Part shown: in pieces, positions 1 to 45,970 of the stretch | Position numbering within the stretch: the first letter of the stretch is position 1 | How the letters are laid out: the number at the start of each line of letters is the position of its first letter | Origin: an uncultured Muribaculaceae bacterium | GTDB lineage: Bacteria; Bacillota_I; Bacilli_A; RF39; UBA660 | Assembly: GCA_964616495.1 (NCBI GenBank) | Contig: CAZTRF010000003.1 | Coordinates: 1 to 45,970 of the forward strand | DNA: 45,970 nt | Reading direction: 5' to 3' | Translations under genes and position numbers: made by a program | Notes under the pieces: model-generated | Databases searched by the model: none | What the model was told of the DNA's origin: nothing | What the model saw: only the letters and a program-made list of their open reading frames with translations

Positions 1-60
1 TTATAAACTTTTAAAAAGCAAAATCTTTATGTTCAACATTATACGTGATATAATTTTATT

Positions 61-1452
61 ATGAAAAAAGTAAAAGATATGTTTAAAAAGTTATCGTTAG
101 TAGATTTAATTATCTTTTTAATTCCGGTAATATTATTTGGATTTGTTTTATATGTTTATTTTCCAGCTATATTATCTCCTGATTCGCATAATCAACTATG
201 GCAAATAAGTACAGGTATATTTAGTAATGCTCATCCTTTTATTCATACGTTATTAGAAATGCTATGTTTAAAAGTTTGGAATAATCCGGCTAGTGTGGCC
301 ATATTTCAAATCTTAATATTTTCTACTATTTGGATGTTTATTTGCAAATATAATCGAAAAGAAAATTCTAGTAAAAGGGTTATAATATTTCAATTATTAT
401 TGACTTTAATAATATCTTTAAACCCTTTAAACAGTACTTCAGCCATTACTTTATGGAAAGATATTTTATATAGTTATTTGTTATTGTTACTGGCTTTTTT
501 TATTGAAGCAGGTATTGATAATAAATTTAATTATTCAAATAAATTGTTAATATTTATTAGTTTTATAACAGCTTTAGTTCCTCATATTAGACATAATGGA
601 ATTGTTTCTTCTTTTATATTTATAATTATTATAATAATAGCACTATTAAAATATTATAAATCTTATAAATGGTTATTATTAATAGTTTGTAGTTTTTCAT
701 TTTATTTATTATTAAATATTCCTTTAAAAGTATATAAAGTAGAAGAAACTGGATTATCTACTAAACAGGTATTAGATTCCAAGTCTTTACAATATCTTTC
801 TTATTTATTGGCCAATAATAGAATAAATGATGACGATAAAAGTAGTCTAAGTAATTATGTTAATGTTGATAAGTTAAAAGAAGCTAATAACCCATATTTT
901 AAAGACCCTATTTTATTAACAGATATTAATTGGAAATATCTAAACAATCACAACAAAGAATTTTATAAACTGGTTTGGAGTCTTGTTAAAGATGATAAAA
1001 AAACATTTCTAACTTTTATGAAAAAAAGTACCACTGTTTTATATACTTTAGATCGACCTAATGATTGCTTTGGAACTGGGTTATATACTGAAATAGATGA
1101 AAGTAATAATGACCTAGGGTATAAACATATTAATAGTGAAAAAGGAATATACAAAACAATTAACAATTTATTCTATAGGTCAACTCAAGTAAAGGGCCTT
1201 AATGCCTTGTTATATAATCCTGTATTATATTTTTATGGGGGAATAGTATTGGCTATTATAGCTACTATCATATTAAAAAAGAAATATTGGTTATGTATAG
1301 TTCCTAATTTATTTAATGTATTAGGACTTACTTTAACTATACCGGCCCAAGATACTAGGTATGTTTATGGAAACTTTTTTACTTTATATTTAATAATTTT
1401 AATTATAATAAGTAAATATAGTTTTAAAATATGTAAGAAAAGATATAAATAA
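61..1452 (+). CDS. Polytopic integral membrane protein, function unknown (possibly a GT-C-like envelope polymer transferase)
   Basis: 463-aa ORF with many hydrophobic helices (LIIFLIPVILFGFVLYVYF, FIFIIIIIIALL, VLYFYGGIVLAIIATIIL) and a large hydrophilic loop at about aa 230-380. It lies directly upstream of a GT4 glycosyltransferase. Function is inferred from context only. Confidence 0.5.
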   Translation: MKKVKDMFKKLSLVDLIIFLIPVILFGFVLYVYFPAILSPDSHNQLWQISTGIFSNAHPFIHTLLEMLCLKVWNNPASVAIFQILIFSTIWMFICKYNRKENSSKRVIIFQLLLTLIISLNPLNSTSAITLWKDILYSYLLLLLAFFIEAGIDNKFNYSNKLLIFISFITALVPHIRHNGIVSSFIFIIIIIIALLKYYKSYKWLLLIVCSFSFYLLLNIPLKVYKVEETGLSTKQVLDSKSLQYLSYLLANNRINDDDKSSLSNYVNVDKLKEANNPYFKDPILLTDINWKYLNNHNKEFYKLVWSLVKDDKKTFLTFMKKSTTVLYTLDRPNDCFGTGLYTEIDESNNDLGYKHINSEKGIYKTINNLFYRSTQVKGLNALLYNPVLYFYGGIVLAIIATIILKKKYWLCIVPNLFNVLGLTLTIPAQDTRYVYGNFFTLYLIILIIISKYSFKICKKRYK

Positions 1453-1469
1453 TGGTATAATAAACTTAT

Positions 1470-2585
1470 ATGAAAAAGATTACAGTTATAACTTCTCATT
1501 TAGGTTATGGAGGCGTTGAACAATACCTTTCTTCTTTATGTGATATGTTAAAAGATAATTACGAAATAGAGTTAATTGTAGTTTATAAAAGTTATAGTGA
1601 ACCGGTATTTCCTTTTGATAAAAAAATTAACATAAAATATATATTTCCTTATATAGCATATCCATCTAACATAATAAAATATCTAAAGTCTTTTAAAATA
1701 GGTAAAGCCTTTAAAGAGGGATTACTTGGTTTAAATATTATTTTAAGTAGAAGGTATAAATTAATTGATATAGTAAGAAATTTAAAAACCGATATTGTTT
1801 TAACTACTAGACTAAAAGAAAGTAAATATGTTAATAGATATTGTTCTAAGAATATTTATAAAATATGTACTGAACATAATTATCCAACTGATTTATATAA
1901 ATTAAAATTATTAACGGGAATATCTAGATTTAATAAATTGGTGGTAGTTAATGATGAAATAAAAAATATATATGAAAAAGACTTTAAAGGAAAGGTAATT
2001 ACCATTCCTAATGTTATAGAAAATATTCCTTTAGAAAAATCTAAATTAAAAACCAATAATATTATTAGTATAGGGCGTTTAGAAAAAGAAAAAGGTATTC
2101 TAGATTTAATAGATGTTATTGATTTGGTATCAAAGCAAATTAAAGATGTGACATTATATTTAATTGGTGATGGAAAAGAAAGAAAAGAAATATCTAAAAA
2201 GATAAATAAACTAAACTTAAATAAAAATATTGTGATGACTGGTTTTTTAAATAAAAAAGATATATCTTTATATATGTTAAATAGTTCATTAATGGTTATG
2301 ACGTCATTTAAGGAGTCTTTTGGAATAGTTTTGTTAGAGGCAATGAGCTATGGGATACCGGTTATATCTTTTGAAAATAGTGGTTCTAGAGAGCTTATTA
2401 ATGGTAAGAATGGGTTAATAGTAAAAAATAGAAACATTAAAAGAATGGCTAAAGAAATTGTTAATTTATTAAATAATAAAAAAGAGTTAAAAACTTATAG
2501 TAAAGGTTGTTCTAAAGTATTAAGTAATTACAATAAAGAGGTTATAAAAGAAGAATGGTTAAAATTTTTAGGAGAAGTAAAATGA
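1470..2585 (+). CDS. Glycosyltransferase family 4 (GT-B, group 1)
   Basis: 371 aa. C-terminal E-x7-E region ESFGIVLLEAMSYGIPVISFENSGSRELI and the preceding GRLEKEKG motif are typical of GT4 enzymes. Confidence 0.8.
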   Translation: MKKITVITSHLGYGGVEQYLSSLCDMLKDNYEIELIVVYKSYSEPVFPFDKKINIKYIFPYIAYPSNIIKYLKSFKIGKAFKEGLLGLNIILSRRYKLIDIVRNLKTDIVLTTRLKESKYVNRYCSKNIYKICTEHNYPTDLYKLKLLTGISRFNKLVVVNDEIKNIYEKDFKGKVITIPNVIENIPLEKSKLKTNNIISIGRLEKEKGILDLIDVIDLVSKQIKDVTLYLIGDGKERKEISKKINKLNLNKNIVMTGFLNKKDISLYMLNSSLMVMTSFKESFGIVLLEAMSYGIPVISFENSGSRELINGKNGLIVKNRNIKRMAKEIVNLLNNKKELKTYSKGCSKVLSNYNKEVIKEEWLKFLGEVK

Positions 2586-2977
2586 AAAAAGGGCTATTAA
2601 TATTAATGAGTTTAATGATGATTGGATGCGGAAACAATCTTTTAGAAGAACAAAACAGTGAAAAGCTAAAAACTTTTGATAAAATAAGTACTGAAAGTGA
2701 ATATATTTATAATAAAGATGCCGAATATTTAATATTAGAAATTACTAATAAAAAAGTAACTAACGTCACTTTAAATATAGTTTATAAAAGTGAAGGAGAA
2801 GCAGAAAATGCCGAATCTTTACTTACTAATATAGATCAATATGAAAAGATAGAACGTGAAGTCAATATACTTATTGTGACATTTAAAGATAGTTATGTTA
2901 AAATATATAAAGACGCCAGTCTCAAAACAATTGATAAAGATTTAATTAAGGAAGGATATCATAAGATAGGTGAATAA
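2582..2977 (+). CDS. Small lipoprotein, unknown function
   Basis: I place the start at ATG 2582 (MKKGLLILMSLMMIGCGNN; lipobox LMMIGC). It overlaps the TGA stop of the GT4 gene as ATGA. The ORF-track start at 2555 lies inside the upstream gene. Confidence 0.6.
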   Translation: MKKGLLILMSLMMIGCGNNLLEEQNSEKLKTFDKISTESEYIYNKDAEYLILEITNKKVTNVTLNIVYKSEGEAENAESLLTNIDQYEKIEREVNILIVTFKDSYVKIYKDASLKTIDKDLIKEGYHKIGE

Positions 2978-3712
2978 ATGAAAAAAACATCAGTTAAAAG
3001 AATTGCGGCATACATAATAGATGCTTTAATATTGGGGTTGATAATTTCTTTAATATCAACAACTTCATATTTAAAAAGTAAAGATACTCAAGCTACAAAA
3101 TTAGAAAAACAAATTAGTAGTTATTATGAAAAATATGAAAACGAGGAGATAACAGCTAAAGAATATACTGATTTAACAATGGATTTAACATATAAAATTC
3201 AAAAATATGATAATCCAAGTCAAATATTAACTATTATTTTGTATATAGCTTATTTTGGTATTTTTCAGGCTTTAAATAAAGGTCAAACGATAGGCAAGAT
3301 GGTTATGAAAATAAAAATAAAAGGTTATCAAGATAAAAAAATTAACATTTTTAATTATTTGTTAAGATGTTTATTTTTATACGGAGTGTTAACAACAGCG
3401 ATTACCATTGGATTATATTATTTGCTAGATGTTAAAACGTTTTTCTATGCTAGTGCTTATGTGTCTTTAGCAGGTACCATTTTAGTATATATTATTATAT
3501 TTATGGTTTTAGTTAAACAAGATGGCAGAGGATTACATGATTATTTGGCTAAGACTGAAGTTATAGATACTACTGTTGTCCCAGAAGAAGTAAAAGAAGA
3601 ACCAAAAGAAAAAGTTATTGAAGCCGACTATGAAGAAACAAAAGCTCCAAAAAAGAAAACGAGTTCTAAAAAAAAGAACTCTTCAAAAAAAGTAACTAAA
3701 AAAATAAAGTAA
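2978..3712 (+). CDS. RDD family membrane protein with a Lys-rich C-terminal tail
   Basis: N-terminal KRIAAYIIDALILG and C-terminal GRGLHDYLAKTEV motifs bracket TM helices, as in the RDD domain. The tail is KKKTSSKKKNSSKKVTKKIK. The start abuts the previous stop. Confidence 0.7.
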   Translation: MKKTSVKRIAAYIIDALILGLIISLISTTSYLKSKDTQATKLEKQISSYYEKYENEEITAKEYTDLTMDLTYKIQKYDNPSQILTIILYIAYFGIFQALNKGQTIGKMVMKIKIKGYQDKKINIFNYLLRCLFLYGVLTTAITIGLYYLLDVKTFFYASAYVSLAGTILVYIIIFMVLVKQDGRGLHDYLAKTEVIDTTVVPEEVKEEPKEKVIEADYEETKAPKKKTSSKKKNSSKKVTKKIK

Positions 3713-3736
3713 AAGCGATTAAAGGAAGTTTGAATC

Positions 3737-4756
3737 ATGAAGAATACTAAAATTAATGGTATTATTCTATTTGTTGTAACTGCGGCTATACTTATTTATG
3801 TATTAAAAGATAATTTTACGCAAACGATTAATATAATTAGTTCAGCAAATTTATTGTGGATTCTAATAGCGATAACTTTATATGTTATTGCCTTTTCCGT
3901 TGAAACAATGGTTTTAAGGAAGTTGATTAAACAATATAAAAAAGATTACTCTCTTTTATCAACATTTAAATTAACGATTATGACCAAGTTTTTTAATGGT
4001 ATTACTCCTTTTTCAGCTGGAGGAAGGCCCTTACAATTAATTGAATTTAAAAAAAGAGACATAAAAATATCTGATGGGACTAATATTGTAGTTCAGCAGT
4101 TTATCGTTTTTGAAATATCATTTATTATTTTAGCGGGTATTTCTTTTATATTAGATTATATTTTTAACTTTTTTTCTTATGTGCCGATACTTGATAAATT
4201 GACTAAAATTGGTTTCTTAATAAACATTGCGATTTTAGGAATAGCTTTCTTATTAAGCCTTAGTAAGAAATTAAATAAAAAAATAGTGAAAGCAATTGTA
4301 CTGTTATTGTCAGGACTAAAAATAGTTAAAAATAAAGAAGAACAATTAGAAAAATGGGAAGCAACGTGCAATGAGTATTATGATGGCTTTAATAGTTTTA
4401 GAAATAATCGTCAAACGGTTTGGAAATGTATTTTGTTAGAACTTATAGCATTAATGATAGAATATATGATTCCTTTATGTATTTTTAAATCATTAGGGCC
4501 AACCATTAACTTAAATATAATTAGTTGTCTAGTAGCTTCAGTATTTGTTTATATGTCGGGTTGTTATATACCCATTCCTGGAGGAACAGGAGGAATGGAA
4601 TACGGCTTTATGAATTATTTTGCAAATTTTACAGGGGTATTTTTAATCTCACCAGCATTAATTTTGTGGAGATTTATAACATATTATCTTCCAACATTAA
4701 TTGGGGGAATAGCTTTTAATATTAATAAAAAGAAAAACGAAAAAATGATATTATAG
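3737..4756 (+). CDS. UPF0104 / lysyl-phosphatidylglycerol-synthase-TM-like flippase-like membrane protein
   Basis: 339 aa, about 8 TM helices. The conserved-looking motif YIPIPGGTGGMEYGF resembles the P-x-PGG-x-G-x-E signature of the UPF0104 family. Confidence 0.6.
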   Translation: MKNTKINGIILFVVTAAILIYVLKDNFTQTINIISSANLLWILIAITLYVIAFSVETMVLRKLIKQYKKDYSLLSTFKLTIMTKFFNGITPFSAGGRPLQLIEFKKRDIKISDGTNIVVQQFIVFEISFIILAGISFILDYIFNFFSYVPILDKLTKIGFLINIAILGIAFLLSLSKKLNKKIVKAIVLLLSGLKIVKNKEEQLEKWEATCNEYYDGFNSFRNNRQTVWKCILLELIALMIEYMIPLCIFKSLGPTINLNIISCLVASVFVYMSGCYIPIPGGTGGMEYGFMNYFANFTGVFLISPALILWRFITYYLPTLIGGIAFNINKKKNEKMIL

Positions 4757-4764
4757 AATAATAC

Positions 4765-5235
4765 ATGTTAAAATTTATGATATGGGAGGTGAGCAAAATT
4801 AAAAAAATAATTTTAAATGGAATATTGATATTGGTTTTAGTTTTTGGAGTAGTAGGATGTGGAAGTCAAAGCCCATCTTCTAACGAAAAAAATACGAGTC
4901 AGGGCGAAAATATTATTAATAATGAAGAAATAAAATTATATTCAGATGATACAAAATTGGTATTTAATTTAAGTGCTTATACAGCAGTATATTATTTTGA
5001 AGGAGATGTCGTAACTGGGTTAGAATATTATTTTGAATATCCAGATTCAGCAACTGCTGCAGCAGCCGTATCTTCAATTAAAGCTGGTTATACAGCTGAA
5101 GATAATATAGAAAAAGTAATTCAAAAAGGAAATTATGTGATTGTAAAATTTAAAAATGCTGAATATCAAGATTTGAAAGTTAGTGAAATTAAAGAAACCT
5201 ATAAATATTTAGATGAATTTTATAAAAACAATTAA
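4765..5235 (+). CDS. Small lipoprotein, unknown function
   Basis: Signal peptide with lipobox LVFGVVGCGSQ. The exact start is uncertain: ATG 4765 or 4777, and a GGGAGGTGA Shine-Dalgarno at 4785-4793 would favour a later non-ATG start. Followed by a hairpin terminator. Confidence 0.6.
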   Translation: MLKFMIWEVSKIKKIILNGILILVLVFGVVGCGSQSPSSNEKNTSQGENIINNEEIKLYSDDTKLVFNLSAYTAVYYFEGDVVTGLEYYFEYPDSATAAAAVSSIKAGYTAEDNIEKVIQKGNYVIVKFKNAEYQDLKVSEIKETYKYLDEFYKNN

Positions 5236-5256
5236 AGCACATTATAGTGCTTTTTT
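5236..5256 (+). terminator. Rho-independent terminator
   Basis: AGCACATTATAGTGC hairpin followed by TTTTTT, immediately after the stop at 5235. Confidence 0.7.
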
Positions 5257-5296
5257 GGATGATTAGCCAAATTATAACAAAATGATTGGAGAAAAA

Positions 5297-5836
5297 ATGG
5301 AAGAATATTTTGATGTACTTGATGAAAATGGGAATCCTACTGGAAAGAAAAAATTAAGAAAAGAAGTTCACAGAGATGGCGATTGGCATAGAACGGTTCA
5401 TATATGGATAATAAACGGTAAAAAAGAAATTCTTTTACAAAGAAGATGCAAAGATAAAGATAGTTTTCCTAATATGTTAGATGTATCATGTGGCGGGCAT
5501 TTATCTGCTGGAGATTCTTCTTTAGTTGGAGCAATAAGGGAGATTAAAGAAGAATTAAATTTAGATATAAGCAAAAACGATTTGGAATTTTTAACCACTT
5601 TAAAACACACTATAAATTATAAAGAAGATTTTCTTAACAACCAATTTGAAGATATTTACATATTAAAAAAAGATATTAAGTTAGAAGATATGAGTTATCA
5701 AGAGGAAGAAATATCTGAAATAATATATTTTTCTTATAAAGATTTTATTAATATGATAAATAATAAGGATAGAGAATTAATTATTAGAGAAGAAGAATTT
5801 GAAATACTAAAAGATTATTTAAATAATTTGAAATAG
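5297..5836 (+). CDS. NUDIX hydrolase
   Basis: Nudix box GGHLSAGDSSLVGAIREIKEELNL. Likely start ATG 5297 (MEEYFDVLDENG) after a TGGAGA RBS; the track start is 5282. Confidence 0.8.
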   Translation: MEEYFDVLDENGNPTGKKKLRKEVHRDGDWHRTVHIWIINGKKEILLQRRCKDKDSFPNMLDVSCGGHLSAGDSSLVGAIREIKEELNLDISKNDLEFLTTLKHTINYKEDFLNNQFEDIYILKKDIKLEDMSYQEEEISEIIYFSYKDFINMINNKDRELIIREEEFEILKDYLNNLK

Positions 5837-5855
5837 CACATTACAGTGCTTTTTT
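5835..5855 (+). terminator. Rho-independent terminator (near-identical copy of 5236-5256)
   Basis: AGCACATTACAGTGC plus a T-run. It differs from the 5236 hairpin by one loop base. Confidence 0.7.
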
Positions 5856-5879
5856 CATATGATAAAATAGGTGATTAAC

Positions 5880-5933
5880 ATGGATAGAACTTTAATAGGT
5901 ATTGTAATAGATCCAGGACAAGAATGTTTCTGA
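5880..5933 (+). pseudogene. 5' segment of a split N-acetylmuramoyl-L-alanine amidase gene (native codons 1-13 plus CA, then element-derived read-through to a stop)
   Basis: AGGTGA RBS then ATG 5880. Translation is MDRTLIGIVIDPG|QECF*. IVIDPG is the start of the Amidase_3 DPGHGG motif, and the native sequence ends at the CA at 5919-5920. Confidence 0.8.
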
Positions 5934-6074
5934 TAACCCCAATAAAAAATAAAACTAGATATCACAAATAATATAAAAATTATAAATAGTAATTTATAAA
6001 TTTAAAAGCAATTAAATATCTTTACTTTTGCATAACAAAGTGCTATAATGTAATACATAAGTAAAGGTGATATT

Positions 6075-6653
6075 ATGTCTAATAAAGAAAAAGTAATAGA
6101 CTTATTAAATAATAACGGTTATTTTACTACTTCTGAATTTTTAAATCTAGGATTAAGTAAAACGACTTTAAAAAATTATTTAAATGAAGGAATAATTGAA
6201 AAAGTATGTAATGGTATATATATAGAACCAAAATTATTAGAAGATGAGCTATATGTTATTCAATTAAAATATCCATTTGCTGTTGCTTCTTATGAATCTG
6301 CACTTGATATTTTAGGACTTTTAAATGATATTCCAACAGATGTAAGTGTTACAATTCCAAGAGGAAAATCAGTAAGAGCAAAGTGTAAAGTTCATTATAT
6401 TTCTAAAAATAAATATGATATAGGGATAATTTATGTAGTTAATGGTTTTGGGAATAAAATAAAAACATATAATGCCGAGAGATGTATATGTGATATGCTT
6501 AGATCAGAGAATGATTTAGAACAGCAAAATCGCACGTTAAATTATTATTTTAACAACGAATCAAAAAATATAGAAAGACTATTGGAATATGCGAAAATAT
6601 TTAATATTTATGAAAAAGTAAATACAATTGTTGATGTAATGATGAAATGGTAG
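6075..6653 (+). CDS. AbiEi-family type IV toxin-antitoxin antitoxin / transcriptional regulator
   Basis: 192 aa. N-terminal wHTH pattern GYFTTSEFLNLGLSKTTLKNYLNEGIIEKVCNGIYI, then YPFAVASYESALDILGL and VSVTIPRG, as in AbiEi_4 proteins. An extended -10 promoter (TGCTATAAT) lies at about 6040-6049. Confidence 0.75.
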   Translation: MSNKEKVIDLLNNNGYFTTSEFLNLGLSKTTLKNYLNEGIIEKVCNGIYIEPKLLEDELYVIQLKYPFAVASYESALDILGLLNDIPTDVSVTIPRGKSVRAKCKVHYISKNKYDIGIIYVVNGFGNKIKTYNAERCICDMLRSENDLEQQNRTLNYYFNNESKNIERLLEYAKIFNIYEKVNTIVDVMMKW

Positions 6654-6781
6654 AAGAAAAGATATTTAAAGAAAGCATAAATAAAGTTAAAAAAAATTAT
6701 AATTTATCATATTATGAAGTTTTACAAAGATATATGTTTGAAAGAATATTAGAACGTATTTCCTACATTAAAAATAAATAG
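6647..6781 (+). pseudogene. Truncated AbiEii/AbiGii nucleotidyltransferase toxin (only about 37 native codons remain)
   Basis: ATGG-TAG overlap with the abiEi stop, which is typical TA coupling. MVEEKIFKESINKVKKNYNLSYYEVLQRYMFERILERIS matches the conserved AbiEii N-terminus (Y-x-x-ER-x-L-x-R-x-S). The reading frame then enters the 86-bp repeat at 6757 and stops at 6779-6781. Confidence 0.7.
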
Positions 6782-6842
6782 TTTATATTGGATATTTATA
6801 TCAACTGGTTTATTAGGAAATTACTACTTTTTAAATAAATGG
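6757..6842. repeat. 86-bp perfect inverted repeat, copy A
   Basis: Exact reverse complement of 7777-7862, checked base by base. The flanking bases differ on both sides. Confidence 0.9.
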
Positions 6843-6855
6843 AGGTGTGAAAAAA

Positions 6856-7263
6856 ATGAAAAAATGTATTAATTGTAAAGCTGAAATTGATACTAAAATA
6901 AAAATTTGTCCAAATTGTGAAAGAAAACAACCAAATTATTACGAAAAGGAAATATCAATTTTTTTAATACTATTAATTATTGTTTCTTTCATATTAATTG
7001 GGATATTAGAAAGTCAAAATAGTGGTGGTTCTGAAAATAAATGTTATATTTCAATAGAAGAATTTAATGAAATAAAAACTGGCATGACTTATGAAGAAGT
7101 TAAAAACATTGTTGGATGTGACGGTACTGTTAATTCTGAAACAGAATTAATGGGTTCTAAAATGACGATATATTCGTGGTATGGTAAAGATGGAATTTCA
7201 AATGCTAATATAAATATTCAAGATGACAAGCTTATTAATAAAACACAAATTGGTTTAAAGTAA
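6856..7263 (+). CDS. Zinc-ribbon / single-TM / DUF3862-like (BLIP-like) domain protein
   Basis: CINCKAEIDTKIKICPNC zinc ribbon, TM helix ISIFLILLIIVSFILIGIL, and a C-terminal ISIEEFNEIKTGMTYEEVKNIVG...YSWYG pattern. Start ATG 6856 after a TGGAGG RBS. A hairpin terminator lies at about 7350-7397. Confidence 0.6.
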   Translation: MKKCINCKAEIDTKIKICPNCERKQPNYYEKEISIFLILLIIVSFILIGILESQNSGGSENKCYISIEEFNEIKTGMTYEEVKNIVGCDGTVNSETELMGSKMTIYSWYGKDGISNANINIQDDKLINKTQIGLK

Positions 7264-7491
7264 CTAAAAATTCCATTTTAGTAACACACTACGATATTGG
7301 CTAGCCAATATCGATTGTGCAAAGGAAAATCCCTTTTGAAACCCTATATAGCAATATAATGTAAATTAATTATAAACATTATATTGCTTTTTTTATCAAA
7401 TTATTTTGATAAAAAATAAAAAGACTATCGCTACTTTCATTTGCAAGCAAACAAAACGTACCACGTCTTTTTAATAAAATAAGTCTAAACT

Positions 7492-7944
7492 TTAAATTGT
7501 GTAGACTTGTTTTTTTGGAATTATTTTACTTATCTTTTTAATTGTTTTATCAGTTATTACTACTAATAGGTATAAAACAATTAGAGATAAAATATATAAT
7601 GAAATCATTAATATATAATTACTTGTTACTTTAGCAAATGTATCTAATACATATATTATACAAATTATTACTGTATATAATCCAACTACAAAGAAAGTTG
7701 CATCAGATGGTTTCCTAGTAATATTTTTGTCATAATTCTTATCAGCTTTTCTAAACCGGGTAATCCCATCTTTAGACCATTTATTTAAAAAGTAGTAATT
7801 TCCTAATAAACCAGTTGATATAAATATCCAATATAAACTATTTATTTTTAATGTAGGAAATATCAGTACAAGACATAATGCTATAAATGAAAGTACACAA
7901 CTAATTATTTGAGTCTTATTTAAATACTTATTTATTTTTTTCAT
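7492..7944 (-). CDS. Element-encoded 4-TM membrane protein, unknown function
   Basis: 150-aa ORF with four hydrophobic helices. It overlaps the end of the XRE gene by 17 nt, which suggests one operon. Confidence 0.55.
   Translation of the reverse strand: MKKINKYLNKTQIISCVLSFIALCLVLIFPTLKINSLYWIFISTGLLGNYYFLNKWSKDGITRFRKADKNYDKNITRKPSDATFFVVGLYTVIICIIYVLDTFAKVTSNYILMISLYILSLIVLYLLVVITDKTIKKISKIIPKKQVYTI
7777..7862. repeat. 86-bp perfect inverted repeat, copy B (inside the membrane-protein gene)
   Basis: Reverse complement of 6757-6842. On the minus strand it encodes IFPTLKINSLYWIFISTGLLGNYYFLNKW of the 7492-7944 ORF. Confidence 0.9.
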
Positions 7945-8437
7945 TTTGTAACCTCTCTTTGACCTTATTACTTTCTAAAAGCTTTATTATTTCTTGATTA
8001 GTATTACTTTGATATTTTAAATCCTCAATAGTTTCTTCTAATACATTCTTATCTTCTTCTTTAAGTTTTTCGTTATCAATTCTTTTTTGCAATGACTCAA
8101 TAATAATATCATTATTTTTTATACTAGCTAAAGCAGTAAACAAAGCATCATCTAATTCGTTGCCTTTTAAGTTGGCGTAATGATCCAATAAGTATGGATT
8201 TAAAGCACTTACTTGAACTCCTAAACCAATCATATACATTAAGTCATTATAATTAATATCTATATATTTACTAATTTTTCTTAATGTTTTTGGATTTGGA
8301 TCTTGTCTTAATCCAGACTCTATTTTAGATAATTCTGAATTACTGATTTTAGCAACTTTTGCAAGTTGTCTTTGAGATAATCCAGCATTTTCTCTAGCTT
8401 CTGCTATTATCTTTCCAATAGTTCCGTTTTCTTGCAT
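7928..8437 (-). CDS. XRE-family HTH transcriptional regulator (CI-like repressor)
   Basis: N-terminal HTH_3 motif IGKIIAEARENAGLSQRQLAKVAKISNSELSKIESG, with a coiled-coil-like C-terminus. It is divergent from the rightward element genes. Confidence 0.8.
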   Translation of the reverse strand: MQENGTIGKIIAEARENAGLSQRQLAKVAKISNSELSKIESGLRQDPNPKTLRKISKYIDINYNDLMYMIGLGVQVSALNPYLLDHYANLKGNELDDALFTALASIKNNDIIIESLQKRIDNEKLKEEDKNVLEETIEDLKYQSNTNQEIIKLLESNKVKERLQNEKNK

Positions 8438-8609
8438 ACTATCACCTCACAACATAATAATACTATATTAGTTTCCAAATGTCAACAAAAATGTTAAAAA
8501 TGTTTCTAAAAGTATTGACAAGGTAATAATTACTATGTTATATTGATGTTGACAAAAGGAAACATTGATATTAAAAATGTTTCTTGTAAGGAAAGGAGAG
8601 AAGATATGA

Positions 8610-8873
8610 TTGAAAACAAATATCCATGGAGTTCCAGATAAAATATGGAAAGACAAAAGAATAAAACCTGAGGGAAAACTAATATATGCTTATATTTATT
8701 CTAAAGGAAGTGAAAGAATAATAACGAATATAAATGTTGGTGAAATACAACAAGTAGTTAAAATGAAAAATCCAGGATTAAAAAATAATCTTCAAAGATT
8801 AGAAAAATTTAAATATATAGTATATAAAGAATACTCACAAGGGATGTATACAATATCATTACTAAACTGTTAA
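8610..8873 (+). CDS. Small putative winged-helix DNA-binding protein (element early gene)
   Basis: 87-aa ORF with a TTG start about 10 nt after AAGGAAAGGAGAG. Its pattern (KLIYAYIYSKG...INVGEIQQVV...LKNNLQRLEKFKYIV) resembles that of the next ORF. A hairpin lies at about 8890-8920. Confidence 0.45.
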   Translation: MKTNIHGVPDKIWKDKRIKPEGKLIYAYIYSKGSERIITNINVGEIQQVVKMKNPGLKNNLQRLEKFKYIVYKEYSQGMYTISLLNC

Positions 8874-8994
8874 AAATACATTAGTAATGTAGGTACAGTA
8901 AGAATAAGTCTTATGCTAGTACCTTTTCTATAAGATATATAGAATAAATGAATTCGGTAAACCCGAATATTATCAAAATAAATATAGGGGAACT

Positions 8995-9480
8995 ATGCGA
9001 TTAAAAGGTGAGTTTATTATGGTTCCTGATTTATCTTTAATAGATGATAATTTATCACAAGCTGATAAATTAGTATTAGGATTAATAATTTCATTATCTT
9101 TTAAGAATAACTATTGTTTTGCTAGTAATAAATATTTAGGAATGAGAATTAGAGTTTCACCTAGAACAATAACGGATTCATTAAAAAAGTTAAAATTGAA
9201 TAAATATATAATAATAAAATATATTGATAAAAAAAGACATATATATCTAAATAAAGAAAAGGTATTAGTAGAAGATAATTCTACTAATGAAGCAAGAAAT
9301 TGCACCTATCTATATGCAGAAATTTGCGACCATAATATAAAGACTAAATATAAAAAGAAAAATAATATTAGTAATAATCCAGTCCCAATATGGATGGAGC
9401 ATCCTGAAATGTGTGAAAGTAAGAAAGCTTCTCTGGAAGAAATAAAAGAAATGGAAGATTTACTAAAAGATTTTAAATAA
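8995..9480 (+). CDS. Putative winged-helix protein (phage replisome-organizer N-terminal-like)
   Basis: LSQADKLVLGLIISLSFKNNYCFASNKYLGMRIRVSPRTITDSLKKLKLNKYIII is typical of wHTH phage and plasmid proteins. A more likely start is ATG 9019, after AAGGTGAG. Confidence 0.5.
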   Translation: MRLKGEFIMVPDLSLIDDNLSQADKLVLGLIISLSFKNNYCFASNKYLGMRIRVSPRTITDSLKKLKLNKYIIIKYIDKKRHIYLNKEKVLVEDNSTNEARNCTYLYAEICDHNIKTKYKKKNNISNNPVPIWMEHPEMCESKKASLEEIKEMEDLLKDFK

Positions 9481-9556
9481 ATGAAAGTGAGGATTGATAT
9501 ATGAATATAATTTATGGAGGGTATTATTTATAATTAATACAAAAGGGGGAATTAAG

Positions 9557-9694
9557 ATGGAGGTAGTATATAATGTAACATACAAATATAAAAGTAAAGA
9601 GATTTTAACAAAAGATGAAATAAAAGAGATATTTAATAGGAAACTAATTAATATAATACTAAATATGGAGAATCAAGATTTAAAAAATGCTTGA
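9557..9694 (+). CDS. Small 45-aa ORF upstream of the recombinase (candidate directionality factor; speculative)
   Basis: MEVVYNVTYKYKSKEILTKDEIKEIFNRKLINIILNMENQDLKNA, preceded by an AAAGGGGGA RBS. No recognisable family. Confidence 0.3.
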   Translation: MEVVYNVTYKYKSKEILTKDEIKEIFNRKLINIILNMENQDLKNA

Positions 9695-9754
9695 ACTAGT
9701 ATATAATGTATTTGTGATATCTAGTTATTCAAGATTAATAATGGAGGAATAACT

Positions 9755-11347
9755 ATGATAGAGAAAGTAGGTGTATATTGTAGATTATCTGATGAAGATA
9801 GATTTAAGACTAATAAAAATGATGATAGTGATAGTATAGTAAATCAAAGAAGTATGTGTGTTAAGTTTGCAGTTAATAATGGTTGGGATGTAGTTGATAT
9901 ATATTCTGATGATGATTTTTCTGGAGCAGGTGTAGATAGACCTGGTTTTAATAAATTAATTGAAGATTGCGAAAGTAGAAAGATAAACTTAGTATTATGT
10001 AAAACACAATCAAGATTTTCAAGAGATTTAGAAGTTATAGAAAGATACTTACACAATAAATTTATAGAATGGGGAGTAAGATTTGTTAGTATTGTAGATA
10101 ATGCTGATACAAGTAATGAATCAAATAAAAAATCTCGTCAAATAAATGGACTTATGAATGAATGGTATCTTGAGGATTTATCACAAAATATAAAGAAGTC
10201 TTTAAAAAATAAAAGAGAAGATGGATTGTTTATGGGAAGCTTTGCTCCATATGGTTATGTTAGAAGTAGTGAAAATAAGCATAAATTAATAGTTGATCCA
10301 GTAGCTAGTAAAGTTGTTAAAGAAATTTTTGAAAGATATAAAAATGGAGAAGGATATTTTAAAATAGCACAATATTTAAACAATAATAATATTCCAACTC
10401 CATCAGTATATAAAAAACAATCTGGAAGTAACTTTGTATGTTGCAATAATAATTATAAGAATCCGATTTGGACTATTGATACAATTGCTAAATTACTTCG
10501 TAATGAAGTTTACATTGGCAATCTTGTTCAAGGTAAAAGAACTTCGCTAGGCTATAAGGTTCATAAGTTTAGGAAAGTAAATGAAAAAGATTGGTGTAGA
10601 ACTGAAAATACACATGATGCAGTTATTGATAAAGAAACTTGGAACTTAGTTCAAAAAAGACTTGGAACACATGAATCTCCAACAAGAACTGGAGAAGTAC
10701 ACTATTTTAGCAAAAAGGTTTATTGTTCAGACTGTGGGAAAGTATTTACAAGAAATGTTTTCAACACAAAAAGTGGAAAGAAAGCATATCTACAATGTAA
10801 AGGTGCAAAGAAACTTAATATATGTGAAAACAACAAATCTATTAAAATAGGAGAATTAGAAATAATAGTTATAAATGCTATAAATGATTTATTAAATAAT
10901 TACTATGATAAAGATAATTTACAAGAATACTACAATAATATAAAAAGTAATGATAAGACAATTAAAGAAACAATAGATGTTCTTAACAAAGAAAAAAACA
11001 ATCTTGATAAAAAGATTGCGGAAAACAAAAGCTATTTTAGAAAATTATATGAAGATAAAAATAATGAATTAATTACTGAAGATATGTTTAAAATGTTAAC
11101 CAGTGATTATTCAAAAGAAATAGATAATATGATTTTACGAAAGAACAATATAGATAATGAAATAGATTGTCTTAATACTAAAGAAGATAATAGAAAACAA
11201 GCAAGTGATATATTTAAAAAATATAAACATATAAAAAAATTAGATAAACTAATTATTGATGAGTTTATAGAAAAGATAAATATAGGAGCTTATAATAAAG
11301 AAACAAATTCACGAGATATAGAAATCGAATGGAACTTTGAAATTTAA
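9755..11347 (+). CDS. Large serine recombinase (SpoIVCA/CisA-type integrase)
   Basis: Resolvase catalytic domain (VGVYCRLSDED with the nucleophile Ser; TQSRFSRD), a recombinase domain, a Cys zinc ribbon (YCSDCGKVF...LQCKG...ICEN) and a long C-terminal coiled coil. 530 aa. Confidence 0.9.
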   Translation: MIEKVGVYCRLSDEDRFKTNKNDDSDSIVNQRSMCVKFAVNNGWDVVDIYSDDDFSGAGVDRPGFNKLIEDCESRKINLVLCKTQSRFSRDLEVIERYLHNKFIEWGVRFVSIVDNADTSNESNKKSRQINGLMNEWYLEDLSQNIKKSLKNKREDGLFMGSFAPYGYVRSSENKHKLIVDPVASKVVKEIFERYKNGEGYFKIAQYLNNNNIPTPSVYKKQSGSNFVCCNNNYKNPIWTIDTIAKLLRNEVYIGNLVQGKRTSLGYKVHKFRKVNEKDWCRTENTHDAVIDKETWNLVQKRLGTHESPTRTGEVHYFSKKVYCSDCGKVFTRNVFNTKSGKKAYLQCKGAKKLNICENNKSIKIGELEIIVINAINDLLNNYYDKDNLQEYYNNIKSNDKTIKETIDVLNKEKNNLDKKIAENKSYFRKLYEDKNNELITEDMFKMLTSDYSKEIDNMILRKNNIDNEIDCLNTKEDNRKQASDIFKKYKHIKKLDKLIIDEFIEKINIGAYNKETNSRDIEIEWNFEI

Positions 11348-11385
11348 GAAATAGATAATATTTGGGTTAAACCGAAACATTCTCA

Positions 11386-12532
11386 TGGTGGAAGTGATGG
11401 TGGAGCAGTAGGTAATAATCTTGTTGAAAAAGAATTAAATTTAAAAATATCAAATTATATGTATAATCGATTTAAAGAATTGGGAGTGCCAGTATCAATT
11501 ACTAGAATGACTGATGAAAGCCTTGAACCGATTGAAAGAACAAATAAAATCCAATCATTTTATGGTGATGGTAAAGATGTAGTGGTAATATCAAATCATA
11601 TAAATGCAGGTGGTGGGGATGGTGCCGAAGTAATTTACGCTTTAAGAAATAATGATACATTAGCTAAGAAAATATCTAATGAAATAGAAAAAGAAGGTCA
11701 AAATATTAGAAAGTATTATCAAAGAAGATTGCCTAGCAACTCGGCTAAAGATTATTATTTTATTCATAGAGATACCCCAAATAATGAAGCGGTTATAGTT
11801 GAGTATGGTTTCTTAGATAGTACTGGAGATGATGTAGAACAATTAACTAATAATTGGGAAAAATATGCCGAAGCTGTAGTTAGAGCAGTAGCGGATTATA
11901 AAAATATTCCCTATACTCCTCTTGTAGGAAGTGGGTACTATGTTGTTCAAAAAGGTGATTCTTTATGGAGCATAGCTAAGAAATATGGCTTAAATGTTGA
12001 TGAATTAAAGGAAATAAACAACTTAAGCAGTAATTTGTTACAAGTTGGAGATGTTTTAAAAGTGATCAAGGAATTTCCCGCTTTAAATGAAAATACTTAT
12101 ATTGTTCAAAAAGGAGATACTTTATATAGTATAGCCAACAAATATAAAATGACAGTTAATGAATTAAAAAGTCTAAATAATTTAAGTTCAAACATTTTAA
12201 CCATAGGTCAAAAATTATTAATTAATAAAAGTGAAGAATATGATATTTATACGGTTGAAAAAGGAGATACTCTGTATCGAATTGCTAATACTTATGGAAT
12301 ATCTGTTGCTGAATTGAAGGATATTAACAATCTAACAACAAATGAGTTATATATAGGTCAAAAGCTTAAGGTTCCGGGGAATGAAACTAATAAAGTATAT
12401 ACGGTAGTAAAAGGAGATAACTTGTATCGAATAGCTCAAAAATTTAATACAACCGTTTCAGCTTTAGAAAGTTTAAATAATTTAAAAAGTAGCACTTTAA
12501 GTATAGGCCAACAGATTTTAATTCCAAATTAA
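11386..12532 (+). CDS. 3' segment of the split N-acetylmuramoyl-L-alanine amidase (Amidase_3 domain plus four LysM repeats)
   Basis: The frame is open from 11348, immediately after the recombinase stop. It reads [23 protein letters not shown]...[17 protein letters not shown] (Amidase_3 zinc and catalytic motifs), then four repeats of Y-x-V-x-KGD-(T/S/N)-L-(Y/W)-(S/R)-IA...LN(N)L. The track ORF starts at internal ATG 11459. Confidence 0.85.
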
Positions 12533-12557
12533 AAAATATCTTAACAAGATATTTTTT
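12531..12557. terminator. Bidirectional terminator between convergent genes
   Basis: AAAATATCTT-AACA-AGATATTTT palindrome flanked by an A-run and a T-run. Confidence 0.65.
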
Positions 12558-12978
12558 AATGTATTTCTTTACAAATACTAGGCTCCGGATTATAAAAGCA
12601 ATGATTTTTATATCTTCCTGAAAGCTTTTGATTATACCAAGTTGATTTGCAACTAGTGCCTGTAGCTGGGGCATAAAACCACAATGCGTTAGTAGCAGGA
12701 TGATAGTATTCTCCATCTAGAACACGTTCGGCAAGCCTTTTTTCTAAGGTAGTTGCAGCACTTTGAAATAAAGAACTACTCGTACCAACAAATTGACTTT
12801 TTTGATATATTGCCTCAGTAACAGTTCTGATGTCTTTAAAAGTTAAGCAATTGGCAATCACTCTATTAACTACGACATTTCCAACCATGAGCATGCCTAA
12901 ATTGCCTTCTGCTAAAGCTTCTGCTCTCATAATTCTAGCCAAAAGATCTTTTTCTTTAGTTGAATATTGTATAAACAT
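12556..12978 (-). CDS. cwlJ: Spore cortex-lytic enzyme, CwlJ/SleB (Hydrolase_2) family
   Basis: 140 aa. LLARIMRAEALAEGNLGMLMVGNVVVNRV...ALWFYAP...WYNQ...KNHCFYNP aligns along its length with my recollection of B. subtilis CwlJ (LMARLLRAEAEGEG...LLVGNVGINRL...SLWYF...WYNQ...KSHCFYQP). Confidence 0.8.
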   Translation of the reverse strand: MFIQYSTKEKDLLARIMRAEALAEGNLGMLMVGNVVVNRVIANCLTFKDIRTVTEAIYQKSQFVGTSSSLFQSAATTLEKRLAERVLDGEYYHPATNALWFYAPATGTSCKSTWYNQKLSGRYKNHCFYNPEPSICKEIH

Positions 12979-13053
12979 ATAATCACCTCATTAATATATT
13001 ATGTTATTTATTATTGAAATATTTTTATTAAAGTGATAAAATAACACACATGT

Positions 13054-13127
13054 AGAGGCGTGGTATAATGGTAGCATAGGAGTCTCCAAAACTTTTGATG
13101 GGAGTTCGATTCTCTCCGCCTCTGCCA
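13054..13127 (+). tRNA. trnW: tRNA-Trp (anticodon CCA)
   Basis: Cloverleaf folded by hand. Acceptor stem AGAGGCG/CGCCTCT, anticodon loop CTCCAAA, T-arm GGGAG-TTCGATT-CTCTC, discriminator G and an encoded CCA end. Confidence 0.85.
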
Positions 13128-13138
13128 TTTAGTGATTT

Positions 13139-13164
13139 AAACAAATAGAAATATTTGTTTTTTT
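13139..13164 (+). terminator. Rho-independent terminator after tRNA-Trp
   Basis: AAACAAATA-GAAA-TATTTGTTT followed by TTTT. Confidence 0.65.
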
Positions 13165-13190
13165 GTGATATGCTTTTTGTAGGTGATAAT

Positions 13191-13832
13191 ATGATCAATA
13201 TTTTGTTTAGTGGAATTGATAAAGAAAATGGATTTACAAATAAGCAAGCGGAAGTATTAAAAAAAGATTTAACTGATGATATGAGTATTACATTTGTATC
13301 TTCTATTTTTAATAACTATGAGCGAAGTAATGCACAATTTACTAGATATTTAAATTGCTTTAAAAAGATAGGAATAACGTTTAGTAGTAGTTATATTATT
13401 GATAATAGAATGAATATAAGTGAAGCATGTGAAAAAGTTGCTAATTCGGACATTGTATTTCTATTAAGTGGATCTCCAGAATTACAAATGAAATCTATAA
13501 TCGAGTATAATTTGACAGACTTAATTTCAAAATCGAAAATAATAATTGGAGTAAGTGCGGGATCAATGAACCAATCTAAAATAGTTATGTATAGAGATGA
13601 TTTTGATAATAATACAATGAAAAAATATTATGGATTAAATTTAATAGATATAAATATATTTCCTCATGTTTCTTTTGAAAATAAGAAATTGTTAGAAGAA
13701 GCAAAAGAAATAAGTGAATATATGCCACTTATTTTACTTCAAAATGAATCATTTATAAGAATTAATAATGGTTTGATGGACGTTTTTGGTAAATATTATA
13801 TTTTAAATAATAGAATTTTGATAAAAAAATGA
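13191..13832 (+). CDS. Peptidase S51 (dipeptidase E-like) family protein
   Basis: GVSAGSM nucleophile motif in a class-I glutamine-amidotransferase-like context. Start ATG 13191 after AGGTGA; the track start 13155 lies within the tRNA terminator. Confidence 0.6.
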   Translation: MINILFSGIDKENGFTNKQAEVLKKDLTDDMSITFVSSIFNNYERSNAQFTRYLNCFKKIGITFSSSYIIDNRMNISEACEKVANSDIVFLLSGSPELQMKSIIEYNLTDLISKSKIIIGVSAGSMNQSKIVMYRDDFDNNTMKKYYGLNLIDINIFPHVSFENKKLLEEAKEISEYMPLILLQNESFIRINNGLMDVFGKYYILNNRILIKK

Positions 13833-13860
13833 AATTGTTATAATTAAATTGGGTGATAAA

Positions 13861-14355
13861 ATGAATATAAAACTAAAAAAAATAGAAAGTAAAGATAAAA
13901 TTGTTTTAAATAATTTATTTCAACTATACATGCATGATATTACTGGTTCATTACCTATGGAAGTAAATGAACATGGATTATTTGAATATAATGAAATTGA
14001 CTACTATTTTAATAAAGAAACTAAGCGTTTTGCATATTTTATTAAAGCAGATAATCAACTTGCTGGTTTTGCATTAATAGATGATGATTTTATGGTTTTA
14101 GATAAAAAAGATAATAATTATGATTTTTCGGAAATGTTTATATTGAATTCTTATAAAAATAAAGGTATTGGGAAAATAGCTGCAGAAAAAATATTTGATA
14201 TGCATCAGGGCAATTGGGAAGTTAAACCGGTTCCAAGGAGCGAAGGTGCTAAAAGATTTTGGGAAAGAACAATAAAAGAATATACCAAAGATAATTATAA
14301 AATTGAATATCCTAAACCTAATAGGACTACTTTTATATTTAATAACAAAAAATAA
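13861..14355 (+). CDS. GNAT-family N-acetyltransferase
   Basis: FSEMFILNSYKNKGIGKIAAEKIF is an acetyl-CoA-binding Q/R-x-x-G-x-G/A-like motif. Start ATG 13861 after GGGTGA. Confidence 0.65.
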   Translation: MNIKLKKIESKDKIVLNNLFQLYMHDITGSLPMEVNEHGLFEYNEIDYYFNKETKRFAYFIKADNQLAGFALIDDDFMVLDKKDNNYDFSEMFILNSYKNKGIGKIAAEKIFDMHQGNWEVKPVPRSEGAKRFWERTIKEYTKDNYKIEYPKPNRTTFIFNNKK

Positions 14356-14516
14356 TATAAGGTTTAAGTAATGAATTTTTATACTTAAACGACCTTATAT
14401 AGAAGTGTTCACTTTTACAAAAAAGTTTGTTTTTTAATGCTTATAATAAGTACGTAAATACATGCTAATTTAACTTTTTAAATAGATAACGATTTATATT
14501 TGTTTGTATAGGTTAT

Positions 14517-14545
14517 TTGACAAAAATAATATAAAGATATATAAT
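14517..14545 (+). promoter_or_regulatory. Consensus sigma-A promoter of the trpS leader
   Basis: TTGACA (14517-14522), a 17-nt spacer, then TATAAT (14540-14545). Confidence 0.7.
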
Positions 14546-14570
14546 CTAGCCATTAAAGGAGAAAAAAACT

Positions 14571-14654
14571 ATGAATAATTTTAATATTATTAAATTAAAC
14601 AATTCATGGTGGGTATGGGAAAAGGGTATCTCATACATTTTTTATCGTTCATAA
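14571..14654 (+). CDS. 27-codon Trp-rich leader peptide (MNNFNIIKLNNSWWVWEKGISYIFYRS) upstream of trpS
   Basis: AAAGGAGA RBS 8 nt upstream of ATG 14571. Three Trp codons fall within four positions (14607-14618). The ORF lies between the promoter and an intrinsic terminator. Confidence 0.6.
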   Translation: MNNFNIIKLNNSWWVWEKGISYIFYRS

Positions 14655-14685
14655 ATATTGACTTTATAATTAATTTGAAATGGAT

Positions 14686-14724
14686 AAATGTATGTATGAG
14701 TAAAATTATACATACATTTTTTTG
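14686..14724 (+). terminator. Leader terminator (attenuator) upstream of trpS
   Basis: Stem ATGTATGTATG (14688-14698) pairs with TATACATACAT (14707-14717), extended by A/T pairs and followed by a TTTTTTT run. It sits 50 nt before the trpS start. Confidence 0.7.
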
Positions 14725-14773
14725 TTAAGCATAAAACAATAAACAAATATAATAAAAGAAAGAGGAAATTAAG

Positions 14774-15778
14774 ATGAAAAAAACAATGATTACGGGGGTA
14801 CAACCAACAGGTAATTTTACATTAGCAAATTACATAGGAGCTATTAAAAACTTTGTAAATTTGCAAGAACAATATGATTCATATATCTTTATAGCTGATT
14901 TACATGGATTAACCACTTATCAGGATCCAAAAAAGATTCATGAAACCATTTTAAATTTAGCAGCAATTTATTTAGCATGTGGAGTAGATCCTACACATAC
15001 TAGTTTATTTGTTCAAAATGAGGTTTCAGAACATTGTACATTAGGATTTTTAATTGCATTTCAATGTAGAATTGGCGAATTATCTAGGATGACACAATAT
15101 AAATCAAAAAAGCAAAAGTTAGGAGAAAATGGAATAGATTTAGGGCTTTTTATATATCCGGCATTAATGGCAGCAGATATTCTTTTATACGATGCAGATA
15201 TTGTTCCGGTTGGCATGGACCAAAAACAACATATAGAAATTACTAGAAACTTAGGAGAAAGATTTAATAAAAAATTTGGTAATACATTTAAATTACCAGA
15301 ATATTATATTCCTGCGGTTGGAGCTAAAATTATGAATTTACAAAATCCAAACGAAAAAATGAGCAAATCGGCTTCACCAACCGATAAAGGAACAATATTT
15401 ATATTGGATGATATAGAAGTAACTAAAAAGAAAATAATGCAAGCTAAAACTGATGACGATAATCAAATTAAATTTGACGAAAAAAATAAACCTGGTATAT
15501 CTAATTTAATTTCTATTATGTCAGCATTGACCAATATAGAAGTAAAAGATATAGAAGAAAAATATAAAAAATATAATTATGGGGACTTTAAAAAAGCGTT
15601 AGCTGAAGAAGTTGAAAGCTTTATTTTACCTATCCAAGAAAGATATAAAAAATATAGATATAGTTCAGAATTACTAGAAATATTGAATAATGGTTCTAAC
15701 AAGGCAAAACGAGTTGCCAGTCAAAAAATTAAAATAGTTAAACAAAAAATGGGTATTAATTATATGGAAGAGTTATAG
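14774..15778 (+). CDS. trpS: Tryptophan--tRNA ligase
   Basis: 334 aa. TGVQPTGNFTLANYIGA (TrpRS variant of the HIGH motif), YPALMAADILLYDADIVPVGMDQKQHIEITRNLGERFN and KMSKS. These are collinear with my recollection of Bacillus TrpRS. Confidence 0.95.
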   Translation: MKKTMITGVQPTGNFTLANYIGAIKNFVNLQEQYDSYIFIADLHGLTTYQDPKKIHETILNLAAIYLACGVDPTHTSLFVQNEVSEHCTLGFLIAFQCRIGELSRMTQYKSKKQKLGENGIDLGLFIYPALMAADILLYDADIVPVGMDQKQHIEITRNLGERFNKKFGNTFKLPEYYIPAVGAKIMNLQNPNEKMSKSASPTDKGTIFILDDIEVTKKKIMQAKTDDDNQIKFDEKNKPGISNLISIMSALTNIEVKDIEEKYKKYNYGDFKKALAEEVESFILPIQERYKKYRYSSELLEILNNGSNKAKRVASQKIKIVKQKMGINYMEEL

Positions 15779-15861
15779 TTGTAAAACCTTTAATTTTTAC
15801 CAATTATGACAAATAGAAATATCACTTTTTTTATGATAAAATATTTTTAAAGGAGATTTGT

Positions 15862-16338
15862 ATGGATTTTAATGAGATTGTTAAAGAGAAAATGAAACCA
15901 ATATATGCCAAAGAAATTGCTGGTTGGAAATATGAAAATGAATATCAAGTTTATAATATGCCTTCGTATGAAGAAATGGTATTAAACAATTTTTCAATAA
16001 CTAAAAAAGAAGAAGCAAAAAATTATATTGTCTATTTATTAGATAATAAAGTTGTTGCTTATTCAAAAATAAAAGTTATGCATGATAATTATTTATACTT
16101 TGGAATTGGATTGGCTCCTGAATTATGTGGAAAAAAATTAGGAGGATATTTTATTGAAGACAGTATTAATGAATTTAAAGTTAAATATCCCGATAAGGCT
16201 TTTTATTTAGAAGTTAGAAGTAATAATAATAGAGCTATTAAAGCTTATGAGAAAATAGGATTTATTCAGACTAATAAAATAGTTAAAAAAGATCGTCTTA
16301 ATAATGATACAGAATTTGTTGAGATGTTACTAAGATAA
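15862..16338 (+). CDS. GNAT-family N-acetyltransferase
   Basis: 158 aa. GLAPELCGKKLGGYF and NNRAIKAYEKIGF motifs. Confidence 0.7.
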   Translation: MDFNEIVKEKMKPIYAKEIAGWKYENEYQVYNMPSYEEMVLNNFSITKKEEAKNYIVYLLDNKVVAYSKIKVMHDNYLYFGIGLAPELCGKKLGGYFIEDSINEFKVKYPDKAFYLEVRSNNNRAIKAYEKIGFIQTNKIVKKDRLNNDTEFVEMLLR

Positions 16339-16438
16339 CTTAAATATGTATTTTAGTTGTATAACGAAACTTATTTAAAATGAATTTATAAACTTATGTT
16401 TATAAGTTAATTGAATGTTAATTAAAGGGAAGGTAAAT

Positions 16439-17041
16439 ATGAAAAAAAGTTTGAAATATATAATGGTAAGTTTATTTTTAATTGGATTTGTCGTTTTACT
16501 TTTAAATGTTAGAAATCATCCGATTTTAAAGATTGATGGTTTAATAAACGATTTTATGCTAGCTATAAGAACCAATGGATTAACCCGTTTAATGAAAATC
16601 CTAACTAATTTAGGTAGCGGAATATTTTTAATATGTTTGTCTATTTTACTAGTTATCTTTATTAAAGAAAGAAAAAAGTCCTTTGCTATTTGTTTAAATC
16701 TTTTATTTGGATTTTTACTTAATTATGGTTTAAAATTTTTAACAGGAAGAAATAGGCCATTAGAACCTTTGATTGAAGTTACTGGATATAGTTTTCCATC
16801 GGGCCATTCTACAGCTAGTTTTACTTTTTACGGATTTCTTATTTATCTGATTTTAAAAAGTAATCTATCAAAAAAAATAAAAACTATTATAACGACAATT
16901 TTGGTTCTTATTATTATAACTATAATGTTTAGTAGAATTTATTTGGGAGCTCACTTTTTAACTGATATTATTGGAAGCATCTTAATATCTATTCCTTACT
17001 TAATAATTTTTATTAATGTTTTAAAATTAAAAAAAGTTTAG
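16439..17041 (+). CDS. PAP2-family phosphatase (BcrC / undecaprenyl-diphosphatase-like)
   Basis: PAP2 motifs KFLTGRNRP, FPSGHS and SRIYLGAHFLTD in a multi-TM protein. Start ATG 16439 after AGGGAAGG. Confidence 0.8.
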   Translation: MKKSLKYIMVSLFLIGFVVLLLNVRNHPILKIDGLINDFMLAIRTNGLTRLMKILTNLGSGIFLICLSILLVIFIKERKKSFAICLNLLFGFLLNYGLKFLTGRNRPLEPLIEVTGYSFPSGHSTASFTFYGFLIYLILKSNLSKKIKTIITTILVLIIITIMFSRIYLGAHFLTDIIGSILISIPYLIIFINVLKLKKV

Positions 17042-17143
17042 ACCAACAAGAGACATTATCATTAATTGTAAATGTCTTTTTTTTGTGCTAATATTCATAT
17101 AAATGAAAAAGGCATTAGTGACACTTTTAAAGAAGAGGTCGAT

Positions 17144-18187
17144 ATGAAAAAACATAGGGTAATAATAATTGGAGCGGGACCAGCAGGATTATCAGTGGCC
17201 TTAACTCTAAATAAATTGGGTTTAAAAGATGTAGTGGTAATAGAAAAATCTAAATTTCCTCGCTACAAATGTTGTGCTGGATATATTACTAGCAAAACAA
17301 AAAAAAGATATGAAGATTTTGGCTTAAATATTAATGAATGTCATTATTCTTTAATTAAAGATTTTAAGATTTTTTATAAAATGAGAAATAGACAAAATAT
17401 AATTAACAAGTTTTTATATACCAATAAAAATATTGATAGAGTAGAATTAGATAATAAATTTTATGAATTAGCTAAATCTAAAAAGATAAAAATAATAGAA
17501 AATACAACTATTTTAAAACATATAAAAGAAAAAAATAATTTAATTTTATCGAATAACAGTTCTTTTTTTTATGATTATTTAGTGTTTGCTGATGGCTCAA
17601 ATAGTTATGGTAATAGATATCAAAAGATAAAAAGTAAAAATATTGCTATGCAGCTAGTTTTTAATGACATCAAAAAAGAAGAGATTCAAATTCATTTTGG
17701 AATAAGTAACAAAGGATATGGATGGGTTAGTTCATATAACGGAATTACTAATGTAGGACTAACCGATGTTTTTAGTTCTAAAAATAACTATGAAAAAAAG
17801 TTTGAAGACTTTTTAAATAAATTAAATATAAAAGCCAATTTAAAAGATTTACGAGGAACATATACTCCTATTGGTATTAAAAAACCCATTATTGATAACA
17901 TTTATTATGTAGGAGATGCAGTTGGTGCTTGTGATCCATTAACATTATCAGGACTTAGATATGCCTTAAATACGGGTGAGTTTTGTGCCAAGGCCATTGC
18001 AAATAACAATAACAAACTTTATTTAAAGTATATTAATAAACTTAAAAGAAAATTTAGTTTTACTCACTTTTTACTTAAAATATTTTATCTCAACAGCACT
18101 TTATTTTGTGTTTTTGAGATTGGATGCCGTTATTTTGGAAAACTAATTTCCTGGGCATTTAATAATTTTTTTATTAATAAAAAATAA
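17144..18187 (+). CDS. FAD-dependent oxidoreductase (geranylgeranyl-reductase-like)
   Basis: Dinucleotide-binding motif VIIIGAGPAGLSVAL, and a later GDAVGACDPLTLSG motif. Start ATG 17144; the track start 17072 overlaps the upstream terminator. Confidence 0.7.
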   Translation: MKKHRVIIIGAGPAGLSVALTLNKLGLKDVVVIEKSKFPRYKCCAGYITSKTKKRYEDFGLNINECHYSLIKDFKIFYKMRNRQNIINKFLYTNKNIDRVELDNKFYELAKSKKIKIIENTTILKHIKEKNNLILSNNSSFFYDYLVFADGSNSYGNRYQKIKSKNIAMQLVFNDIKKEEIQIHFGISNKGYGWVSSYNGITNVGLTDVFSSKNNYEKKFEDFLNKLNIKANLKDLRGTYTPIGIKKPIIDNIYYVGDAVGACDPLTLSGLRYALNTGEFCAKAIANNNNKLYLKYINKLKRKFSFTHFLLKIFYLNSTLFCVFEIGCRYFGKLISWAFNNFFINKK

Positions 18188-18241
18188 TGCTAATGGTTTT
18201 TTATATTGAGCTTTGTTATAATAGATTAGTAAGAGGTAAAT

Positions 18242-19723
18242 ATGGCAAGAGGTAAAACATTTTTAAGCATTTTTAGTTTAAATGATCAGCTTTTATTAAC
18301 CGATTATTTTAACGATTTGAATAATAAAGTTTTATTAAATAAAAAAGATAAAAGATTATTTATTAAGGACTTTGAAAAGGCTATCCTTTTTTATTATAAA
18401 AAAAATTATAAAATTAAAAAAATTTTAAAATTACTAAAAACAAAAAATTTGTCTGATTTTTATATTAACAATTCTAATAGGTGGTATCCGCTGGATTATG
18501 CAGCGAAAATATACCCCTTATCTATGAAAAATAATTTTATGTCTACTTTTAGAATTTCAATATATTTAAAAGAAGAGGTTATTCCAGAAGTTCTACAAAT
18601 TGCTTTGACTTTTACAGTAAAAAGATTTCCTTCTTTTGCAACAACTGTAAGAAAAGGTTTTTTTTGGCATTATTTAGATGGTATTAAAAGAAGATTTGCT
18701 ATATATTCTGAGATGTATGCGCCCTGTAATAAAATAAACATCTCAAAAATAAATAAAAAGACTTTCAAAATTTTATATTATAAAAATAGAATAAGTGGAG
18801 AATTTTTTCATGTTTTAACTGATGGTACTGGAGGAATGGTTTTTATGAAAACTCTAGTAGCTGAGTATTTAAGACTATTGGGTAAAGAAATTACCTATAC
18901 AGATGAAGTTTTAAATCCAAAAGATTCTCCTTTAGACGAAGAACTTTCTAATGATTTTATAAAATTTGAGAAAAAAACTAAAAAGGAACGTTTAGGTGAT
19001 AAAACAGCTATGCAATTAGATGGGAAACTTTCTCGAGTGAAACCATGTCAAATTATTCACTTTGATATGAGTTTAAAGGATGTCAAAAAAATATGTGAAG
19101 AAAAAAGAGTCACAATTACTAACTTTTTATTAGGAATACTTTTTACTATTTGTAGTTATTCTACCTCTGAAAAAGGGATCATAAGTATTCAAGTACCTGT
19201 TAGTTTAAGAAAGTATTATAATTCAAAAACTTTAAGAAACTTTTCTTTATATACTAATATTATAATTAAAAATACAGAAATAGAAGATTTTGATACTTTA
19301 TTACAAAACATAAAAAATCAATTAGAAATAAAGACTGATAAAGAAAAAATGAATAATTTAATGGCTCACACATATACCCTTATTAATAGTATTAAGTTTA
19401 TTCCCTTATTTGTAAAAACTCCTATTACTAAATTGATATATGGTTTTGTGGGTGAAAAATCTAATACGACTGTTTTATCAAATTTAGGATTAGTAAAATT
19501 TCCTTCTTCATTTGCCAAAGAAATTGAAAAAATGGATTTTGTTTTGGGAACTACCAGCTTAAATAGAGCCTTATTTAGTGCAATTAGCTGTAATAACATT
19601 TTAACTTTAACAATGAGCAAACTAACAATCAATAAAGCTCTTGAAAATACCCTTTATAATTTATTAAAAAGTTATAATATAAACCTAAAGGTATATGGGA
19701 GTGATGAATATGAAAATAAATAG
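18242..19723 (+). CDS. HxxxD-type acyltransferase (condensation / alcohol-acetyltransferase-like superfamily)
   Basis: 493 aa with the catalytic-looking motif FHVLTDGTGG (HxxxDG). Confidence 0.55.
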   Translation: MARGKTFLSIFSLNDQLLLTDYFNDLNNKVLLNKKDKRLFIKDFEKAILFYYKKNYKIKKILKLLKTKNLSDFYINNSNRWYPLDYAAKIYPLSMKNNFMSTFRISIYLKEEVIPEVLQIALTFTVKRFPSFATTVRKGFFWHYLDGIKRRFAIYSEMYAPCNKINISKINKKTFKILYYKNRISGEFFHVLTDGTGGMVFMKTLVAEYLRLLGKEITYTDEVLNPKDSPLDEELSNDFIKFEKKTKKERLGDKTAMQLDGKLSRVKPCQIIHFDMSLKDVKKICEEKRVTITNFLLGILFTICSYSTSEKGIISIQVPVSLRKYYNSKTLRNFSLYTNIIIKNTEIEDFDTLLQNIKNQLEIKTDKEKMNNLMAHTYTLINSIKFIPLFVKTPITKLIYGFVGEKSNTTVLSNLGLVKFPSSFAKEIEKMDFVLGTTSLNRALFSAISCNNILTLTMSKLTINKALENTLYNLLKSYNINLKVYGSDEYENK

Positions 19724-20282
19724 AGCTTATCCCAAGATAACCCCTCAAATAAGTAAGATGATTCTGTTTAGAAGAATAATGATAGTTTTATCATCAATTG
19801 CTGTGGTGGTTTGTTTTATTGTAAATATTGCTACTGGTGGAAAACTATGGTTTTTGTATGTTTTGGGTGGAAGCATTATTTTTTATCTTTCATTTTTAAA
19901 TAAACCTTTAATAGAAGATACATTTATCAAAAGAATGACAGTCGTTATTTTTGTAATATGTGGTTATTTATATTTAATTGATTTTATTGAAAAAACCGAT
20001 TGGTCGTATTTTGTAATCACTATTATTTGTTTTAGTGTTTTAATATTTCAGGCAGTTATCTTTTTGTCATTGTATGAACTTCAAAAAAAACAGATAATAC
20101 CTATTTTTTATACTACTTTGGCCTCAGTTGTTTTAATGATATTGGCTTTATTTAACGTGTTAACTCTTAATTGGCCCATTATAGTATTAGGATCAATTGC
20201 TGTTTTTCTTTTGATATTATTTTTTACTATATTTAGAAAAAATATTATTAAAGAATTAAAAAAATATTTTTATATTAAATAA
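19695..20282 (+). CDS. Multi-TM membrane protein, unknown function
   Basis: About 5 TM helices. It overlaps the end of the acyltransferase gene. Probable start ATG 19704 or 19710, after GGGAGTGA. Confidence 0.55.
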   Translation: MGVMNMKINRAYPKITPQISKMILFRRIMIVLSSIAVVVCFIVNIATGGKLWFLYVLGGSIIFYLSFLNKPLIEDTFIKRMTVVIFVICGYLYLIDFIEKTDWSYFVITIICFSVLIFQAVIFLSLYELQKKQIIPIFYTTLASVVLMILALFNVLTLNWPIIVLGSIAVFLLILFFTIFRKNIIKELKKYFYIK

Positions 20283-20458
20283 TAAGCATATTATTTAATA
20301 GCTAGGAGGAATAAATAATAATTAATAATTTTCCTCCTAATACTAATCCTGAGTTATTTTCTAGTATTGGGGCCATTTTAGGATTTCTATTAGAAGATGA
20401 TTTTAACTCTTATGAATTAAATTCGATAGGGAATTTTATTATTTTAGTTGGCCAGTTT

Positions 20459-20662
20459 ATGCTTACAACAGCTGCTCAACAGCAGCTAATAAATTACCGC
20501 TACTCTAATTCTACGGGTAGTAGAATAAAAAGTGATAGTAAATCCCATACCTTTAAAAATCCAGAAAAGGCCAATAAAAGTGATCTTGATATGATTTATA
20601 GTTTTTTAGTAAAGCTACAACAAGAAGTTGAAAAGATTCAGAATGACTTAGCTCAAAAATAA
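20459..20662 (+). CDS. Hypothetical small protein (may extend upstream to about 20315-20321 with a non-ATG start)
   Basis: 67-aa ORF from the first ATG, which has no good RBS. The frame stays open for 135 more nt upstream, back to a stop at 20312-20314. Confidence 0.35.
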   Translation: MLTTAAQQQLINYRYSNSTGSRIKSDSKSHTFKNPEKANKSDLDMIYSFLVKLQQEVEKIQNDLAQK

Positions 20663-20666
20663 TAAA

Positions 20667-21491
20667 TTATTTCAATTCTTTTTTAATTAATTTAGCATGC
20701 ATAACTACTTTATCAAAACGATTATAACAGGTTGATAAAGTAACTATTTTATCAGATGCTTCCACCAAAGTATTAAAATTAAATTGACTTCTATTTAATA
20801 GAAGATCTAAAAAGCTTTGATATTCTTCATCATTGTTAAAATTTACTTTAAGGTAATCATTCGTCGTAGGAATTCGATAAATACTAAACACTTGCCATAA
20901 AGTGTTTTCTTTTTCGGTGGATATTTTGATAACAAAGTTATTACTATTACTGGTCCAGTCGTTCGTTAAAATATTTTTTAAACTGCCAAACATAGTTCTA
21001 TCTACTCGTCCATGAGCATATATAATTGTGTTTTTATCTAAAGTTTCCATATTGTTCCGATAATCAATAAAAACCCAACCTGAAGCATTATGGTTCTTAT
21101 CAAAAGATCTGTATAAATAATATTCATTATTTTTGGTTTGAACAAAAGGATAATTAATATTAGTGCCATTAACCATAATCCAACCTTTAACATCTTTATT
21201 TATTTTTTTTAATTCATCAAAATTAACATTAATTAAATCCATTTTAATATAGTCCCAGTAGGGATTAGCTTCTGGGATATCTTGGCTTTGATCAACAATT
21301 TCAACTTTCTCATTATTTGTAATATTAATAATGGCTGCTTTTTCTTCTAAAGAGGCAATCTGCTTATTAGTGTTTATAGAATCTAAATGCCATTTGATAA
21401 TTTGATAAGAAGAAACGCCCAAACCCAATATACAGATGAACATAATAATCACTACAATAAAATTTTTAAGCTTTAACTTTCTTTTTTTCAT
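20667..21491 (-). CDS. srtB: Class B sortase
   Basis: N-terminal TM anchor, then DVKGWIMVNGTNINYPFVQTKNNEYYLYRSF, NTIIYAHG and the active-site motif TLSTC. Confidence 0.85.
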   Translation of the reverse strand: MKKRKLKLKNFIVVIIMFICILGLGVSSYQIIKWHLDSINTNKQIASLEEKAAIINITNNEKVEIVDQSQDIPEANPYWDYIKMDLINVNFDELKKINKDVKGWIMVNGTNINYPFVQTKNNEYYLYRSFDKNHNASGWVFIDYRNNMETLDKNTIIYAHGRVDRTMFGSLKNILTNDWTSNSNNFVIKISTEKENTLWQVFSIYRIPTTNDYLKVNFNNDEEYQSFLDLLLNRSQFNFNTLVEASDKIVTLSTCYNRFDKVVMHAKLIKKELK

Positions 21492-21541
21492 ATAAACTCC
21501 TAGTCCCGTAATTATATCATTAAAAAAGAGAATATTTAATA

Positions 21542-21658
21542 CTATTTATTCTCTTTCTTTTTTTTGTAATCTTTGTTTATAATTTTGACCTTTACTCCTC
21601 TTTCGGCAGCAAACATTTTTTTAACACCGTCAGGAAGCTTCTTTTTATAAGTTCTCAT
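21542..21658 (-). CDS. Small, very basic 38-aa ORF upstream of srtB
   Basis: MRTYKKKLPDGVKKMFAAERGVKVKIINKDYKKKKENK. A GGAGGG RBS lies 5-6 nt upstream of the ATG. It is too short for the ORF track and has no family recognised. Confidence 0.35.
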   Translation of the reverse strand: MRTYKKKLPDGVKKMFAAERGVKVKIINKDYKKKKENK

Positions 21659-21759
21659 TTAATCCCTCCAACTAAAACATTATAACATAATTTTACAATA
21701 ATGATTTAATTTTATTGAATAAGTTTGATTGTTTCTTTATAATTATAATAGGAGGAAGT

Positions 21760-22965
21760 ATGAATAACTCATCATATTTTAAATTTGTTATAGCAGGAGT
21801 AGTGTTAATAATTTTATCAATACTTATTTTATGGTGGAATGAAAATATGGGTTTGAATAATGATAGCAACAAAAGAGAACTAGAAAACGCATATATAGAA
21901 ATAACTAGTAAAGAAGTTTCAGACATAACAGACGGCGAATTAGTGGTTATGAGCGATAACCTTACGAGTAAGGAAATGGTAGCTGATTCCCTTTTTGGAA
22001 TATCTATTAATTCCCCTAAACTAGAGCGAATAGTTGAAATGTATTCTTGGAAAGAAACTGAAAGTAAAGAGGGAATTATATATGAAAAGGTTTGGCAAGA
22101 AGCTTTAATTGATTCTGATTCTTTTGAAGACCAAACGAAAGTTAATTTAAAAAATAAACCTTATAATAGCGAATATTTTATTGCTGATGTAATCAATATA
22201 GGGGCTTATAAATTAAATAATGATCAAAAAAATAAGTTAATAGCTTCTAAACGTTATACAGAATTATCGGAAATAGTTGCTTCTGGACTTGGGTATACAA
22301 TCAAAGACAATTATTACACTAATAGTGAGGATTATAGCAATCCTATTATTGGGGATATTAGAATTAGTTTTAAATATATTGGAGAAAGCCCATTTACAGT
22401 AATGGCCGAACAAATAAATGATTCCTTTATAAGTTACGTCACTAAAAGTGGAGAAAAAATAAATTATATAACTGAAGGAAATTTAAGTGGCGTTGAAATG
22501 CTTAGTAAGTTTAATGAAGTTAATGTTATTGTTAAATGGGGAATAAGAGCCTTTGGCCTTGTATTAGCATATGTTGGATTTTTAATATTGTTATATCCTC
22601 TTTATGAATTAAAAATAAATATTCCTGTTATTAATATTATAATAAAAAAAAGTTACTGGGCATCGATATCTTTTTTGTTAGCAATTTCTATACCTTTATT
22701 GGTTATTGGCCTTTCTTGGATCACTTATAAAGTTTTAATAGGGGCCGGACTTCTTGTTGGATTTGTTTGTGTTTATGGTGGGATTGCTTATTTATTGCTT
22801 TTAAAAGCGGATTTTGACAAAAAAATTAAAGAGCAAAAAAATCGTAATGAAAACTTATTGGAATTAAAAAATAAAATGGACAAACCCATATCTGGCGAGA
22901 CTGTAGTTACTAATAGTAACGAAGAAATAGAACTTTTAAATATAAATAATAAAGATGTAAAATAA
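21760..22965 (+). CDS. TMEM43 / DUF1625-like membrane protein
   Basis: N-terminal TM ending in WWNEN, a large extracytoplasmic domain, then three C-terminal TM helices. Start ATG 21760 after a GGAGGAAG RBS. Confidence 0.55.
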   Translation: MNNSSYFKFVIAGVVLIILSILILWWNENMGLNNDSNKRELENAYIEITSKEVSDITDGELVVMSDNLTSKEMVADSLFGISINSPKLERIVEMYSWKETESKEGIIYEKVWQEALIDSDSFEDQTKVNLKNKPYNSEYFIADVINIGAYKLNNDQKNKLIASKRYTELSEIVASGLGYTIKDNYYTNSEDYSNPIIGDIRISFKYIGESPFTVMAEQINDSFISYVTKSGEKINYITEGNLSGVEMLSKFNEVNVIVKWGIRAFGLVLAYVGFLILLYPLYELKINIPVINIIIKKSYWASISFLLAISIPLLVIGLSWITYKVLIGAGLLVGFVCVYGGIAYLLLLKADFDKKIKEQKNRNENLLELKNKMDKPISGETVVTNSNEEIELLNINNKDVK

Positions 22966-22989
22966 AAGTGTAAATCTTAAAAAAGTTAG

Positions 22990-23029
22990 AACAGACAAAT
23001 TTTAAAATAGTCGAAATTTGTCTGTTTTT
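22990..23029 (+). terminator. Rho-independent terminator
   Basis: 13-bp stem AACAGACAAATTT / AAATTTGTCTGTT followed by TTTG. Confidence 0.75.
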
Positions 23030-23030
23030 G

Positions 23031-23059
23031 TTGCATTTAGGAAAACGTAATGCTAAAAT
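23031..23059 (+). promoter_or_regulatory. Sigma-A-type promoter of fibre module 1
   Basis: TTGCAT, a 17-nt spacer, then TAAAAT. Confidence 0.5.
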
Positions 23060-23089
23060 ACTAGTATGGATAGTATTTGGAGGATGAAT

Positions 23090-24169
23090 ATGGAAGGGAG
23101 TGCTGTTTTTAACTATTTAAATTATAAAATTGATTGTTCATATACCTATTTCAAGATAATATGGGAGACATTAGAATCAAAAATAAAGCTTTCTCGAAAT
23201 AATCGAAAAATAGTTCATCAAATCATTAAATATATGTTAGCTAAGGGTGAATTAAAAGAATTATTTGAGGGAGAAGAAATATCTCGAAAATTAACAATCG
23301 AAACTAATAGTAAAATAGTTCAAAAGCAATCACTTTTAATTATAGCTGATTGTGCAACTTGTTTATCATCATATTCGTCTGACATTAAGTCCAATATTAC
23401 TTCAACTGAAGCAATAAAGAAAATCAAGATAAAGTTAGAAAAGGTTTATTCAACTGAAGAACTCGCTTATCTAAAAAAAGAAGAAAAAAAGTTAAAAAAA
23501 GCCTTTGCTGTTGAAAGAAAAACTTTAAAAAGATTTTGGAATAATACAACTAATGATGTTTTTGAAGTAATTTCTGTTCCGATTTTTGGAATAGATTTGA
23601 GTTCCAGCCAAATGATGGATACAAAGCTCAAATGGATGATTAAGGATATTGACAAGGAAAATAAGAATGCAGTAAACAAGATACTAGCCAAATATGGAAT
23701 ACAAGATGAACTTACTATCATTGCCCTTTATGAAATAGAGCTTTTATTGTTAAAGTCACTTAATAATAAAAAATATATTTCGAAGGTATTTGTTGATCTT
23801 AATGATGAGTTTTTTAAAAACAAAAAAAACATTATTAAGTTACAGCAAATAATGAATAGTAAATTTCTTAAATCTAAAATTAATTTAAGAATAAGTAGTT
23901 TTGTATTAGGTTCTTACAGTGATGAACTGTCTTTGCTAAAAGAAAAAGAATTTGAATTTTCTTTAAATGAAATGGTTAATATGGAAGAAAAAAGTCTAAA
24001 TAAAATGTTAACCTATTGTTTTGAAGAATATGAAAAAATCAAAAATAGCAAAGGAAACAAAGAATATTGCAAGAAAAACAATATTAATGTGGTTATTACA
24101 AATGTTAGTAATAACGACAAAATTGTGTTTTGTCAAAAGAATGTAGGTGATTTTTTTAGAAAAACATAA
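23090..24169 (+). CDS. Hypothetical cytoplasmic protein, first gene of fibre module 1
   Basis: The ORF is open from 23066. ATG 23090 is the best-placed start, 5 nt after GGAGGA. It has no signal peptide or TM helix and no family recognised. Confidence 0.6.
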   Translation: MEGSAVFNYLNYKIDCSYTYFKIIWETLESKIKLSRNNRKIVHQIIKYMLAKGELKELFEGEEISRKLTIETNSKIVQKQSLLIIADCATCLSSYSSDIKSNITSTEAIKKIKIKLEKVYSTEELAYLKKEEKKLKKAFAVERKTLKRFWNNTTNDVFEVISVPIFGIDLSSSQMMDTKLKWMIKDIDKENKNAVNKILAKYGIQDELTIIALYEIELLLLKSLNNKKYISKVFVDLNDEFFKNKKNIIKLQQIMNSKFLKSKINLRISSFVLGSYSDELSLLKEKEFEFSLNEMVNMEEKSLNKMLTYCFEEYEKIKNSKGNKEYCKKNNINVVITNVSNNDKIVFCQKNVGDFFRKT

Positions 24170-24183
24170 TTTAGCTACATGAA

Positions 24184-24894
24184 TTGGCGGTGATGGTTAT
24201 TAAGGAAAAATTGCAAGTTAAAATTAATGCGGAAAAGCTCTATAAAAGAAAACTCCTTACTAGAATATCTTCTTTAGTAGTAGCTTCATCTATGTTAATA
24301 TTGGGCATTTTATATGTTATGTTATACATAGTTAATAAGACTGGTAATTTTACGATAAGCCTAGATCCAAATTTAAAGACGACTAAGAATATAGTTATGT
24401 CTGAAACTTCTACTTTTGAAACTTCAAGCAGCATTTTAAAAGTCAAAGCTTTGGAGTATATGGATAACATTACCGAAAGTTGGATACCAACAACCGTTAC
24501 AATTGATGAAGGCGACCATAGTGCCAACGATTATTTGGCATATACCTTCTTTGTAAAAAATGAAGGGAAAGAAGCCGTTGATTATTATCGAGAGATAAGA
24601 ATTCAATCGGTAATAAAAAACGTTGATAAGGCTGTAAGAATAGCGCTGTATGTAAATGACGTAAAAACTGTATATGCAAAACTAGCTGAAAACGGTTTGC
24701 CAGAACCTGGAACAACACCATTTCTATCAAGAGACTTAATTTTAAAAGATGATCGAAATGATTTTAGACCGGAAGATGTTGATAAGTATACAGTTGTAGT
24801 TTGGCTAGAAGGGGAAGACCCTGAATGCGTTGACGATATCATTGGTGGCGAAATGAAAATGTTAATGCAAATTAAAGAACAAGTTGAAGAGTAA
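24184..24894 (+). CDS. Membrane-anchored TasA/camelysin-like paralogue (TapA-like anchor candidate)
   Basis: One TM helix (ISSLVVASSMLILGILYVMLYIV) with no YAWF motif. The body shares blocks with neighbouring paralogues: YLAYTFFVKNEG, AVRIALY and VVVWLEGEDPECVDD. The start is uncertain (TTG 24184, GTG 24190 or ATG 24193). Confidence 0.6.
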   Translation: MAVMVIKEKLQVKINAEKLYKRKLLTRISSLVVASSMLILGILYVMLYIVNKTGNFTISLDPNLKTTKNIVMSETSTFETSSSILKVKALEYMDNITESWIPTTVTIDEGDHSANDYLAYTFFVKNEGKEAVDYYREIRIQSVIKNVDKAVRIALYVNDVKTVYAKLAENGLPEPGTTPFLSRDLILKDDRNDFRPEDVDKYTVVVWLEGEDPECVDDIIGGEMKMLMQIKEQVEE

Positions 24895-24931
24895 TCTTCA
24901 AAAATACAAAGAAATAAAAGGAGAATAGAAA

Positions 24932-25942
24932 ATGAATAAGAAAAAATTATTATCTGCATTTTTGATGTTGCTGATTACAGCAGTAGCCCTAACCACAGCA
25001 TCATATGCATGGTTTACTGAGAATACTACTGTTACCGTTTCTGATTTGGATGTTCAAGTAGATGCAACTAATGGTATTCAGATTTCTACTGATGGTATTA
25101 CTTGGAAAACATCAATTGCAACAACTGATATTACAAGTGGGTATTCTTTTACTGCAGCTGATGAGAGTACGGTTACTGATACCAATCAGTTACCATCAAA
25201 ATTAGTTGCTGTATCTTCTGGTGGGGTGGTTACAACAACTGCTGGGGTTAATAAAGGAAAACTAGAACTATTTAGAGGCGCAATTGATTCAACAACTGGA
25301 ACAAACTATTTAACTTCAGAGGCAACTAGAGAAGCAAAAGGAACATCGGGAGATTTTATTGTATTTGATTTATTTATTCAAACAACAATTGCTGAAGATG
25401 TATATTTAAGCACTGGATCAAACGTTGTTGCAAAACAAGGAACTCAAGATAAAGGTCTTAAAAACGCTGCTCGAGTAGCTTTCTTAAATGAAGGCACTGT
25501 AGCTGTTGGTTCTTCTCAAGAAGCTATCACCACTCAAAGCGGTGCTACTACAGCATGGATATGGGAACCAAACAGTGATTTTCATACTGCCGCTGGTATA
25601 GCTAATTATGTAAGCGTATACGGAAATACTGGCGTTCCTACATCAACTACTATAATGGCAAATTATCCTGCATTTATCGCAGCATTTGCAGTAGGCGATC
25701 AGGTACCTTTAAGTGCTAATGCAACTACACATGCTACTGATTTTGCTACAGTAACACCAGATTTAAAAACACCTGTAACAATAGCTGCTTCATCACATTT
25801 ATTTGCGGCTGCAACAAAAATTCCAGCTGGAGTTACAAAACTAAGAATATATATGTGGGTTGAAGGACAAGATATAGATTGTGAAAACAATGCATCAGGA
25901 ACAGATATAACATTTAAATTACAATTATCAAAGACTGCTTAA
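24932..25942 (+). CDS. TasA/camelysin-superfamily secreted protein with a SipW-cognate signal peptide (candidate major fibre subunit)
   Basis: N-terminus MNKKKLLSAFLMLLITAVALTTASYAWFTEN (compare TasA ...GGGTWAAFND). Strong AAAGGAGAA RBS. The protein is Thr/Ala/Gly-rich and Lys-poor. C-terminal IYMWVEGQDIDCENN block. Confidence 0.75.
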   Translation: MNKKKLLSAFLMLLITAVALTTASYAWFTENTTVTVSDLDVQVDATNGIQISTDGITWKTSIATTDITSGYSFTAADESTVTDTNQLPSKLVAVSSGGVVTTTAGVNKGKLELFRGAIDSTTGTNYLTSEATREAKGTSGDFIVFDLFIQTTIAEDVYLSTGSNVVAKQGTQDKGLKNAARVAFLNEGTVAVGSSQEAITTQSGATTAWIWEPNSDFHTAAGIANYVSVYGNTGVPTSTTIMANYPAFIAAFAVGDQVPLSANATTHATDFATVTPDLKTPVTIAASSHLFAAATKIPAGVTKLRIYMWVEGQDIDCENNASGTDITFKLQLSKTA

Positions 25943-25973
25943 TGGCCGTCATAGATAGCAATGGGGTGAAATA

Positions 25974-26579
25974 ATGAAGAAAGAACCAAAGAAAATTTTA
26001 AAAGTAATTCTTAATGTATTACTATGGATTGTAATTTTAACAGCTGCCGGAGTTACGATAGTTTCTCTTAGTACAAAAGAAAAAGGAGTAGCTACGATAG
26101 GCGGTACAATTCCATATAGTATTCAGTCAGATTCTATGTACCCTACAATTAAAAAGGGAGATTTGATTATTACCAAAAAGTATGATAATGAAAAAACCAC
26201 TTTAAAAGTAGGAGATGTAATTTCATTCTTTGCTTTTGAAGAAGATACCAAAATTGTCAAAACTCACAGAATTACTGAAGTTAATGGAACTGAAACTAGT
26301 ATGGTTTCTTACACTACCAAAGGAGATAATAACTTAGCTGAAGATGAAGTTGAAGTGGCACCAGGAGATATTATTTCTGTATGGGAAGGAACTAGAATTG
26401 GAAAAGTAGGATACATTTTATCATTTTTAAAATCAAAATATGGTTTCTTAATTTGCATAATATTACCATTATTTGGGATATTTGCATATCAGCTTTATAA
26501 GTTTGTTGCACTTATAATTGATGAGAAAAAAAGAGAAGCTATTAGAGAAATAGAAAAAGCCAAAAAAATGGCTAGATAA
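25974..26579 (+). CDS. sipW: Signal peptidase I, SipW (ER/archaeal) type, copy 1
   Basis: N-terminal TM helix, SDSMYPTIKKGDLII (Ser box), KTHRI (His box), TKGDNNLAEDE and a C-terminal TM helix. Confidence 0.85.
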   Translation: MKKEPKKILKVILNVLLWIVILTAAGVTIVSLSTKEKGVATIGGTIPYSIQSDSMYPTIKKGDLIITKKYDNEKTTLKVGDVISFFAFEEDTKIVKTHRITEVNGTETSMVSYTTKGDNNLAEDEVEVAPGDIISVWEGTRIGKVGYILSFLKSKYGFLICIILPLFGIFAYQLYKFVALIIDEKKREAIREIEKAKKMAR

Positions 26580-26584
26580 AAGCG

Positions 26585-26615
26585 AAAAATCAATTTAGAA
26601 ATAAATTGATTTTTT
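26585..26615 (+). terminator. Rho-independent terminator ending module 1
   Basis: 13-bp stem AAAAATCAATTTA / TAAATTGATTTTT with loop GAAA and a T tail. Confidence 0.75.
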
Positions 26616-26649
26616 CATGGAATTATTTAGGAAAAATAGAGTTATTTTG

Positions 26650-26678
26650 TTGATATATGTCTAGTCAAATGATATAAT
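26650..26678 (+). promoter_or_regulatory. Sigma-A-type promoter of module 2
   Basis: TTGATA, a 17-nt spacer, then TATAAT. Confidence 0.55.
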
Positions 26679-26738
26679 TATTTATAGTGTAATGTATGAT
26701 AATACCCTACTTATACCAATAGTAAATGAGGCATTAAT

Positions 26739-28280
26739 ATGGATATGTTTGTTCGATTCTTATTTGATTTTTTATCCCAGCTCTTTTCAGGAGTGAAAAT
26801 GATTTTTTCAGGAATATTTGAAGGGCTATGGATGATGGTTGACATTCCGGCTTATATAGCAATTATAAAAGATTATAAATTAGAATTTACTGGTGGGCAT
26901 TGGGTCGCTGTTATTTTAGCAGCCTTAATAGTATTAGTTTTAATAGCCGGAATAATTTTACTGCTTTGGTTGCTATTAAGAAAATATGTTAGAATTAGAA
27001 AAAGTCTTGTAGAACAGGAAACTCTTTTAGAAGAAGTTGCTGAGTTAAATCGAAGCGTATTAACCCTTACTCAAGAGAAAGATAGAATTCTTGCAATGAA
27101 AGTTAGTCAATTGGGTCTAAAGCCTACTGATTCTCCAGAGCTTAGCCTTGAAGGAGAAAAAACTGATGGTGATACGAACGAGGTGGCTACTGAAGAAGGA
27201 GCAAGCCGATTCTTTAAACTTACTCAAATTGATGAAGCAATGAAAACCTATGTGGCTGAGCCATCAAATAACGATTATACATTAGAAAGCTTGTGCGATA
27301 CAATTCGTAACTATGCCGCTAGTCAAATGAGACTTTATTATAAAATTAAAATAATTAGATTGTTTATAGCTTCATTAGCTTCTTCAAGATTAATTATTTT
27401 ACAAGGTATATCTGGAACTGGTAAAACTTCTTTGCCTTATTGCATTGGTAAGTTCTTAAGCAATGATGCTATTATTGCTTCGGTTCAACCATCATGGCGT
27501 GATCGTACCGAGTTATTTGGGTACTTTAACGAATTTACAAAAAAATTCAATGAAACTGAAGTTTTAAGAGCAATGTATGAGGCAACATATGTTGATAAAA
27601 TTTATTTAACTATTTTGGATGAAATGAACATTGCCCGTGTTGAATATTATTTTGCGGAAATGCTATCTATTTTGGAAATGCCTAGTAGAGATGAATGGAT
27701 TATCGATTTAGTACCAAATCCTTGGCCAAATGATCCGATAAAAATGCCTGGTGGTAAATTAAAACTTCCTGATAACATGTGGTATATCGGAACCATCAAC
27801 AACGATGACTCAACATTTATGGTTACCGATAAAGTTTATGACCGTGCTATGCCAATAAATATTAATGAAAAAGGGGCCCCTTTTGAAGCACCGGTAACAG
27901 AAGGAATGAATTTAAGTAGTAAGTTCTTAGAAAGTTTATTTCAAGAGGCTTATCAGAAACATCCGGTAAGTCAAGAATGCTTAGACAAAATTGAACTTAT
28001 GGATGACTATGTTATTGAACATTTTAGATTAGCGTTTGGTAACCGTATTGTTAAACAACTAAAAGATTTTGTTCCAGCTTATGTTGCTTGTGGTGGTACA
28101 GAAATTGATGGAGTTGACTATTTAATAGCCAATAAGATATTAAGAAAATTTGAACAATTAAATTTAGCGTTCATACGAGATGAAGTAGATGGCTTTATTA
28201 AATTTCTAGATAAAGAATTTGGTAAAGAAAATATGGGCGAATGTAAAGATTATTTAAATAGATTAAAAAGAATGATGTAA
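26739..28280 (+). CDS. Membrane-anchored McrB-like AAA+ (AAA_5) NTPase
   Basis: 513 aa. TM helix WVAVILAALIVLVLIAGIILLLWLLL, a coiled-coil stretch, an acidic linker and then an AAA+ core: Walker A GISGTGKTS (nt 27405-27431), VQPSWRDRTELFGYFN, Walker B and the McrB signature LTILDEMNIARVEYYFAEMLSILE, and WYIGTINNDDSTFMVTDKVYDRA. Confidence 0.75.
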   Translation: MDMFVRFLFDFLSQLFSGVKMIFSGIFEGLWMMVDIPAYIAIIKDYKLEFTGGHWVAVILAALIVLVLIAGIILLLWLLLRKYVRIRKSLVEQETLLEEVAELNRSVLTLTQEKDRILAMKVSQLGLKPTDSPELSLEGEKTDGDTNEVATEEGASRFFKLTQIDEAMKTYVAEPSNNDYTLESLCDTIRNYAASQMRLYYKIKIIRLFIASLASSRLIILQGISGTGKTSLPYCIGKFLSNDAIIASVQPSWRDRTELFGYFNEFTKKFNETEVLRAMYEATYVDKIYLTILDEMNIARVEYYFAEMLSILEMPSRDEWIIDLVPNPWPNDPIKMPGGKLKLPDNMWYIGTINNDDSTFMVTDKVYDRAMPININEKGAPFEAPVTEGMNLSSKFLESLFQEAYQKHPVSQECLDKIELMDDYVIEHFRLAFGNRIVKQLKDFVPAYVACGGTEIDGVDYLIANKILRKFEQLNLAFIRDEVDGFIKFLDKEFGKENMGECKDYLNRLKRMM

Positions 28281-28290
28281 GGAGAGGACT

Positions 28291-29418
28291 ATGGAAGACA
28301 ATAAATTCTTTTCAATTGTTAATAACATTGGCGAAGATTCTATAGAGTCTTTCCTAGAACGAAACAGTTCACAAACAAATGTTACAATTGATTATGAAAA
28401 AATAGAATTTGATTATTCGTGGTTAGAAAAAATAGAGATTACTATTCCCTATTTGGATAATATAGTTAGAAATCCCAAACGATTTATTATGCAAGAGGAA
28501 GAAATAGTACCGGTCGAAAAGGCTAGAAAAATAACCGTTGAAACAGTAAAGCATCTGGCTACTCATACTAATCTAATTCAAGATATTAGTGATGAAGGAG
28601 ATATAACTCCTAGTCATTTATTAAATATTCATAAAGAAGAAAGCTTTGATATTTATGAAAATCGATTTATTTATTCTTTACTAGTAAATTTGCAAATGTT
28701 TATAAAAAGAAGGTCAGAAGTTTCGGCTTCAGGATCAAGCTGTAAATCGTATAAAAAGTTAAATTATATAGGAGAAACAGTAATTGGGGATGAAAAAGTA
28801 AAAATGTCGGTAGACTTAGAAGCCAATAATTACGATGATCTCGTTAATAAAGATGTTAGTAAATTAAGCTTATCTGATCGTATTGGCAGAGTTTCTTTAA
28901 TAGTTAGTGACTTTATGAAAAGTGCTTTTATTAGAGATTTAACCAGTGGCCAAATTCAACCGGTTAGGTCACCAATTACTAAAACAAACACTATTTTAAA
29001 AAACACCAACTTTCAAAAAGCACTGGAATTATGGGAATTTATTGAAAGATATGATGTGAATTCCAAGTCGGAGAAAAAAGATAATCGTTCTTTTGAAGAC
29101 AAAGGCGAAATAAAAGACAACATGGATATGAGTTTTTTAGTTAATTATTTAATTTTAAACGATGCTTTTGAAGGAACTAAGCCTCAAGCACAAGCCGTTA
29201 AGAAATATTATTTAACTAAGGTTATTAAAGATTTTGTTGATAAGAATGACATGGATCAAAAAGAATTTATTAAACTATTAAGTGAAGAATTTAATATTTT
29301 AAATAAAGAAAAATTGGTTAAAGAAAAATATTTTGTTGATTTGTTTAAAAAGGCCATTAAGAAATATTATAATCATCGTAAAAATTTGCTTAAAAAAATT
29401 GTTATAAAGGTGACTTAA
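28291..29418 (+). CDS. McrC N-terminal / DUF2357-like partner protein with no recognisable nuclease motif
   Basis: Starts 10 nt after the AAA+ gene. SFDIYENRFIYSLLVNLQMFIKRR and NTNFQKALELWEFIERY resemble the DUF2357/McrC N-terminal region. I see no PD-(D/E)xK pattern. The C-terminus is Lys-rich, and the stop overlaps the next ATG (TAATG). Confidence 0.55.
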   Translation: MEDNKFFSIVNNIGEDSIESFLERNSSQTNVTIDYEKIEFDYSWLEKIEITIPYLDNIVRNPKRFIMQEEEIVPVEKARKITVETVKHLATHTNLIQDISDEGDITPSHLLNIHKEESFDIYENRFIYSLLVNLQMFIKRRSEVSASGSSCKSYKKLNYIGETVIGDEKVKMSVDLEANNYDDLVNKDVSKLSLSDRIGRVSLIVSDFMKSAFIRDLTSGQIQPVRSPITKTNTILKNTNFQKALELWEFIERYDVNSKSEKKDNRSFEDKGEIKDNMDMSFLVNYLILNDAFEGTKPQAQAVKKYYLTKVIKDFVDKNDMDQKEFIKLLSEEFNILNKEKLVKEKYFVDLFKKAIKKYYNHRKNLLKKIVIKVT

Positions 29419-30551
29419 TGAGCAGAGAGTCTAAGAAAAAGATTTTTGGAGGAATGATAAAACTAATTGGAATATTAATAGGATTTTATATTGCTAGTTA
29501 TGCCTGGTTTAATAGCAATGAAGAAACTAGATTAGGAAATATTGAGATAGGCACTGATAAATTTAACAAAGTATATATGTCTATAGATGAGGGGACTACT
29601 TGGGATACATCGTTAGATGTTAATATTACTAATAATTTTAAATTTAGTAATGAAGTTACTAGTGATGGAGTTAGCTTTTACAAAGCAGCTAATAAAAGAG
29701 ATGATGGTACTCCAATATCATTTAGAGCAGCAACTGCTAATTCGGATTATTTTGAATTTAATGTTTGGTTTAAAGCTGAACAGAATTCCGGGATATTCCT
29801 AGATCAATCTTCTTCTATTGAACCGGAAGTTGGAACTGGAGCTGAGGTGTTAATTGGAAATACAGCTTTAAATATTAGTGGATATGGCCCTTTTAGCAAA
29901 GATTTAATAGCCGGAGGAGTAAGGGTAGCATTTATCAAAAATGATTTGGTAAATGATGAATATGTACCCAAAGTTAACACTCAAATGGTATGGGCTCCTA
30001 ATAAAGGATATGAAATAGTCTATAGCAATGATAGTTATAGTGCTTACTTGAATTCAAGTAATATTCAAAACTATAATTATGTTGACCCCACTGAGCAAGC
30101 ATATTATGTAGAAAAAAGAGTGCCTAATATAAAGGATAACTTAAGGGCAAATGATACTACTTTTAATGCTTATGGAGATCCAACATTGGTTTATATAAAT
30201 AATGATGAAACACCTAATGATATTGAGGTAATGACAATAAGAATTTGGGTAGAAGGAAATGACCGAGATGCTATTTCAGCTCTTAAAGGCGGCAATTTCA
30301 TAATGAAAATGAAATTTGTGTCGATAATGAAAGAACCTAATACAGGCACTCCAATGGTAACGGCTGATACTACTGATAATATTATAAATGATTTTGCAGA
30401 AGGAATGGAATATTCAATAGACTATGGTAACAATTGGATAGGATATGATATTACCCCTAATCCTCAATTTGATTCTTCAACTACTGTTTGGGTAAGATAT
30501 ATTGAAAATGCGACTAGATTTGCATCAGAAAAAACGATTTTGAGCTTTTAG
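29418..30551 (+). CDS. TasA/camelysin-like secreted protein with a SipW-cognate signal and a C-terminal extra domain
   Basis: GILIGFYIASYAWFNSNEE, plus blocks DYFEFNVWFKAEQ, GGVRVAFIKND and IRIWVEGNDRDAIS. A roughly 75-aa C-terminal extension carries MEYSIDYGNNW...TVWVRYIE. Confidence 0.7.
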   Translation: MSRESKKKIFGGMIKLIGILIGFYIASYAWFNSNEETRLGNIEIGTDKFNKVYMSIDEGTTWDTSLDVNITNNFKFSNEVTSDGVSFYKAANKRDDGTPISFRAATANSDYFEFNVWFKAEQNSGIFLDQSSSIEPEVGTGAEVLIGNTALNISGYGPFSKDLIAGGVRVAFIKNDLVNDEYVPKVNTQMVWAPNKGYEIVYSNDSYSAYLNSSNIQNYNYVDPTEQAYYVEKRVPNIKDNLRANDTTFNAYGDPTLVYINNDETPNDIEVMTIRIWVEGNDRDAISALKGGNFIMKMKFVSIMKEPNTGTPMVTADTTDNIINDFAEGMEYSIDYGNNWIGYDITPNPQFDSSTTVWVRYIENATRFASEKTILSF

Positions 30552-30564
30552 AAAGGAAAGTAAC

Positions 30565-31611
30565 ATGAATAGAAAACTAATTATAAAATTAGTTACGATT
30601 GTTGAAATACTAGTTCTTTTTGGAATTGGATCTTATGCATGGTTTGCTGATAAAAGTAGTCCTACTATTTCTCAAAACAATTTTCGTGTTACTTCAGCTG
30701 AAGGGCTAAACATAAAACTAGCCATAGATAGTGCTAGTAGAACAACTATTAACTTAAATGTATTGTTTGCTGATTTTGGATTATTTGAAATAAAACAAGT
30801 TTCTTCAGCTGATGCTATTAACTTTTTTACAATTGATTTTGGAGCCGGTCTATCATATACCAATCCTCGTTATGTTCAACTGCTACCTAATGCATATGGC
30901 CAAATTGATATGGTTGACTATGGTTATATTGAGCATACCTTTTATCTTCAAACTGAAGATTTTGGAAAGCATGTTTATTTTCATAAAGATACCGCCATTA
31001 CAGGAGTGGCAGCCGATGCCATGAGAGTATCATTATCTTATAATATTGATAGCCAAGATTATGTTTATATTTTTGGAACTGAAGAAGAAAATGGAGTTAT
31101 AGGATATACAACTGCAGCGGTAGTAGATGAAGGAGAATTTACATATTCCAGTCCTGATCCTAGTCTTTTAGGTAATCAAACAGTTTATACTTTTGCTAGT
31201 AAAAATGGGGGAAGAGGAACTAGTGATGATGATCCAATCGATTTGGCAAAAACTTTATTTACAATACAACCTAACTCAATTCTTCCAGTAACTATTAAAA
31301 TATGGCTGGAAGGCGGAGATGATGATTGTGATAACACTTTAGCGGATAGCGCGTTAGATGTAATTATAAAATTTGGTAGTGCAAATCAATTATTAGATCC
31401 ACCACTTGTAACACCAAATAACCAATTCTTAACTATTAATGGGCTAACTACCGATATGCAATATGCCTTTACTAATACTTCTGACACCATATGGGCAACA
31501 GTAACTAACACTGGTATTACCTTTAACAATGGTCAAACAGTTTATGTAAGAATAGCGGAGGTTCCGGGGGTAAGCCCTGCTTCACATCCAGCTGTTGTAA
31601 CATTTAACTAG
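30565..31611 (+). CDS. TasA/camelysin-like secreted protein with a SipW-cognate signal and a C-terminal extra domain
   Basis: LFGIGSYAWFADKSS, plus blocks GYIEHTFYLQTED, DAMRVSLSYN and IKIWLEGGDDDCDNT. The C-terminal extension carries MQYAFTNTSDTIW...TVYVRIAE. Confidence 0.7.
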   Translation: MNRKLIIKLVTIVEILVLFGIGSYAWFADKSSPTISQNNFRVTSAEGLNIKLAIDSASRTTINLNVLFADFGLFEIKQVSSADAINFFTIDFGAGLSYTNPRYVQLLPNAYGQIDMVDYGYIEHTFYLQTEDFGKHVYFHKDTAITGVAADAMRVSLSYNIDSQDYVYIFGTEEENGVIGYTTAAVVDEGEFTYSSPDPSLLGNQTVYTFASKNGGRGTSDDDPIDLAKTLFTIQPNSILPVTIKIWLEGGDDDCDNTLADSALDVIIKFGSANQLLDPPLVTPNNQFLTINGLTTDMQYAFTNTSDTIWATVTNTGITFNNGQTVYVRIAEVPGVSPASHPAVVTFN

Positions 31612-31618
31612 GTGAAAT

Positions 31619-32194
31619 ATGAAAGAAGGTCGAAAAAAACAATTAAATATCTACTTAAACATCTGTTTATTATTATTAATAGGGGTAGCAACCTACTCAT
31701 GGATGCTAACTGAACCTGAAGTAGGCGAGAATTTACGCTATCAAAGGAACTTAATTATTAGCTCTAGTACAATTTCAGTCAAAATATATGAGTATGTTGA
31801 TAATGAATATGTTGAAATTTTAAATTCTCCTTTTGATATCAAATATGTAGCTCCGGGAGTAAATACTCAGTTTAAGTTTGAAATTTCTAATAATAAAAAT
31901 TATACTACTTCTACTAACATTATTTTTTCGGGTATTACCGGGGACATTGCAGCTCTTAGTGATAATTTATATTTTAATACAACTAGTCCAACAGCAATTA
32001 GCAAAAATTTAGGTAGAGATATTATATACAATGCAACTTCAGATGTTTATTACATGGTATTTTTAAGAAATTTCCAAGTACCAGCTAATCAAACAATTTC
32101 GGTATATTGGAATGTAAATATCGATGAAAGAGCCGCTAATGAAGTGGCGAGTAAAATGTTAACAATTGATCATATTGCATTTATAAAACCATAG
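31619..32194 (+). CDS. Short TasA/camelysin-like secreted protein (minor subunit candidate)
   Basis: LLLIGVATYSWMLTEPE signal variant. The FKFEISNNKNY block recalls the TasA-type f-x-f-x-N-x-G strand. Confidence 0.55.
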   Translation: MKEGRKKQLNIYLNICLLLLIGVATYSWMLTEPEVGENLRYQRNLIISSSTISVKIYEYVDNEYVEILNSPFDIKYVAPGVNTQFKFEISNNKNYTTSTNIIFSGITGDIAALSDNLYFNTTSPTAISKNLGRDIIYNATSDVYYMVFLRNFQVPANQTISVYWNVNIDERAANEVASKMLTIDHIAFIKP

Positions 32195-32207
32195 AAGGAG
32201 AGAAAAC

Positions 32208-32762
32208 ATGCTAAAATTTTTAAAAGATAAAAAAGATTTACTTATTAAGATATTAGAAATAGTAGTTTTAGTATTAATATCTCTTTTTTGTGTAATAAGT
32301 TTATATCAAAAAATATTTAACAATGCTCCAGTTTTTGGTCATCGAGTATTTGTCATAGTTTCTGATAGTATGAAACCCGTTTTAAAAAAGAATGATGTCA
32401 TTTTGGTTAAAGAAACTAAACCAGAAGATATAGAAATCGGAGATATTATTACCTATCAAGGAATGCAAAGCGAAATGGCTGATAAGATTATTACCCATGA
32501 GGTAGTCAATATTACAAGAGAAAATGGTAAATATATTTTCTATACGAGAGGAAGAGCTAATACGGGTATTGATCCCGCTGTTTATGAAGAACAATTATAT
32601 GGGGTAATGACCAGTAAATTGGCTGTAATAAGTTTTATAAGTCGAATAGTTAGAAGCACTATTGGATTTATATTGGTAATTGCCATTCCTCTTTGTTATT
32701 TATTTATTACAGAAATAATAGATGTTAAAAAAGAAATGAAATTAAAAAAAGAAACCAATTAA
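32208..32762 (+). CDS. sipW: Signal peptidase I, SipW type, copy 2 (divergent box E)
   Basis: VSDSMKPVLKKNDVILV (Ser box) and ITHEV (His box). It has TRGRANTGIDP where copy 1 has TKGDNNLAEDE. TM helices at both the N- and C-terminus. Confidence 0.8.
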   Translation: MLKFLKDKKDLLIKILEIVVLVLISLFCVISLYQKIFNNAPVFGHRVFVIVSDSMKPVLKKNDVILVKETKPEDIEIGDIITYQGMQSEMADKIITHEVVNITRENGKYIFYTRGRANTGIDPAVYEEQLYGVMTSKLAVISFISRIVRSTIGFILVIAIPLCYLFITEIIDVKKEMKLKKETN

Positions 32763-32794
32763 AAACTGATTAATGTAGAGAAAGGAGGATAAGA

Positions 32795-35700
32795 ATGCAA
32801 AAGAAATTAAATAAATCTATTAGAAATTATTATTACAAGAAAAATTATCGAGATTTTATTTTAAATAAAAATCCTTTAGTATTGTTTAAAAACTTAAAAA
32901 AGTTATTATTTCCAGGATTTAGCAAATTAGAAGATTTAAAAGATAAGCCTAAGGCCATTAAAAAAGCTTTAACTTTTGAAAAAAGAACTTATTTAAAATT
33001 TGCTGTTATTATTGCTATTCTTGTCTTTACTTTCTCTAATTCATTTTCATGGTTATATGAATATTATCTTAGTCATGGCTCATTAATTACCACTGGAGAA
33101 ATTAGTCATGAAATTATTGAATATGATGATACAGGAGCTGCCTTATTAGAAGATTCTATTACTCATACCTTGATTTATGAAACTAATATGAGTAATGTAA
33201 CTAAATCCACAAAGTTTTTAGAGGTTCGTAATACTGGAACTCTAGATATGGAATATAGTGTTTCATTCTCTTTAGAAGGAACCATTGAAGTGTCGGGAAT
33301 AATGTTTTATCGTATTTATGATATAACTAGCGAAGTTAATAATGAAACAATTTCAGCAACTTATCCTACCAGATTACAGGCTTATGCCGCTAACAATCCA
33401 ATAGATCCAGCTTTAGAAACTGATACTACAAAACCAGTTTCTAATATGAGTTTACTTAATAATTTAATTGTTACAGGAACTGTGGAAGTAAATAATGATC
33501 CAACCTTAAATTCTAAATATTATCGTATTGATTATGGCATGTATACGGGAGTCACAACTACGGCCTATCAAGATGATTCTTTTTCAGTTCATTTAAATGT
33601 ATATTCTTCTCAAGTGGGAACCATTTCTAATTCAGCTAATTCTCATATATGGGAAGTTAGTACCGAAACTCAATTACGTGAAGTTTTATTATCATCAAAT
33701 TCAGGTGATACCATTAGACTGATTGATGATATTTCGATAGCTGGTAATTTAGCTATATCAAAAAGAATTAATTTAGATACCAATGATTATATTTTAAATA
33801 TAGCTGGAGATTTAATTTATGATTTTGTTAACTTAGGCAATTTAACTATTGATGTTTCTGGAGAAGGACGTATTAGGGTTGGAAATAACTTTAATATGAC
33901 CGTTCCTAAGGCATCTGTCCATATTATAGGAAATGACAAAAATTATGACTTCTTTGTCGGAGGCACTGTAACTTGGAATGCAATTCAAGATGGTGAAAAT
34001 GATGGTATTTTGTTAGAAAATGTTAATTTTGTCAGTAGTACTCAAACCTTAATGCCAATTAATGTTAATTTATTATCTAATACCAGACTTACTTTAGCTC
34101 CGGGGGTTAGATTAGGATTTGTTTATGCTAATCAAGGGTCAACCAATATTGAAGTTATCAACAATGGTATTATTACGCAATTGCAATTTCAAGATATGAA
34201 TTTACTTGCTACCTTTACTAAAGCACAAATTTACGTTTATAATTTAGGTACTATTTTAGGAGTTGAAGGATCTACTGGTATTCTTTTACCAACAACATCT
34301 ACTCCTTATTTGGGCCCTAATAATGGTAATACTTTAATCGTTAGAGGTATCACATCATCGGATATTACTGTATCTGGATCTCAAAATTACACTCTTATTG
34401 ATATTCAAAATAATTATACTAATTCATCGGTTATTCCTTATAATGTGGTCCCTAATGTAGAGCCGGATTCTTATATGGTCTACATAAGAGAAAATAATGT
34501 TTCGGTAGAAAGTTTATTAACTGAATATTTTGAACAAAGAAACGTTGTTAGTGCTTCAGCAAGCATAACTGGTATTAAGAATTTAATGATTTATACCCTA
34601 AATGCTCAATATGTTGAAAATGAAGATTTCGCATTCTTTAAGAGCACCCGAATTCCAAATTTAGAATATCTAAATTTAGAAAATTCTCGTATTAAAGATG
34701 ATTCTAATGGAACAACTGTTTACAACAAAATTGTAGATGGAGCTATGGAAGGAAAAACCAGTCTAAAAACCTTATTACTTCCTAATACATTAATTGAAAT
34801 AGGAGATTATGCCTTTAATGGAATAGTTTTAGGACATTTATCTAATTTATCATCAGAATCATTTAGTTTTATTACTATTCCTGAGACAGTAGAGGAAATA
34901 GGAGACTATGCCTTCTATAATGCTGAATATGTAAAAATGAGATCAGCTAATGTTCCAACACTTTATGCACATAGCTTTAATACAAGTAATAGCGGTGCTA
35001 AGTATTTTGTTCCTCATGGAAGTATATCTACCTATCAAGAAAACCAATATATTAACGAAATTAATGTTCACGAAACTGCTGATTTATCTGATAATAGGCG
35101 TTACTTCCTTTATGATAGTATCAATGGTGGATATGGAATTTCTTATAATGTTAATAACTTAAATACTTCTACTACTTTAGGTATTCCAGGAACAGAAATT
35201 TATAATGGAACAGAAAAAAATATTACTGCTATCGGAACTTCTGCATATCGTGATTTATCAATAACAAATGCTGAAGGAGTAGCTTTGATTTTGGAGAGCA
35301 CAGTTGCTAAAATAGATGCTTACGCTTTCTATGACTTAAATATTAAATCGGCCTCATTTAGTAGTATTACCGAAGTGGGAGACTATGCTTTTTATAGTGT
35401 GCCTTTAGCTAGAGTTTTTGGAAATAATATTACTAAAATAGGAAATTATGCTTTTTATGAAAGTGGAATAACTAATCTTTCATTAGGCAATATTTCTTCA
35501 ATAGGAAATTATGCCTTTACTAATAATTTATCATTAACTGAAATTGATTTAGGAAATATTAGAACAATAGGAAATTATGCTTTTTCTAATTGTCAATCTA
35601 TTACTAAGGCAACTTTTGATACCATTGAAACCGAAATAGTAAACAATGCTGAAGAAATGAATATTCAACTTGGAACAAATGCTTTAGTGGGAAATTGGGG

Positions 35701-38700
35701 TAGTTATACCGATGGGCGTCTTAGAATCTATGTTCCAAATGGTTTAAGCTCTAATAATGTCAGTTATTTATCTCTTTATAAAAAATTACTTCCTAATGTA
35801 GCTCAATATGTATATCAACAAGGCCTTAATTCAACTATAGCTCAATATGGATATCCATTAGGAACTGATTCTGATACCACTTATACCCATTTAATGGTTC
35901 CTTTTGTTTTTAATGATTATACAGTTAAAGAGGTAAGTTTAACTAATAAAAATGGTAACAGCGTTACCGGATGGGAAATAATTTCATATCAGGGAGCTGA
36001 TTTAAATAATAGTTATGATATTCCTAATAGTATTACTGCTGGCCCTAATAATATTACTTATCCAGTTATTTCGATTGGAGAAGGGGCTTATCGCAATGTT
36101 AATATTGAAACTGACCATATTATTGAAATAGATAATTCTAATTTACTTAAAATAGGTTCTTATGCTTTTTATAATTTAGAGTTAAAAACCATTCATACTC
36201 CTGAAGTTTTACAAATAGGTTCTTATGCTTTTAGTGGAACCAGTTTGGAAGTAGCCCGTTTTGAAAACCTTCAAGTTTTAGGGGATTATGCCTTAACTAG
36301 TATTACTAACTTATATAGTTTAAATATTGGTAAAGTTGCTTTGATGGGATATAATTGTATTTCAGATAATGCTAACTTAGAGCAATTGTTTATTAATAAT
36401 ACAGACTTAAATATCGTATTAAATGGGTCACCATTTGCTAATATTGGAACCAATAGTAATGAACGTCTTAGAATTTATGTTCCAGATAGTACAACCTCCC
36501 TTACATATTATAAAAATTTAATTTCAGAATATGCCGATTACATTTATCCAACCGGAACTATTATTGGTTCTTTCGTTAATGGATCTCTTTATTATGATAT
36601 TGGAGAGTATACGGTTAAAGAGGTTACTTTAAATAATTATGCTAATGAGAGTGTTACGGGATGGGAAATAATTGAGTATCATGGAGCCAATTTATCTAGT
36701 TCCTTTGATATAGCAACTAATTTAACAGCTATTACATCAAACTTAACAGCTTCGGTGGTTAAGGTTGGAAACAATGGCAATGTTTATCAGTATGCAGTTA
36801 CGATTACCAATAATGGTAATACTGGTGTTAGTTCATGGAAAATGAATATGACTTTGCCTTCAAGTGTTACTTATAATTCAGTTTCTAATGCTTTGGTAAC
36901 TAATAATACTACTAGCTTATATATTAGAAATACACCTTCAAATGCAGTAATAGCTGCTGGAGGGACAGCAACGTTTACCATTTACTTAGAGACTTTAATT
37001 ACAAGTTATATGCCATATTTTTCTGATGTTAATGTTACCAATCCAACTGGAACAACTCTTCCGGTAATCTCAGTTGGAAATTATGCCTTTATTCATACTA
37101 TTTCGGAACAAGATGCTAGTATTAATATTACTAATGATAATCTTTTATCAATAGGTATAGATGCTTTTAGAAATATAACCAATATTAAATCTTTAATTTT
37201 AAATGAAGTGTTAACTGTAGGTAGTGGAGCCTTTTATAATAATGCAACCATTGAAACAGTGACTTTCAATCATTTAAATGAAATTAGAGCTAATGCTTTC
37301 GGTAATTCATCAAGATTGTTTAATATTAATTTTGGCAAAGTTACTATTATGGACGCTAATGTTTTAACAAATGCCCCTTATCTAGAACAGGTGTTCTTTG
37401 ATGTTAGACATGTTAACTTAGCTATTGATTATCAATCAATTAATAACGTTGGTTCTCAAGCCAATAATCGTTTAAGATTCTATGTTACTGATGGCACTGA
37501 CACTAATAATATTCCTTATGTTAACACTTATAGAGATTTATTTTTGAATGAATATAAAGACTATTTTTATCCAAAAGGATATATAATTGGAAATTATTCA
37601 CAACCTAATAGTCCTTTTGTTATAGGAGATTATTCGGTTAGAGAAGTAACCGTTAAAGATAAAGACAACAATGATGTGACGGGATGGGAATTTATTGAAT
37701 ATCATGGTGCTGATTTATCCGGAGCATATAATTTCCCGGATGAGGCAACTTATATTAGCAGTACTATATCGGGAGTATTAAGATATAATAGATCTTGGAA
37801 TAACAACGTGACTTATAACGATGAATATTATGTTGATATTTATAATAATGGAACGCTTCCTACAACTTCATGGCAATTTGATCTTGACTATTCATCAGGA
37901 GCTACTGTCACAACATATAGTTGTAATAAAGTAAATGGAGCTAATGGTTTAACTATTACCAATGCCAGTTGGAATAAAACAATTGCTGTAGGAGAATTTG
38001 AAAGTTGTCAGGTTATTATATCTTATTCAAGCCCTGATATTTATGCTTCGATTAGTAATGTTAGACAGGCATCAGATGCTCAAATTACCAATCCGATTGT
38101 TGTGATTGGAGATTATGCCTTTAGTCATGCTTTATCTAATTCTAATACAAGTTTTGATATCATTAATAATGATTTAATTTATATTGGCGATTCAGCTTTT
38201 GATAATTTTACCGGGGCAGTTAATTTATCATCTACCGGAGTTATTGAAGTAGGAGAATATGCCTTTAGAGGCAATCATCTTCAAACTATTAATTTACCTA
38301 ATTTAGTTACTTTAGGACAATATGCTTTTGCTAATAATCCGAACTTATATTATGCTAATTTAGGCAAGACCACTTCTTTACCAAGCAGTGTCTTAGCCGG
38401 AGCAGTTAATTTAACCCAGTTATTCTTAAATAATACCACAATTCCAAATGGATCAACATCTATGAATCTAGCTATTGGAGAAAATGCTTTATTGAATGTT
38501 GGGCAAAATATGGACCAAAGATTTAGAATATATGTTCCGGCTGGAAGTATACCAGGAGCTCAAAATAATTTAACCTATGTAACAGCATACAAAAACACTT
38601 TACCATCATCATTTAGCTTATATATTTATGAAACTGGAACCCTAATAGGAGATAACTACAATCATGGTAGTATTCCTTATGTTATTAAAGAATATATGGT

Positions 38701-40768
38701 TAAAATGACCACTATTGATGGCGTAAATGGTCTTCAAATAATCGATTATCATGGTCCAGATATATCTACTAACTATGCTTATCCTGATACTCTTTATTAT
38801 AATAATGCTAATACTAATGTTATTGCTATTGGTGATGGAGCATTTAGATTAACCGATGTTACTAATAGTTGGACCTTTGATATTGAAACGTCCAACTTAC
38901 AATCGATTGGTGATTATGCATTCTATAATTTTAGTGCAATAGATGTCATTAATACTCCTAATTTAAAAACAGTAGGATCATATGCTTTTAGATATAATAA
39001 TATAAGTTATTTTAGTGCTCCGCAATTAACTAGTATTGGGAATTATGCCTTAGCTGATAATACTTTACTTTATTATGTTGATGCAGGATTAATTGAAGTT
39101 ATATCATATGGTTTATTCTATAATGATGCTGCAATGCTTCAGATGTTTTTTAGAAGTACCCATGATGATTCTACTTCTAGTAGAATGAGTCTAGATATTC
39201 AGGGTGAAGCATTTACTAATATGGGAAATATTTCTTCTAAACGATTTAGAATTTATGTTCCTGATGGAATAGTTCCAAATACGGGAGATACACTTACATA
39301 TTTGCAAGCTTATAAAAATACTTTTCCAACTAGTTTAGCACCATACATTTTTGAAACTGGTTTCTTAGTTGGAGCTTATGTTTATTCAAATACCTATTCT
39401 ATTTTTAATTATATGATTAAAGAAGTAACAATTGACGGAACAACTGGCTGGCAAATAGTTGATTATCATGGTCCAGATGCTGGTGCTTCATTTGTAATGG
39501 ATAGTCCAATGACTAATGCTTTGGGTGAAGAATTACCAGTAATATCTATAGGAGATAATTCATTCAGATATACGATTGCTACGACGGGATCTAATTGGAG
39601 CTTAACTTTACCATCTAGTGTTATTTATATTGGAGACTATGCTTTCTATCAAAGAGATGTGTATGAATTAACGGCTTCTGACTTAATATATATTGGCGAA
39701 AGAGCTTTCTATCAATGTCGTAAATTAACTACTGTAGCTATTGGAGATGCAGAAGTTATATCTGACTATGCTTTCTATAATACAACAGTTTCTACTGTGA
39801 CCTTAGGAGATGATGTTAGTAGTATTGGAAATTATGCTTTCTATAATACCTATGATAACAATGCCTTAAGTAACTTTTATATAATGTCTACAACACCACC
39901 AACCATTTATTCAACAACTTTCCCACCACGAAGAGAATCTTCCAGTTTCTTTGGAACTACCTACTCATTTAATATTACTTTCCATGTTCCATATGCTTAC
40001 CAAGAAGATTATGAAACGGCTCCAAATTGGTCATATTATAAGGGAACTGTACCGGGGCTTTTTGGTAGTACAAGTTATGATAGAATTGTAGGAATTGGAT
40101 CAATAAGTAATAACTACTTTGTTTTTAATATCATTAATACTAATGAAGCTGAAATAGTTGGATATACCAGAACTAGTGTTAGTAATAATAATTTAACAGT
40201 ACCAACTTCGCTTAGAACTAGTAGTAGTAACACTTATTATACAGTTACCTCTATAGCTGGGAATGCTTTTGATAACTTAACAAGCCTAACTAAAATAACT
40301 TTACCAAGTTCTTTAAAAGCCATAGGCGATAATTTCCTTGCTGGTAATAGATCTCTTCAATCTATTAATGTTAGTGGCGGGACCTACTTTACTAGTATTG
40401 ATTCAGTATTATTTAGTTATGATAGAACGGCGTTAATTAAATTCCCATCTGCAAAAACTACAACCAATAATAGTTATGCTATTCCTAGTACAACAAGAGT
40501 CATAGTAGCGGGCGCATTTTCTGGAAATAGATATACTACTCAAGTTACCTTAAATACAGATTTAGTAGCTATTGGAAATGGGGCTTTTGATAATACAACA
40601 AGATTAAATAATTATTATTTTGAAGGAAGTGTTCCTCCTTATTTATTAGGATTTGACGTCTTCCCAGTTTCAAGCAGTTTAAGAATGTACTATAGAACCG
40701 CCTATTTTGATACCTATAATACTAACATTTTCTATTCAAAATATTCTGCTTATGCTTATACATATTAG
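32795..40768 (+). CDS. Giant 2,657-aa surface protein: N-terminal TM/SipW-like signal, TasA-like domain, beta-helix-like region and 5-6 BspA-type LRR modules with two CBM-like inserts
   Basis: AGGAGGA RBS. FAVIIAILVFTFSNSFSWLYE, then FLEVRNTGTLDMEYSVSF (TasA-like). QLREVLLSSNSGDTIRLIDDISIAGNLAISKRINLD looks like a right-handed beta-helix. There are dozens of IG(D/N)YAF(Y/S)N LRR_5 units. Module ends recur as RLRIYVP ... Y(T/S)V(K/R)EV ... VTGWEIIEYHGA(D/N)L. Confidence 0.85.
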   Translation: MQKKLNKSIRNYYYKKNYRDFILNKNPLVLFKNLKKLLFPGFSKLEDLKDKPKAIKKALTFEKRTYLKFAVIIAILVFTFSNSFSWLYEYYLSHGSLITTGEISHEIIEYDDTGAALLEDSITHTLIYETNMSNVTKSTKFLEVRNTGTLDMEYSVSFSLEGTIEVSGIMFYRIYDITSEVNNETISATYPTRLQAYAANNPIDPALETDTTKPVSNMSLLNNLIVTGTVEVNNDPTLNSKYYRIDYGMYTGVTTTAYQDDSFSVHLNVYSSQVGTISNSANSHIWEVSTETQLREVLLSSNSGDTIRLIDDISIAGNLAISKRINLDTNDYILNIAGDLIYDFVNLGNLTIDVSGEGRIRVGNNFNMTVPKASVHIIGNDKNYDFFVGGTVTWNAIQDGENDGILLENVNFVSSTQTLMPINVNLLSNTRLTLAPGVRLGFVYANQGSTNIEVINNGIITQLQFQDMNLLATFTKAQIYVYNLGTILGVEGSTGILLPTTSTPYLGPNNGNTLIVRGITSSDITVSGSQNYTLIDIQNNYTNSSVIPYNVVPNVEPDSYMVYIRENNVSVESLLTEYFEQRNVVSASASITGIKNLMIYTLNAQYVENEDFAFFKSTRIPNLEYLNLENSRIKDDSNGTTVYNKIVDGAMEGKTSLKTLLLPNTLIEIGDYAFNGIVLGHLSNLSSESFSFITIPETVEEIGDYAFYNAEYVKMRSANVPTLYAHSFNTSNSGAKYFVPHGSISTYQENQYINEINVHETADLSDNRRYFLYDSINGGYGISYNVNNLNTSTTLGIPGTEIYNGTEKNITAIGTSAYRDLSITNAEGVALILESTVAKIDAYAFYDLNIKSASFSSITEVGDYAFYSVPLARVFGNNITKIGNYAFYESGITNLSLGNISSIGNYAFTNNLSLTEIDLGNIRTIGNYAFSNCQSITKATFDTIETEIVNNAEEMNIQLGTNALVGNWGSYTDGRLRIYVPNGLSSNNVSYLSLYKKLLPNVAQYVYQQGLNSTIAQYGYPLGTDSDTTYTHLMVPFVFNDYTVKEVSLTNKNGNSVTGWEIISYQGADLNNSYDIPNSITAGPNNITYPVISIGEGAYRNVNIETDHIIEIDNSNLLKIGSYAFYNLELKTIHTPEVLQIGSYAFSGTSLEVARFENLQVLGDYALTSITNLYSLNIGKVALMGYNCISDNANLEQLFINNTDLNIVLNGSPFANIGTNSNERLRIYVPDSTTSLTYYKNLISEYADYIYPTGTIIGSFVNGSLYYDIGEYTVKEVTLNNYANESVTGWEIIEYHGANLSSSFDIATNLTAITSNLTASVVKVGNNGNVYQYAVTITNNGNTGVSSWKMNMTLPSSVTYNSVSNALVTNNTTSLYIRNTPSNAVIAAGGTATFTIYLETLITSYMPYFSDVNVTNPTGTTLPVISVGNYAFIHTISEQDASINITNDNLLSIGIDAFRNITNIKSLILNEVLTVGSGAFYNNATIETVTFNHLNEIRANAFGNSSRLFNINFGKVTIMDANVLTNAPYLEQVFFDVRHVNLAIDYQSINNVGSQANNRLRFYVTDGTDTNNIPYVNTYRDLFLNEYKDYFYPKGYIIGNYSQPNSPFVIGDYSVREVTVKDKDNNDVTGWEFIEYHGADLSGAYNFPDEATYISSTISGVLRYNRSWNNNVTYNDEYYVDIYNNGTLPTTSWQFDLDYSSGATVTTYSCNKVNGANGLTITNASWNKTIAVGEFESCQVIISYSSPDIYASISNVRQASDAQITNPIVVIGDYAFSHALSNSNTSFDIINNDLIYIGDSAFDNFTGAVNLSSTGVIEVGEYAFRGNHLQTINLPNLVTLGQYAFANNPNLYYANLGKTTSLPSSVLAGAVNLTQLFLNNTTIPNGSTSMNLAIGENALLNVGQNMDQRFRIYVPAGSIPGAQNNLTYVTAYKNTLPSSFSLYIYETGTLIGDNYNHGSIPYVIKEYMVKMTTIDGVNGLQIIDYHGPDISTNYAYPDTLYYNNANTNVIAIGDGAFRLTDVTNSWTFDIETSNLQSIGDYAFYNFSAIDVINTPNLKTVGSYAFRYNNISYFSAPQLTSIGNYALADNTLLYYVDAGLIEVISYGLFYNDAAMLQMFFRSTHDDSTSSRMSLDIQGEAFTNMGNISSKRFRIYVPDGIVPNTGDTLTYLQAYKNTFPTSLAPYIFETGFLVGAYVYSNTYSIFNYMIKEVTIDGTTGWQIVDYHGPDAGASFVMDSPMTNALGEELPVISIGDNSFRYTIATTGSNWSLTLPSSVIYIGDYAFYQRDVYELTASDLIYIGERAFYQCRKLTTVAIGDAEVISDYAFYNTTVSTVTLGDDVSSIGNYAFYNTYDNNALSNFYIMSTTPPTIYSTTFPPRRESSSFFGTTYSFNITFHVPYAYQEDYETAPNWSYYKGTVPGLFGSTSYDRIVGIGSISNNYFVFNIINTNEAEIVGYTRTSVSNNNLTVPTSLRTSSSNTYYTVTSIAGNAFDNLTSLTKITLPSSLKAIGDNFLAGNRSLQSINVSGGTYFTSIDSVLFSYDRTALIKFPSAKTTTNNSYAIPSTTRVIVAGAFSGNRYTTQVTLNTDLVAIGNGAFDNTTRLNNYYFEGSVPPYLLGFDVFPVSSSLRMYYRTAYFDTYNTNIFYSKYSAYAYTY

Positions 40769-40789
40769 AAAAACATTAAGTAATTAATT

Positions 40790-40821
40790 AAAACTTTCTA
40801 TTTAAAATAGAAAGTTTTTTT
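40790..40821. terminator. Bidirectional terminator between the giant gene and the ger operon
   Basis: Palindrome AAAACTTTCTA-TTTAAAA-TAGAAAGTTTT with flanking A and T runs. Confidence 0.7.
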
Positions 40822-41877
40822 ATAATATTTAGATAATTTTATTTTAATGAAAGTTATAAATATAAGTAATAAGATTATTCCTCTAATATATATAGCTTTC
40901 GTATAGATATAGTTATTAAATTGAATACTATTTTTGAAAACAATAAGAGAAAATATCATAATAATAAAAATGATTATAGAAGGAATAATATATTTATTTT
41001 TAGATTTTTTAACAAAGGATTTTATAAAATAGGTTATAAAGGTTAAGGAAAAGAAAATTCCAAATATCCACTGAATATTAATAATGTTTTCAACCCGATC
41101 TAAAAAGTTAAAATAATTTACTTTTTTAAGAACTATATATTCAGGAAATTGATATATTCTACTTAAATGAATTCCTAAATTGCCTAAAGTTACAAAACTG
41201 ATAATAAACATTAATAAAAGAGCTATAAAGTAAGCTAAAATTATTTGCTTTTTAGAAGATTTAATTTGTTTTTTAGGAATACCTAAAAATAAGAATATAG
41301 GAGAGATATTAAAAAGTATTATATATAAAGAACCTTTGAGAGGTGCTTTTATTCCATACTCTAAAATGGGTTTTAAGTTATCTATTTCTATTTGTGGTGT
41401 AAGATTAAAAACAGCTAATAAATATAATGTAAGATTAATAATTACTAAAATAAAACACATACTTGAAATAGCTTTAATATCTTTACTAACGGCCCAAATA
41501 ACTAATAGAGCAAATAAAAAGGCAATTATAAGAGGAGGAGTAAACTGTAAAATTTGAGTTGTAATAAAAACAGTTAAGTTATACATTAGGCTTACCCCAA
41601 TAATGGCTGCTCCTATTACAAATAAAACATTTATTATAAAACCAACTTTTTTGCCAAATAAAGTAATAATTTTTTCTTTAAGATTAAGTTCTGGCTGATA
41701 GTTAAAAATAGTAATAAAAAAATATAAAATAATAAGCCCTAAAAAAGAGGCAATAATTATACTAAAATAAGAATCAACACCAGCTGACTTTATTGAAGAA
41801 AAAATACCTATTCCTAAGAAATTGGTTAAAAAAAGCATTAAAATCATACTGGAAAATTCCAATTTACTTATTTTCAT
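40798..41877 (-). CDS. Spore germinant receptor B subunit (GerAB/GerKB family, APC-like permease)
   Basis: 359 aa, about 10 TM helices. It is the last gene of an A-C-B ger operon and overlaps the C gene by 14 nt. Confidence 0.8.
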   Translation of the reverse strand: MKISKLEFSSMILMLFLTNFLGIGIFSSIKSAGVDSYFSIIIASFLGLIILYFFITIFNYQPELNLKEKIITLFGKKVGFIINVLFVIGAAIIGVSLMYNLTVFITTQILQFTPPLIIAFLFALLVIWAVSKDIKAISSMCFILVIINLTLYLLAVFNLTPQIEIDNLKPILEYGIKAPLKGSLYIILFNISPIFLFLGIPKKQIKSSKKQIILAYFIALLLMFIISFVTLGNLGIHLSRIYQFPEYIVLKKVNYFNFLDRVENIINIQWIFGIFFSLTFITYFIKSFVKKSKNKYIIPSIIIFIIMIFSLIVFKNSIQFNNYIYTKAIYIRGIILLLIFITFIKIKLSKYYKKTFYFK

Positions 41878-43024
41878 TATTTATCACCCTTAAAGTATTT
41901 CCTTTTTCTGCAATTGAGGCCTTTACTTTGATTTCAAAGTTAAGATTATTAATAAATTCATCAAAATTAATAGTTTTATAAAATTTATTATTATTTTTAT
42001 ATAAGTAATCATTAATATTTAAAGAATCTATTTTATTTTCTTTATAAAGTTTATTAATTAATTTTTCAGATTCACTTTTAATGTTATTAGCCAATAACTT
42101 TTCTAACTTTTTTATTTCTTTTTCATCTTCAAGGTTAATGTTACAGGTTATTTCATTAATATTGGCTTTTACCCTTATATCAATATAAAAAGTTTTATTA
42201 TAGTTAAATTTGGTTTTGTTAGAAGTGATTTCTAAAGTTGTATAATTATTTTCATCACACTTTAATGTCAAAACACTTTCATTAATATTATTTTTTAAAA
42301 AAGAAAAATAAATACTTTCTTTATTATCTAAATAAAGGGCTAATTTACTATCTTTAAATAACCCGGTACTACCAATTTCTAAAATATCATCAACTTTAGC
42401 CTTTTTTAATGAATCAATATTGTCATAATCATAGTCACTTTTTAAAGTTATTGTGGGAATAAATATTTCTCGTTTTTTATTTAGATAGTCGTTTAAAAAC
42501 TCTTCCATAGTTAAGACGGTGGTTGCTCCTAAATATTTTTCATTAGTTTTAATCATTGAAACGATACTATTAGCATTTATTCCCTCTAATGGAGTAATAG
42601 TTTTTAAAATATCTTTGGCCTGTCCATTTTTAGCAATAATTACTAAAAATTGTTTTCTAGATTCAGTATCCCTAAAGACAATATCCATAATCTTATCTAT
42701 TCCTTGATAAGCTAATTCCTCCCCAATAATATATAATTGAAGATGTTCGGCATATAATCTTTTGGGTGAAACATCCACTACTTTTCTAAGGCCTTCTTGA
42801 ATAGTTTTGCTTTCAATTTCATAAATATTAAATTCTGGTTTAGAATAACCACTTTCAATATCACTATTTTTTTTAGTAATATTAACTATTTGAGAAGTTA
42901 TAATATAATTTTCATCTTTAATATCTAAGCCAACAGCACTCATAATTGCTAGTTCATCTAATTCTCGATAATTAAAACAACCAGTGACTATCAAACATCC
43001 TATTAAAATAAATAGTTTTTTCAT
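41864..43024 (-). CDS. Spore germinant receptor C subunit (Ger(x)C lipoprotein)
   Basis: Lipobox LIGCLIVTGC followed by FNYRELDELAIMSAVGLD, the typical Ger(x)C N-terminus. ATGA-type overlap with the A subunit. Confidence 0.85.
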   Translation of the reverse strand: MKKLFILIGCLIVTGCFNYRELDELAIMSAVGLDIKDENYIITSQIVNITKKNSDIESGYSKPEFNIYEIESKTIQEGLRKVVDVSPKRLYAEHLQLYIIGEELAYQGIDKIMDIVFRDTESRKQFLVIIAKNGQAKDILKTITPLEGINANSIVSMIKTNEKYLGATTVLTMEEFLNDYLNKKREIFIPTITLKSDYDYDNIDSLKKAKVDDILEIGSTGLFKDSKLALYLDNKESIYFSFLKNNINESVLTLKCDENNYTTLEITSNKTKFNYNKTFYIDIRVKANINEITCNINLEDEKEIKKLEKLLANNIKSESEKLINKLYKENKIDSLNINDYLYKNNNKFYKTINFDEFINNLNFEIKVKASIAEKGNTLRVINNENK

Positions 43025-44439
43025 TTTTTTTGATCTCCTAACTGGTTGGGGCTAACCGTTTTGGTAGTGGTTTTTGTTTTTATAATAGAATCTTTTAGTC
43101 CCTTAGAATCAAGGGGAGATATTGGCATTAAATAGGGAACTCCTAAGGAAGTGGTGCTAATTAAATTGATTAAAAAGAAAATAAAGGCTATAACAACTCC
43201 AATTACTCCCAAAATGGTTCCCCCAAGCATAAAAATAATTCGGTAAATTCGAAGAGAGTTAATAAATGATGGCTCGGTAAATGGTAGAGAACAAATAGCT
43301 GTGAAAGCTATAGTAATTATCATGATTGGTGATACTATTCCGGCACTAACGGCTGCTTCTCCTAAGATTAAAGCACCCACTATTGAAAGAGAACCAGTAG
43401 AAATACTAGGCATTCTGATATCAGCTTCTCTAATTAAGTCAAAAGCAAAAATCATAATGAATGCTTCAATAAAGGCTGGAAAAGGGACTCCGCTTCTTTG
43501 GGCTGCAAAATTTACTAATAATTTGGTTGGAATAATTTCTTGATTATAGTTAACTAAAGCAATGTATAATCCGGGACCAGCTATGGCTATAAAAAAAGCA
43601 ATAAACTTTAATAGTCGAATAATGGTAACATTGATGCTTTTACTATATATATCATCAGGAGTTTTAAAAAAGTCATTTATAGTGACAGGAAGAATTAAGG
43701 AATAGCAAGAATTATCAATAGTAATAACCACTTTTCCCTCTAAAAGAGAATTACAGACTAAGTCAGGTCTTTCGGTAGTTTGAATTGTAGGAAATAAAAA
43801 AGAATCTTTTTCAAGTAATAAATTTTTTAAAATTTCCCCATCTACAATTCCATCAACGACTAAATTACTAAGTTTTTTAGTTATTTGCTTAACATAAGAG
43901 GCATTAGAAAGGTTTTTCATATAAAGGAGACTAGTCTTAGTTTTGGTTTCTTTCCCAATATAAAAGTTTTTAATCCATAAATTATTACTTTTAATTCTTT
44001 TTTTTATAAGTCCGGTATTTATTTGAATATCTTCAACAAAAGAGTCTCTGCTGCCTCTAACAGTAGTTTCAGCTATAGGAGTGGCGATAGACCTATTTAA
44101 AAGAGCTCTAGTTTCTAATGCTAAAGGTTCTTCATTAGAAAGAATAATAACAAATCCTCTATTTAAGTAAAAAATTAATTCTTGATAATCTTTTATTTTT
44201 AATATTTTAAAATTAGAAATATTATTAATAATAAAATCATTTAAGTTTTTAACTTTTTTGTTAGTTTCGATATTATTAAGACCTCTAACTACAAAATCAC
44301 TAATTTTATCACTTGATATTAAGGGTTCATTAAATATTAAGATGATTTTTTGTTTCATAAAAAATAATTCGCGATAAATTATATCATCACTATTATTGGT
44401 TTCTTTCTTGAGTTTTAAAATAATATCATATTGATTCAT
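43021..44439 (-). CDS. Spore germinant receptor A subunit (GerA family)
   Basis: 472 aa. SRDSFVEDIQINTGLIKKRIK, FPTIQTTERPD and a C-terminal 5-TM region are typical of GerAA/GerKA. Confidence 0.9.
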   Translation of the reverse strand: MNQYDIILKLKKETNNSDDIIYRELFFMKQKIILIFNEPLISSDKISDFVVRGLNNIETNKKVKNLNDFIINNISNFKILKIKDYQELIFYLNRGFVIILSNEEPLALETRALLNRSIATPIAETTVRGSRDSFVEDIQINTGLIKKRIKSNNLWIKNFYIGKETKTKTSLLYMKNLSNASYVKQITKKLSNLVVDGIVDGEILKNLLLEKDSFLFPTIQTTERPDLVCNSLLEGKVVITIDNSCYSLILPVTINDFFKTPDDIYSKSINVTIIRLLKFIAFFIAIAGPGLYIALVNYNQEIIPTKLLVNFAAQRSGVPFPAFIEAFIMIFAFDLIREADIRMPSISTGSLSIVGALILGEAAVSAGIVSPIMIITIAFTAICSLPFTEPSFINSLRIYRIIFMLGGTILGVIGVVIAFIFFLINLISTTSLGVPYLMPISPLDSKGLKDSIIKTKTTTKTVSPNQLGDQKK

Positions 44440-44523
44440 AATATTAATATGTGTTTAATTTGAGTTTTTAAACTTTAAAATATTTTATTTAGTGATATAA
44501 TTTTTAAAAGAGGAGTGATGTAA

Positions 44524-45777
44524 ATGAAAATGCCTTTTAAAGAAGGAAATATTTTATTACCAAAAAATGTAGATATGACAAAATGGAGTGTTATTGCTTG
44601 TGATCAATATACCTCTGATCCGGCTTATTGGAAAGAAGTAGAAACACTAGTAGGAGAAAAACCTTCTACTTTAAAAATTACTTTACCCGAAATATACTTA
44701 GAAAATGATGTTGAAAAAAGAATTGCGACCATAAATAAAAATATGGAAGAATTGGTTAAAGGAAATAATTTTATTGAATATCCAAATAGCTTGATTTATT
44801 TAGAAAGAAAACAAAGTGATGGCAGAATTAGAGAAGGAATAGTTGGGGTTCTTGACTTAGAAGATTATGATTTTAATAAAGGATCAAAAAGCTTGATTAG
44901 AGCTACTGAAAAAACGGTAGTTGATCGTATTCCGCCTCGAGTAAAGGTTAGAGAAAAAGCTTTATTGGAGTTACCTCATATTATGGTTTTAATTGATGAT
45001 GAAAATAAATCGATTATAGAGCCTTTAAAAAATAAGGTGAGTGATAAAGATGTTTTATATGACTTTGATTTAATGAAAAATGGCGGTCATGTGAAAGGCT
45101 ATTTGTTAAACAACAATCTTATAGAAAAAACCAAAAAGGGATTATTAAACTTATGTGATAAAGATTACTATCAAAAAAAATATGGCAGCAATGATATATT
45201 ATTATTTGCTATGGGAGATGGAAATCATTCGTTGGCTACTGCAAAAACTTGTTATGAAAACTTAAAAAAGACAATGGCCAAAGAAGAATATTTAAATCAT
45301 CCTGCCAGATATGCCTTAGTGGAAGTAGTCAATCTTTATAGCGAGGCTTTAGAGTTTGAAGCTATTCATCGAGTTTTATTTAATGTTAATGAAGAAGATT
45401 TATTTAAAAACTTAGAAGATTACTATGACATTTCTTTTGAACCAGTTGAAGGTCAAAAAATTGAGTATGTAACTCCTAACAAAAGTGGATACTTTTGGAT
45501 TAAAAATCCTAAATCAAATATTCCAGTAGGGTCATTACAAATGTTCTTAGATGAGTATTTATCTAAAAATAATATTAAAATTGATTATGTTCATGGTGAT
45601 GAAGAAACCAAGAGTTTAGGTATGAAAGAAGGTAATATGGCTTTTCTATTTGAAGCAATGAATAAAAATGATTTATTTAAAACGGTAATTATGGATGGGG
45701 CTTTACCTCGAAAAACATTTTCGATGGGGCATAGTGATGATAAAAGATTTTATTTAGAAGCGAGAAAAATAAGATGA
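44524..45777 (+). CDS. DUF1015 family protein
   Basis: 417 aa. The N-terminal MPFKEGNILLP...VIACDQYTS pattern and overall size match the DUF1015 family. Function unknown. Confidence 0.7.
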   Translation: MKMPFKEGNILLPKNVDMTKWSVIACDQYTSDPAYWKEVETLVGEKPSTLKITLPEIYLENDVEKRIATINKNMEELVKGNNFIEYPNSLIYLERKQSDGRIREGIVGVLDLEDYDFNKGSKSLIRATEKTVVDRIPPRVKVREKALLELPHIMVLIDDENKSIIEPLKNKVSDKDVLYDFDLMKNGGHVKGYLLNNNLIEKTKKGLLNLCDKDYYQKKYGSNDILLFAMGDGNHSLATAKTCYENLKKTMAKEEYLNHPARYALVEVVNLYSEALEFEAIHRVLFNVNEEDLFKNLEDYYDISFEPVEGQKIEYVTPNKSGYFWIKNPKSNIPVGSLQMFLDEYLSKNNIKIDYVHGDEETKSLGMKEGNMAFLFEAMNKNDLFKTVIMDGALPRKTFSMGHSDDKRFYLEARKIR

Positions 45778-45909
45778 TTTAATAATTATCTTATTTTTAT
45801 GTAAAAGATTTACATAAAATATACAAAACAAATTGATTTAAGAAAGATAAGATGCTAAACTAAAAATAGAAAAGATAACGATAGTTATTAAAATAAGGGA
45901 GGTGAAGAA

Positions 45910-45970
45910 ATGGCAATGATACATGTAGATCCAGAAGGAATAAATGAATTAAAGAATTCATTTGGAACAG
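45910..45970 (+). CDS. WXG100 (EsxA-like) type VII secretion substrate, 5' partial
   Basis: GGGAGGTGA RBS. MAMIHVDPEGINELKNSFGT resembles the S. aureus EsxA N-terminus as I recall it (MAMIKMSPEEIRAKSQSYG). The ORF runs off the window. Confidence 0.45.
   Translation, partial: MAMIHVDPEGINELKNSFGT

Follow-up and report, generated by a model that had tools for sequence, protein, structure and literature searches.

The window, that is, the whole stretch of 45,970 nt that we analysed, contains an amidase gene that is split by an inserted element. The 5' stub of this gene (5880-5920, plus strand) holds codons 1-13 and the CA of the codon for His14, with a start identical to that of the intact allele (protein P0247, contig L088), and its 3' part (11386-12532, plus strand) runs from the third base of that codon to the stop. 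The interrupted 5' ORF continues past 5920 into the element and meets a stop at 5933; the resulting short ORF (5880-5933) reads MDRTLIGIVIDPGQECF followed by the stop, which matches the 17-codon reading of the initial annotation. Downstream of the stop codon of the element's recombinase (11345-11347), the frame stays open into the remainder of the amidase, and joining 5880-5920 to 11386-12532 produces 1,188 nt encoding 395 aa with zero stops. Pfam profiles place in this joined protein an Amidase_3 domain (profile positions 1-173 of 174) and four LysM stretches. The earliest usable start within the 3' part is an ATG at 11459. The 357-aa protein read from it would be the sole translatable product, and it should be inactive because H14 and E28, two of its three zinc ligands, are missing. 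The split gene with a large serine recombinase at the edge of the element, as well as the length and domain content of the joined ORF, had been proposed in the initial annotation and were reproduced here.

The two junctions have only the dinucleotide CA in common, which is the crossover at attL (5919-5920, plus strand) and at attR (11384-11385); the element is 5,465 bp long and occupies 5921-11385 or, equivalently, 5919-11383. The left attP-derived arm, AGAATGTTTCTGATAACCCC (5921-5940, plus strand), and the right arm, GGGTTAAACCGAAACATTCT, which together with the attR crossover spans 11364-11385 on the plus strand, are inverted repeats of each other. The reconstructed attP is a perfect 10/10 inverted repeat around CA and matches at 16/20 positions across the arms, more than expected by chance. 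Recombination between attL and attR at CA would free a 5,465-bp circle and restore the 395-aa gene exactly, as seen both in silico and in natural empty alleles. First, P0247, the product of an uninterrupted gene, equals the predicted protein residue for residue. Second, contigs L088 and L089 carry the exact empty site, the alignment of L088 overlapping the window by the 2-bp CA. Two further sequencing runs of the same species contain both the exact protein and the exact empty site, in the same synteny and between flanks that match those of the window at 99.97-100% identity. A third empty allele was also found, the element being absent from L088, L089, and L094. Third, the occupied allele is confirmed by per-run assemblies, in which L095 spans attL (100% identity) and L093 spans attR (99.99%). 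Intact alleles thus align colinearly across the junction that the initial annotation had proposed, and its claim that joining rebuilds the zinc-ligand His of DPGHGG is exact to the base. Across 7.6 kb of flank, about 2 SNPs separate the occupied from the empty alleles; the element was therefore gained or lost very recently. The junction of the excised circle (attP) had no match in the JGI metagenomes and IMG/VR, collections that exclude the samples bearing the element.

The element has a GC content of 24.1%, against 27.6% in the flanks, and is 98% identical in nucleotide sequence to parts of a 10.6-kb element in L092. Judging from this comparison, it derives by deletion from an integrative mobilizable element (IME) of about 10.6 kb and no longer carries the Mob_Pre relaxase or the AbiEii toxin. 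An AbiEi-like antitoxin gene (6075-6653, plus strand; Pfam AbiEi_4) precedes what is left of the AbiEii toxin gene, 44 aa (6647-6781, plus strand); L092 has this toxin in full (284 aa). Homology with L092 ends at 6789, within a region where a perfect 86-bp inverted duplication (6757-6842 and 7777-7862) marks the scar of the rearrangement and deletion. A Zn-ribbon/TM/BLIP-like ORF (6847-7263) lies between the inverted copies, and the independent contig L095 stops within the repeat, at window position 6786. Internal deletion and rearrangement of the ~10.6-kb form removed the body of AbiEii, several cargo genes, and the relaxase. Further right lie the genes of a membrane protein (7492-7944, minus strand) and of an XRE-family repressor (7928-8437, minus strand; Pfam HTH_3/HTH_19 and PHROG repressor families), the latter present in 34 of 48 loci bearing a related recombinase. 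On the plus strand follow p87 (8610-8873) and an HTH_36 replication-initiator-like protein (8995-9480), both conserved in the family, a tiny conserved leader ORF (MNIIYGGYYL and a stop, 9501-9533), and p45 (9557-9694). The latter encodes 45 aa, is invariably directly upstream of the recombinase, has zero matches in Pfam, PHROGs, and NCBIfam, and is retained even in the 2.6-kb minimal element of L030; it is a candidate RDF.

The recombinase (9755-11347, plus strand; 530 aa) is a TndX/TnpX-like large serine recombinase with a DUF4368 tail and matches to PHROG integrases. It is complete, with Resolvase, Recombinase, Zn_ribbon_recom, and DUF4368 domains (Pfam), and its catalytic R10 and S12 and the SRFSRD motif are intact. 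Its best annotated relative is TndX (33% identity), and copies at other sites share 98-99% identity with it. It is probably active and independent of an RDF. Two divergent, near-consensus sigmaA-type promoters (11/12 matches each) lie at 8457-8544: TTGACA-17-TATTAT points leftward, TTGACA-18-TATATT (with TG) points rightward, and direct repeats D1 lie at 8471-8584. The pair looks like a switch region, in which the rightward operon of p87, HTH_36, p45, and the recombinase would face the XRE repressor. The recombinase has its own promoter, TTTAAA-17-TATAAT (9679-9707, plus strand; 9679-9754 with the 5'UTR), and a predicted hairpin in this leader (9723-9730 with 9747-9754) would hide both the SD (9743-9749) and the stretch from there to the AUG. 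A conserved sigmaA-type promoter precedes every recombinase examined, and no sigmaE/sigmaK-type motif was found upstream of the recombinase or p45. Together, the sigmaA-type promoter, the SD-burying hairpin, and the operon facing a repressor suggest that excision is most likely governed by the element itself and not by sporulation sigma factors.

The same organisation recurs across a large family, whose hosts are uncultured, low-GC, spore-forming gut Bacilli. Relatives number at least 553 in species-representative genomes, and many genomes of uncultured gut Bacilli encode recombinases with 53% identity or more. Among 44 loci at this identity threshold, 41-42 have the same His codon of DPGHGG/DAGHGG occupied, with an amidase fragment starting at residues 9-14 just downstream of the recombinase. 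The amidases are diverse, including LysM-type and CwlD-like proteins (TIGR02883, profile 1-189 of 189, 180-187 bits), and all targets seen are of sporulation type (CwlD-like, or LysM-type with a sigmaK-like promoter). The occupation of one motif codon in nearly all loci shows attB to be the motif-coding DNA itself: it is the DNA for the first Amidase_3 zinc-binding motif, D-(P/A)-G-H-G-G, with strand exchange at the CA of the His codon. Both element ends are visible in twelve loci (eleven relatives and the window), where elements measure 2.6-11.3 kb and attP arms are palindromic at 12-16 of 20 positions. The core gene module is kept across the family. The family has moved recently: one identical recombinase protein (P0123) adjoins four different amidase genes, and the 98% identical kin of the window element sit in two other amidase genes, the full-length form carrying AbiEi/AbiEii and Mob_Pre. 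Close relatives bear a relaxase, a Tet-type GTPase, and defence genes. Three different amidase genes contain near-identical copies, and the empty allele is heritable. The insert is neither phage-like nor a skin-like prophage remnant but belongs, in truncated form, to a large IME family of recent mobility.

We thus hold with good confidence that 5921-11385 is an integrated, site-specific IME that has lost its relaxase and whose recombinase has its attB at the DPGHGG/DAGHGG His codon. Excision and reintegration are probably within the reach of this copy, whereas self-mobilization is not. The closest known systems are Tn4451/Tn4453 (TnpX) and Tn5397 (TndX), clostridial mobilizable or conjugative transposons that share with the window element a DUF4368-tailed large serine recombinase, a 2-bp crossover core with imperfect inverted arms, a small size (5-11 kb), and, in its full-length relatives, a Mob_Pre/MobV relaxase. 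Their core is GA whereas that of the window element is CA; the recombinases are just ~33% identical; and Tn4451 has low target specificity, whereas the window family nearly always enters one codon of one protein motif. The window element also differs in its recombinase at the right end, reading outward, in its XRE/p87/HTH_36/p45 module, and in the absence of a relaxase from this copy. Tn4451-family IMEs use a serine recombinase on 2-bp cores and a MobV relaxase and need no RDF, TnpX being described as excising its element to a circle without one (PMC5704250).

A possible but less probable reading is that of a developmentally programmed element comparable to skin, SPbeta, gin, or yin: the germ line would keep the insertion, while the sporulating mother cell would cut it out and could then make the amidase at the time it is required. 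A number of arguments favour it. First, a sigmaK-type promoter-like motif, AC-N16-CATATGATA (5838-5864, plus strand), whose function would be that of the amidase promoter, lies 15 nt upstream of the amidase ATG, where it overlaps the terminator-like hairpin (5835-5850) belonging to the preceding NUDIX gene. In its complete form, the motif has just 5 occurrences in the window, counting both strands. A sigmaK/sigmaE-type -10 (CATAnnnTA) stands at a constant distance (-23 to -27) before the ATG of 8/8 LysM-type targets examined, and 6/8 show the AC-N16/17 spacing. With this -10 at a fixed distance, the target, which lacks a signal peptide, is plausibly a mother-cell sporulation gene. Second, as the initial annotation had noted, the gene is convergent with a CwlJ/SleB-type cortex-lytic hydrolase gene (12556-12978, minus strand; Pfam Hydrolase_2, weakly similar to the catalytic part of SleB), and the window also has a GerA/GerAC/GerAB operon (40798-44439). 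Third, relatives split CwlD-like genes, commonly in representative genomes. Since model species need CwlD to germinate, an insertion that is not excised should carry a cost. That such insertions are nevertheless frequent, in targets that are all of sporulation type, would make more sense with excision coupled to sporulation. Fourth, p45 is about as large as GirX, a 6.5-kDa RDF, and the minimal element of L030 (p45 and recombinase only) resembles gin.

The known sporulation intervening elements (skin in sigK, SPbeta in spsM, vfbin in spoVFB, vrin in spoVR, gin in gerE, yin in yabG) also place a large serine recombinase element within a probable mother-cell coding sequence whose ORF is rebuilt by excision, with a small ORF such as GirX or SprB next to the recombinase. 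As gin shows, they need not be prophages (PMC5595907, PMC4191935, PMC10747680), and amidases are absent among the targets described in these papers. They differ from the window element as follows: upstream of its recombinase and small ORF a conserved sigmaA-type promoter and XRE switch but no sporulation-type promoter was found, its close relatives are clearly mobile IMEs with cargo that moved recently between genes, and the catalytic motif of several amidase genes is targeted, not one gene. Furthermore, TnpX-type recombinases excise without an RDF (PMC5704250). The heritable empty allele dominates other samples, a weak objection since skin and SPbeta are also polymorphic. The skin-like reading first proposed is supported only in part: the layout, the junction, and a plausible mother-cell target stand, but no signal linking excision with sporulation was found. 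Gene-restoring excision in a particular cell state is also known from the Listeria comK phage (active lysogeny) and the cyanobacterial nifD, fdxN, and hupL elements. These are prophages or elements with tyrosine/XisF-type recombinases whose conditional excision has been demonstrated; the window element likewise interrupts a gene that excision would return to function. Programmed excision is a possibility, and excision governed by the IME itself is the reading we prefer.

Rather unlikely is an alternative in which RNA gates the recombinase. Segment X (5953-6001, plus strand) is an inverted copy of the promoter-proximal region and 5'UTR of the recombinase gene, and might pair with the anti-SD arm of that leader and unlock translation. 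In a cis form this would happen only in the circle, where recombinase stop, attP, X, and terminator follow one another, giving a burst of integrase for reintegration; in a trans form the host amidase promoter would read through the stub into X. The X core (5953-5970) and X' (9709-9726) form a perfect 18/18 inverted repeat, and their complementarity co-varies, being cognate-specific in 9/10 elements: cognate pairs stand out in ungapped score (13.1 vs 7.5) and duplex energy (-27.6 vs -13.7 kcal/mol). The SD-sequestering hairpin is predicted in 9/10 UTRs and kept in 19-22 of 22 aligned ones, and most relatives have a conserved hairpin and T-run after X. However, the window repeat is not confined to transcribed sequence but continues into the promoter (9678-9708), and X itself has a predicted sigmaA-like promoter on the minus strand (6006-5979), so that a duplicated DNA-level operator/promoter fits equally well. 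The SD side of the hairpin hardly varies, which leaves few compensatory changes; imperfect X/X' pairs contain both G-U and true mismatches; and the window element lacks a terminator after X.

That the insert is a fixed, dead remnant that merely inactivated the amidase gene, the alternative offered by the initial annotation, is very improbable: the loss of relaxase and toxin and the rearrangement scar would fit, but the full-length recombinase with its catalytic residues and near-identical copies elsewhere, the two intact att arms, and the recent occupied/empty polymorphism contradict it. An assembly chimera, suggested by the seemingly metagenomic origin of the window and the perfect 86-bp inverted repeat, is barely conceivable given separate per-run contigs crossing both junctions and the same junction architecture in dozens of unrelated assemblies.

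Serine-recombinase IMEs usually disrupt dispensable genes (PMC5704250), and those of streptococci (e.g., in rumA) likewise use a single serine recombinase and disrupt a dispensable conserved gene, but they belong to another host clade and recombinase lineage and have another target, in contrast to the motif-defined site in a sporulation-type gene seen here. DUF4368 marks a clade of 'multi-targeting' recombinases that enter divergent genes via a sequence motif more complex than AT-rich DNA (Durrant et al. 2022, PMC10083194), a paper whose main text does not contain the word 'amidase'. The window family resembles this clade in its DUF4368 and in near-identical recombinases found in genes less than ~50% identical. 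It differs in that its motif is the coding sequence of a catalytic site, which places all targets in one enzyme family. The LysM amidase split here would resemble CwlC in its role, and an insertion would then be costly only late in sporulation; if so, the amidase site can be a safe harbour for the element. Hundreds of gut Bacilli genomes bear related elements that land at the amidase motif.

The initial annotation described an amidase gene split within its coding sequence by a serine-recombinase element whose precise excision would restore the reading frame, and this anatomy is borne out in detail. That the insertion lies within a coding sequence is certain. The short ORF at 5880-5933 reads MDRTLIGIVIDPGQECF before its stop, the frame is open past the recombinase stop (11345-11347), and joining 5880-5920 to 11386-12532 yields 1,188 nt encoding 395 aa without interruption, in which Pfam recovers both the Amidase_3 domain (profile positions 1-173 of 174) and the four LysM repeats. 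The junctions have only CA in common (5919-5920 and 11384-11385) and delimit an insert of 5,465 bp: attL is ...GATCCAGGACAAGAATGTTTC..., attR is ...GAAACATTCTCATGGTGGAAG..., the empty site attB is ...GATCCAGGACATGGTGGAAG... and the excised-circle junction attP is ...GAAACATTCTCAAGAATGTTTC.... Reconstructed attP (...GGGTTAAACCGAAACATTCT-CA-AGAATGTTTCTGATAACCCC...) has a perfect 10-bp inverted repeat flanking CA, with 16/20 across the arms, which were also found independently by a repeat finder. This palindrome is the typical look of a large-serine-recombinase site. There are no further attB-like sites within the window.

The joined protein has a full-length Amidase_3 (PF01520) catalytic domain with its ligand positions. 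H14, E28, H85 and E153 lie within conserved motifs, and the alignment with the solved amidases 5J72 and 4RN7 starts at VIDPGHGG; from established knowledge of the family, we take these residues to be the His-Glu-His zinc ligands and the catalytic Glu. The truncated product encoded in the window (357 aa, from the ATG at 11459) retains H85 and E153 and lacks H14 and E28, i.e., two of the three zinc ligands. We discarded two other readings of the right junction. The recombinase stop is in frame with the 3' part of the amidase, as a read-through fusion would require, and we regard this as a coincidence because the spacing is 36 nt here and 37-39 nt or more in relatives. Nor does the element donate a new N-terminus or start to the amidase, since there is no ATG, GTG or TTG from the recombinase stop to the junction.

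Both alleles exist in nature. Uninterrupted orthologues of about 450 aa, 55-63% identical, align colinearly over the junction through VIDPGHGG, as the split-gene reading had predicted. Moreover, the 90% cluster of the truncated product includes a 395-aa protein (P0247) that equals the protein joined in silico at every residue. The gene order on its contig (L088, run SRR8925790) is that of the window (NUDIX, amidase, convergent Hydrolase_2), and the contig matches 28-5920 at 99.97% and 11384-13086 at 100%, in blocks that share exactly CA. A second and a third empty site are found in L089 (SRR8925814) and L094 (SRR29243436). The occupied allele is present in separate per-run contigs of SRR8925788, one identical to window 28-6786 at 100% and spanning attL (L095), the other matching 9998-18842 at 99.99% and spanning attR (L093), which excludes an assembly artefact. 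Measured against point mutation, the insertion or excision event is very recent. The excised-circle junctions of the window type and of the type of L004, a related element, gave no match in JGI metagenomes or IMG/VR, which is uninformative because the known occurrences are in ENA/Logan data.

The element encodes, on the forward strand, an AbiEi-like antitoxin (6075-6653), a 44-aa AbiEii stump (6647-6781) and a Zn-ribbon/BLIP-like ORF (6847-7263); on the reverse strand, a membrane protein (7492-7944) and an XRE repressor (7928-8437); and, on the forward strand again, the small conserved protein p87 (8610-8873), a replication-initiator-like HTH_36 protein (8995-9480), the 45-aa p45 (9557-9694) and the 530-aa recombinase (9755-11347). 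The latter has Resolvase, Recombinase, Zn_ribbon_recom and DUF4368 domains (PF14287, residues 470-528), with the catalytic residues present. Pfam, PHROGs and NCBIfam gave nothing usable for p45 and p87. The alternative that the element is a prophage remnant fails, as its PHROG matches are confined to regulators, replication proteins and the integrase and it has no phage structural or lysis genes; among annotated phages and plasmids, there is no close relative of the recombinase (best matches at most 37.5% identical).

Copies of the element at 98% nucleotide identity (recombinase 99% at the amino acid level) occur in other samples. The full-length relative L092 (~10.6 kb) carries AbiEi and AbiEii in intact form, then Lactamase_B, two unknown genes, a Mob_Pre relaxase, an HTH protein, TM2 and BLIP; behind these lies the core module that the window element shares. 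The two elements match at window positions 5910-6789 and 7254-11398 only. A perfect 86-bp inverted duplication (6757-6842 and 7777-7862) lies at the deletion breakpoint and brackets the Zn-ribbon/BLIP-like ORF. The partial match and the duplication at the breakpoint indicate that the window element arose by deletion and rearrangement, with loss of both relaxase and toxin: Pfam finds no Mob_Pre relaxase in it, and one is present in the 98%-identical full-length L090 and L092 and also in L001 and L004. The duplication may represent either an invertible segment or the scar of a rearrangement; the independent contig L095 terminates within it. The window-type recombinase (99% amino acid identity) occupies three targets: the LysM amidase of the window; in L091 (HGGNDPGAVNGKLLEKD), a 450-aa LysM amidase 51% identical to it and followed by PNP_UDP_1; and in L090 and L092 (...CATTCT-CA-TGGTGGTAGAGATCCG, reading HGGRDPGTMYGKIKEKD), a gene of which only the first 18 residues (HGGRDPGTMYGKIKEKDL) are available, and these agree with the starts of CwlD-like targets. 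Since the same element occupies different amidase genes, it has moved recently.

Beyond these close copies, there are abundant recombinase homologues with 65-72% identity. A one-genome-per-species scan, in which the best match was 71% identical and the window's own genome was outside the set, returned at least 553 relatives, nearly all in uncultured gut MAGs labelled Bacilli, Mollicutes or Tenericutes, together with Clostridium sp. CAG:417. Of the 44 loci whose recombinase is at least 53% identical, 41-42 show, a short way downstream, an Amidase_3 fragment that starts at residues 9-14; an extra gene such as Bro-N sometimes lies between the two, and one locus is inverted. In L016 (11599-11660), the orientation is opposite: the reverse-strand amidase 5' stub MNNLQVVIDAG meets the recombinase end, and the sequence at the end of the element resembles HGGP in reverse. 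Both element ends are visible in twelve loci (eleven relatives and the window), where the elements span 2.6-11.3 kb, the attP arms are palindromic at 12-16/20 positions, and the amidase stubs have the form M..VVVDAG or ..VIDPG. A recombinase protein of identical sequence (P0123) adjoins four different amidase genes, whose products are 24-58% identical to that of the window, always at ...CCTGCA-CA-TGGYGG. The family-wide insertion sites thus define attB as the DNA coding D-(P/A)-G-H-G-G, with crossover at CA within the His codon. The elements have a conserved core module and variable cargo, including Mob_Pre, ApeA-HEPN, PadR/glyoxalase with a Tet-type GTPase, AbiE, Lactamase_B and BLIP. That the family can carry resistance and defence cargo follows from L004 (1766-3040 and 4327-6249), which combines the same core module with a Tet(M/O/W)-like ribosomal-protection GTPase of 640 aa, PadR and glyoxalase, the defence gene ApeA-HEPN and a Mob_Pre relaxase. 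In the wider clade of recombinases 43-49% identical (L045-L087), other sequences abut the element (e.g., L046:11425+, L054:11575+, L086:11569+). We read these flanks as coding DNA of ABC-transporter ATPase-like proteins (QRVALIRTLA-like) or other conserved sequences, which suggests that sister lineages use other conserved protein motifs as attB. A cultured host, Ruminococcaceae bacterium Marseille-P2935 (L075:11569-11620), has a 43%-identical recombinase followed directly by an intact-looking YYIDPGHGGMDGGAVG coding sequence; there, the element end itself may supply the N-terminal motif.

The targets are of two kinds. The first are short membrane-anchored amidases that match TIGR02883, the CwlD equivalog, over positions 1-189 of 189 at 180-187 bits, below the 221.55-bit cutoff, and we therefore call them CwlD-like only. 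The second are LysM amidases without signal peptide, including that of the window, which does not reach the NCBIfam equivalog level. In all eight visible LysM-type stubs, CATAnnnTA lies 23-27 nt before the ATG, with AC 16-17 nt further upstream in 6/8. The 46-kb window has only five occurrences of the full sigmaK-type motif, counting both strands, one of them at 5838-5864. The conserved position of this element in otherwise unalignable DNA supports a sigmaK/sigmaE-type promoter, i.e., a mother-cell gene analogous to cwlC, with the reservation that the -10 ends 15 nt before the ATG, which would place the transcript start at the Shine-Dalgarno. The sporulation neighbourhood proposed initially is also there: the convergent cwlJ-type neighbour is a Hydrolase_2 (CwlJ/SleB-type) gene at 12556-12978, and the gerA operon corresponds to GerAA/GerAC/GerAB at 40798-44439. 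Taken together, the -10 motif, the absent signal peptide, the cwlJ-type neighbour and the CwlD-like targets of relatives lead us to infer a sporulation role for the target amidase. Elsewhere in the window, a tRNA-Trp gene (13054-13127) lies just past the cwlJ-type gene, a block of unknown genes including DUF2357 and DUF4073 proteins spans 26739-31611, and an ORF of 2,657 aa occupies 32795-40768.

The same amidase genes have a second recurrent breakpoint, where the ORF is broken after the second zinc-ligand motif, SNH(I/L)NAGG(G), and the foreign DNA differs. It was seen in L007, L010, L017, L022, L026, L030, L039, L040, L042, L044 and L001/L008, with amidase fragments ending at residues 88-98. 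The foreign DNA of L001 includes genes for DUF6119, Fic and type I R-M. The window's species itself has an allele (L094:1360) with the first site unoccupied and a break at NAGG; the intact counterpart in the window is 11603-11626. We found no remainder of the amidase within 10 kb of this second breakpoint, nor the responsible recombinase.

How is excision controlled? The suggestion that this is a skin-like intervening element stands for its anatomy; sigmaE/sigmaK control of the recombinase or p45 finds no support at the motif level, as neither AC-N16/17-CATAnnnTA nor ATA-N16-18-CATAYAnT occurs in the element upstream of these genes. Instead, a conserved sigmaA-type promoter (9679-9707 in the window) lies ahead of each recombinase gene, with the sequence TTtAAA-17-TATAAT and then ACTTGTATT, and divergent near-consensus sigmaA promoters separate the XRE gene from the rightward operon (8457-8544). 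p45 always adjoins the recombinase, including in L030, whose minimal element measures 2.6 kb, and is an RDF candidate of a size comparable to GirX of gin (6.5 kDa, PMC5595907); TnpX-type enzymes require no RDF (PMC5704250). A tiny conserved ORF (9501-9533), reading MNIIYGGYYL and a stop in the window and MIGGxxL and a stop in relatives, ends in a conserved ATTTATAR. Its equivalents sit upstream of p45 in most related loci, just before the strong p45 ribosome-binding site AAAAGGGGG, and it may encode a leader peptide. On present evidence, the element regulates itself, and a link between excision and sporulation is possible.

One feature of the left end offers a lead, not a finding. The segment at 5953-6001, hereafter X, repeats the recombinase promoter-proximal region and 5'UTR (9678-9726) in inverted orientation, with a core of 18/18 matching positions (5953-5970 and, in the UTR copy X', 9709-9726). 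It is found at equivalent positions in L004, L011, L020, L021, L025, L029, L034, L044 and L092. In this set of ten elements, complementarity is specific for cognate pairs (ungapped score 13.1 versus 7.5), with a predicted X/X' duplex energy of -27.6 kcal/mol for cognate pairs versus -13.7 kcal/mol. X' overlaps the 5' arm of a predicted hairpin burying the Shine-Dalgarno and AUG (window arms 9723-9730 and 9747-9754); this hairpin is predicted in 9/10 UTRs, and its eight pairs persist in 19-22 of the 22 UTRs aligned, where compensatory changes are few. In most relatives, X is followed by a hairpin with a T-run. Being on the sense strand, X would be transcribed in two situations. First, in the circular form only, it would lie on the recombinase mRNA, in the order stop, 36 nt, CA, 32 nt, X. 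Second, it would be transcribed through read-in from the amidase promoter. By either route, X RNA could unlock translation of the recombinase. A role at the DNA level, as a duplicated operator or an outward promoter (6006-5979), fits equally well. The boldest version of the RNA reading, which we consider improbable, is that the promoter of the interrupted gene itself triggers excision: the sigmaK-type amidase promoter would transcribe the 41-nt stub into the left end of the element, X RNA would pair with the anti-Shine-Dalgarno arm of a constitutively transcribed, translationally locked recombinase mRNA, and the ensuing recombinase synthesis would make the element leave when and where the host needs the gene. 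If true, this would explain 1) the occupancy of sporulation amidases, including CwlD-like ones, in many species by an element without a sporulation promoter; 2) the covariation of X with the recombinase leader; and 3) the sense orientation of X and its place immediately within the promoter-proximal end.

By analogy, the window element seems to work like a site-specific serine-recombinase integrative mobilizable element (IME) whose chemistry and gene content resemble those of Tn4451; its place in a sporulation-type gene recalls skin, SPbeta, gin and yin. With the latter it shares a large serine recombinase and precise ORF reconstitution, of which the natural rebuilt allele (P0247 on L088) equals the prediction, but its recombinase and p45 have a sigmaA-type promoter instead of a sigmaE/sigmaK motif. 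For Tn4451-type IMEs, the literature describes a serine recombinase with a 2-bp core that works without an RDF, together with a MobV relaxase (PMC5704250). As in Tn4451/Tn5397, the recombinase has a C-terminal DUF4368 (its closest annotated protein is TndX, 33% identical over 85% of the query), and the 2-bp identical core, here CA, has imperfect inverted arms (16/20). In contrast, the window copy has no MobV/Mob_Pre relaxase of its own, and the low target specificity of Tn4451/Tn5397 differs from the family's use of the same Amidase_3 motif codon in 41-42/44 loci. Like other site-specific serine-recombinase IMEs, the element has its own integration/excision enzyme, enters a specific gene and has relatives with mobilization genes and cargo. 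The family also fits the DUF4368 'multi-targeting' clade described by Durrant et al. 2022 (PMC10083194), which is characterised by recombinases at least 90% identical that enter target genes sharing less than 50% identity. As for the target, the window amidase has an architecture analogous to that of the CwlC-type mother-cell amidase (N-terminal Amidase_3, no signal peptide), with LysM repeats where the CwlC type has SPOR repeats; a putative sigmaK-like motif precedes it, although the -10 of this motif ends only 15 nt before the ATG.

The family is widespread, and the mechanism shown is conventional. Reversible gene-splitting elements of spore formers were already known in sigK, spsM, spoVFB, spoVR, gerE and yabG, the targets named in the literature that we searched, where amidase genes are not mentioned; new here are the target, peptidoglycan amidases, and the host group, the poorly known uncultured low-GC gut Bacilli. 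A single recombinase lineage has made the DNA of a catalytic zinc motif a portable landing pad over divergent genes and species. Many 'truncated' amidase genes of gut MAGs are split genes rather than pseudogenes. Given the relaxase, the Tet-type ribosomal-protection-like GTPase and the defence genes found in relatives, the family is relevant to gene flow in the gut, and its natural attB/attP pairs are a resource for new large serine recombinases. If excision is coupled to sporulation or to transcription of the target gene, this would amount to a novel strategy by which a mobile element stays concealed inside a developmental gene.

Follow-up and report, generated by a model that had tools for sequence, protein, structure and literature searches.

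The window analysed here is a 45,970-nt stretch of contig CAZTRF010000003.1, and all features described below lie on its forward strand. The gene trpS, encoding a tryptophan–tRNA ligase of 334 amino acids, occupies 14774..15778, and its product scores 332 bits with the TIGR00233 profile, whose cutoff is 177, which agrees with the identity proposed in the first-pass annotation. In the sequence, the gene is preceded by a Shine-Dalgarno (SD) motif, GAGG, at 14762..14765. Further upstream lies a sigma-70-type promoter (14517..14545), composed of TTGACA (14517-22), a 17-nt spacer and TATAAT (14540-45), which matches the consensus at 12 of 12 positions and is the sole site scoring above 9/12 in a consensus promoter scan of 13800-16500. 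Transcription of the leader probably starts near 14552. The promoter is followed by a leader peptide ORF (14571..14654) of 27 codons and a UAA stop, with the product MNNFNIIKLNNSWWVWEKGISYIFYRS. Its SD sequence, AGGAG (14557..14561), is placed 9 nt 5′ of the ATG and was recovered by a scan for SD-preceded upstream ORFs (uORFs) which was blind to the Trp content. The ORF contains the putative regulatory codons UGG UGG GUA UGG (14607..14618), corresponding to W13, W14, V15 and W16, with TGG at 14607-09, 14610-12 and 14616-18. The promoter, the well-initiated ORF and the three Trp codons within four positions are thus all present as they had been placed in the first-pass annotation.

The clustering of the Trp codons is far from the background of the window, where Trp constitutes 0.79% of the residues in long ORFs. 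The chance of finding three Trp within four codons in an ORF of 27 amino acids is about 3-5e-5, and among the 422 small ATG ORFs of all six frames, no more than 2 have three or more Trp residues. The TrpS protein of the window contains no Trp residue, and such residues are absent from TrpS in all 20 sequences checked. The synthetase can therefore be made during the depletion of Trp-tRNA. The entry P0121 represents the same TrpS protein with a later start call.

The region between the leader ORF and trpS contains an intrinsic terminator, the candidate attenuator (14686..14723), whose end is separated from the trpS ATG (14774) by 50 nt. It is formed by an AU-rich 14-bp stem (14686-99/14706-19) with a 6-nt loop (14700-05), followed by a U7 tract (14717-23), in agreement with the hairpin noted earlier at 14686-14724. 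The free energy of the hairpin is -14.9 kcal/mol, and ensemble folding of the free RNA gives it a probability of 0.99. A consensus terminator scanner, which requires G+C, did not flag this element because its stem has just two G-C pairs, an unsurprising composition in a genome of 27% GC.

The leader can be divided into four segments with alternative pairings. Segment 1, GUAUGGGA (14613..14620), overlaps W16 and pairs with the beginning of segment 2, the antiterminator strand (14629..14651). Segment 3 (14676..14700) is the partner of segment 2, and its 3′ part (14686-14699) is at the same time the 5′ arm of the terminator. The core of the antiterminator, CTCATACAT (14630-38), is the exact reverse complement (9/9) of ATGTATGAG (14692-14700), as had been reported before, and is extended by two helices, 14641-46 with 14683-88 and 14648-51 with 14676-79. 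The energies of the helices are -8.9 kcal/mol for 1:2, -15.4 kcal/mol for the total 2:3 pairing and -14.9 kcal/mol for 3:4. The core 2:3 duplex reaches -11.0 kcal/mol, compared with -7.3 ± 1.8 kcal/mol in dinucleotide shuffles (p=0.03), and this complementarity is only modestly above chance; the fold of the whole leader has z=-3.85. The 1:2 hairpin (14613-14620 with 14629-14636), which went unnoticed in the first-pass annotation, sequesters the antiterminator strand and is followed by a U6 run (14638-43), a possible site of RNA polymerase pausing or a weak terminator. According to the predicted pairings, this hairpin completes a four-segment layout similar to that of trpL.

The dependence of these structures on translation was modeled by ribosome-masked ensemble folding, in which the A-site was scanned over all 28 codon positions and the probability of the terminator was read out. 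This probability is at least 0.99 at every A-site codon outside 12-17, including the stop codon, and it decreases to 0.75 at S12, 0.65 at W13, 0.47 at W14, 0.28 at V15 and 0.05 at W16, rising again to 0.50 at E17. All three Trp codons fall within this sensitive zone of six codons, for which the chance is about 0.007. The effect is lost upon scrambling of segment 2 (14630-38), where the terminator remains at 0.99 despite the stalled ribosome. The codon-specific response is robust to the 3′ edge of the ribosome footprint between +9 and +13, while at +15 the effect of W16 is gone. The minimum free energy folds show the same switch, with the terminator in the free RNA or with the ribosome at the stop codon, and the antiterminator with the ribosome at W14 or W16. 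Thus the alternation of the two structures and, within the model, the earlier logic of read-through upon stalling at Trp codons were reproduced with specificity at the level of single codons. The accompanying idea, that 14630-14638 would be covered once the ribosome reaches the stop codon, holds in part: in the model, masking is confined to the 3′ half of segment 2 and the extension helices, yet the 2:3 pairing is abolished (P=0.00). In a transcript truncated 5′ of segment 4, the constrained folds contain 2:3 solely when the ribosome occupies the Trp codons; the ensemble scan of the truncated transcript gives a 2:3 population of 0.36 without the ribosome and about 0.83 with the ribosome on early codons. 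As 2:3 is already populated in this intermediate, the off state depends on kinetics, namely on 1:2 folding first.

The trpS leader probably belongs to the classical ribosome-mediated (leader-peptide) transcription attenuators and would sense charged tRNA-Trp. The evidence consists of the sequence elements, the alternative pairings with their energies, the codon specificity of the modeled switch, the lack of a T-box and the analogous leaders in relatives; the transcription start, the pausing, the coupling and the response to tRNA-Trp charging are inferred. In the proposed sequence of events, transcription would begin at the consensus promoter, near 14552, and the nascent RNA would form the 1:2 hairpin, after which RNA polymerase probably waits at the U6 run for a ribosome to engage the leader ORF. 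When Trp-tRNA is scarce, the ribosome would stall with W13, W14 or W16 in the A-site and cover segment 1. The free segment 2 (14630-51) could then pair with segment 3, including the 5′ arm of the terminator, and such pairing would block the terminator and permit the transcription of trpS. When Trp-tRNA is plentiful, the ribosome positioned from codon 18 through the stop would physically mask segment 2, so that 3:4 could form and transcription would end at the U7 tract. The untranslated leader is expected to fold into 1:2 and 3:4, which would also lead to termination. As far as the modeled switch is concerned, the leader is a well-supported new example of the leader-peptide attenuator class. 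The mechanism itself is already known, and the new part is only the combination of taxon and gene, for which no published case was found.

The closest known counterpart of this arrangement is trpL of Escherichia coli, which shares with the window leader the four segments (1:2, 2:3, 3:4), the tandem Trp codons inside segment 1, a 1:2 helix as the candidate pause hairpin, and the release of segment 2 for the antiterminator by the stalled ribosome. The helix energies of the two systems are similar. However, trpL regulates a biosynthetic operon, whereas the window leader precedes an aminoacyl-tRNA synthetase (aaRS) gene; the stop codon of the window leader comes after segment 2, so that a translating or terminating ribosome would mask segment 2 directly, unlike in trpL. 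There is no similarity of sequence or of Rfam family (RF00513) between them, and the host of the window is a low-GC Bacillota. The analogy to pheST (pheM) of E. coli, drawn in the first-pass annotation, is appropriate insofar as that aaRS operon is also controlled by a leader peptide rich in cognate codons and an attenuator. It differs in the amino acid and the phylum, and trpL is closer because the window leader has the fourth segment, the 1:2 hairpin, with the Trp codons placed inside segment 1. The same gene class with the same predicted mechanism and a Trp-codon leader is found in Streptomyces, where leader-peptide attenuators consisting of leader, antiterminator and terminator were predicted for trpS (trpS2/trpRS1) and for leuS (PMC1262725). 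The Streptomyces trpS case differs in the phylum, the GC-rich genome and the auxiliary character of this second trpS copy, and shows no sequence relationship to the window. The trpRS1 attenuator is said to have been confirmed experimentally by Vecchione and Sello in 2010.

In textbooks, T-box riboswitches are the standard control of aaRS genes in Firmicutes, and a comparative study stated that, by 2005, classical attenuation was not known for any aaRS gene of this group (PMC1262725). The T-box (RF00230) and the window leader share the gene, the position, the signal (tRNA-Trp charging) and the output (terminator versus antiterminator); the difference lies in the sensor, which would be the ribosome on an ORF in the window leader and is a direct RNA-tRNA contact in the T-box. 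In certain Firmicute lineages, leader-peptide attenuators take the place of T-box or repressor control; they include the predicted His leaders of the B. cereus group, Peptostreptococcaceae and Erysipelotrichales (PMC9413887) and the Leu/phe leader of L. lactis, listed as RF01743 (PMC2864571). In these respects they resemble the window leader, while they differ in serving biosynthetic operons, in the amino acid and in the lack of sequence similarity. A link of RF01743 to an aaRS gene is also possible.

The leader in the window was compared with models of known regulatory RNAs. No Rfam family matched the trpS leader at the gathering score in the search of the whole window, and a search of 501 nt (14350-14850) for the T-box RF00230 was negative even at E<=10, which bears out the earlier remark that no T-box could be recognised. 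At this permissive threshold, the leader gave just spurious miRNA and snoRNA hairpin matches (E 0.7-8), located on the terminator, and a known RNA family in this leader was rejected, as these are chance hairpin matches. The covariance model of the Proteobacterial Trp leader (RF00513) likewise found no match in the leader. A site for TRAP, composed of 9-11 (G/U)AG triplets with 2-3 nt spacing, was not found in 14552-14773, where three scattered triplets are present, and TRAP-type control of trpS was rejected on this basis.

Four Logan contigs of the species (L040-L043), from independent sequencing runs, show 100% identity in the leader. No TrpS between 100% and 76% identity was found in genome contigs, metagenome contigs and a database of 5.8 billion proteins, and since the next-closest TrpS is 76% identical, the species is an orphan. 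For this reason, together with the lack of sequence variation in the species, there is no covariation for the helices of the window itself. The homologues of this TrpS at E<=1e-100 number roughly 800. A T-box is present in about 14 lineages whose TrpS is 66-76% identical, with RF00230 scores of 55-105 bits, and 11 of these (L001, L003, L004, L007, L026, L044, L045, L051, L053, L055 and L057) also have a Trp-containing uORF behind the T-box. The scan blind to Trp gave 10 lineages with an SD-preceded uORF near trpS, a single one in each, and in 9 of them this uORF contained Trp; three lineages added later likewise had a Trp-containing SD-uORF near trpS.

The tandem of T-box and Trp-uORF in the 11 relatives matches the architecture of rtpLP in Bacillus subtilis (rtpA, the anti-TRAP operon), where, according to PMC11255114, a T-box is combined with a Trp-codon leader (Chen & Yanofsky 2003, 2004) that controls the translation initiation of the next gene, 3′ of the T-box. 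The rtpLP-type geometry, in which the T-box is followed by a Trp-uORF ending at or overlapping the SD or the start codon, is present in these 11 lineages. A literature search for a T-box combined with a uORF at trpS returned no matching publication. The window leader resembles rtpLP as a Trp-codon leader peptide that would sense tRNA-Trp charging in a Bacillota, and it is unlike rtpLP in lacking the T-box, in being tied to a transcription terminator and in having its leader stop 120 nt 5′ of the trpS SD.

In addition to the window, the T-box is missing from L046/L049 and L047, which have their own SD-preceded Trp leaders with alternative hairpins and a terminator. The leader peptide of L046/L049 is MK[KN]L[IV]IRTWRHIGNTYTK, and that of L047 is MSNSKKWWQVRS. 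In the folding model, a stall at Trp favors the antiterminator in all three (P 0.95-0.99). The antiterminator drops to 0.00-0.04 with the ribosome from codon 12 through the stop in L046 and at codons 12-19 in L049; with the ribosome at the stop, it is 0.62 in L049 and 0.35 in L047. In equilibrium folding of the full-length leaders of L046, L047 and L049 the terminator wins every time, which leaves the truncated (co-transcriptional) folds as the informative ones for these leaders. The window and L046 share synteny. The window leader has no meaningful homology to those of L046, L047 and L049, and among these three an alignment is possible only between L046 and L049; the one compensatory pair seen is confined to the inner hairpin of L046/L049. 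Judged by sequence, the relatives' Trp leaders are analogous to the window leader rather than alignable with it. The expectation that its WWxW motif would be conserved upstream of trpS was therefore only partly borne out, as Trp-containing leaders recur and the exact WWxW is absent.

Several other explanations of the locus were considered. A degenerate or atypical T-box missed by the covariance model is suggested by the presence of a T-box at the same position in about 14 related TrpS lineages. This reading is effectively refuted, given that RF00230 is silent on the leader even in the permissive 501-nt search while the same model detects divergent and truncated T-boxes in the relatives at 55-105 bits. 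Moreover, the distance from the inferred start to the terminator is just about 170 nt, half of it being the ORF, and the leader lacks both the T-box-like AGGUGGC motif (whose UGGC is the tRNA-acceptor pairing site of the relatives' T-boxes) and the specifier-loop context. Alternatively, the terminator could be a real attenuator under non-ribosomal control, by an RNA-binding protein, an sRNA, or a tRNA or metabolite acting on the G-rich 14607-14626, with the Trp codons as a by-product. Firmicutes typically use attenuators sensed by protein or RNA, and UGGUGGGUAUGGGAAAAGGG stands out by its G-richness from a genome of 27% GC. Such control would also agree with the uncoupling of transcription from translation in B. 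subtilis (PMC9226507). We regard it as unlikely, since no Rfam family matches the leader, the three (G/U)AG triplets exclude a TRAP site, and the Trp codons in the G-rich patch belong to the reading frame of an ORF with a canonical SD; the leaders of L046/L049 and L047 have in-frame Trp codons without a similar G-rich motif.

The promoter, the small ORF and the terminator could also constitute an independent gene for a trans-acting peptide of 27 amino acids, e.g., membrane-active or signaling, while trpS would depend on incomplete termination or on a weak promoter of its own behind the terminator. The perfect promoter, the good SD and the strong hairpin-U7 terminator give the unit a stand-alone look, the peptide is aromatic and hydrophobic, and a TATAAT hexamer is present at 14748-53, 3′ of the terminator. 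Yet the best -35 element for this hexamer scores 3/6, TATAAT occurs 173 times in the window, and no promoter of at least 9/12 was found 3′ of the terminator; a second trpS promoter at this place was rejected on account of the poor -35 and the commonness of the hexamer in the genome. The small gene is quite unlikely, as the relatives keep the Trp codons and not the peptide sequence, and it leaves unexplained why a stretch of the ORF is exactly complementary to the terminator arm and why the Trp codons are placed in the sensitive zone. A further reading holds that stalling at the Trp codons acts mainly post-transcriptionally, through mRNA stabilisation by the ribosome as a 5′ stabiliser or through rtpLP-like translational control. 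The T-box-associated uORFs of the relatives have no second terminator or SD-sequestering hairpin behind them (the folds there reach only -5 to -13 kcal/mol), so the uORF must act post-transcriptionally there, as does rtpLP (Chen & Yanofsky 2003/2004, cited in PMC11255114), and the window leader may descend from such a uORF. This mode of action as the main one is very unlikely in the window, where direct occlusion of the SD is impossible because 120 nt and a strong terminator separate the leader stop from the trpS SD, and where the geometry of terminator and antiterminator is fully explained by transcription attenuation. Post-transcriptional action and transcription attenuation are not mutually exclusive.

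Transcription attenuation by the leader ribosome, the preferred reading, has consequences for transcription-translation coupling. The uncoupled, "runaway" transcription of B. subtilis is taken to explain the rarity of ribosome-mediated amino-acid attenuators in that organism. The RNA polymerase of B. subtilis outruns the lead ribosome (Johnson 2020, cited in PMC9226507), which would disfavor an attenuator here unless pausing or coupling differs. If the attenuator is real, these low-GC, spore-forming, uncultured gut Bacilli, unlike B. subtilis, would keep the lead ribosome near RNA polymerase, by pausing at the hairpin and U-tract or within an expressome, and the locus suggests that coupling differs within the Bacilli.

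The trpS gene of the window, in which the T-box would have been exchanged for a trpL-like leader, stands beside relatives with T-box and Trp-uORF and relatives with the T-box only. We tentatively propose, as a possibility, that the ancestral control of trpS in this clade was the tandem of a T-box and an rtpLP-like Trp-uORF, and that the T-box was then replaced by Trp-leader attenuators at least twice independently, in the window and in L046/L049, possibly also in L047. Such a history would provide a natural series in which, at one gene and for one signal, sensing passes from an RNA-tRNA contact to the ribosome. The set of trpS leaders would then form a compact natural experiment, where the sensor is swapped while the signal and the output remain unchanged. 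The value of the case is evolutionary and taxonomic rather than conceptual, because the mechanism of attenuation has long been known. On the practical side, annotation pipelines that rely on the T-box only will miss the regulation of trpS in these genomes. As for uORF peptides of the form KRW[CW], a resemblance to TnaC was rejected, their spacing from Trp to the stop codon being far too short for the geometry of TnaC.

The trpS gene of the window (14774-15778; TIGR00233, 332 bits, cutoff 177) is preceded, on the same + strand, by every defining feature of a leader-peptide attenuator that can be tested on sequence. The promoter TTGACA-17-TATAAT (14517-14545) matches the consensus at 12/12 positions and is the sole site scoring above 9/12 in a promoter scan of 13800-16500. 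A Shine-Dalgarno (SD) sequence, AGGAG (14557-61), lies 9 nt 5′ of the ATG at 14571, which opens a leader ORF of 27 codons, MNNFNIIKLNNSWWVWEKGISYIFYRS (to 14654), with UGG codons at 14607-09, 14610-12 and 14616-18 (W13, W14 and W16). The terminator hairpin (14686-99 / 14706-19; 14 bp, 6-nt loop, -14.9 kcal/mol) overlaps a U7 tract (14717-23), and trpS begins 50 nt beyond the hairpin. Within the leader ORF, CTCATACAT (14630-38) is perfectly reverse-complementary to ATGTATGAG (14692-14700), and the pairing exceeds this 9-mer, with 14641-46 x 14683-88 and 14648-51 x 14676-79 added for a total of -15.4 kcal/mol. The first-pass annotation had described the promoter, the well-initiated Trp-rich ORF, the terminator and the 9-nt complementarity, all of which stand. 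Absent from its reading is a further hairpin between GUAUGGGA (14613-20) and UCUCAUAC (14629-36), with a dG of -8.9, a first strand that overlaps W16 and a U6 run 3′ of it. Because of this extra hairpin, the leader divides into four segments like a trpL-type attenuator. Together with AUUUUUUAU (14613-14645, +), the hairpin is also the sole match of a consensus terminator scanner in 13800-16500; it could be a pause site, or a first, translation-sensitive terminator within the leader ORF.

The leader is probably a classical ribosome-mediated transcription attenuator reporting charged tRNA-Trp, a reading supported in silico down to the level of single codons, and also by comparable leaders in relatives. 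In the proposed mechanism, the duplex of segments 1 and 2 (1:2) would be the anti-antiterminator and possibly also a pause hairpin, whose U6 run could provide the needed RNAP pause, 2:3 would be the antiterminator, and 3:4 the terminator. In function the leader comes closest to E. coli trpL rather than to the pheST/pheM system to which it had first been likened; by regulated gene, E. coli pheST is indeed among the closest, along with predicted Streptomyces attenuators of trpS and leuS (PMC1262725).

The alternative structures were modelled by folding the transcript from 14552 under a ribosome mask (30-nt footprint, A-site -18 to +11), and they behave as the first-pass annotation had proposed. 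The minimum free energy (MFE) structure contains the terminator in free RNA and likewise with a ribosome on the stop codon; it contains 2:3 and no terminator when the ribosome sits at W14 or W16. In a transcript ending at 14706, where segment 4 is not yet made, the MFE structure has 2:3 only with the ribosome on Trp codons. Ensemble pair probabilities over 28 positions give a terminator probability of at least 0.99 at all A-site positions outside codons 12-17, and 0.75 at S12, 0.65 at W13, 0.47 at W14, 0.28 at V15, 0.05 at W16 and 0.50 at E17. This six-codon sensitive zone holds all three Trp codons (chance about 0.007). The drop persists for footprint 3′ edges from +9 to +13 and is lost in 20/20 trials in which 14630-38 was scrambled. 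In the ensemble of RNA ending before segment 4, 2:3 is populated to 0.36 without a ribosome and to about 0.83 with a ribosome on early codons; therefore, the off state relies on the kinetic assumption that 1:2 folds first.

The composition of the leader also departs from the background. Trp makes up 0.79% of residues in the long ORFs of the window, a 27-aa ORF would contain three Trp within four codons by chance with a probability of about 3-5e-5, and at least three Trp occur in 2/422 small ORFs of the six frames. The core complementarity lies above dinucleotide shuffles (p=0.03), and folding of the whole leader gives z=-3.85. It is unlikely that a ribosome-independent factor acts on the G-rich patch, and a shade less likely that promoter, small ORF and terminator form an independent small-protein gene; against both, the Trp codons are in-frame, position-specific and recurring in independent leaders. 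Stalling that acts mainly post-transcriptionally is highly improbable, since 120 nt, including the terminator, separate the leader stop and the trpS SD. A cryptic T-box can be given almost no weight, as covariance-model tests were negative: the window leader yields none at the Rfam gathering score, and a 501-nt search of the leader region none at E<=10, only chance hairpin matches, in line with the original claim that no T-box is present.

Across about 25 separate lineages (sequences labelled L001-L057), the region 5′ of trpS falls into four classes, A-D. The relatives among these are uncultured Bacilli and "Mollicutes" MAGs from gut or sediment, e.g., Clostridium sp. CAG:914. Four Logan runs contain the window TrpS at 100% identity together with an identical leader, and the window species is an orphan, the next-closest TrpS homologue being 76% identical. 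As to the leader conservation suggested for checking, analogous Trp leaders recur upstream of trpS in relatives, but the exact WWxW leader does not.

Class A (11 lineages) combines a T-box (RF00230, 55-105 bits) with an SD-preceded upstream ORF (uORF) of 1-3 Trp codons, placed in the stretch from the T-box terminator to the main start codon. The uORFs read MNNILLTKRWCINLY (L001 group, L001 2930-2977), MIKFFRRWCLNT (L044 241-279), MFIYSMRWWYIIK (L045 208-249), MYILVKRWWCLND (L051 1433-1474), MIILRKRWCCLN (L057 1439-1477), MRIKRWCFNF (L026 2947-2979), MKLLSKRWYFLII (L007 2935-2976), MENSEW[DN]WK... (L003 2937-, L004 2931-) and MDN[WC]DW[ND]W... (L053 274-, L055 277-). They share [KR]RW[CWY] or DWxW and the conserved DNA A(A/G)ACG(A/G)TGGTG, and end 22-36 nt 5′ of the ATG or overlap that codon in another frame. 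None of the 11 lineages has a second terminator 3′ of the uORF. The layout corresponds to that of the anti-TRAP operon of B. subtilis, where uncharged tRNA-Trp is sensed in tandem at transcription and translation (Chen & Yanofsky 2003/2004, as cited in PMC11255114), and by analogy the uORFs at trpS and trpB-trpS look like rtpLP-type tandem sensing, a T-box plus a translational Trp leader. A literature search found no published case of such sensing at either locus. The uORF of L053 and L055 stands ahead of a trpB-trpS operon (338-2490 in both; TrpB TIGR00263, 576 bits), in which trpB lies upstream of trpS with an ATGA overlap behind one T-box and a WxWxW uORF. There trpS is translationally coupled to trpB, and the lone trpB suggests indole salvage.

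Class B has a T-box only (L005, L006, L022), and in class D trpS lies inside an operon (L002, L050, L021, L023). In a scan not selecting on Trp, the sole SD-preceded trpS-proximal uORF contains Trp in 9/10 uORF-bearing lineages, the exception being L029 (UGG to UGU). This metagenomic variant of the CAG:914-type locus (2600-3000) carries GGTGG to GGTAG in the T-box core as well as TGG to TGT in the uORF; its TrpS match is 60% identical only, and the variant could be a copy in decay or an artefact of assembly.

Class C comprises the window, L046, L049 and L047, in which a Trp leader with its own SD is combined with alternative hairpins and a terminator, and no T-box is found even at E<=0.01. L046, syntenic with the window, and L049 encode the leader peptide MK[KN]L[IV]IRTWRHIGNTYTK and show one compensatory change (U-A to C-G) in an inner hairpin. 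L047 encodes MSNSKKWWQVRS behind a TTGACA-18-TATAAT promoter. In truncated-transcript folding of these three relatives, the antiterminator probability is 0.95-0.99 with the ribosome on Trp; it is 0.00-0.03 from codon 12 through the stop in L046, 0.00-0.04 at codons 12-19 and 0.62 at the stop in L049, and 0.35 at the stop in L047. Past the L046 terminator, at L046 1440-1475, AUAGGUAUAAGU resembles a third copy of that leader's segment 0 / segment 2 motif, of which L049 keeps just a part (GGUAUAAGC); the copy in L046 may be a duplication remnant.

In a neighbour-joining TrpS tree (100 bootstraps; a single gene with a weak backbone), class C is monophyletic in 0/100 bootstraps. L046 and L049 nest within class A and join L002 and L050 in a clade with 96% support, and the window and L047 lie on separate branches, joined in 12% of bootstraps only. 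The T-box, with its companion Trp-uORF, has apparently been replaced repeatedly by a ribosome-sensing attenuator.

The attenuation mechanism itself is textbook; what is noteworthy is the combination of taxon and gene, and the apparent repetition of T-box replacement. According to PMC1262725, Firmicute aaRS genes as of 2005 used T-boxes "and none" classical attenuation. Later work predicted His-leader attenuators in the his operons of some Firmicutes (PMC9413887), and a Leu/phe leader of L. lactis is listed in PMC2864571. A literature search outside subscription journals, which is not conclusive, found no published trpS leader-peptide attenuator in Bacillota. A ribosome-dependent amino-acid attenuator is somewhat unexpected in Bacilli because of the "runaway transcription" of B. 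subtilis, as cited in PMC9226507.

TrpS itself contains no Trp in 20/20 sequences checked (the window and 19 relatives), against a background expectation of about 2.6 per protein; the leader codons are therefore the sole Trp-dependent translation step at the locus. The Trp-free protein is consistent with selection for TrpS synthesis during Trp-tRNA depletion. The sole tRNA gene of the window, tRNA-Trp(CCA) (13054-13127, +), lies 1.4 kb upstream of trpS; its discriminator G and encoded CCA fit the UGGC acceptor-pairing site of the relatives' T-boxes. A cluster of genes at 6075-11347, a few kb upstream of this tRNA gene, codes for an AbiEi-type antitoxin-like regulator, an HTH_36 protein and a large serine recombinase with Resolvase, Recombinase and Zn-ribbon domains; it probably represents what is left, or the edge, of an integrated mobile element. 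Downstream, a 2657-aa BspA-type LRR / CBM2 surface protein is encoded at 32795-40768 (+). Elsewhere in the window are a gerA/gerB/gerC-type spore germination receptor operon (40798-44439, -) and a gene for a SleB-like cortex hydrolase (12556-12978, -). The organism (27% GC; relatives labelled as Bacilli or 'Mollicutes' MAGs) thus appears to form spores.

Follow-up and report, generated by a model that had tools for sequence, protein, structure and literature searches.

In the tapA-sipW-tasA operon of B. subtilis (8AUR; PMC9674648, PMC10151520), a dedicated SipW-type peptidase is encoded together with a beta-sandwich subunit, the signal peptide ends in [ST][WY]A/[AW]F (the slash marks the cleavage site throughout), and a membrane-associated, accessory paralogue-like protein lies beside the major subunit. 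The gene cluster described here shares these features, the likeness of the subunits being a weak one between predicted and known folds. Its subunits are larger (336-377 aa, compared with 234 aa for mature TasA) and have no sequence match to Peptidase_M73. It also carries two peptidases, at least three candidate minor paralogues, a giant putative adhesin and a module made up of a GTPase, a McrC homologue and a protein termed A, whereas TasA needs none of these. The clostridial operon sipW-bsaA-bsaB-bsaC of C. perfringens combines SipW with several remote TasA paralogues, for which a donor-strand-exchange heteropolymer has been proposed; an Asn-Glu-Lys isopeptide locks the oligomers of BsaA, the secretion of which depends on type IV pilus proteins (PMC11580942). 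The combination of SipW with multiple TasA-like paralogues is common to both loci, but the bsa operon has no McrBC-like module (PMC11580942). AbpA (7UEG), from bundling pili, and Pyrodictium CanA are also beta-sandwich subunits that are processed by signal peptidase I and form donor-strand polymers; the corresponding traits of the present cluster are read from genes and models. Unlike the cluster, these archaeal systems consist of a single subunit and have no NTPase associated with them, and their structural similarity to proteins B and C is weak.

A second line of comparison is provided by McrB-type GTPases. The type IV restriction enzyme McrBC of E. coli (6HZ4, 6UT6) has in common with the cluster the AAA+ GTPase core (protein E) and the N-terminal activating domain of McrC (protein F). 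In contrast to McrBC, the cluster encodes no DNA-binding domain or PD-(D/E)xK nuclease, E is membrane-anchored, and the context is one of secretion, not defence. Bell et al. (eLife 2024; PMC11090510) named, in three sentences, a class of loci called CoCoPALM and predicted it to be pilus-linked. It comprises a McrB-type GTPase that carries an FtsB/FtsL-like transmembrane helix and a coiled coil in the same chain, together with a McrC homologue, usually with a coiled coil of its own, and genes of the signal peptidase family, and the branch is described as having an NxD GTPase signature followed by a second D (PMC11090510). The supplements of the CoCoNuT paper hold nothing on CoCoPALM, and no use of the name was found in later literature. 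The cluster encodes a McrB-family AAA+ GTPase bearing a transmembrane helix and coiled coil, an adjacent McrC homologue (DUF2357) and signal-peptidase-family genes nearby, and both it and CoCoPALM are found in Bacillota. It is thus a member of this named class, which itself has no detailed published description. The TasA-like subunits, the giant LRR protein, protein A, the two architectures and the inactive peptidase paralogues are all absent from the published account. Our literature search turned up no account in which a McrB-like GTPase accompanies TasA or SipW. The initial annotation of this DNA had held that no characterised TasA system shows such a combination of parts. This needs qualification, as the grouping of a McrB-like GTPase with a McrC homologue and signal peptidases already bears the name CoCoPALM, for an uncharacterised class with a predicted link to pili (PMC11090510).

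The window (the whole stretch of 45,970 nucleotides that was analysed) contains the cluster at 23031-40821. All 11 ORFs listed in the initial annotation (A-K) were found in two modules, together with the five signal motifs, the LRR giant, the McrB/McrC-N pair and the module 2 gaps of 10, -1, 13, 7, 13 and 32 nt. Their coordinates and those of the transcription signals are collected in Table 1.

Table 1. Genes and candidate transcription signals of the two-module cluster (positions within the window).
Feature	Coordinates	Strand	Remarks
Candidate promoter, module 1	23031..23059	+	TTGCAT-17 nt-TAAAAT; consensus match only
A: conserved, fast-evolving cytoplasmic partner protein	23066..24169	+	367-aa ORF; database call from residue 9, 23090
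B: membrane-anchored TasA-like beta-sandwich, without SipW motif	24184..24894	+	Probable start 24193 (233 aa)
C: Thr/Ala-rich candidate major subunit	24932..25942	+	Signal predicted to end SYA/WFTEN, motif at residue 24
D: SipW-like (archaeal/ER-type) signal peptidase 1	25974..26579	+	TIGR02228 3.3e-24
Intrinsic terminator, module 1	26584..26621	+	Perfect 14-bp hairpin then U run
Candidate promoter, module 2	26650..26678	+	TTGATA-17-TATAAT, extended -10 TG
E: membrane-anchored McrB-type AAA+ GTPase	26739..28280	+	N-terminal transmembrane helix and coiled coil
F: McrC N-terminal-domain protein without nuclease	28291..29418	+	DUF2357 2.8e-11
G: secreted TasA-like paralogue, candidate minor subunit	29418..30551	+	SYAWFNSN at residue 27
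H: secreted TasA-like paralogue, candidate minor subunit	30565..31611	+	SYAWFADK at residue 23
I: small secreted protein, candidate minor/adaptor subunit	31619..32194	+	TYSWMLTE at residue 25
J: SipW-like signal peptidase 2	32208..32762	+	TIGR02228 1e-22
K: 2,657-aa BspA-type LRR protein, N-terminal pilin-like module	32795..40768	+	LRR_5 x10, CBM_2 x2
Terminator, module 2	40790..40825	.	Perfect 13-bp hairpin then U run; z -4.63

The promoters proposed at 23031 and 26650 coincide with consensus sites, and both proposed terminators with hairpins (z -5.8 and -4.6). A strong hairpin at 22991-23025 closes the gene upstream of the cluster, with the candidate promoter of module 1 directly after it. 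The candidate promoter of module 2 was the top site in a regional scan and matches 11 of 12 consensus positions. Both terminators were missed by a simple scan because it needs G+C-rich stems and theirs are A+T-rich; they were recovered by folding against shuffled sequences. The module 1 terminator folds at -11.3 kcal/mol (z -5.84), and none of 200 shuffles folded equally well. The module 2 terminator is common to the cluster and a convergent operon of the gerA/gerC/gerB germination type, which adjoins the cluster and indicates that the host forms spores. No defence island surrounds the cluster in the window. The GC content of the cluster is 30-33%, above that of the flanks. A nearby sortase (20667-21491) lies on the opposite strand, outside the cluster. 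The cluster does not fit a sortase-assembled Gram-positive pilus, as the subunits have no LPXTG and no sortase is encoded within the cluster; a link to the neighbouring sortase was likewise dismissed since the cluster proteins lack sorting signals. No LPXTG or C-terminal hydrophobic anchor was found on any cluster protein.

Both SipW-type peptidases of the initial annotation were borne out by the archaeal/ER-type signal peptidase I model TIGR02228, with scores of 85.6 (D) and 80.7 bits (J) relative to a curated cut-off of 51.85. The catalytic triads are intact (Ser54/His98/Asp124 in D; Ser54/His97/Asp122 in J, kept in 99-100% of 85 family members), and by this criterion D and J are both predicted to be catalytically intact. 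D has transmembrane helices at both its N- and C-terminus. With the Bacillus SipW equivalog model, D and J reached 96 and 59 bits, under the cut-off of 190, and they are therefore termed SipW-like proteins, not SipW orthologues.

The pattern [ST][YF][AS]W[FML] occurs five times in the 69 ORFs of the window (16,104 aa), compared with 0.04 occurrences expected from composition. All five lie inside the cluster, each immediately after a hydrophobic helix. The strings SYAWFTEN, SYAWFNSN, SYAWFADK, TYSWMLTE, SFSWLYEY and FLEVRNTGTLDMEYSVSF were all verified in the cluster, and the motif is kept in orthologues (56 of 69 members of the C family). In 8AUR, the mature TasA chain begins at A28, so that TWA/AFND of TasA and SYA/WFTEN of the cluster are in register. 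The N-terminal pattern mirrors the site at which TasA is known from experiment to be cleaved, and cleavage at the same place is predicted here. Adhesin-like proteins of a related locus (L032) carry the same class of signal.

The initial annotation counted six TasA/camelysin-like paralogues. Profile comparisons divide them otherwise. Judged by hhalign (98-99.9%), B, C, G and H are genuine paralogues: B matched C, G and H at 98-99%, G matched C at 99.9%, and H matched C and G at 99.6% and 99.7%, respectively. I is related to the N-terminus of K (90% over 101 columns); it matches G (65%), C (45%) and H (43%) less strongly and over short stretches. By these comparisons the set is '4 + 2', B/C/G/H plus the related pair of I and the K N-terminus, and not six equivalents. 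G carries an additional C-terminal DUF4073-like domain (4.3e-8); genes F and G share 1 nt, where the stop of F meets the start of G. C is preceded by a strong ribosome-binding site, AAAGGAG, and has 758 homologues, none of them annotated. B has a transmembrane helix at about residues 24-42 of its 236-aa ORF and is a candidate anchor or nucleator, by analogy with TapA, which it resembles in placement.

A sequence match of the six proteins to TasA or camelysin (M73) was not obtained in Pfam, NCBIfam or the PDB. Pfam PF12389 (Peptidase_M73) and the NCBIfam TasA-family models gave no match at E<=0.1 for B, C, G, H, I or K, and the PDB gave none for the six proteins. C and its family returned zero matches to PDB sequences with phmmer and hmmsearch, even at E<=10. 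Pfam, NCBIfam, PADLOC and PHROGs gave nothing usable for the pilin-like proteins or A. A small protein of a related locus matched the Peptidase_M73/TasA family at E 0.0039, under the cut-off. Comparison of the C family with the single TasA sequence by hhalign yielded a meaningless 18-column match, and a TasA-family profile was therefore built from seven sequences (TasA and six Bacillus plasmid 'TasA family' genes). This profile gave only weak probabilities of 9-35%, where a control that matches through transmembrane helices reaches 19%. The highest value of all cluster proteins (35%) was that of B, via its C-terminal motif. The alignments agree at the level of motifs and, with the K N-terminal module, along the whole profile.

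The structure-prediction check was carried out on B and C. The AF2 model of B (pLDDT 85) has a single long helix followed by a beta-sandwich; that of C is also a beta-sandwich (pLDDT 80.5, pTM 0.83). With Foldseek, the TasA fibre 8AUR, AbpA and CanA were among the top PDB matches of B (8AUR, E 1.6e-3, probability 0.98; 7UEG, 2.6e-3), although generic beta-sandwich domains from glycosidases outrank TasA. For C, 8AUR ranked third (E 0.05) and 7UEG eighth, neither being significant. TM-scores were 0.18-0.31 to TasA and about 0.25-0.33 to AbpA/CanA. The predicted beta-sandwiches and the presence of TasA and AbpA among the matches are in keeping with the original proposal, but the E values of 1.6e-3 and 0.05 and TM-scores of 0.2-0.3 are not those of close relatives. 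The link to TasA suggested by the modelled fold and the signal peptide is thus weak, and the similarity remote. In the monomer model of C, the stretch predicted to become its new N-terminus (residues 19-37) is disordered (pLDDT <50), which is compatible with donor-strand exchange as far as a monomer prediction can indicate.

The giant protein K contains ten LRR_5 stretches (1.5e-111). Its N-terminus consists of a 66-aa basic tail, a hydrophobic helix (69-87) and the motif SFSWLYEY, in that order, and it has no LPXTG and no C-terminal anchor. An orthologous giant protein occupies the same position in related loci (L003-L012), and K is a candidate tip adhesin. The TasA-like character that had been ascribed to the N-terminus of K is upheld in part. 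The relationship to I (90%) and the motif-level alignment with TasA agree with it, but the N-terminal 330 aa, which align with the TasA-family profile over its full length, do so with a probability of 11-30%, at or near that of the transmembrane-helix control.

E has a strong transmembrane helix (residues 58-76) followed by a conserved heptad-like segment, LVEQE.LLEEV..LN..V..L..EK. Its Walker A (GISGTGKTS), Walker B (ILDEMN) and DEMNxA motifs are invariant. The E profile had E. coli McrB as its sole PDB match (1e-5), and E matched NCBIfam McrB at 1.3e-4, under the curated cut-off. FtsL, FtsL_2 or DivIC matched the transmembrane/coiled-coil region in 7 of 10 orthologues, all below threshold (E 0.013-0.12); the E copy of the window itself showed no FtsL/DivIC match. 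The motif N354-N-D-D357 is invariant and fits 'NxD then second D', yet HMMER aligns it gap-free to NTAD of McrB, so that NNDD also reads as NxxD. Relatives of E are 58-79% identical across lineages, compared with about 45-55% for the subunits.

In an alignment of 87 sequences, conservation of F is restricted to residues 40-135 and 225-250. Past position 250, no conserved acidic/Lys motif was seen, just Y286 and a hydrophobic position 348. No nuclease Pfam match was obtained for F, and no other nuclease is encoded in the cluster. The C-terminal third of F is Lys/Glu-rich, and in Oscillospiraceae loci the protein is lengthened to 600-840 aa. Protein A lacks transmembrane segments and matches nothing in Pfam or NCBIfam. 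An exhaustive search of 1.8 billion cluster representatives yielded just 3 relatives, too few for a deeper profile. The A family profile matches a designed TIM barrel (E 0.0035), and a degenerate EAL (c-di-GMP) domain was considered. As 2 of 30 members match EAL, with a best E of 0.027, this was judged insufficient, and the EAL/TIM-barrel hints are not significant.

Conservation of the gene neighbourhood across Firmicutes, which had been put forward as a check, was assessed in 80 loci retrieved via E alone (the closest E relatives, 58-67% identity, out of at least 585 genomes). F is present in, and adjoins E in, all 80. A SipW-like gene was found in 78/80, in each case within 10 kb of E, and pilin-like genes also in 78/80. 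The A family occurs in 58 loci, directly upstream of E in type-2 loci. B and C were found together in 46 loci and the K N-terminal module was detected in 18. C is the most widespread pilin-like component and also turns up in loci for which no N-terminal module of the K type was detected. An identical 11-gene order is embedded amid unrelated flanks in Bacilli and Clostridia MAGs, and giant proteins follow the cluster in both architectures. The cluster is one co-conserved system and not a chance juxtaposition.

The best explanation, to which we assign a probability of about 0.6, is that this CoCoPALM-class cluster builds a SipW-processed TasA-like surface fibre or adhesin with the aid of a McrB-type GTPase module. 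C, G, H, I and K would be inserted into the membrane by Sec, with signal peptides ending in [ST][YF][AS]/W[FML]. Cutting by D and J at the TasA-type site would free a new N-terminal strand on each beta-sandwich subunit, and this strand might lodge in the next subunit along, in the manner of TasA and archaeal AbpA. C is envisaged to polymerise as the major subunit, with G, H and I as minor or priming subunits, while K could join via its N-terminal pilin-like module as an adhesive tip. The uncleaved, membrane-anchored paralogue B may form the base or nucleator. E is pictured as a membrane-tethered GTPase ring on the cytoplasmic face, activated by the nuclease-less F and joined by A. This module, an obligatory conserved part of the machine, would gate or power the hand-over of subunits at the membrane. 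To our knowledge, TasA and AbpA fibres require no NTPase, and the fibre model therefore leaves the GTPase requirement unexplained.

The type IV pilus and type II secretion systems offer an analogy only. They too have membrane-anchored pre-subunits, a dedicated peptidase, minor subunits, a huge tip adhesin (cf. PilY1), a major subunit with a transcript of its own and a hexameric NTPase in the cytoplasm. Nevertheless, the components are not homologous: beta-sandwich subunits stand in place of alpha-helical pilins, a signal peptidase I-type enzyme in place of PilD, and a McrB-type protein in place of PilB/GspE. A bolder version of the fibre model, which we advance tentatively, is that a McrB-derived GTPase ring, tethered to the membrane and activated by the nuclease-less McrC, was exapted to act as motor or gatekeeper in a third, hitherto unrecognised type of Gram-positive pilus machinery, with Sec/SipW-processed TasA-like beta-sandwich pilins, minor-subunit priming and a giant LRR cap. 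Such a non-homologous functional counterpart of the type IV pilus would be widespread in uncultured Firmicutes of gut and rumen.

It is rather unlikely that the subunits do not polymerise at all and that the cluster serves to export, process and anchor K and other large surface proteins, with B, C, G, H and I present on the cell surface as monomers or small oligomers that form a scaffold or sheath, and with release or turnover under the control of the GTPase module. That C is the most widespread pilin-like part, even in loci with no detected K N-terminal module (18/80, compared with 46/80 for B and C together), argues against this, as do the recurrence of the donor-strand polymers TasA, AbpA and CanA in the fold matches of two paralogues and the disorder of the predicted new N-terminus of C. 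The same reading gains from the top Foldseek matches of B, which are generic carbohydrate-enzyme beta-sandwich domains and not pilins, from the CBM_2 and LRR_5 domains of K, typical of surface adhesins, and from the giant proteins that trail the cluster in both architectures and the shared signal class of the L032 adhesin-like proteins. The abutting gerA/gerC/gerB-type operon points elsewhere, to a spore-associated appendage or coat fibre instead of a pilus of vegetative cells. TasA was first described as a spore-associated protein, and the 5OF1 chain was deposited as 'Spore coat-associated protein N'. We regard a role in spores as improbable, given that other genes flank the cluster in each of the further lineages examined and that many carriers are small-genome Bacilli or 'Mycoplasmatota' MAGs; the promoters are sigma-70-like and not obviously of the sporulation-sigma type, which is a weak point of the argument.

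Proteins E and F could also be taken for an ordinary McrBC-type anti-phage restriction module lying by chance between two TasA-like matrix operons. E matches the PADLOC defence candidate PDC-M26A (1.8e-38) as well as NCBIfam McrB, F has the McrC N-domain, and the GC content exceeds that of the flanks. This possibility is very improbable and was rejected. F has no conserved nuclease and the cluster no other one, and the transmembrane helix and coiled coil of the membrane-anchored E occupy the place of the McrB DNA-binding domain. SipW-like genes flank E/F in 78/80 loci, the F stop overlaps the G start, E is unusually conserved for a defence gene, and no defence island lies around it. Because of the PDC-M26A match, loci of this class risk being miscounted as anti-phage systems.

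If the cluster does build an adhesive fibre, gut commensals would possess a major means of colonisation that has gone unstudied, and the motor of a restriction enzyme would clearly have been recruited to a function at the cell envelope. S. aureus PcdA is a precedent for such co-option of McrB. The locus in the window is complete and compact, an example of type 1 in which two operons are present and both peptidases are predicted to be intact, and is thus suited to heterologous reconstruction. Homologues of E form more than 8000 clusters at 90% identity and, of about 186,000 species-representative genomes, at least 585 have one. These belong to uncultured Bacilli, 'Mycoplasmatota' and Clostridia that live in gut, rumen and fermenters, and in them the components are all annotated 'hypothetical'. 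Human-gut genomes carry a rearranged form with the same parts.

The eleven plus-strand ORFs of the cluster (A–K, 23066–40768; A–D in module 1, E–K in module 2) were recovered with the coordinates and intergenic spacings of the initial annotation, and all peptide strings quoted there were found in the translated ORFs. Comparison with other genomes gave the strongest result of the analysis: the cluster is one system. Two MAGs, one of Bacilli and one of Clostridia, carry homologues of the candidate subunit C within the same 11-gene order (A-B-C-SipW-E-F-G-H-I-SipW-giant LRR) and between wholly different flanks; in a 1.7-Mb genome from the human gut, these parts recur in another arrangement. A profile of E, the McrB-like GTPase, scanned over one genome per GTDB species, detected at least 585 genomes, and the best 80 of these loci, which are the closest relatives of E and not a random sample, were annotated with profiles built iteratively from the window proteins. 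F, the McrC-N-like protein, adjoins E in 80/80 loci; a SipW-like gene is present in 78/80 (40/41 where the 10-kb flanks are complete), a pilin-like gene in 78/80 and the cytoplasmic protein A in 58/80. The proposed gene-neighbourhood check thus showed co-conservation, and the cluster is real, strongly conserved and widespread.

Type 1 loci have the window order, with an Oscillospiraceae variant carrying a duplicated G and a 600–840-aa F; type 2 loci are arranged SipW-like(s)-A-E-F-SipW-G-B-C. Identity is 58–79% for E versus about 45–55% for the secreted subunits and 14–21% for A. The carrier contigs L028, L032, L053 and L065 bear the label Acidaminococcus or Muribaculaceae; mis-binning of these MAG contigs is probable, the other listed carriers all being Bacilli, Clostridia or 'Mycoplasmatota'.

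Bell et al. (eLife 2024, PMC11090510), in a census of McrBC systems, named a class CoCoPALM and deferred it to 'a separate, forthcoming publication'; the supplements of that paper contain nothing on it. In the literature searched, no later paper using the name was found, nor any tying TasA or SipW to a McrB-like GTPase. From its sequence, the window cluster is assigned to this class, which has a name without published anatomy or experiments. E has a strong transmembrane helix (58–76), a conserved coiled-coil-like segment and, as first annotated, a McrB-type AAA+ core, in which the Walker A, Walker B and N-N-D-D motifs are invariant; the sole PDB match of its family profile is E. coli McrB. With respect to the CoCoPALM 'NxD' signature, the invariant NNDD can be read both ways: as NxD plus D, or, in the ungapped HMMER alignment to the McrB NTAD, as NxxD. 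Sub-threshold FtsL, FtsL_2 or DivIC matches were seen in 7/10 E orthologues and none in the window copy. Shared with the class are the McrB-type core, the transmembrane helix plus coiled coil, the McrC homologue (F) and the signal peptidases (D and J). In one 646-aa E homologue (P0123), which has a precomputed Pfam PF21081 match, about 130 residues of the AAA+ C-terminal region are duplicated internally, NNDD among them.

Operons that combine SipW with multiple TasA/BsaA paralogues have also been described, and heteropolymers proposed (PMC11580942). The claim of novelty holds in that no characterised system joins these parts, but the pairing of GTPase and signal peptidase had already been noticed and named. 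New beyond the 2024 note are that the signals are of the TasA type, that the subunit families divide 4+2, that a giant LRR protein with a pilin-like module at its N-terminus belongs to the system and that A is a conserved partner; the two architectures and the catalytically dead SipW paralogues of type-2 loci are likewise additions.

A, encoded immediately before E in type-2 loci, evolves very fast. It gave no recognisable domain in model searches, a search of 1.8 billion cluster representatives yielded only 3 relatives, and its family has no invariant residue. Weak matches were to EAL in 2/30 members (E-value 0.027) and to a designed TIM barrel (E-value 0.0035). If such a degenerate EAL or TIM-barrel fold is real, c-di-GMP control would be indicated.

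The N-terminal signal pattern described in the initial annotation is real. The motif [ST][YF][AS]W[FML] occurs 5 times in the 69 window ORFs (16,104 residues) against 0.04 expected from composition, each time inside the cluster and directly after a hydrophobic helix. Mature TasA starts at A28, being cleaved between TWA and AFND (8AUR chain), and on this analogy C, G and H are predicted to be cut after S-Y-A. Both putative peptidases, D and J, score above the curated cut-off of TIGR02228 (archaeal/ER-type signal peptidase I) with the Ser/His/Asp set intact and below the Bacillus SipW equivalog cut-off, so that the two are SipW-like and not SipW orthologues. All 23 type-1 loci likewise have both copies intact. 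The upstream paralogue of type-2 loci has lost the catalytic Ser and His in 36/36 copies, and with them usually the Asp region; the downstream copy retains Ser/His/Asp in about 100%. The dead paralogues suggest that the SipW fold may also play a non-catalytic role, e.g. substrate docking. Further ORFs of related loci carry the camelysin-like signals GATYAAFES, GATYAFFST and TTYALFQS; the L042 protein falls just under threshold against Peptidase_M73 (E-value 0.0039), and a 695-aa protein with Listeria-Bacteroides repeats has an SSYSLL signal. In these loci, the signal class thus serves surface proteins of several kinds.

Searches of Peptidase_M73 and TasA-family models and of PDB sequences with the six candidate subunits gave no match, and the six proteins fall outside the M73 sequence family. 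In profile–profile comparison, B, C, G and H are clear paralogues (98–99.9%), I is related to the N-terminal 330 residues of the giant protein K (90%), and the two groups are joined mainly via the signal region (45–82%). Against a profile of B. subtilis TasA (identical to chain 8AUR_A) and six plasmid-borne 'TasA family' genes, B scored best (35%, via a C-terminal motif) and the K N-terminus reached 11–30% over its whole length, where a transmembrane-helix control reaches 19% and negatives at most 0.3%. The alignments place in register the signal (GGGTYAYFSD versus S-Y-A-W-F), the NLKPGD..F.l.N.G strand, and the C-terminal QN.FQGD...F.A.Q versus IW.EG.D.DC...GG of B, C, G and H. Of the six TasA/camelysin-like paralogues first annotated, the relationships within B/C/G/H and I/K and the TasA-type signal stand, and a sequence match to M73 or TasA does not.

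Confident AlphaFold2 models were obtained for C (pLDDT 80.5, pTM 0.83), in which the predicted new N-terminus is the sole disordered part, and for B (pLDDT 85.3). With the C model, Foldseek found no significant PDB match; among 350,542 chains the TasA fibre 8AUR ranked 3rd and the archaeal pilin AbpA (7UEG) 8th. The B model matched 8AUR (E-value 1.6e-3, probability 0.98) and 7UEG (2.6e-3) with TM-scores of about 0.3, alongside CanA, a chaperone-usher pilin and the PapGII pilin domain, but generic glycosidase beta-sandwich domains ranked above the pilin-type matches. We read the six proteins as beta-sandwiches with a TasA-type signal and a remotely TasA/AbpA-like fold; likeness to TasA in working mechanism is plausible.

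A sigma-70-like site at 26650, the best of the region (11/12 positions, extended -10 TG), precedes module 2, and a weaker one (TTGCAT-17-TAAAAT) at 23031 precedes module 1. A consensus terminator scan recovered neither proposed terminator because the stems are A+T-rich; folding recovered both, as perfect hairpins of 14 and 13 bp, each with a U run behind it (z -5.8 and -4.6). These signals make the predicted two-operon layout plausible.

We favour, with a probability of about 0.6, a fibre system in which the five motif-bearing proteins would be inserted by Sec and cleaved by D and J, the cleaved subunits would polymerise by strand insertion, and E, F and A would form a cytoplasmic/membrane module. 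The major subunit would be C, with G, H and I as minor subunits, K as the tip adhesin and B, the paralogue that is not cleaved, as the membrane base. By analogy with solved McrBC complexes, the F N-domain may sit as a plug in a hexameric ring of E and activate it, six transmembrane and coiled-coil stalks tethering the ring to the membrane; the ring might power, time or gate assembly. To our knowledge, TasA and AbpA assembly needs no NTPase. The gene layout fits the fibre model: the major subunit and anchor (C and B) occupy an operon of their own module, closed by a terminator and provided with a strong ribosome-binding site, and the machinery, minor subunits and adhesin a second, tightly coupled one.

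A non-polymerising variant for adhesin export is unlikely, if still worth weighing. K, confirmed as a giant LRR protein, has ten BspA-type LRR_5 stretches and CBM_2 modules, and no C-terminal anchor was found in it. A spore appendage is rather improbable. In its favour, a ger-type germination operon lies beside the cluster, which marks the host as a very low-GC (about 24%) Firmicute that forms spores; neither this operon nor the sortase and TMEM43-family neighbours is kept beside the cluster in other loci. Highly improbable is a merely juxtaposed defence system. F has the annotated McrC N-terminal domain (DUF2357), and past about position 250 only one Tyr and one hydrophobic position are conserved in 87 sequences, so that F has no nuclease active site.

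Coordinates of neighbouring and compared features
Feature	Location	Strand	Remark
Large serine recombinase	9755-11347		Resolvase, Recombinase, Zn-ribbon domains and DUF4368
tRNA-Trp gene	13054-13127		
Sortase-domain protein	20667-21491	-	neighbour of cluster, opposite strand
TMEM43-family membrane protein	21715-22965	+	neighbour of cluster
gerB/gerC/gerA-type spore germination operon	40798-44439	-	neighbour of cluster
Type-2 upstream SipW-like	L001:394-942		compare window 25974-26579
Type-2 upstream SipW-like	L022:6037-6645		as above
Type-2 upstream SipW-like	L035		as above
Type-2 upstream SipW-like	L049:5714-6265		as above
ORF with related signal	L042:6654-7322		
ORF with related signal	L079:4205-5461		
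ORF with related signal	L049:6249-6869		
ORF with related signal	L032:3648-5735		

K begins with a 66-residue basic (Lys-rich) segment, followed by one hydrophobic helix and SFSWLYEY. The Lys-rich stretch (within residues 1–85, 32795–33050) greatly exceeds a normal signal n-region in length; it may offer the E/F/A module a handle in the cytoplasm, unless the start codon is mis-assigned. The G+C content of the cluster (23000–41000) is 28–34% versus 22–27% across most of the remaining window; this contrast, like the differing surroundings of the cluster in other lineages, would agree with the whole unit being horizontally mobile. The serine recombinase and tRNA-Trp lie about 10–13 kb upstream of the cluster and may mark a mobile-element boundary without relation to it.

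What the first reader, a model, noticed from the sequence alone, without database searches (positions are those of the whole stretch)
26739..29418. Membrane-tethered McrB-like AAA+ NTPase plus McrC-like partner without a recognisable nuclease, translationally coupled to fibre genes: a possibly exapted McrBC motor
The 513-aa protein has an unmistakable McrB/AAA_5 core: GISGTGKTS, VQPSWRDRTELFGYFN, LTILDEMNIARVEYYFAEMLSILE and WYIGTINNDDS…DRA. Where McrB has its DNA-reading N-terminal domain, this protein has an amphipathic N-terminus, one strong TM helix (WVAVILAALIVLVLIAGIILLLWLLL), a coiled coil and an acidic linker. The next ORF, 10 nt downstream, has DUF2357/McrC-N-like motifs (DIYENRFIYSLLVNL, ALELWEFIERY) but I see no PD-(D/E)xK signature. 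Its stop codon overlaps the start of the first TasA-like gene of module 2 (TAATG at 29416-29420). A membrane anchor, the apparent absence of a nuclease and operon coupling to SipW substrates all argue against a classical restriction role. They suggest an NTP-driven function in fibre subunit extraction, assembly or sensing at the membrane. Alternatively this is a novel membrane-associated defence module nested in the cluster.
Basis: partly seen in the sequence, partly recalled or inferred. Interest (0 to 1): 0.85.

Follow-up and report, generated by a model that had tools for sequence, protein, structure and literature searches.

The report
Membrane-anchored McrBC-like motor in fibre cluster
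A relative of the McrBC restriction motor has lost its DNA-reading domain and its nuclease, gained a membrane anchor, and sits inside a cluster of secreted surface-protein genes in many gut Firmicutes; the class was named "CoCoPALM" in 2024 but nobody has tested what it does.

Summary
Window 26739-28280 encodes a 513-aa protein with one strong transmembrane helix and a McrB-type AAA+ core. Window 28291-29418 encodes a 375-aa DUF2357 (McrC N-terminal domain) protein with no detectable PD-(D/E)xK nuclease. Its stop codon overlaps the next start (TAATG).

The GTPase carries the invariant N-x-D signature of the "NxD" McrB branch. In 82 non-redundant related loci, SipW lies within three genes in 76. 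The McrC-like gene follows directly in 74, usually tightly packed against a SipW or secreted-protein gene. No nuclease, methyltransferase or defence family recurs nearby. The GTPase is the best-conserved gene of the cluster (median 60% identity).

This matches the CoCoPALM class that Bell et al. (eLife 2024) named in one paragraph and left for later. It is therefore a new member of a known but uncharacterised kind.

Three points were added here:
- A third cytoplasmic family, tightly packed against the GTPase gene in 53 loci; window 23066-24169 is a weak member.
- A subclade that sits next to Tad-like pilus genes instead of SipW.
- The neighbours' "TasA-like" label is not supported by sequence or fold.

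A GTP-driven role in export or assembly of the secreted proteins is the best inference. It is untested.

The parts
26739..28280 (+). McrB-like AAA+ GTPase of the NxD branch, 513 aa. It has an amphipathic N-terminus (residues 1-54), a TM helix, a helical stalk, an acidic linker, an AAA+ core and a lid.
   Evidence: ORF with a GAGG ribosome-binding site. PDB McrB 7.7e-5; PADLOC PDC-M26A 1.8e-38. More than 8000 full-length homologues at 64-78% identity.
26901..26978 (+). Transmembrane helix, residues 55-80, followed by RKYVRIRK. By the positive-inside rule the AAA+ domain is cytoplasmic.
   Evidence: KD mean 3.51. Sequence. One or two TM helices are conserved in the closest relatives.
27405..27431 (+). 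Walker A motif, GISGTGKTS.
   Evidence: G223, G226, G228, K229 and T230 are invariant in alignment A2. The motif aligns to the McrB P-loop.
27609..27629 (+). Walker B motif, TILDEMN (D294, E295).
   Evidence: D294 is invariant and E295 nearly invariant. The motif aligns to IIDEINR of E. coli McrB.
27789..27818 (+). GTPase signature GTINNDDSTF. N354-x-D356 is invariant and D357 varies (D/E/Q). This is the NxD variant of the McrB NxxD motif.
   Evidence: Alignment A2 invariants T352, N354, D356, S358, T359. The definition of the NxD branch is in PMC11090510.
28291..29418 (+). McrC-like partner, 375 aa. It has the DUF2357 (McrC N-terminal) domain but no nuclease. Its C-terminal half is helical and ends in a roughly 50-residue helix.
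   Evidence: Pfam DUF2357 2.8e-11, residues 40-149. Alignment A1. AF2 model pLDDT 76.6. No PDB fold or sequence match to nucleases.
23066..24169 (+). Cytoplasmic 367-aa protein. It is a weak member of a conserved family ('c5') that in most related loci lies directly upstream of the McrB-like gene, a few nt away. It is a probable third component.
   Evidence: jackhmmer from the L093 homologue reaches the window ORF at 4.8e-5. hmmsearch 1.6e-3 and hhalign probability 70%. The c5-to-McrB-like gap has a median of 8 nt in 53 loci.
25974..26579 (+). SipW-type (archaeal/ER-type) signal peptidase I, copy 1.
   Evidence: NCBIfam TIGR02228 scores 85.6 bits against a cut-off of 51.85. The SipW equivalog model gives 1.6e-27 but scores below its own cut-off.
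26584..26615 (+). AT-rich 14-bp hairpin whose 3' arm ends in a run of six U, after sipW copy 1. It is a candidate intrinsic terminator.
   Evidence: Free energy -11.3 kcal/mol, z=-4.0 against shuffles. The simple terminator scan did not list it because the stem has too few G-C pairs.
26650..26678 (+). Best sigma-70-like promoter match of the 19-kb region: TTGATA, 17-nt spacer, TATAAT with an extended -10 TG. It lies 61 nt upstream of the McrB-like start.
   Evidence: 11 of 12 matches, the top hit. The total number of promoter-like sites is not above shuffles, so this is a candidate only.
24184..25942 (+). Two secreted or membrane-anchored beta-rich paralogues (236 aa and 336 aa) upstream of SipW copy 1. 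These are putative SipW substrates.
   Evidence: N-terminal TM; the 336-aa protein also carries SYAWF. C-terminal W-x-E-G-x-D-x-(D/E)-C motif. AF2 model of the 336-aa protein has pLDDT 84 and is beta-rich.
29418..32194 (+). Three further paralogues or putative SipW substrates (377, 348 and 191 aa). The start codon of the first shares one base with the stop codon of the McrC-like gene.
   Evidence: The 377-aa protein has a DUF4073 C-terminal domain.
32208..32762 (+). SipW-type signal peptidase I, copy 2.
   Evidence: TIGR02228 scores 80.7 bits against a cut-off of 51.85.
32795..40768 (+). Giant surface protein of 2657 aa with BspA-type LRR_5 repeats and CBM_2 domains. Its N-terminal TM is followed by SFSWLYEY. 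It is the last gene of the same-strand run.
   Evidence: Pfam LRR_5 1.5e-111 and CBM_2 1.4e-11. N-terminus.

Best explanation

What is shown:
- It is an NxD-type McrB-like GTPase. Its DNA-binding N-domain is replaced by a membrane anchor and stalk.
- Its partner is a McrC-like protein that keeps the McrB-engaging N-terminal domain (DUF2357) but has no nuclease.
- The pair belongs genetically to a SipW signal-peptidase and secreted-protein cluster, not to a restriction or defence locus.
- A third cytoplasmic protein family usually lies a few nt upstream of the pair. In the window this is ORF 23066-24169.

What is inferred from McrBC structures:
- The GTPase forms a hexameric ring held under the cytoplasmic membrane by 6-12 TM helices.
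- The McrC-like protein inserts into the ring and stimulates sequential GTP hydrolysis.
- With no nuclease and no DNA reader, the hydrolysis cycle is used as a mechanical or gating step at the inner face of the membrane. That step would serve export, SipW processing, or polymerisation and anchoring of the co-encoded surface proteins: the small beta-rich subunits and the giant LRR adhesin.
For: Identity:
- McrB-type core.
- Invariant N354-x-D356 followed by D/E, exactly as the NxD branch is defined.
- TM helix.
- DUF2357 partner with no nuclease.
- The published description of CoCoPALM matches feature by feature.

Linkage:
- At least 590 species-level genomes carry a relative.
- In 82 non-redundant loci, SipW lies within 3 genes in 76 and the McrC-like gene is the next gene in 74.
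- The gene after the McrC-like gene is SipW in 48 loci and a secreted paralogue in 9. Gaps are mostly -34 to +12 nt.
- Gene order around the pair varies between at least four arrangements, yet the pair stays inside the cluster.
- The chromosomal flanks differ and are housekeeping genes.

Conservation:
- The GTPase has a median identity of 60% to the window protein.
- The partner has 38%, SipW 33% and the secreted proteins 25-39%.
- This is the pattern of a conserved cytoplasmic machine serving variable exposed subunits.

Window:
- A candidate terminator and the best promoter match lie between sipW copy 1 and the GTPase gene.
- The pair would therefore head the operon that continues into three secreted proteins, sipW copy 2 and the giant adhesin.

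A divergent subclade places the three-gene unit next to Tad-like pilus genes: RcpC/CpaB, a T2SSE ATPase, and a protein with a GASYAFFT signal.
Against: - There is no experimental evidence of any kind.
- The secreted neighbours are not shown to form fibres. They have no sequence or significant fold match to TasA, camelysin or archaeal bundling pilins.
- As far as I know, the B. subtilis tapA-sipW-tasA operon encodes no NTPase. SipW-dependent fibres therefore do not in general need such a motor.
- In the Tad-linked subclade an assembly ATPase is already present, and most of those loci have no SipW within 10 kb. The module's job may therefore be regulatory or protective rather than a direct assembly motor.
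- The nearest characterised or predicted relatives are conflict systems: CoCoNuT, PADLOC candidate PDC-M26 and McrBC.
- The coiled coil, the hexamer, the ring insertion and the GTP specificity are all untested here.
Confidence: 0.55

Rival explanations
1. It is a membrane-associated defence or conflict module that guards the fibre. The McrBC-derived sensor, anchored at the fibre base, would detect phage adsorption or DNA entry through the surface structure. It would then trigger a response through an unrecognised effector, such as the third protein, the roughly 425-aa protein of the subclade, or membrane disruption.
For: The GTPase belongs to the NxD branch, whose other members are predicted defence systems (CoCoNuT). 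Its best library hit is the PADLOC candidate PDC-M26A. Surface fibres are common phage receptors (general knowledge). The cluster has higher GC than its flanks, and the flanks differ between genomes, which is compatible with mobility.
Against: No nuclease or other recognisable effector is present in the pair. The partner has no PADLOC hit. No RM or defence family recurs among the neighbours. The GTPase is unusually well conserved across the sampled genomes, 56-67% identity to the window protein, whereas defence genes are typically patchy and fast-evolving. The pair is tightly packed against, and often overlaps, genes for secreted proteins or SipW.
Confidence: 0.15
2. It is a GTP-dependent regulatory switch or checkpoint rather than a motor. 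The membrane-anchored ring and its partner would control when SipW processes its substrates, or couple fibre production to cell state. They would do this by binding the cytoplasmic N-terminal tails of the pre-proteins or SipW, without doing mechanical work.
For: The subclade with its own Tad-like ATPase still keeps the three-gene unit. As far as I know, SipW fibres elsewhere need no NTPase. Relatives with a roughly 280-aa extracytoplasmic N-domain (P0250, P0253) or 4-5 TM helices look like signal-receiving architectures.
Against: All catalytic motifs of a hydrolysing McrB are invariant: Walker A, Walker B, N-x-D and R369. The stimulatory partner is strictly retained, being the next gene in 74 of 82 loci. 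This fits a cycling machine, although a switch also needs hydrolysis. Sequence alone cannot separate a switch from a motor.
Confidence: 0.2
3. It is a cell-envelope or division factor unrelated to the secreted proteins. The FtsB-like TM plus coiled-coil N-terminus would tie the ring to the divisome or to peptidoglycan synthesis.
For: Bell et al. report homology of the N-terminal region to FtsB. One divergent locus (L085) lies directly upstream of ftsI, mraY, ftsW, murG and ftsQ.
Against: Only one locus shows that neighbourhood. The related locus L086 does not. 76 of 82 loci are SipW-linked. Pfam finds no FtsB/DivIC domain in the window protein even at E<=10.
Confidence: 0.05

Closest known systems
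[quoted passage not shown]
   Same: An NxD-motif McrB-like GTPase; an N-terminal transmembrane plus helical region in place of a DNA-binding domain; a McrC homologue with DUF2357; association with signal-peptidase-family genes; occurrence in Bacillota.
   Different: The window's partner is the short form (375 aa). It has only a terminal long helix rather than an extended coiled coil. Long forms of 550-940 aa occur in related loci. The published description is one paragraph, so finer comparison is impossible. It does not mention the third gene family or the Tad-linked subclade.
Classical McrBC type IV restriction enzyme (E. coli McrB/McrC; PDB 6hz4, 6ut6, 7vsr)
   Same: An AAA+ GTPase core with Walker A, Walker B, a sensor Asn and an Arg, alignable over about 200 residues. 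A partner with the McrC N-terminal domain. The two genes are adjacent and in the same order.
   Different: There is no N-terminal DNA-binding domain; a TM anchor replaces it. The signature is NxD, not NxxD. The partner has no PD-(D/E)xK nuclease. The genomic context is secreted proteins, not restriction or defence genes.
CoCoNuT systems and PADLOC candidate PDC-M26
   Same: The same NxD GTPase branch. PDC-M26A is the best profile hit (1.8e-38). The McrC homologues often lack an active nuclease.
   Different: CoCoNuT GTPases are soluble and carry long N-terminal coiled coils. They are always accompanied by HEPN or other nucleases. Here there is a TM anchor and no nuclease. The window protein matches PDC-M26A only over the AAA+ core (profile positions 301-435 of 724), and the partner matches no PADLOC model.
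tapA-sipW-tasA and other SipW-dependent matrix-fibre operons (B. subtilis TasA, B. cereus CalY, C. perfringens BsaA; archaeal bundling pili)
   Same: A dedicated archaeal-type signal peptidase is encoded next to several secreted proteins whose signal peptides end in an aromatic-rich motif (SYAWF here). The mature parts are predicted to be beta-rich.
   Different: As far as I know, those operons encode no NTPase. The window's secreted proteins show no sequence or significant fold similarity to TasA or AbpA.
Type IV / Tad pilus assembly ATPases (PilB, CpaF/TadA) with their membrane platform
   Same: This is only a functional analogy: a cytoplasmic hexameric NTPase at the membrane, encoded with pre-proteins that carry N-terminal membrane anchors cleaved by a dedicated peptidase. 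In one subclade the module sits next to real Tad-like genes.
   Different: There is no homology. It is an AAA+ McrB-type GTPase rather than a RecA-like T2SSE ATPase, the peptidase class differs, and no PilC/TadB-like platform is encoded in the window.

Membership tests
CoCoPALM (Bell et al. 2024) | McrB-like GTPase with the NxD (not NxxD) signature, usually followed by D or E | tested here: met
   N354 and D356 are invariant in 31 diverse members, and position 357 is D, E or Q. The pairwise alignment to E. coli McrB could also be read as N-x-x-D357, but family conservation marks D356.
CoCoPALM (Bell et al. 2024) | GTPase fused to an FtsB-like transmembrane plus coiled-coil N-terminal region | tested here: inconclusive
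   The TM helix is clear. The helical heptad-like stretch at residues 85-125 is not above shuffles in a crude score. No FtsB/DivIC Pfam hit appears at E<=10. HHpred-level comparison with FtsB was not possible.
CoCoPALM (Bell et al. 2024) | Association with signal-peptidase-family genes | tested here: met
   Two SipW genes flank the pair's operon in the window. SipW lies within 3 genes in 76 of 82 related loci.
CoCoPALM (Bell et al. 2024) | McrC homologue present, usually with a fused coiled coil | tested here: met
   DUF2357 at 2.8e-11. The window form has only a predicted helix at residues 323-374. Long forms of 550-940 aa occur in related loci. The paper says 'usually', so this is not strict.
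Classical McrBC type IV restriction system | McrB N-terminal DNA-binding (modified-base reading) domain | tested here: not met
   Residues 1-160 are an amphipathic segment, a TM helix, a helical stalk and an acidic linker. No DNA-binding domain appears in Pfam or NCBIfam.
Classical McrBC type IV restriction system | McrC C-terminal PD-(D/E)xK endonuclease | tested here: not met
   There is no conserved D...(D/E)xK and no nuclease Pfam domain. The C-terminal half of the AF2 model is helical, and no nuclease fold match is listed.
Classical McrBC type IV restriction system | AAA+ GTPase core with Walker A/B and the NxxD signature, plus a McrC N-terminal domain partner encoded next to it | tested here: inconclusive
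   The core and the partner are present. The signature is the shortened NxD.
CoCoNuT (coiled-coil nuclease tandem) | Close association with HEPN or other nuclease genes when McrC lacks an active nuclease | tested here: not met
   No nuclease domain is found in the window cluster. None is among the 25 most recurrent Pfam families of 126 neighbour families.
TasA / camelysin (Peptidase_M73) fibre subunits, for the neighbouring genes | Sequence or fold homology to TasA, CalY or AbpA | tested here: not met
   A profile of 34 members gives no PDB hit to TasA at E<=10 and no Pfam family. Foldseek with the pLDDT-84 model finds nothing at E<=0.001; AbpA (7ueg) ranks 34th with E=0.7. Only the signal-peptide motif and the SipW adjacency resemble TasA.
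SipW-type signal peptidase I, for 25974-26579 and 32208-32762 | Match to the archaeal/ER-type signal peptidase I model above its cut-off | tested here: met
   TIGR02228 scores 85.6 and 80.7 bits against a cut-off of 51.85.

The most novel reading that the evidence does not exclude
Three components would together form a previously uncharacterised GTP-driven machine for biogenesis of SipW-processed surface fibres and adhesins in Gram-positive gut bacteria: the membrane-anchored NxD GTPase ring, its nuclease-less McrC-like shaft, and the third cytoplasmic protein. This would be a new class of pilus or adhesin assembly apparatus, distinct from the sortase, type IV/Tad, chaperone-usher and curli pathways, and built by exaptation of a restriction-enzyme motor.
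Probability: 0.3. Interest if true: 0.85.

Novelty: new member of a known kind. Interest (0 to 1): 0.55.

Why it matters
McrBC is the textbook GTP-dependent restriction motor. A version stripped of DNA reader and nuclease and bolted to the membrane would show how a defence motor can be recruited for cell-surface biogenesis. This version sits inside surface-protein clusters in at least 590 species-level genomes, and the 80 listed are largely uncultured gut and rumen Bacillota.

It would also give the first energy-consuming component for SipW-dependent fibres, which are currently thought to assemble without one.

The proteins are annotated only as 'hypothetical' or 'DUF2357' in public records, and standard Pfam annotation misses the GTPase. 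The family is therefore invisible in routine annotation of gut metagenomes.

The class has been named but never described in detail or tested. The anatomy, the third gene family and the linkage statistics given here make it directly testable.

Tried and rejected
- Sequence and profile searches of the partner against the PDB found nothing relevant.
- Foldseek of the partner model against the PDB gave only spurious TolC and capping-protein matches and no McrC hit. Family membership therefore rests on Pfam DUF2357 and on gene pairing.
- The test of 'TasA-like' for the neighbours was negative in all three forms: profile against the PDB, Pfam on 34 members, and AF2 plus Foldseek.
- The third protein family gave only a weak, implausible VPS28 hit in the PDB and nothing in Pfam.
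- Rfam found no RNA family in 22-33 kb.
- The crude heptad test for the coiled coil was not significant.
- A literature search for PDC-M26 found no papers.
- Searches for a follow-up on CoCoPALM found none. The supplements of the eLife paper that are held as text do not mention it.
- The single SipW-plus-McrB paper hit was an E. coli strain genotype.
- I considered that the pair is a chance insertion of a defence module into the cluster. I rejected this because of the conserved linkage across four or more gene orders and many lineages.
- P0003 (646 aa) looked like a new architecture, but it carries an internal duplication and is probably an assembly artefact.


Full report
**1. The observation**

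- Both have good ribosome-binding sites. The gap between them is 10 nt.
- The partner's TAA shares its last A with the ATG of the next gene, giving TAATG at 29416-29420.
- All quoted motifs are present.
- The hydrophobic segment at residues 55-80 has a Kyte-Doolittle mean of 3.51 and is followed by RKYVRIRK. By the positive-inside rule this puts the AAA+ domain in the cytoplasm; that step is an inference.

The McrB relationship is genuine, but routine annotation misses it.
- Pfam AAA_5 reaches only E=0.049.
- NCBIfam McrB gives 1.3e-4.
- Solved E. coli McrB chains give 7.7e-5 over residues 207-407. Walker A, Walker B (ILDEMN against IIDEIN) and the sensor motif are in register.
- PADLOC's candidate PDC-M26A gives 1.8e-38.

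The partner passes Pfam's threshold for DUF2357 (2.8e-11). The CoCoNuT paper equates this domain with the McrC N-terminal domain.

**2. No nuclease**

- An alignment of 32 partner homologues (36-63% identity) has invariant residues only in the N-terminal half and in a 225-255 block. No D...(D/E)xK pattern is conserved.
- The AF2 model has mean pLDDT 76.6. Its C-terminal half is helical and ends in a helix at residues 323-374. It also has a long beta-hairpin at 150-183.
- The most conserved segment, residues 66-116, has low confidence. That is what one expects of an element that folds only against a partner, but this is an inference.
- Foldseek against the PDB finds nothing at E<=0.001 and no nuclease among the 50 listed matches.
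- Long partner forms (709-941 aa) from related loci carry either DUF2357 alone or no Pfam domain.

**3. What family it is**

The GTPase has more than 8000 full-length homologues at 64-78% identity. In the 50%-identity library it has 8329 cluster representatives at E<=1e-3, and 774 at E<=1e-30.

Among the best 150 there are three architectures:
- 1-2 TM helices (this one);
- 4-5 TM helices;
- long soluble N-termini that match PDC-M26A beyond the AAA+ core.

In an alignment of 31 diverse TM-type members, T352, N354, D356, S358 and T359 are invariant, while residue 357 is D, E or Q. This is the N-x-D signature followed by D/E that Bell et al. use to define the NxD branch of McrB GTPases.

The same paper describes 'another large clade' with these features:
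- the GTPase is fused to an FtsB-like transmembrane and coiled-coil region;
- coiled coils are usually present on both subunits.

The paper names this clade CoCoPALM and defers it to a forthcoming publication. No other paper in the library uses the name or describes the system. The finding is therefore a member of a named but uncharacterised class.

**4. Genomic linkage**

The 80 best are MAGs labelled Bacilli, Mycoplasmatota/Tenericutes, Erysipelotrichaceae, Clostridia, Oscillospiraceae, Acutalibacteraceae and Christensenellaceae, among others. The host or sample sources named in the record titles include human gut, goat, sheep, roe deer and horse. These labels are as the records give them.

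I called ORFs in all loci and labelled them by iterative searches seeded with the window's proteins. Of 82 non-redundant loci:
- SipW lies within three genes in 76;
- the McrC-like gene is the next gene in 74;
- the gene after it is SipW in 48 and a secreted paralogue in 9;
- gaps to that next gene are mostly -34 to +12 nt.

At least four gene orders occur, yet the pair always lies inside the cluster. Within six genes either side of the GTPase gene across about 100 loci, SipW (166), the secreted paralogues (188) and three further small families dominate.

The 126 remaining neighbour families are heterogeneous housekeeping genes such as RuvB, acetate kinase, GerA, SpoIVA, PBP and FtsW. No Pfam family recurs in more than three of them. 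None of the 25 most recurrent families (of 116 matched) is a restriction, methylation or nuclease family.

The GTPase is the best-conserved gene of the cluster. Median best identity to the window protein is 60%. The corresponding figures are 38% for the partner, 33% for SipW and 25-39% for the secreted proteins.

**5. The window's operon structure**

After sipW copy 1 there is a 14-bp AT-rich hairpin (-11.3 kcal/mol, z=-4.0). The best sigma-70-like match of the 19-kb region follows at 26650-26678: TTGATA, a 17-nt spacer, and TATAAT with an extended -10 TG.

Both are candidates only. If real, the pair heads a transcription unit that runs through three secreted proteins, sipW copy 2 and a 2657-aa BspA-LRR/CBM_2 protein. 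The organism is a spore former (GerA/B/C). The cluster lies between ordinary chromosomal genes.

**6.

(a) A third gene family. A cytoplasmic family of about 330-380 aa lies directly upstream of the GTPase gene in 53 loci, with a median gap of 8 nt. The window's 367-aa ORF at 23066-24169 is a weak member: jackhmmer 4.8e-5, hmmsearch 1.6e-3, hhalign probability 70%. In the window it is separated from the pair by two secreted-protein genes and sipW copy 1. Its function is unknown.

(b) A divergent subclade. In human-gut metagenomes the unit is third gene, GTPase, partner and a protein of about 425 aa. Most of these loci have no SipW within 10 kb. In six of them the unit is directly preceded by an RcpC/CpaB protein, a T2SSE ATPase (8e-30), two polytopic membrane proteins and a protein with a GASYAFFT signal. 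That is a Tad-like pilus cluster.

(c) The neighbours are not demonstrably TasA-like.
- A 34-member profile finds no TasA in the PDB and no Pfam family.
- A confident AF2 model (pLDDT 84, pTM 0.84) is beta-rich.
- That model has no significant PDB match. The archaeal bundling pilin AbpA ranks 34th with E=0.7.
- What the neighbours share is an N-terminal membrane anchor ending in SYAWF-like motifs and a C-terminal W-x-E-G-x-D-x-(D/E)-C motif.

**7. Mechanism**

Shown: a McrB-type GTPase with all catalytic motifs conserved, anchored in the membrane; a conserved McrC-type partner without a nuclease; and genetic dedication to SipW or pilus-type clusters.

Inferred from published McrBC structures (PDB 6hz4, 6ut6, 7vsr; named from knowledge): a hexameric ring with the partner inserted as the hydrolysis-stimulating element.

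Inferred from context:
- the cycle drives or gates a step in export, processing, polymerisation or anchoring of the co-encoded surface proteins;
- the ring's N-terminal face and the partner's conserved element would point at the membrane.

I put about 0.55 on 'CoCoPALM member with a non-restriction role serving the secreted-protein cluster'. I put about 0.3 on the specific 'assembly motor' reading.

Two facts keep a regulatory (0.2) or protective (0.15) role alive. As far as I know, the B. subtilis tapA-sipW-tasA operon encodes no NTPase. And the Tad-linked subclade has its own ATPase.

**8. Verdict**

Novelty: a new member of a known, named but uncharacterised kind.

Interest is moderate to high. 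The exaptation of a restriction motor is surprising to specialists and is now easy to test, but it has already been flagged in print.

Noticed in passing
window 24000-40000 against the flanks: The cluster has GC 0.29-0.34, while the flanking sequence has 0.22-0.27. Related clusters sit in different housekeeping contexts in different genomes. The whole cluster may move horizontally among gut Firmicutes, or the difference may reflect the Thr/Gly/Ala-rich secreted proteins.
   Followed up: partly
window 23066-24169 (+): This 367-aa cytoplasmic ORF has no Pfam, NCBIfam or PADLOC hit. It is a weak member of a family that lies directly upstream of the McrB-like gene, a median of 8 nt away, in 53 related loci. 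It is a probable third subunit of unknown function.
   Followed up: yes
L093 4689-8358 (also L095, L096, L099, L100, L101): A Tad-like pilus gene set lies directly upstream of the three-gene unit in a divergent subclade without adjacent SipW. It comprises RcpC/CpaB, a T2SSE ATPase and two polytopic membrane proteins. Nearby are a GASYAFFT-signal protein and a DUF5411 plus Peptidase_C39_2 protein.
   Followed up: partly
L085 9117-10388, L093 12621-13904 and relatives: A conserved protein of about 425 aa follows the McrC-like gene in the divergent subclade (14 loci). It is absent from the window, and the L093/L095 representative has no Pfam match.
   Followed up: partly
window 24184-25942 and 29418-32194: Four of the five small secreted proteins are paralogues of one family. 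Three of them carry a SYAWF-type motif after the N-terminal TM helix. All four share the conserved motif W-x-E-G-x-D-x-(D/E)-C or a variant of it; it is C-terminal in the 236- and 336-aa proteins. W309, E311, G312 and D314 are invariant and C317 is nearly invariant in alignment A4. The predicted fold is beta-rich and has no significant PDB match.
   Followed up: partly
window 32795-40768 (+): This 2657-aa protein has ten LRR_5 (BspA-type) matches and two CBM_2 matches. Its 70-residue basic N-terminal tail is followed by a TM helix and SFSWLYEY, which resembles the signal motif of the small paralogues. It may be a SipW-processed adhesin.
   Followed up: no
window 20667-22965: A sortase on the minus strand (20667-21491) and a TMEM43-family membrane protein (21715-22965) border the cluster. 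They recur rarely in related loci: sortase was labelled in only 3 ORFs across all loci.
   Followed up: partly
window 8995-12978: An HTH_36 protein, a large serine recombinase (9755-11347), a LysM amidase and a cell-wall hydrolase lie together. This may be the remnant of an integrative element or prophage.
   Followed up: no
proteins P0285, P0292, P0314 and others; P0250, P0253: Some relatives of the GTPase have a 4-5 TM polytopic N-terminal domain. Others have a roughly 280-aa extracytoplasmic domain between a signal-like helix and the TM anchor. Their genomic contexts were not examined.
   Followed up: no
L004 10001-11941 (P0003): This 646-aa homologue contains an internal repeat of about 130 residues of its own AAA+ region. 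It is probably an assembly artefact. Its partner is an 848-aa coiled-coil form.
   Followed up: partly
L085 10437-17104: One divergent locus lies immediately upstream of the division and cell-wall cluster: ftsI-like PBP, mraY, ftsW, murG and ftsQ. The related locus L086 does not.
   Followed up: partly
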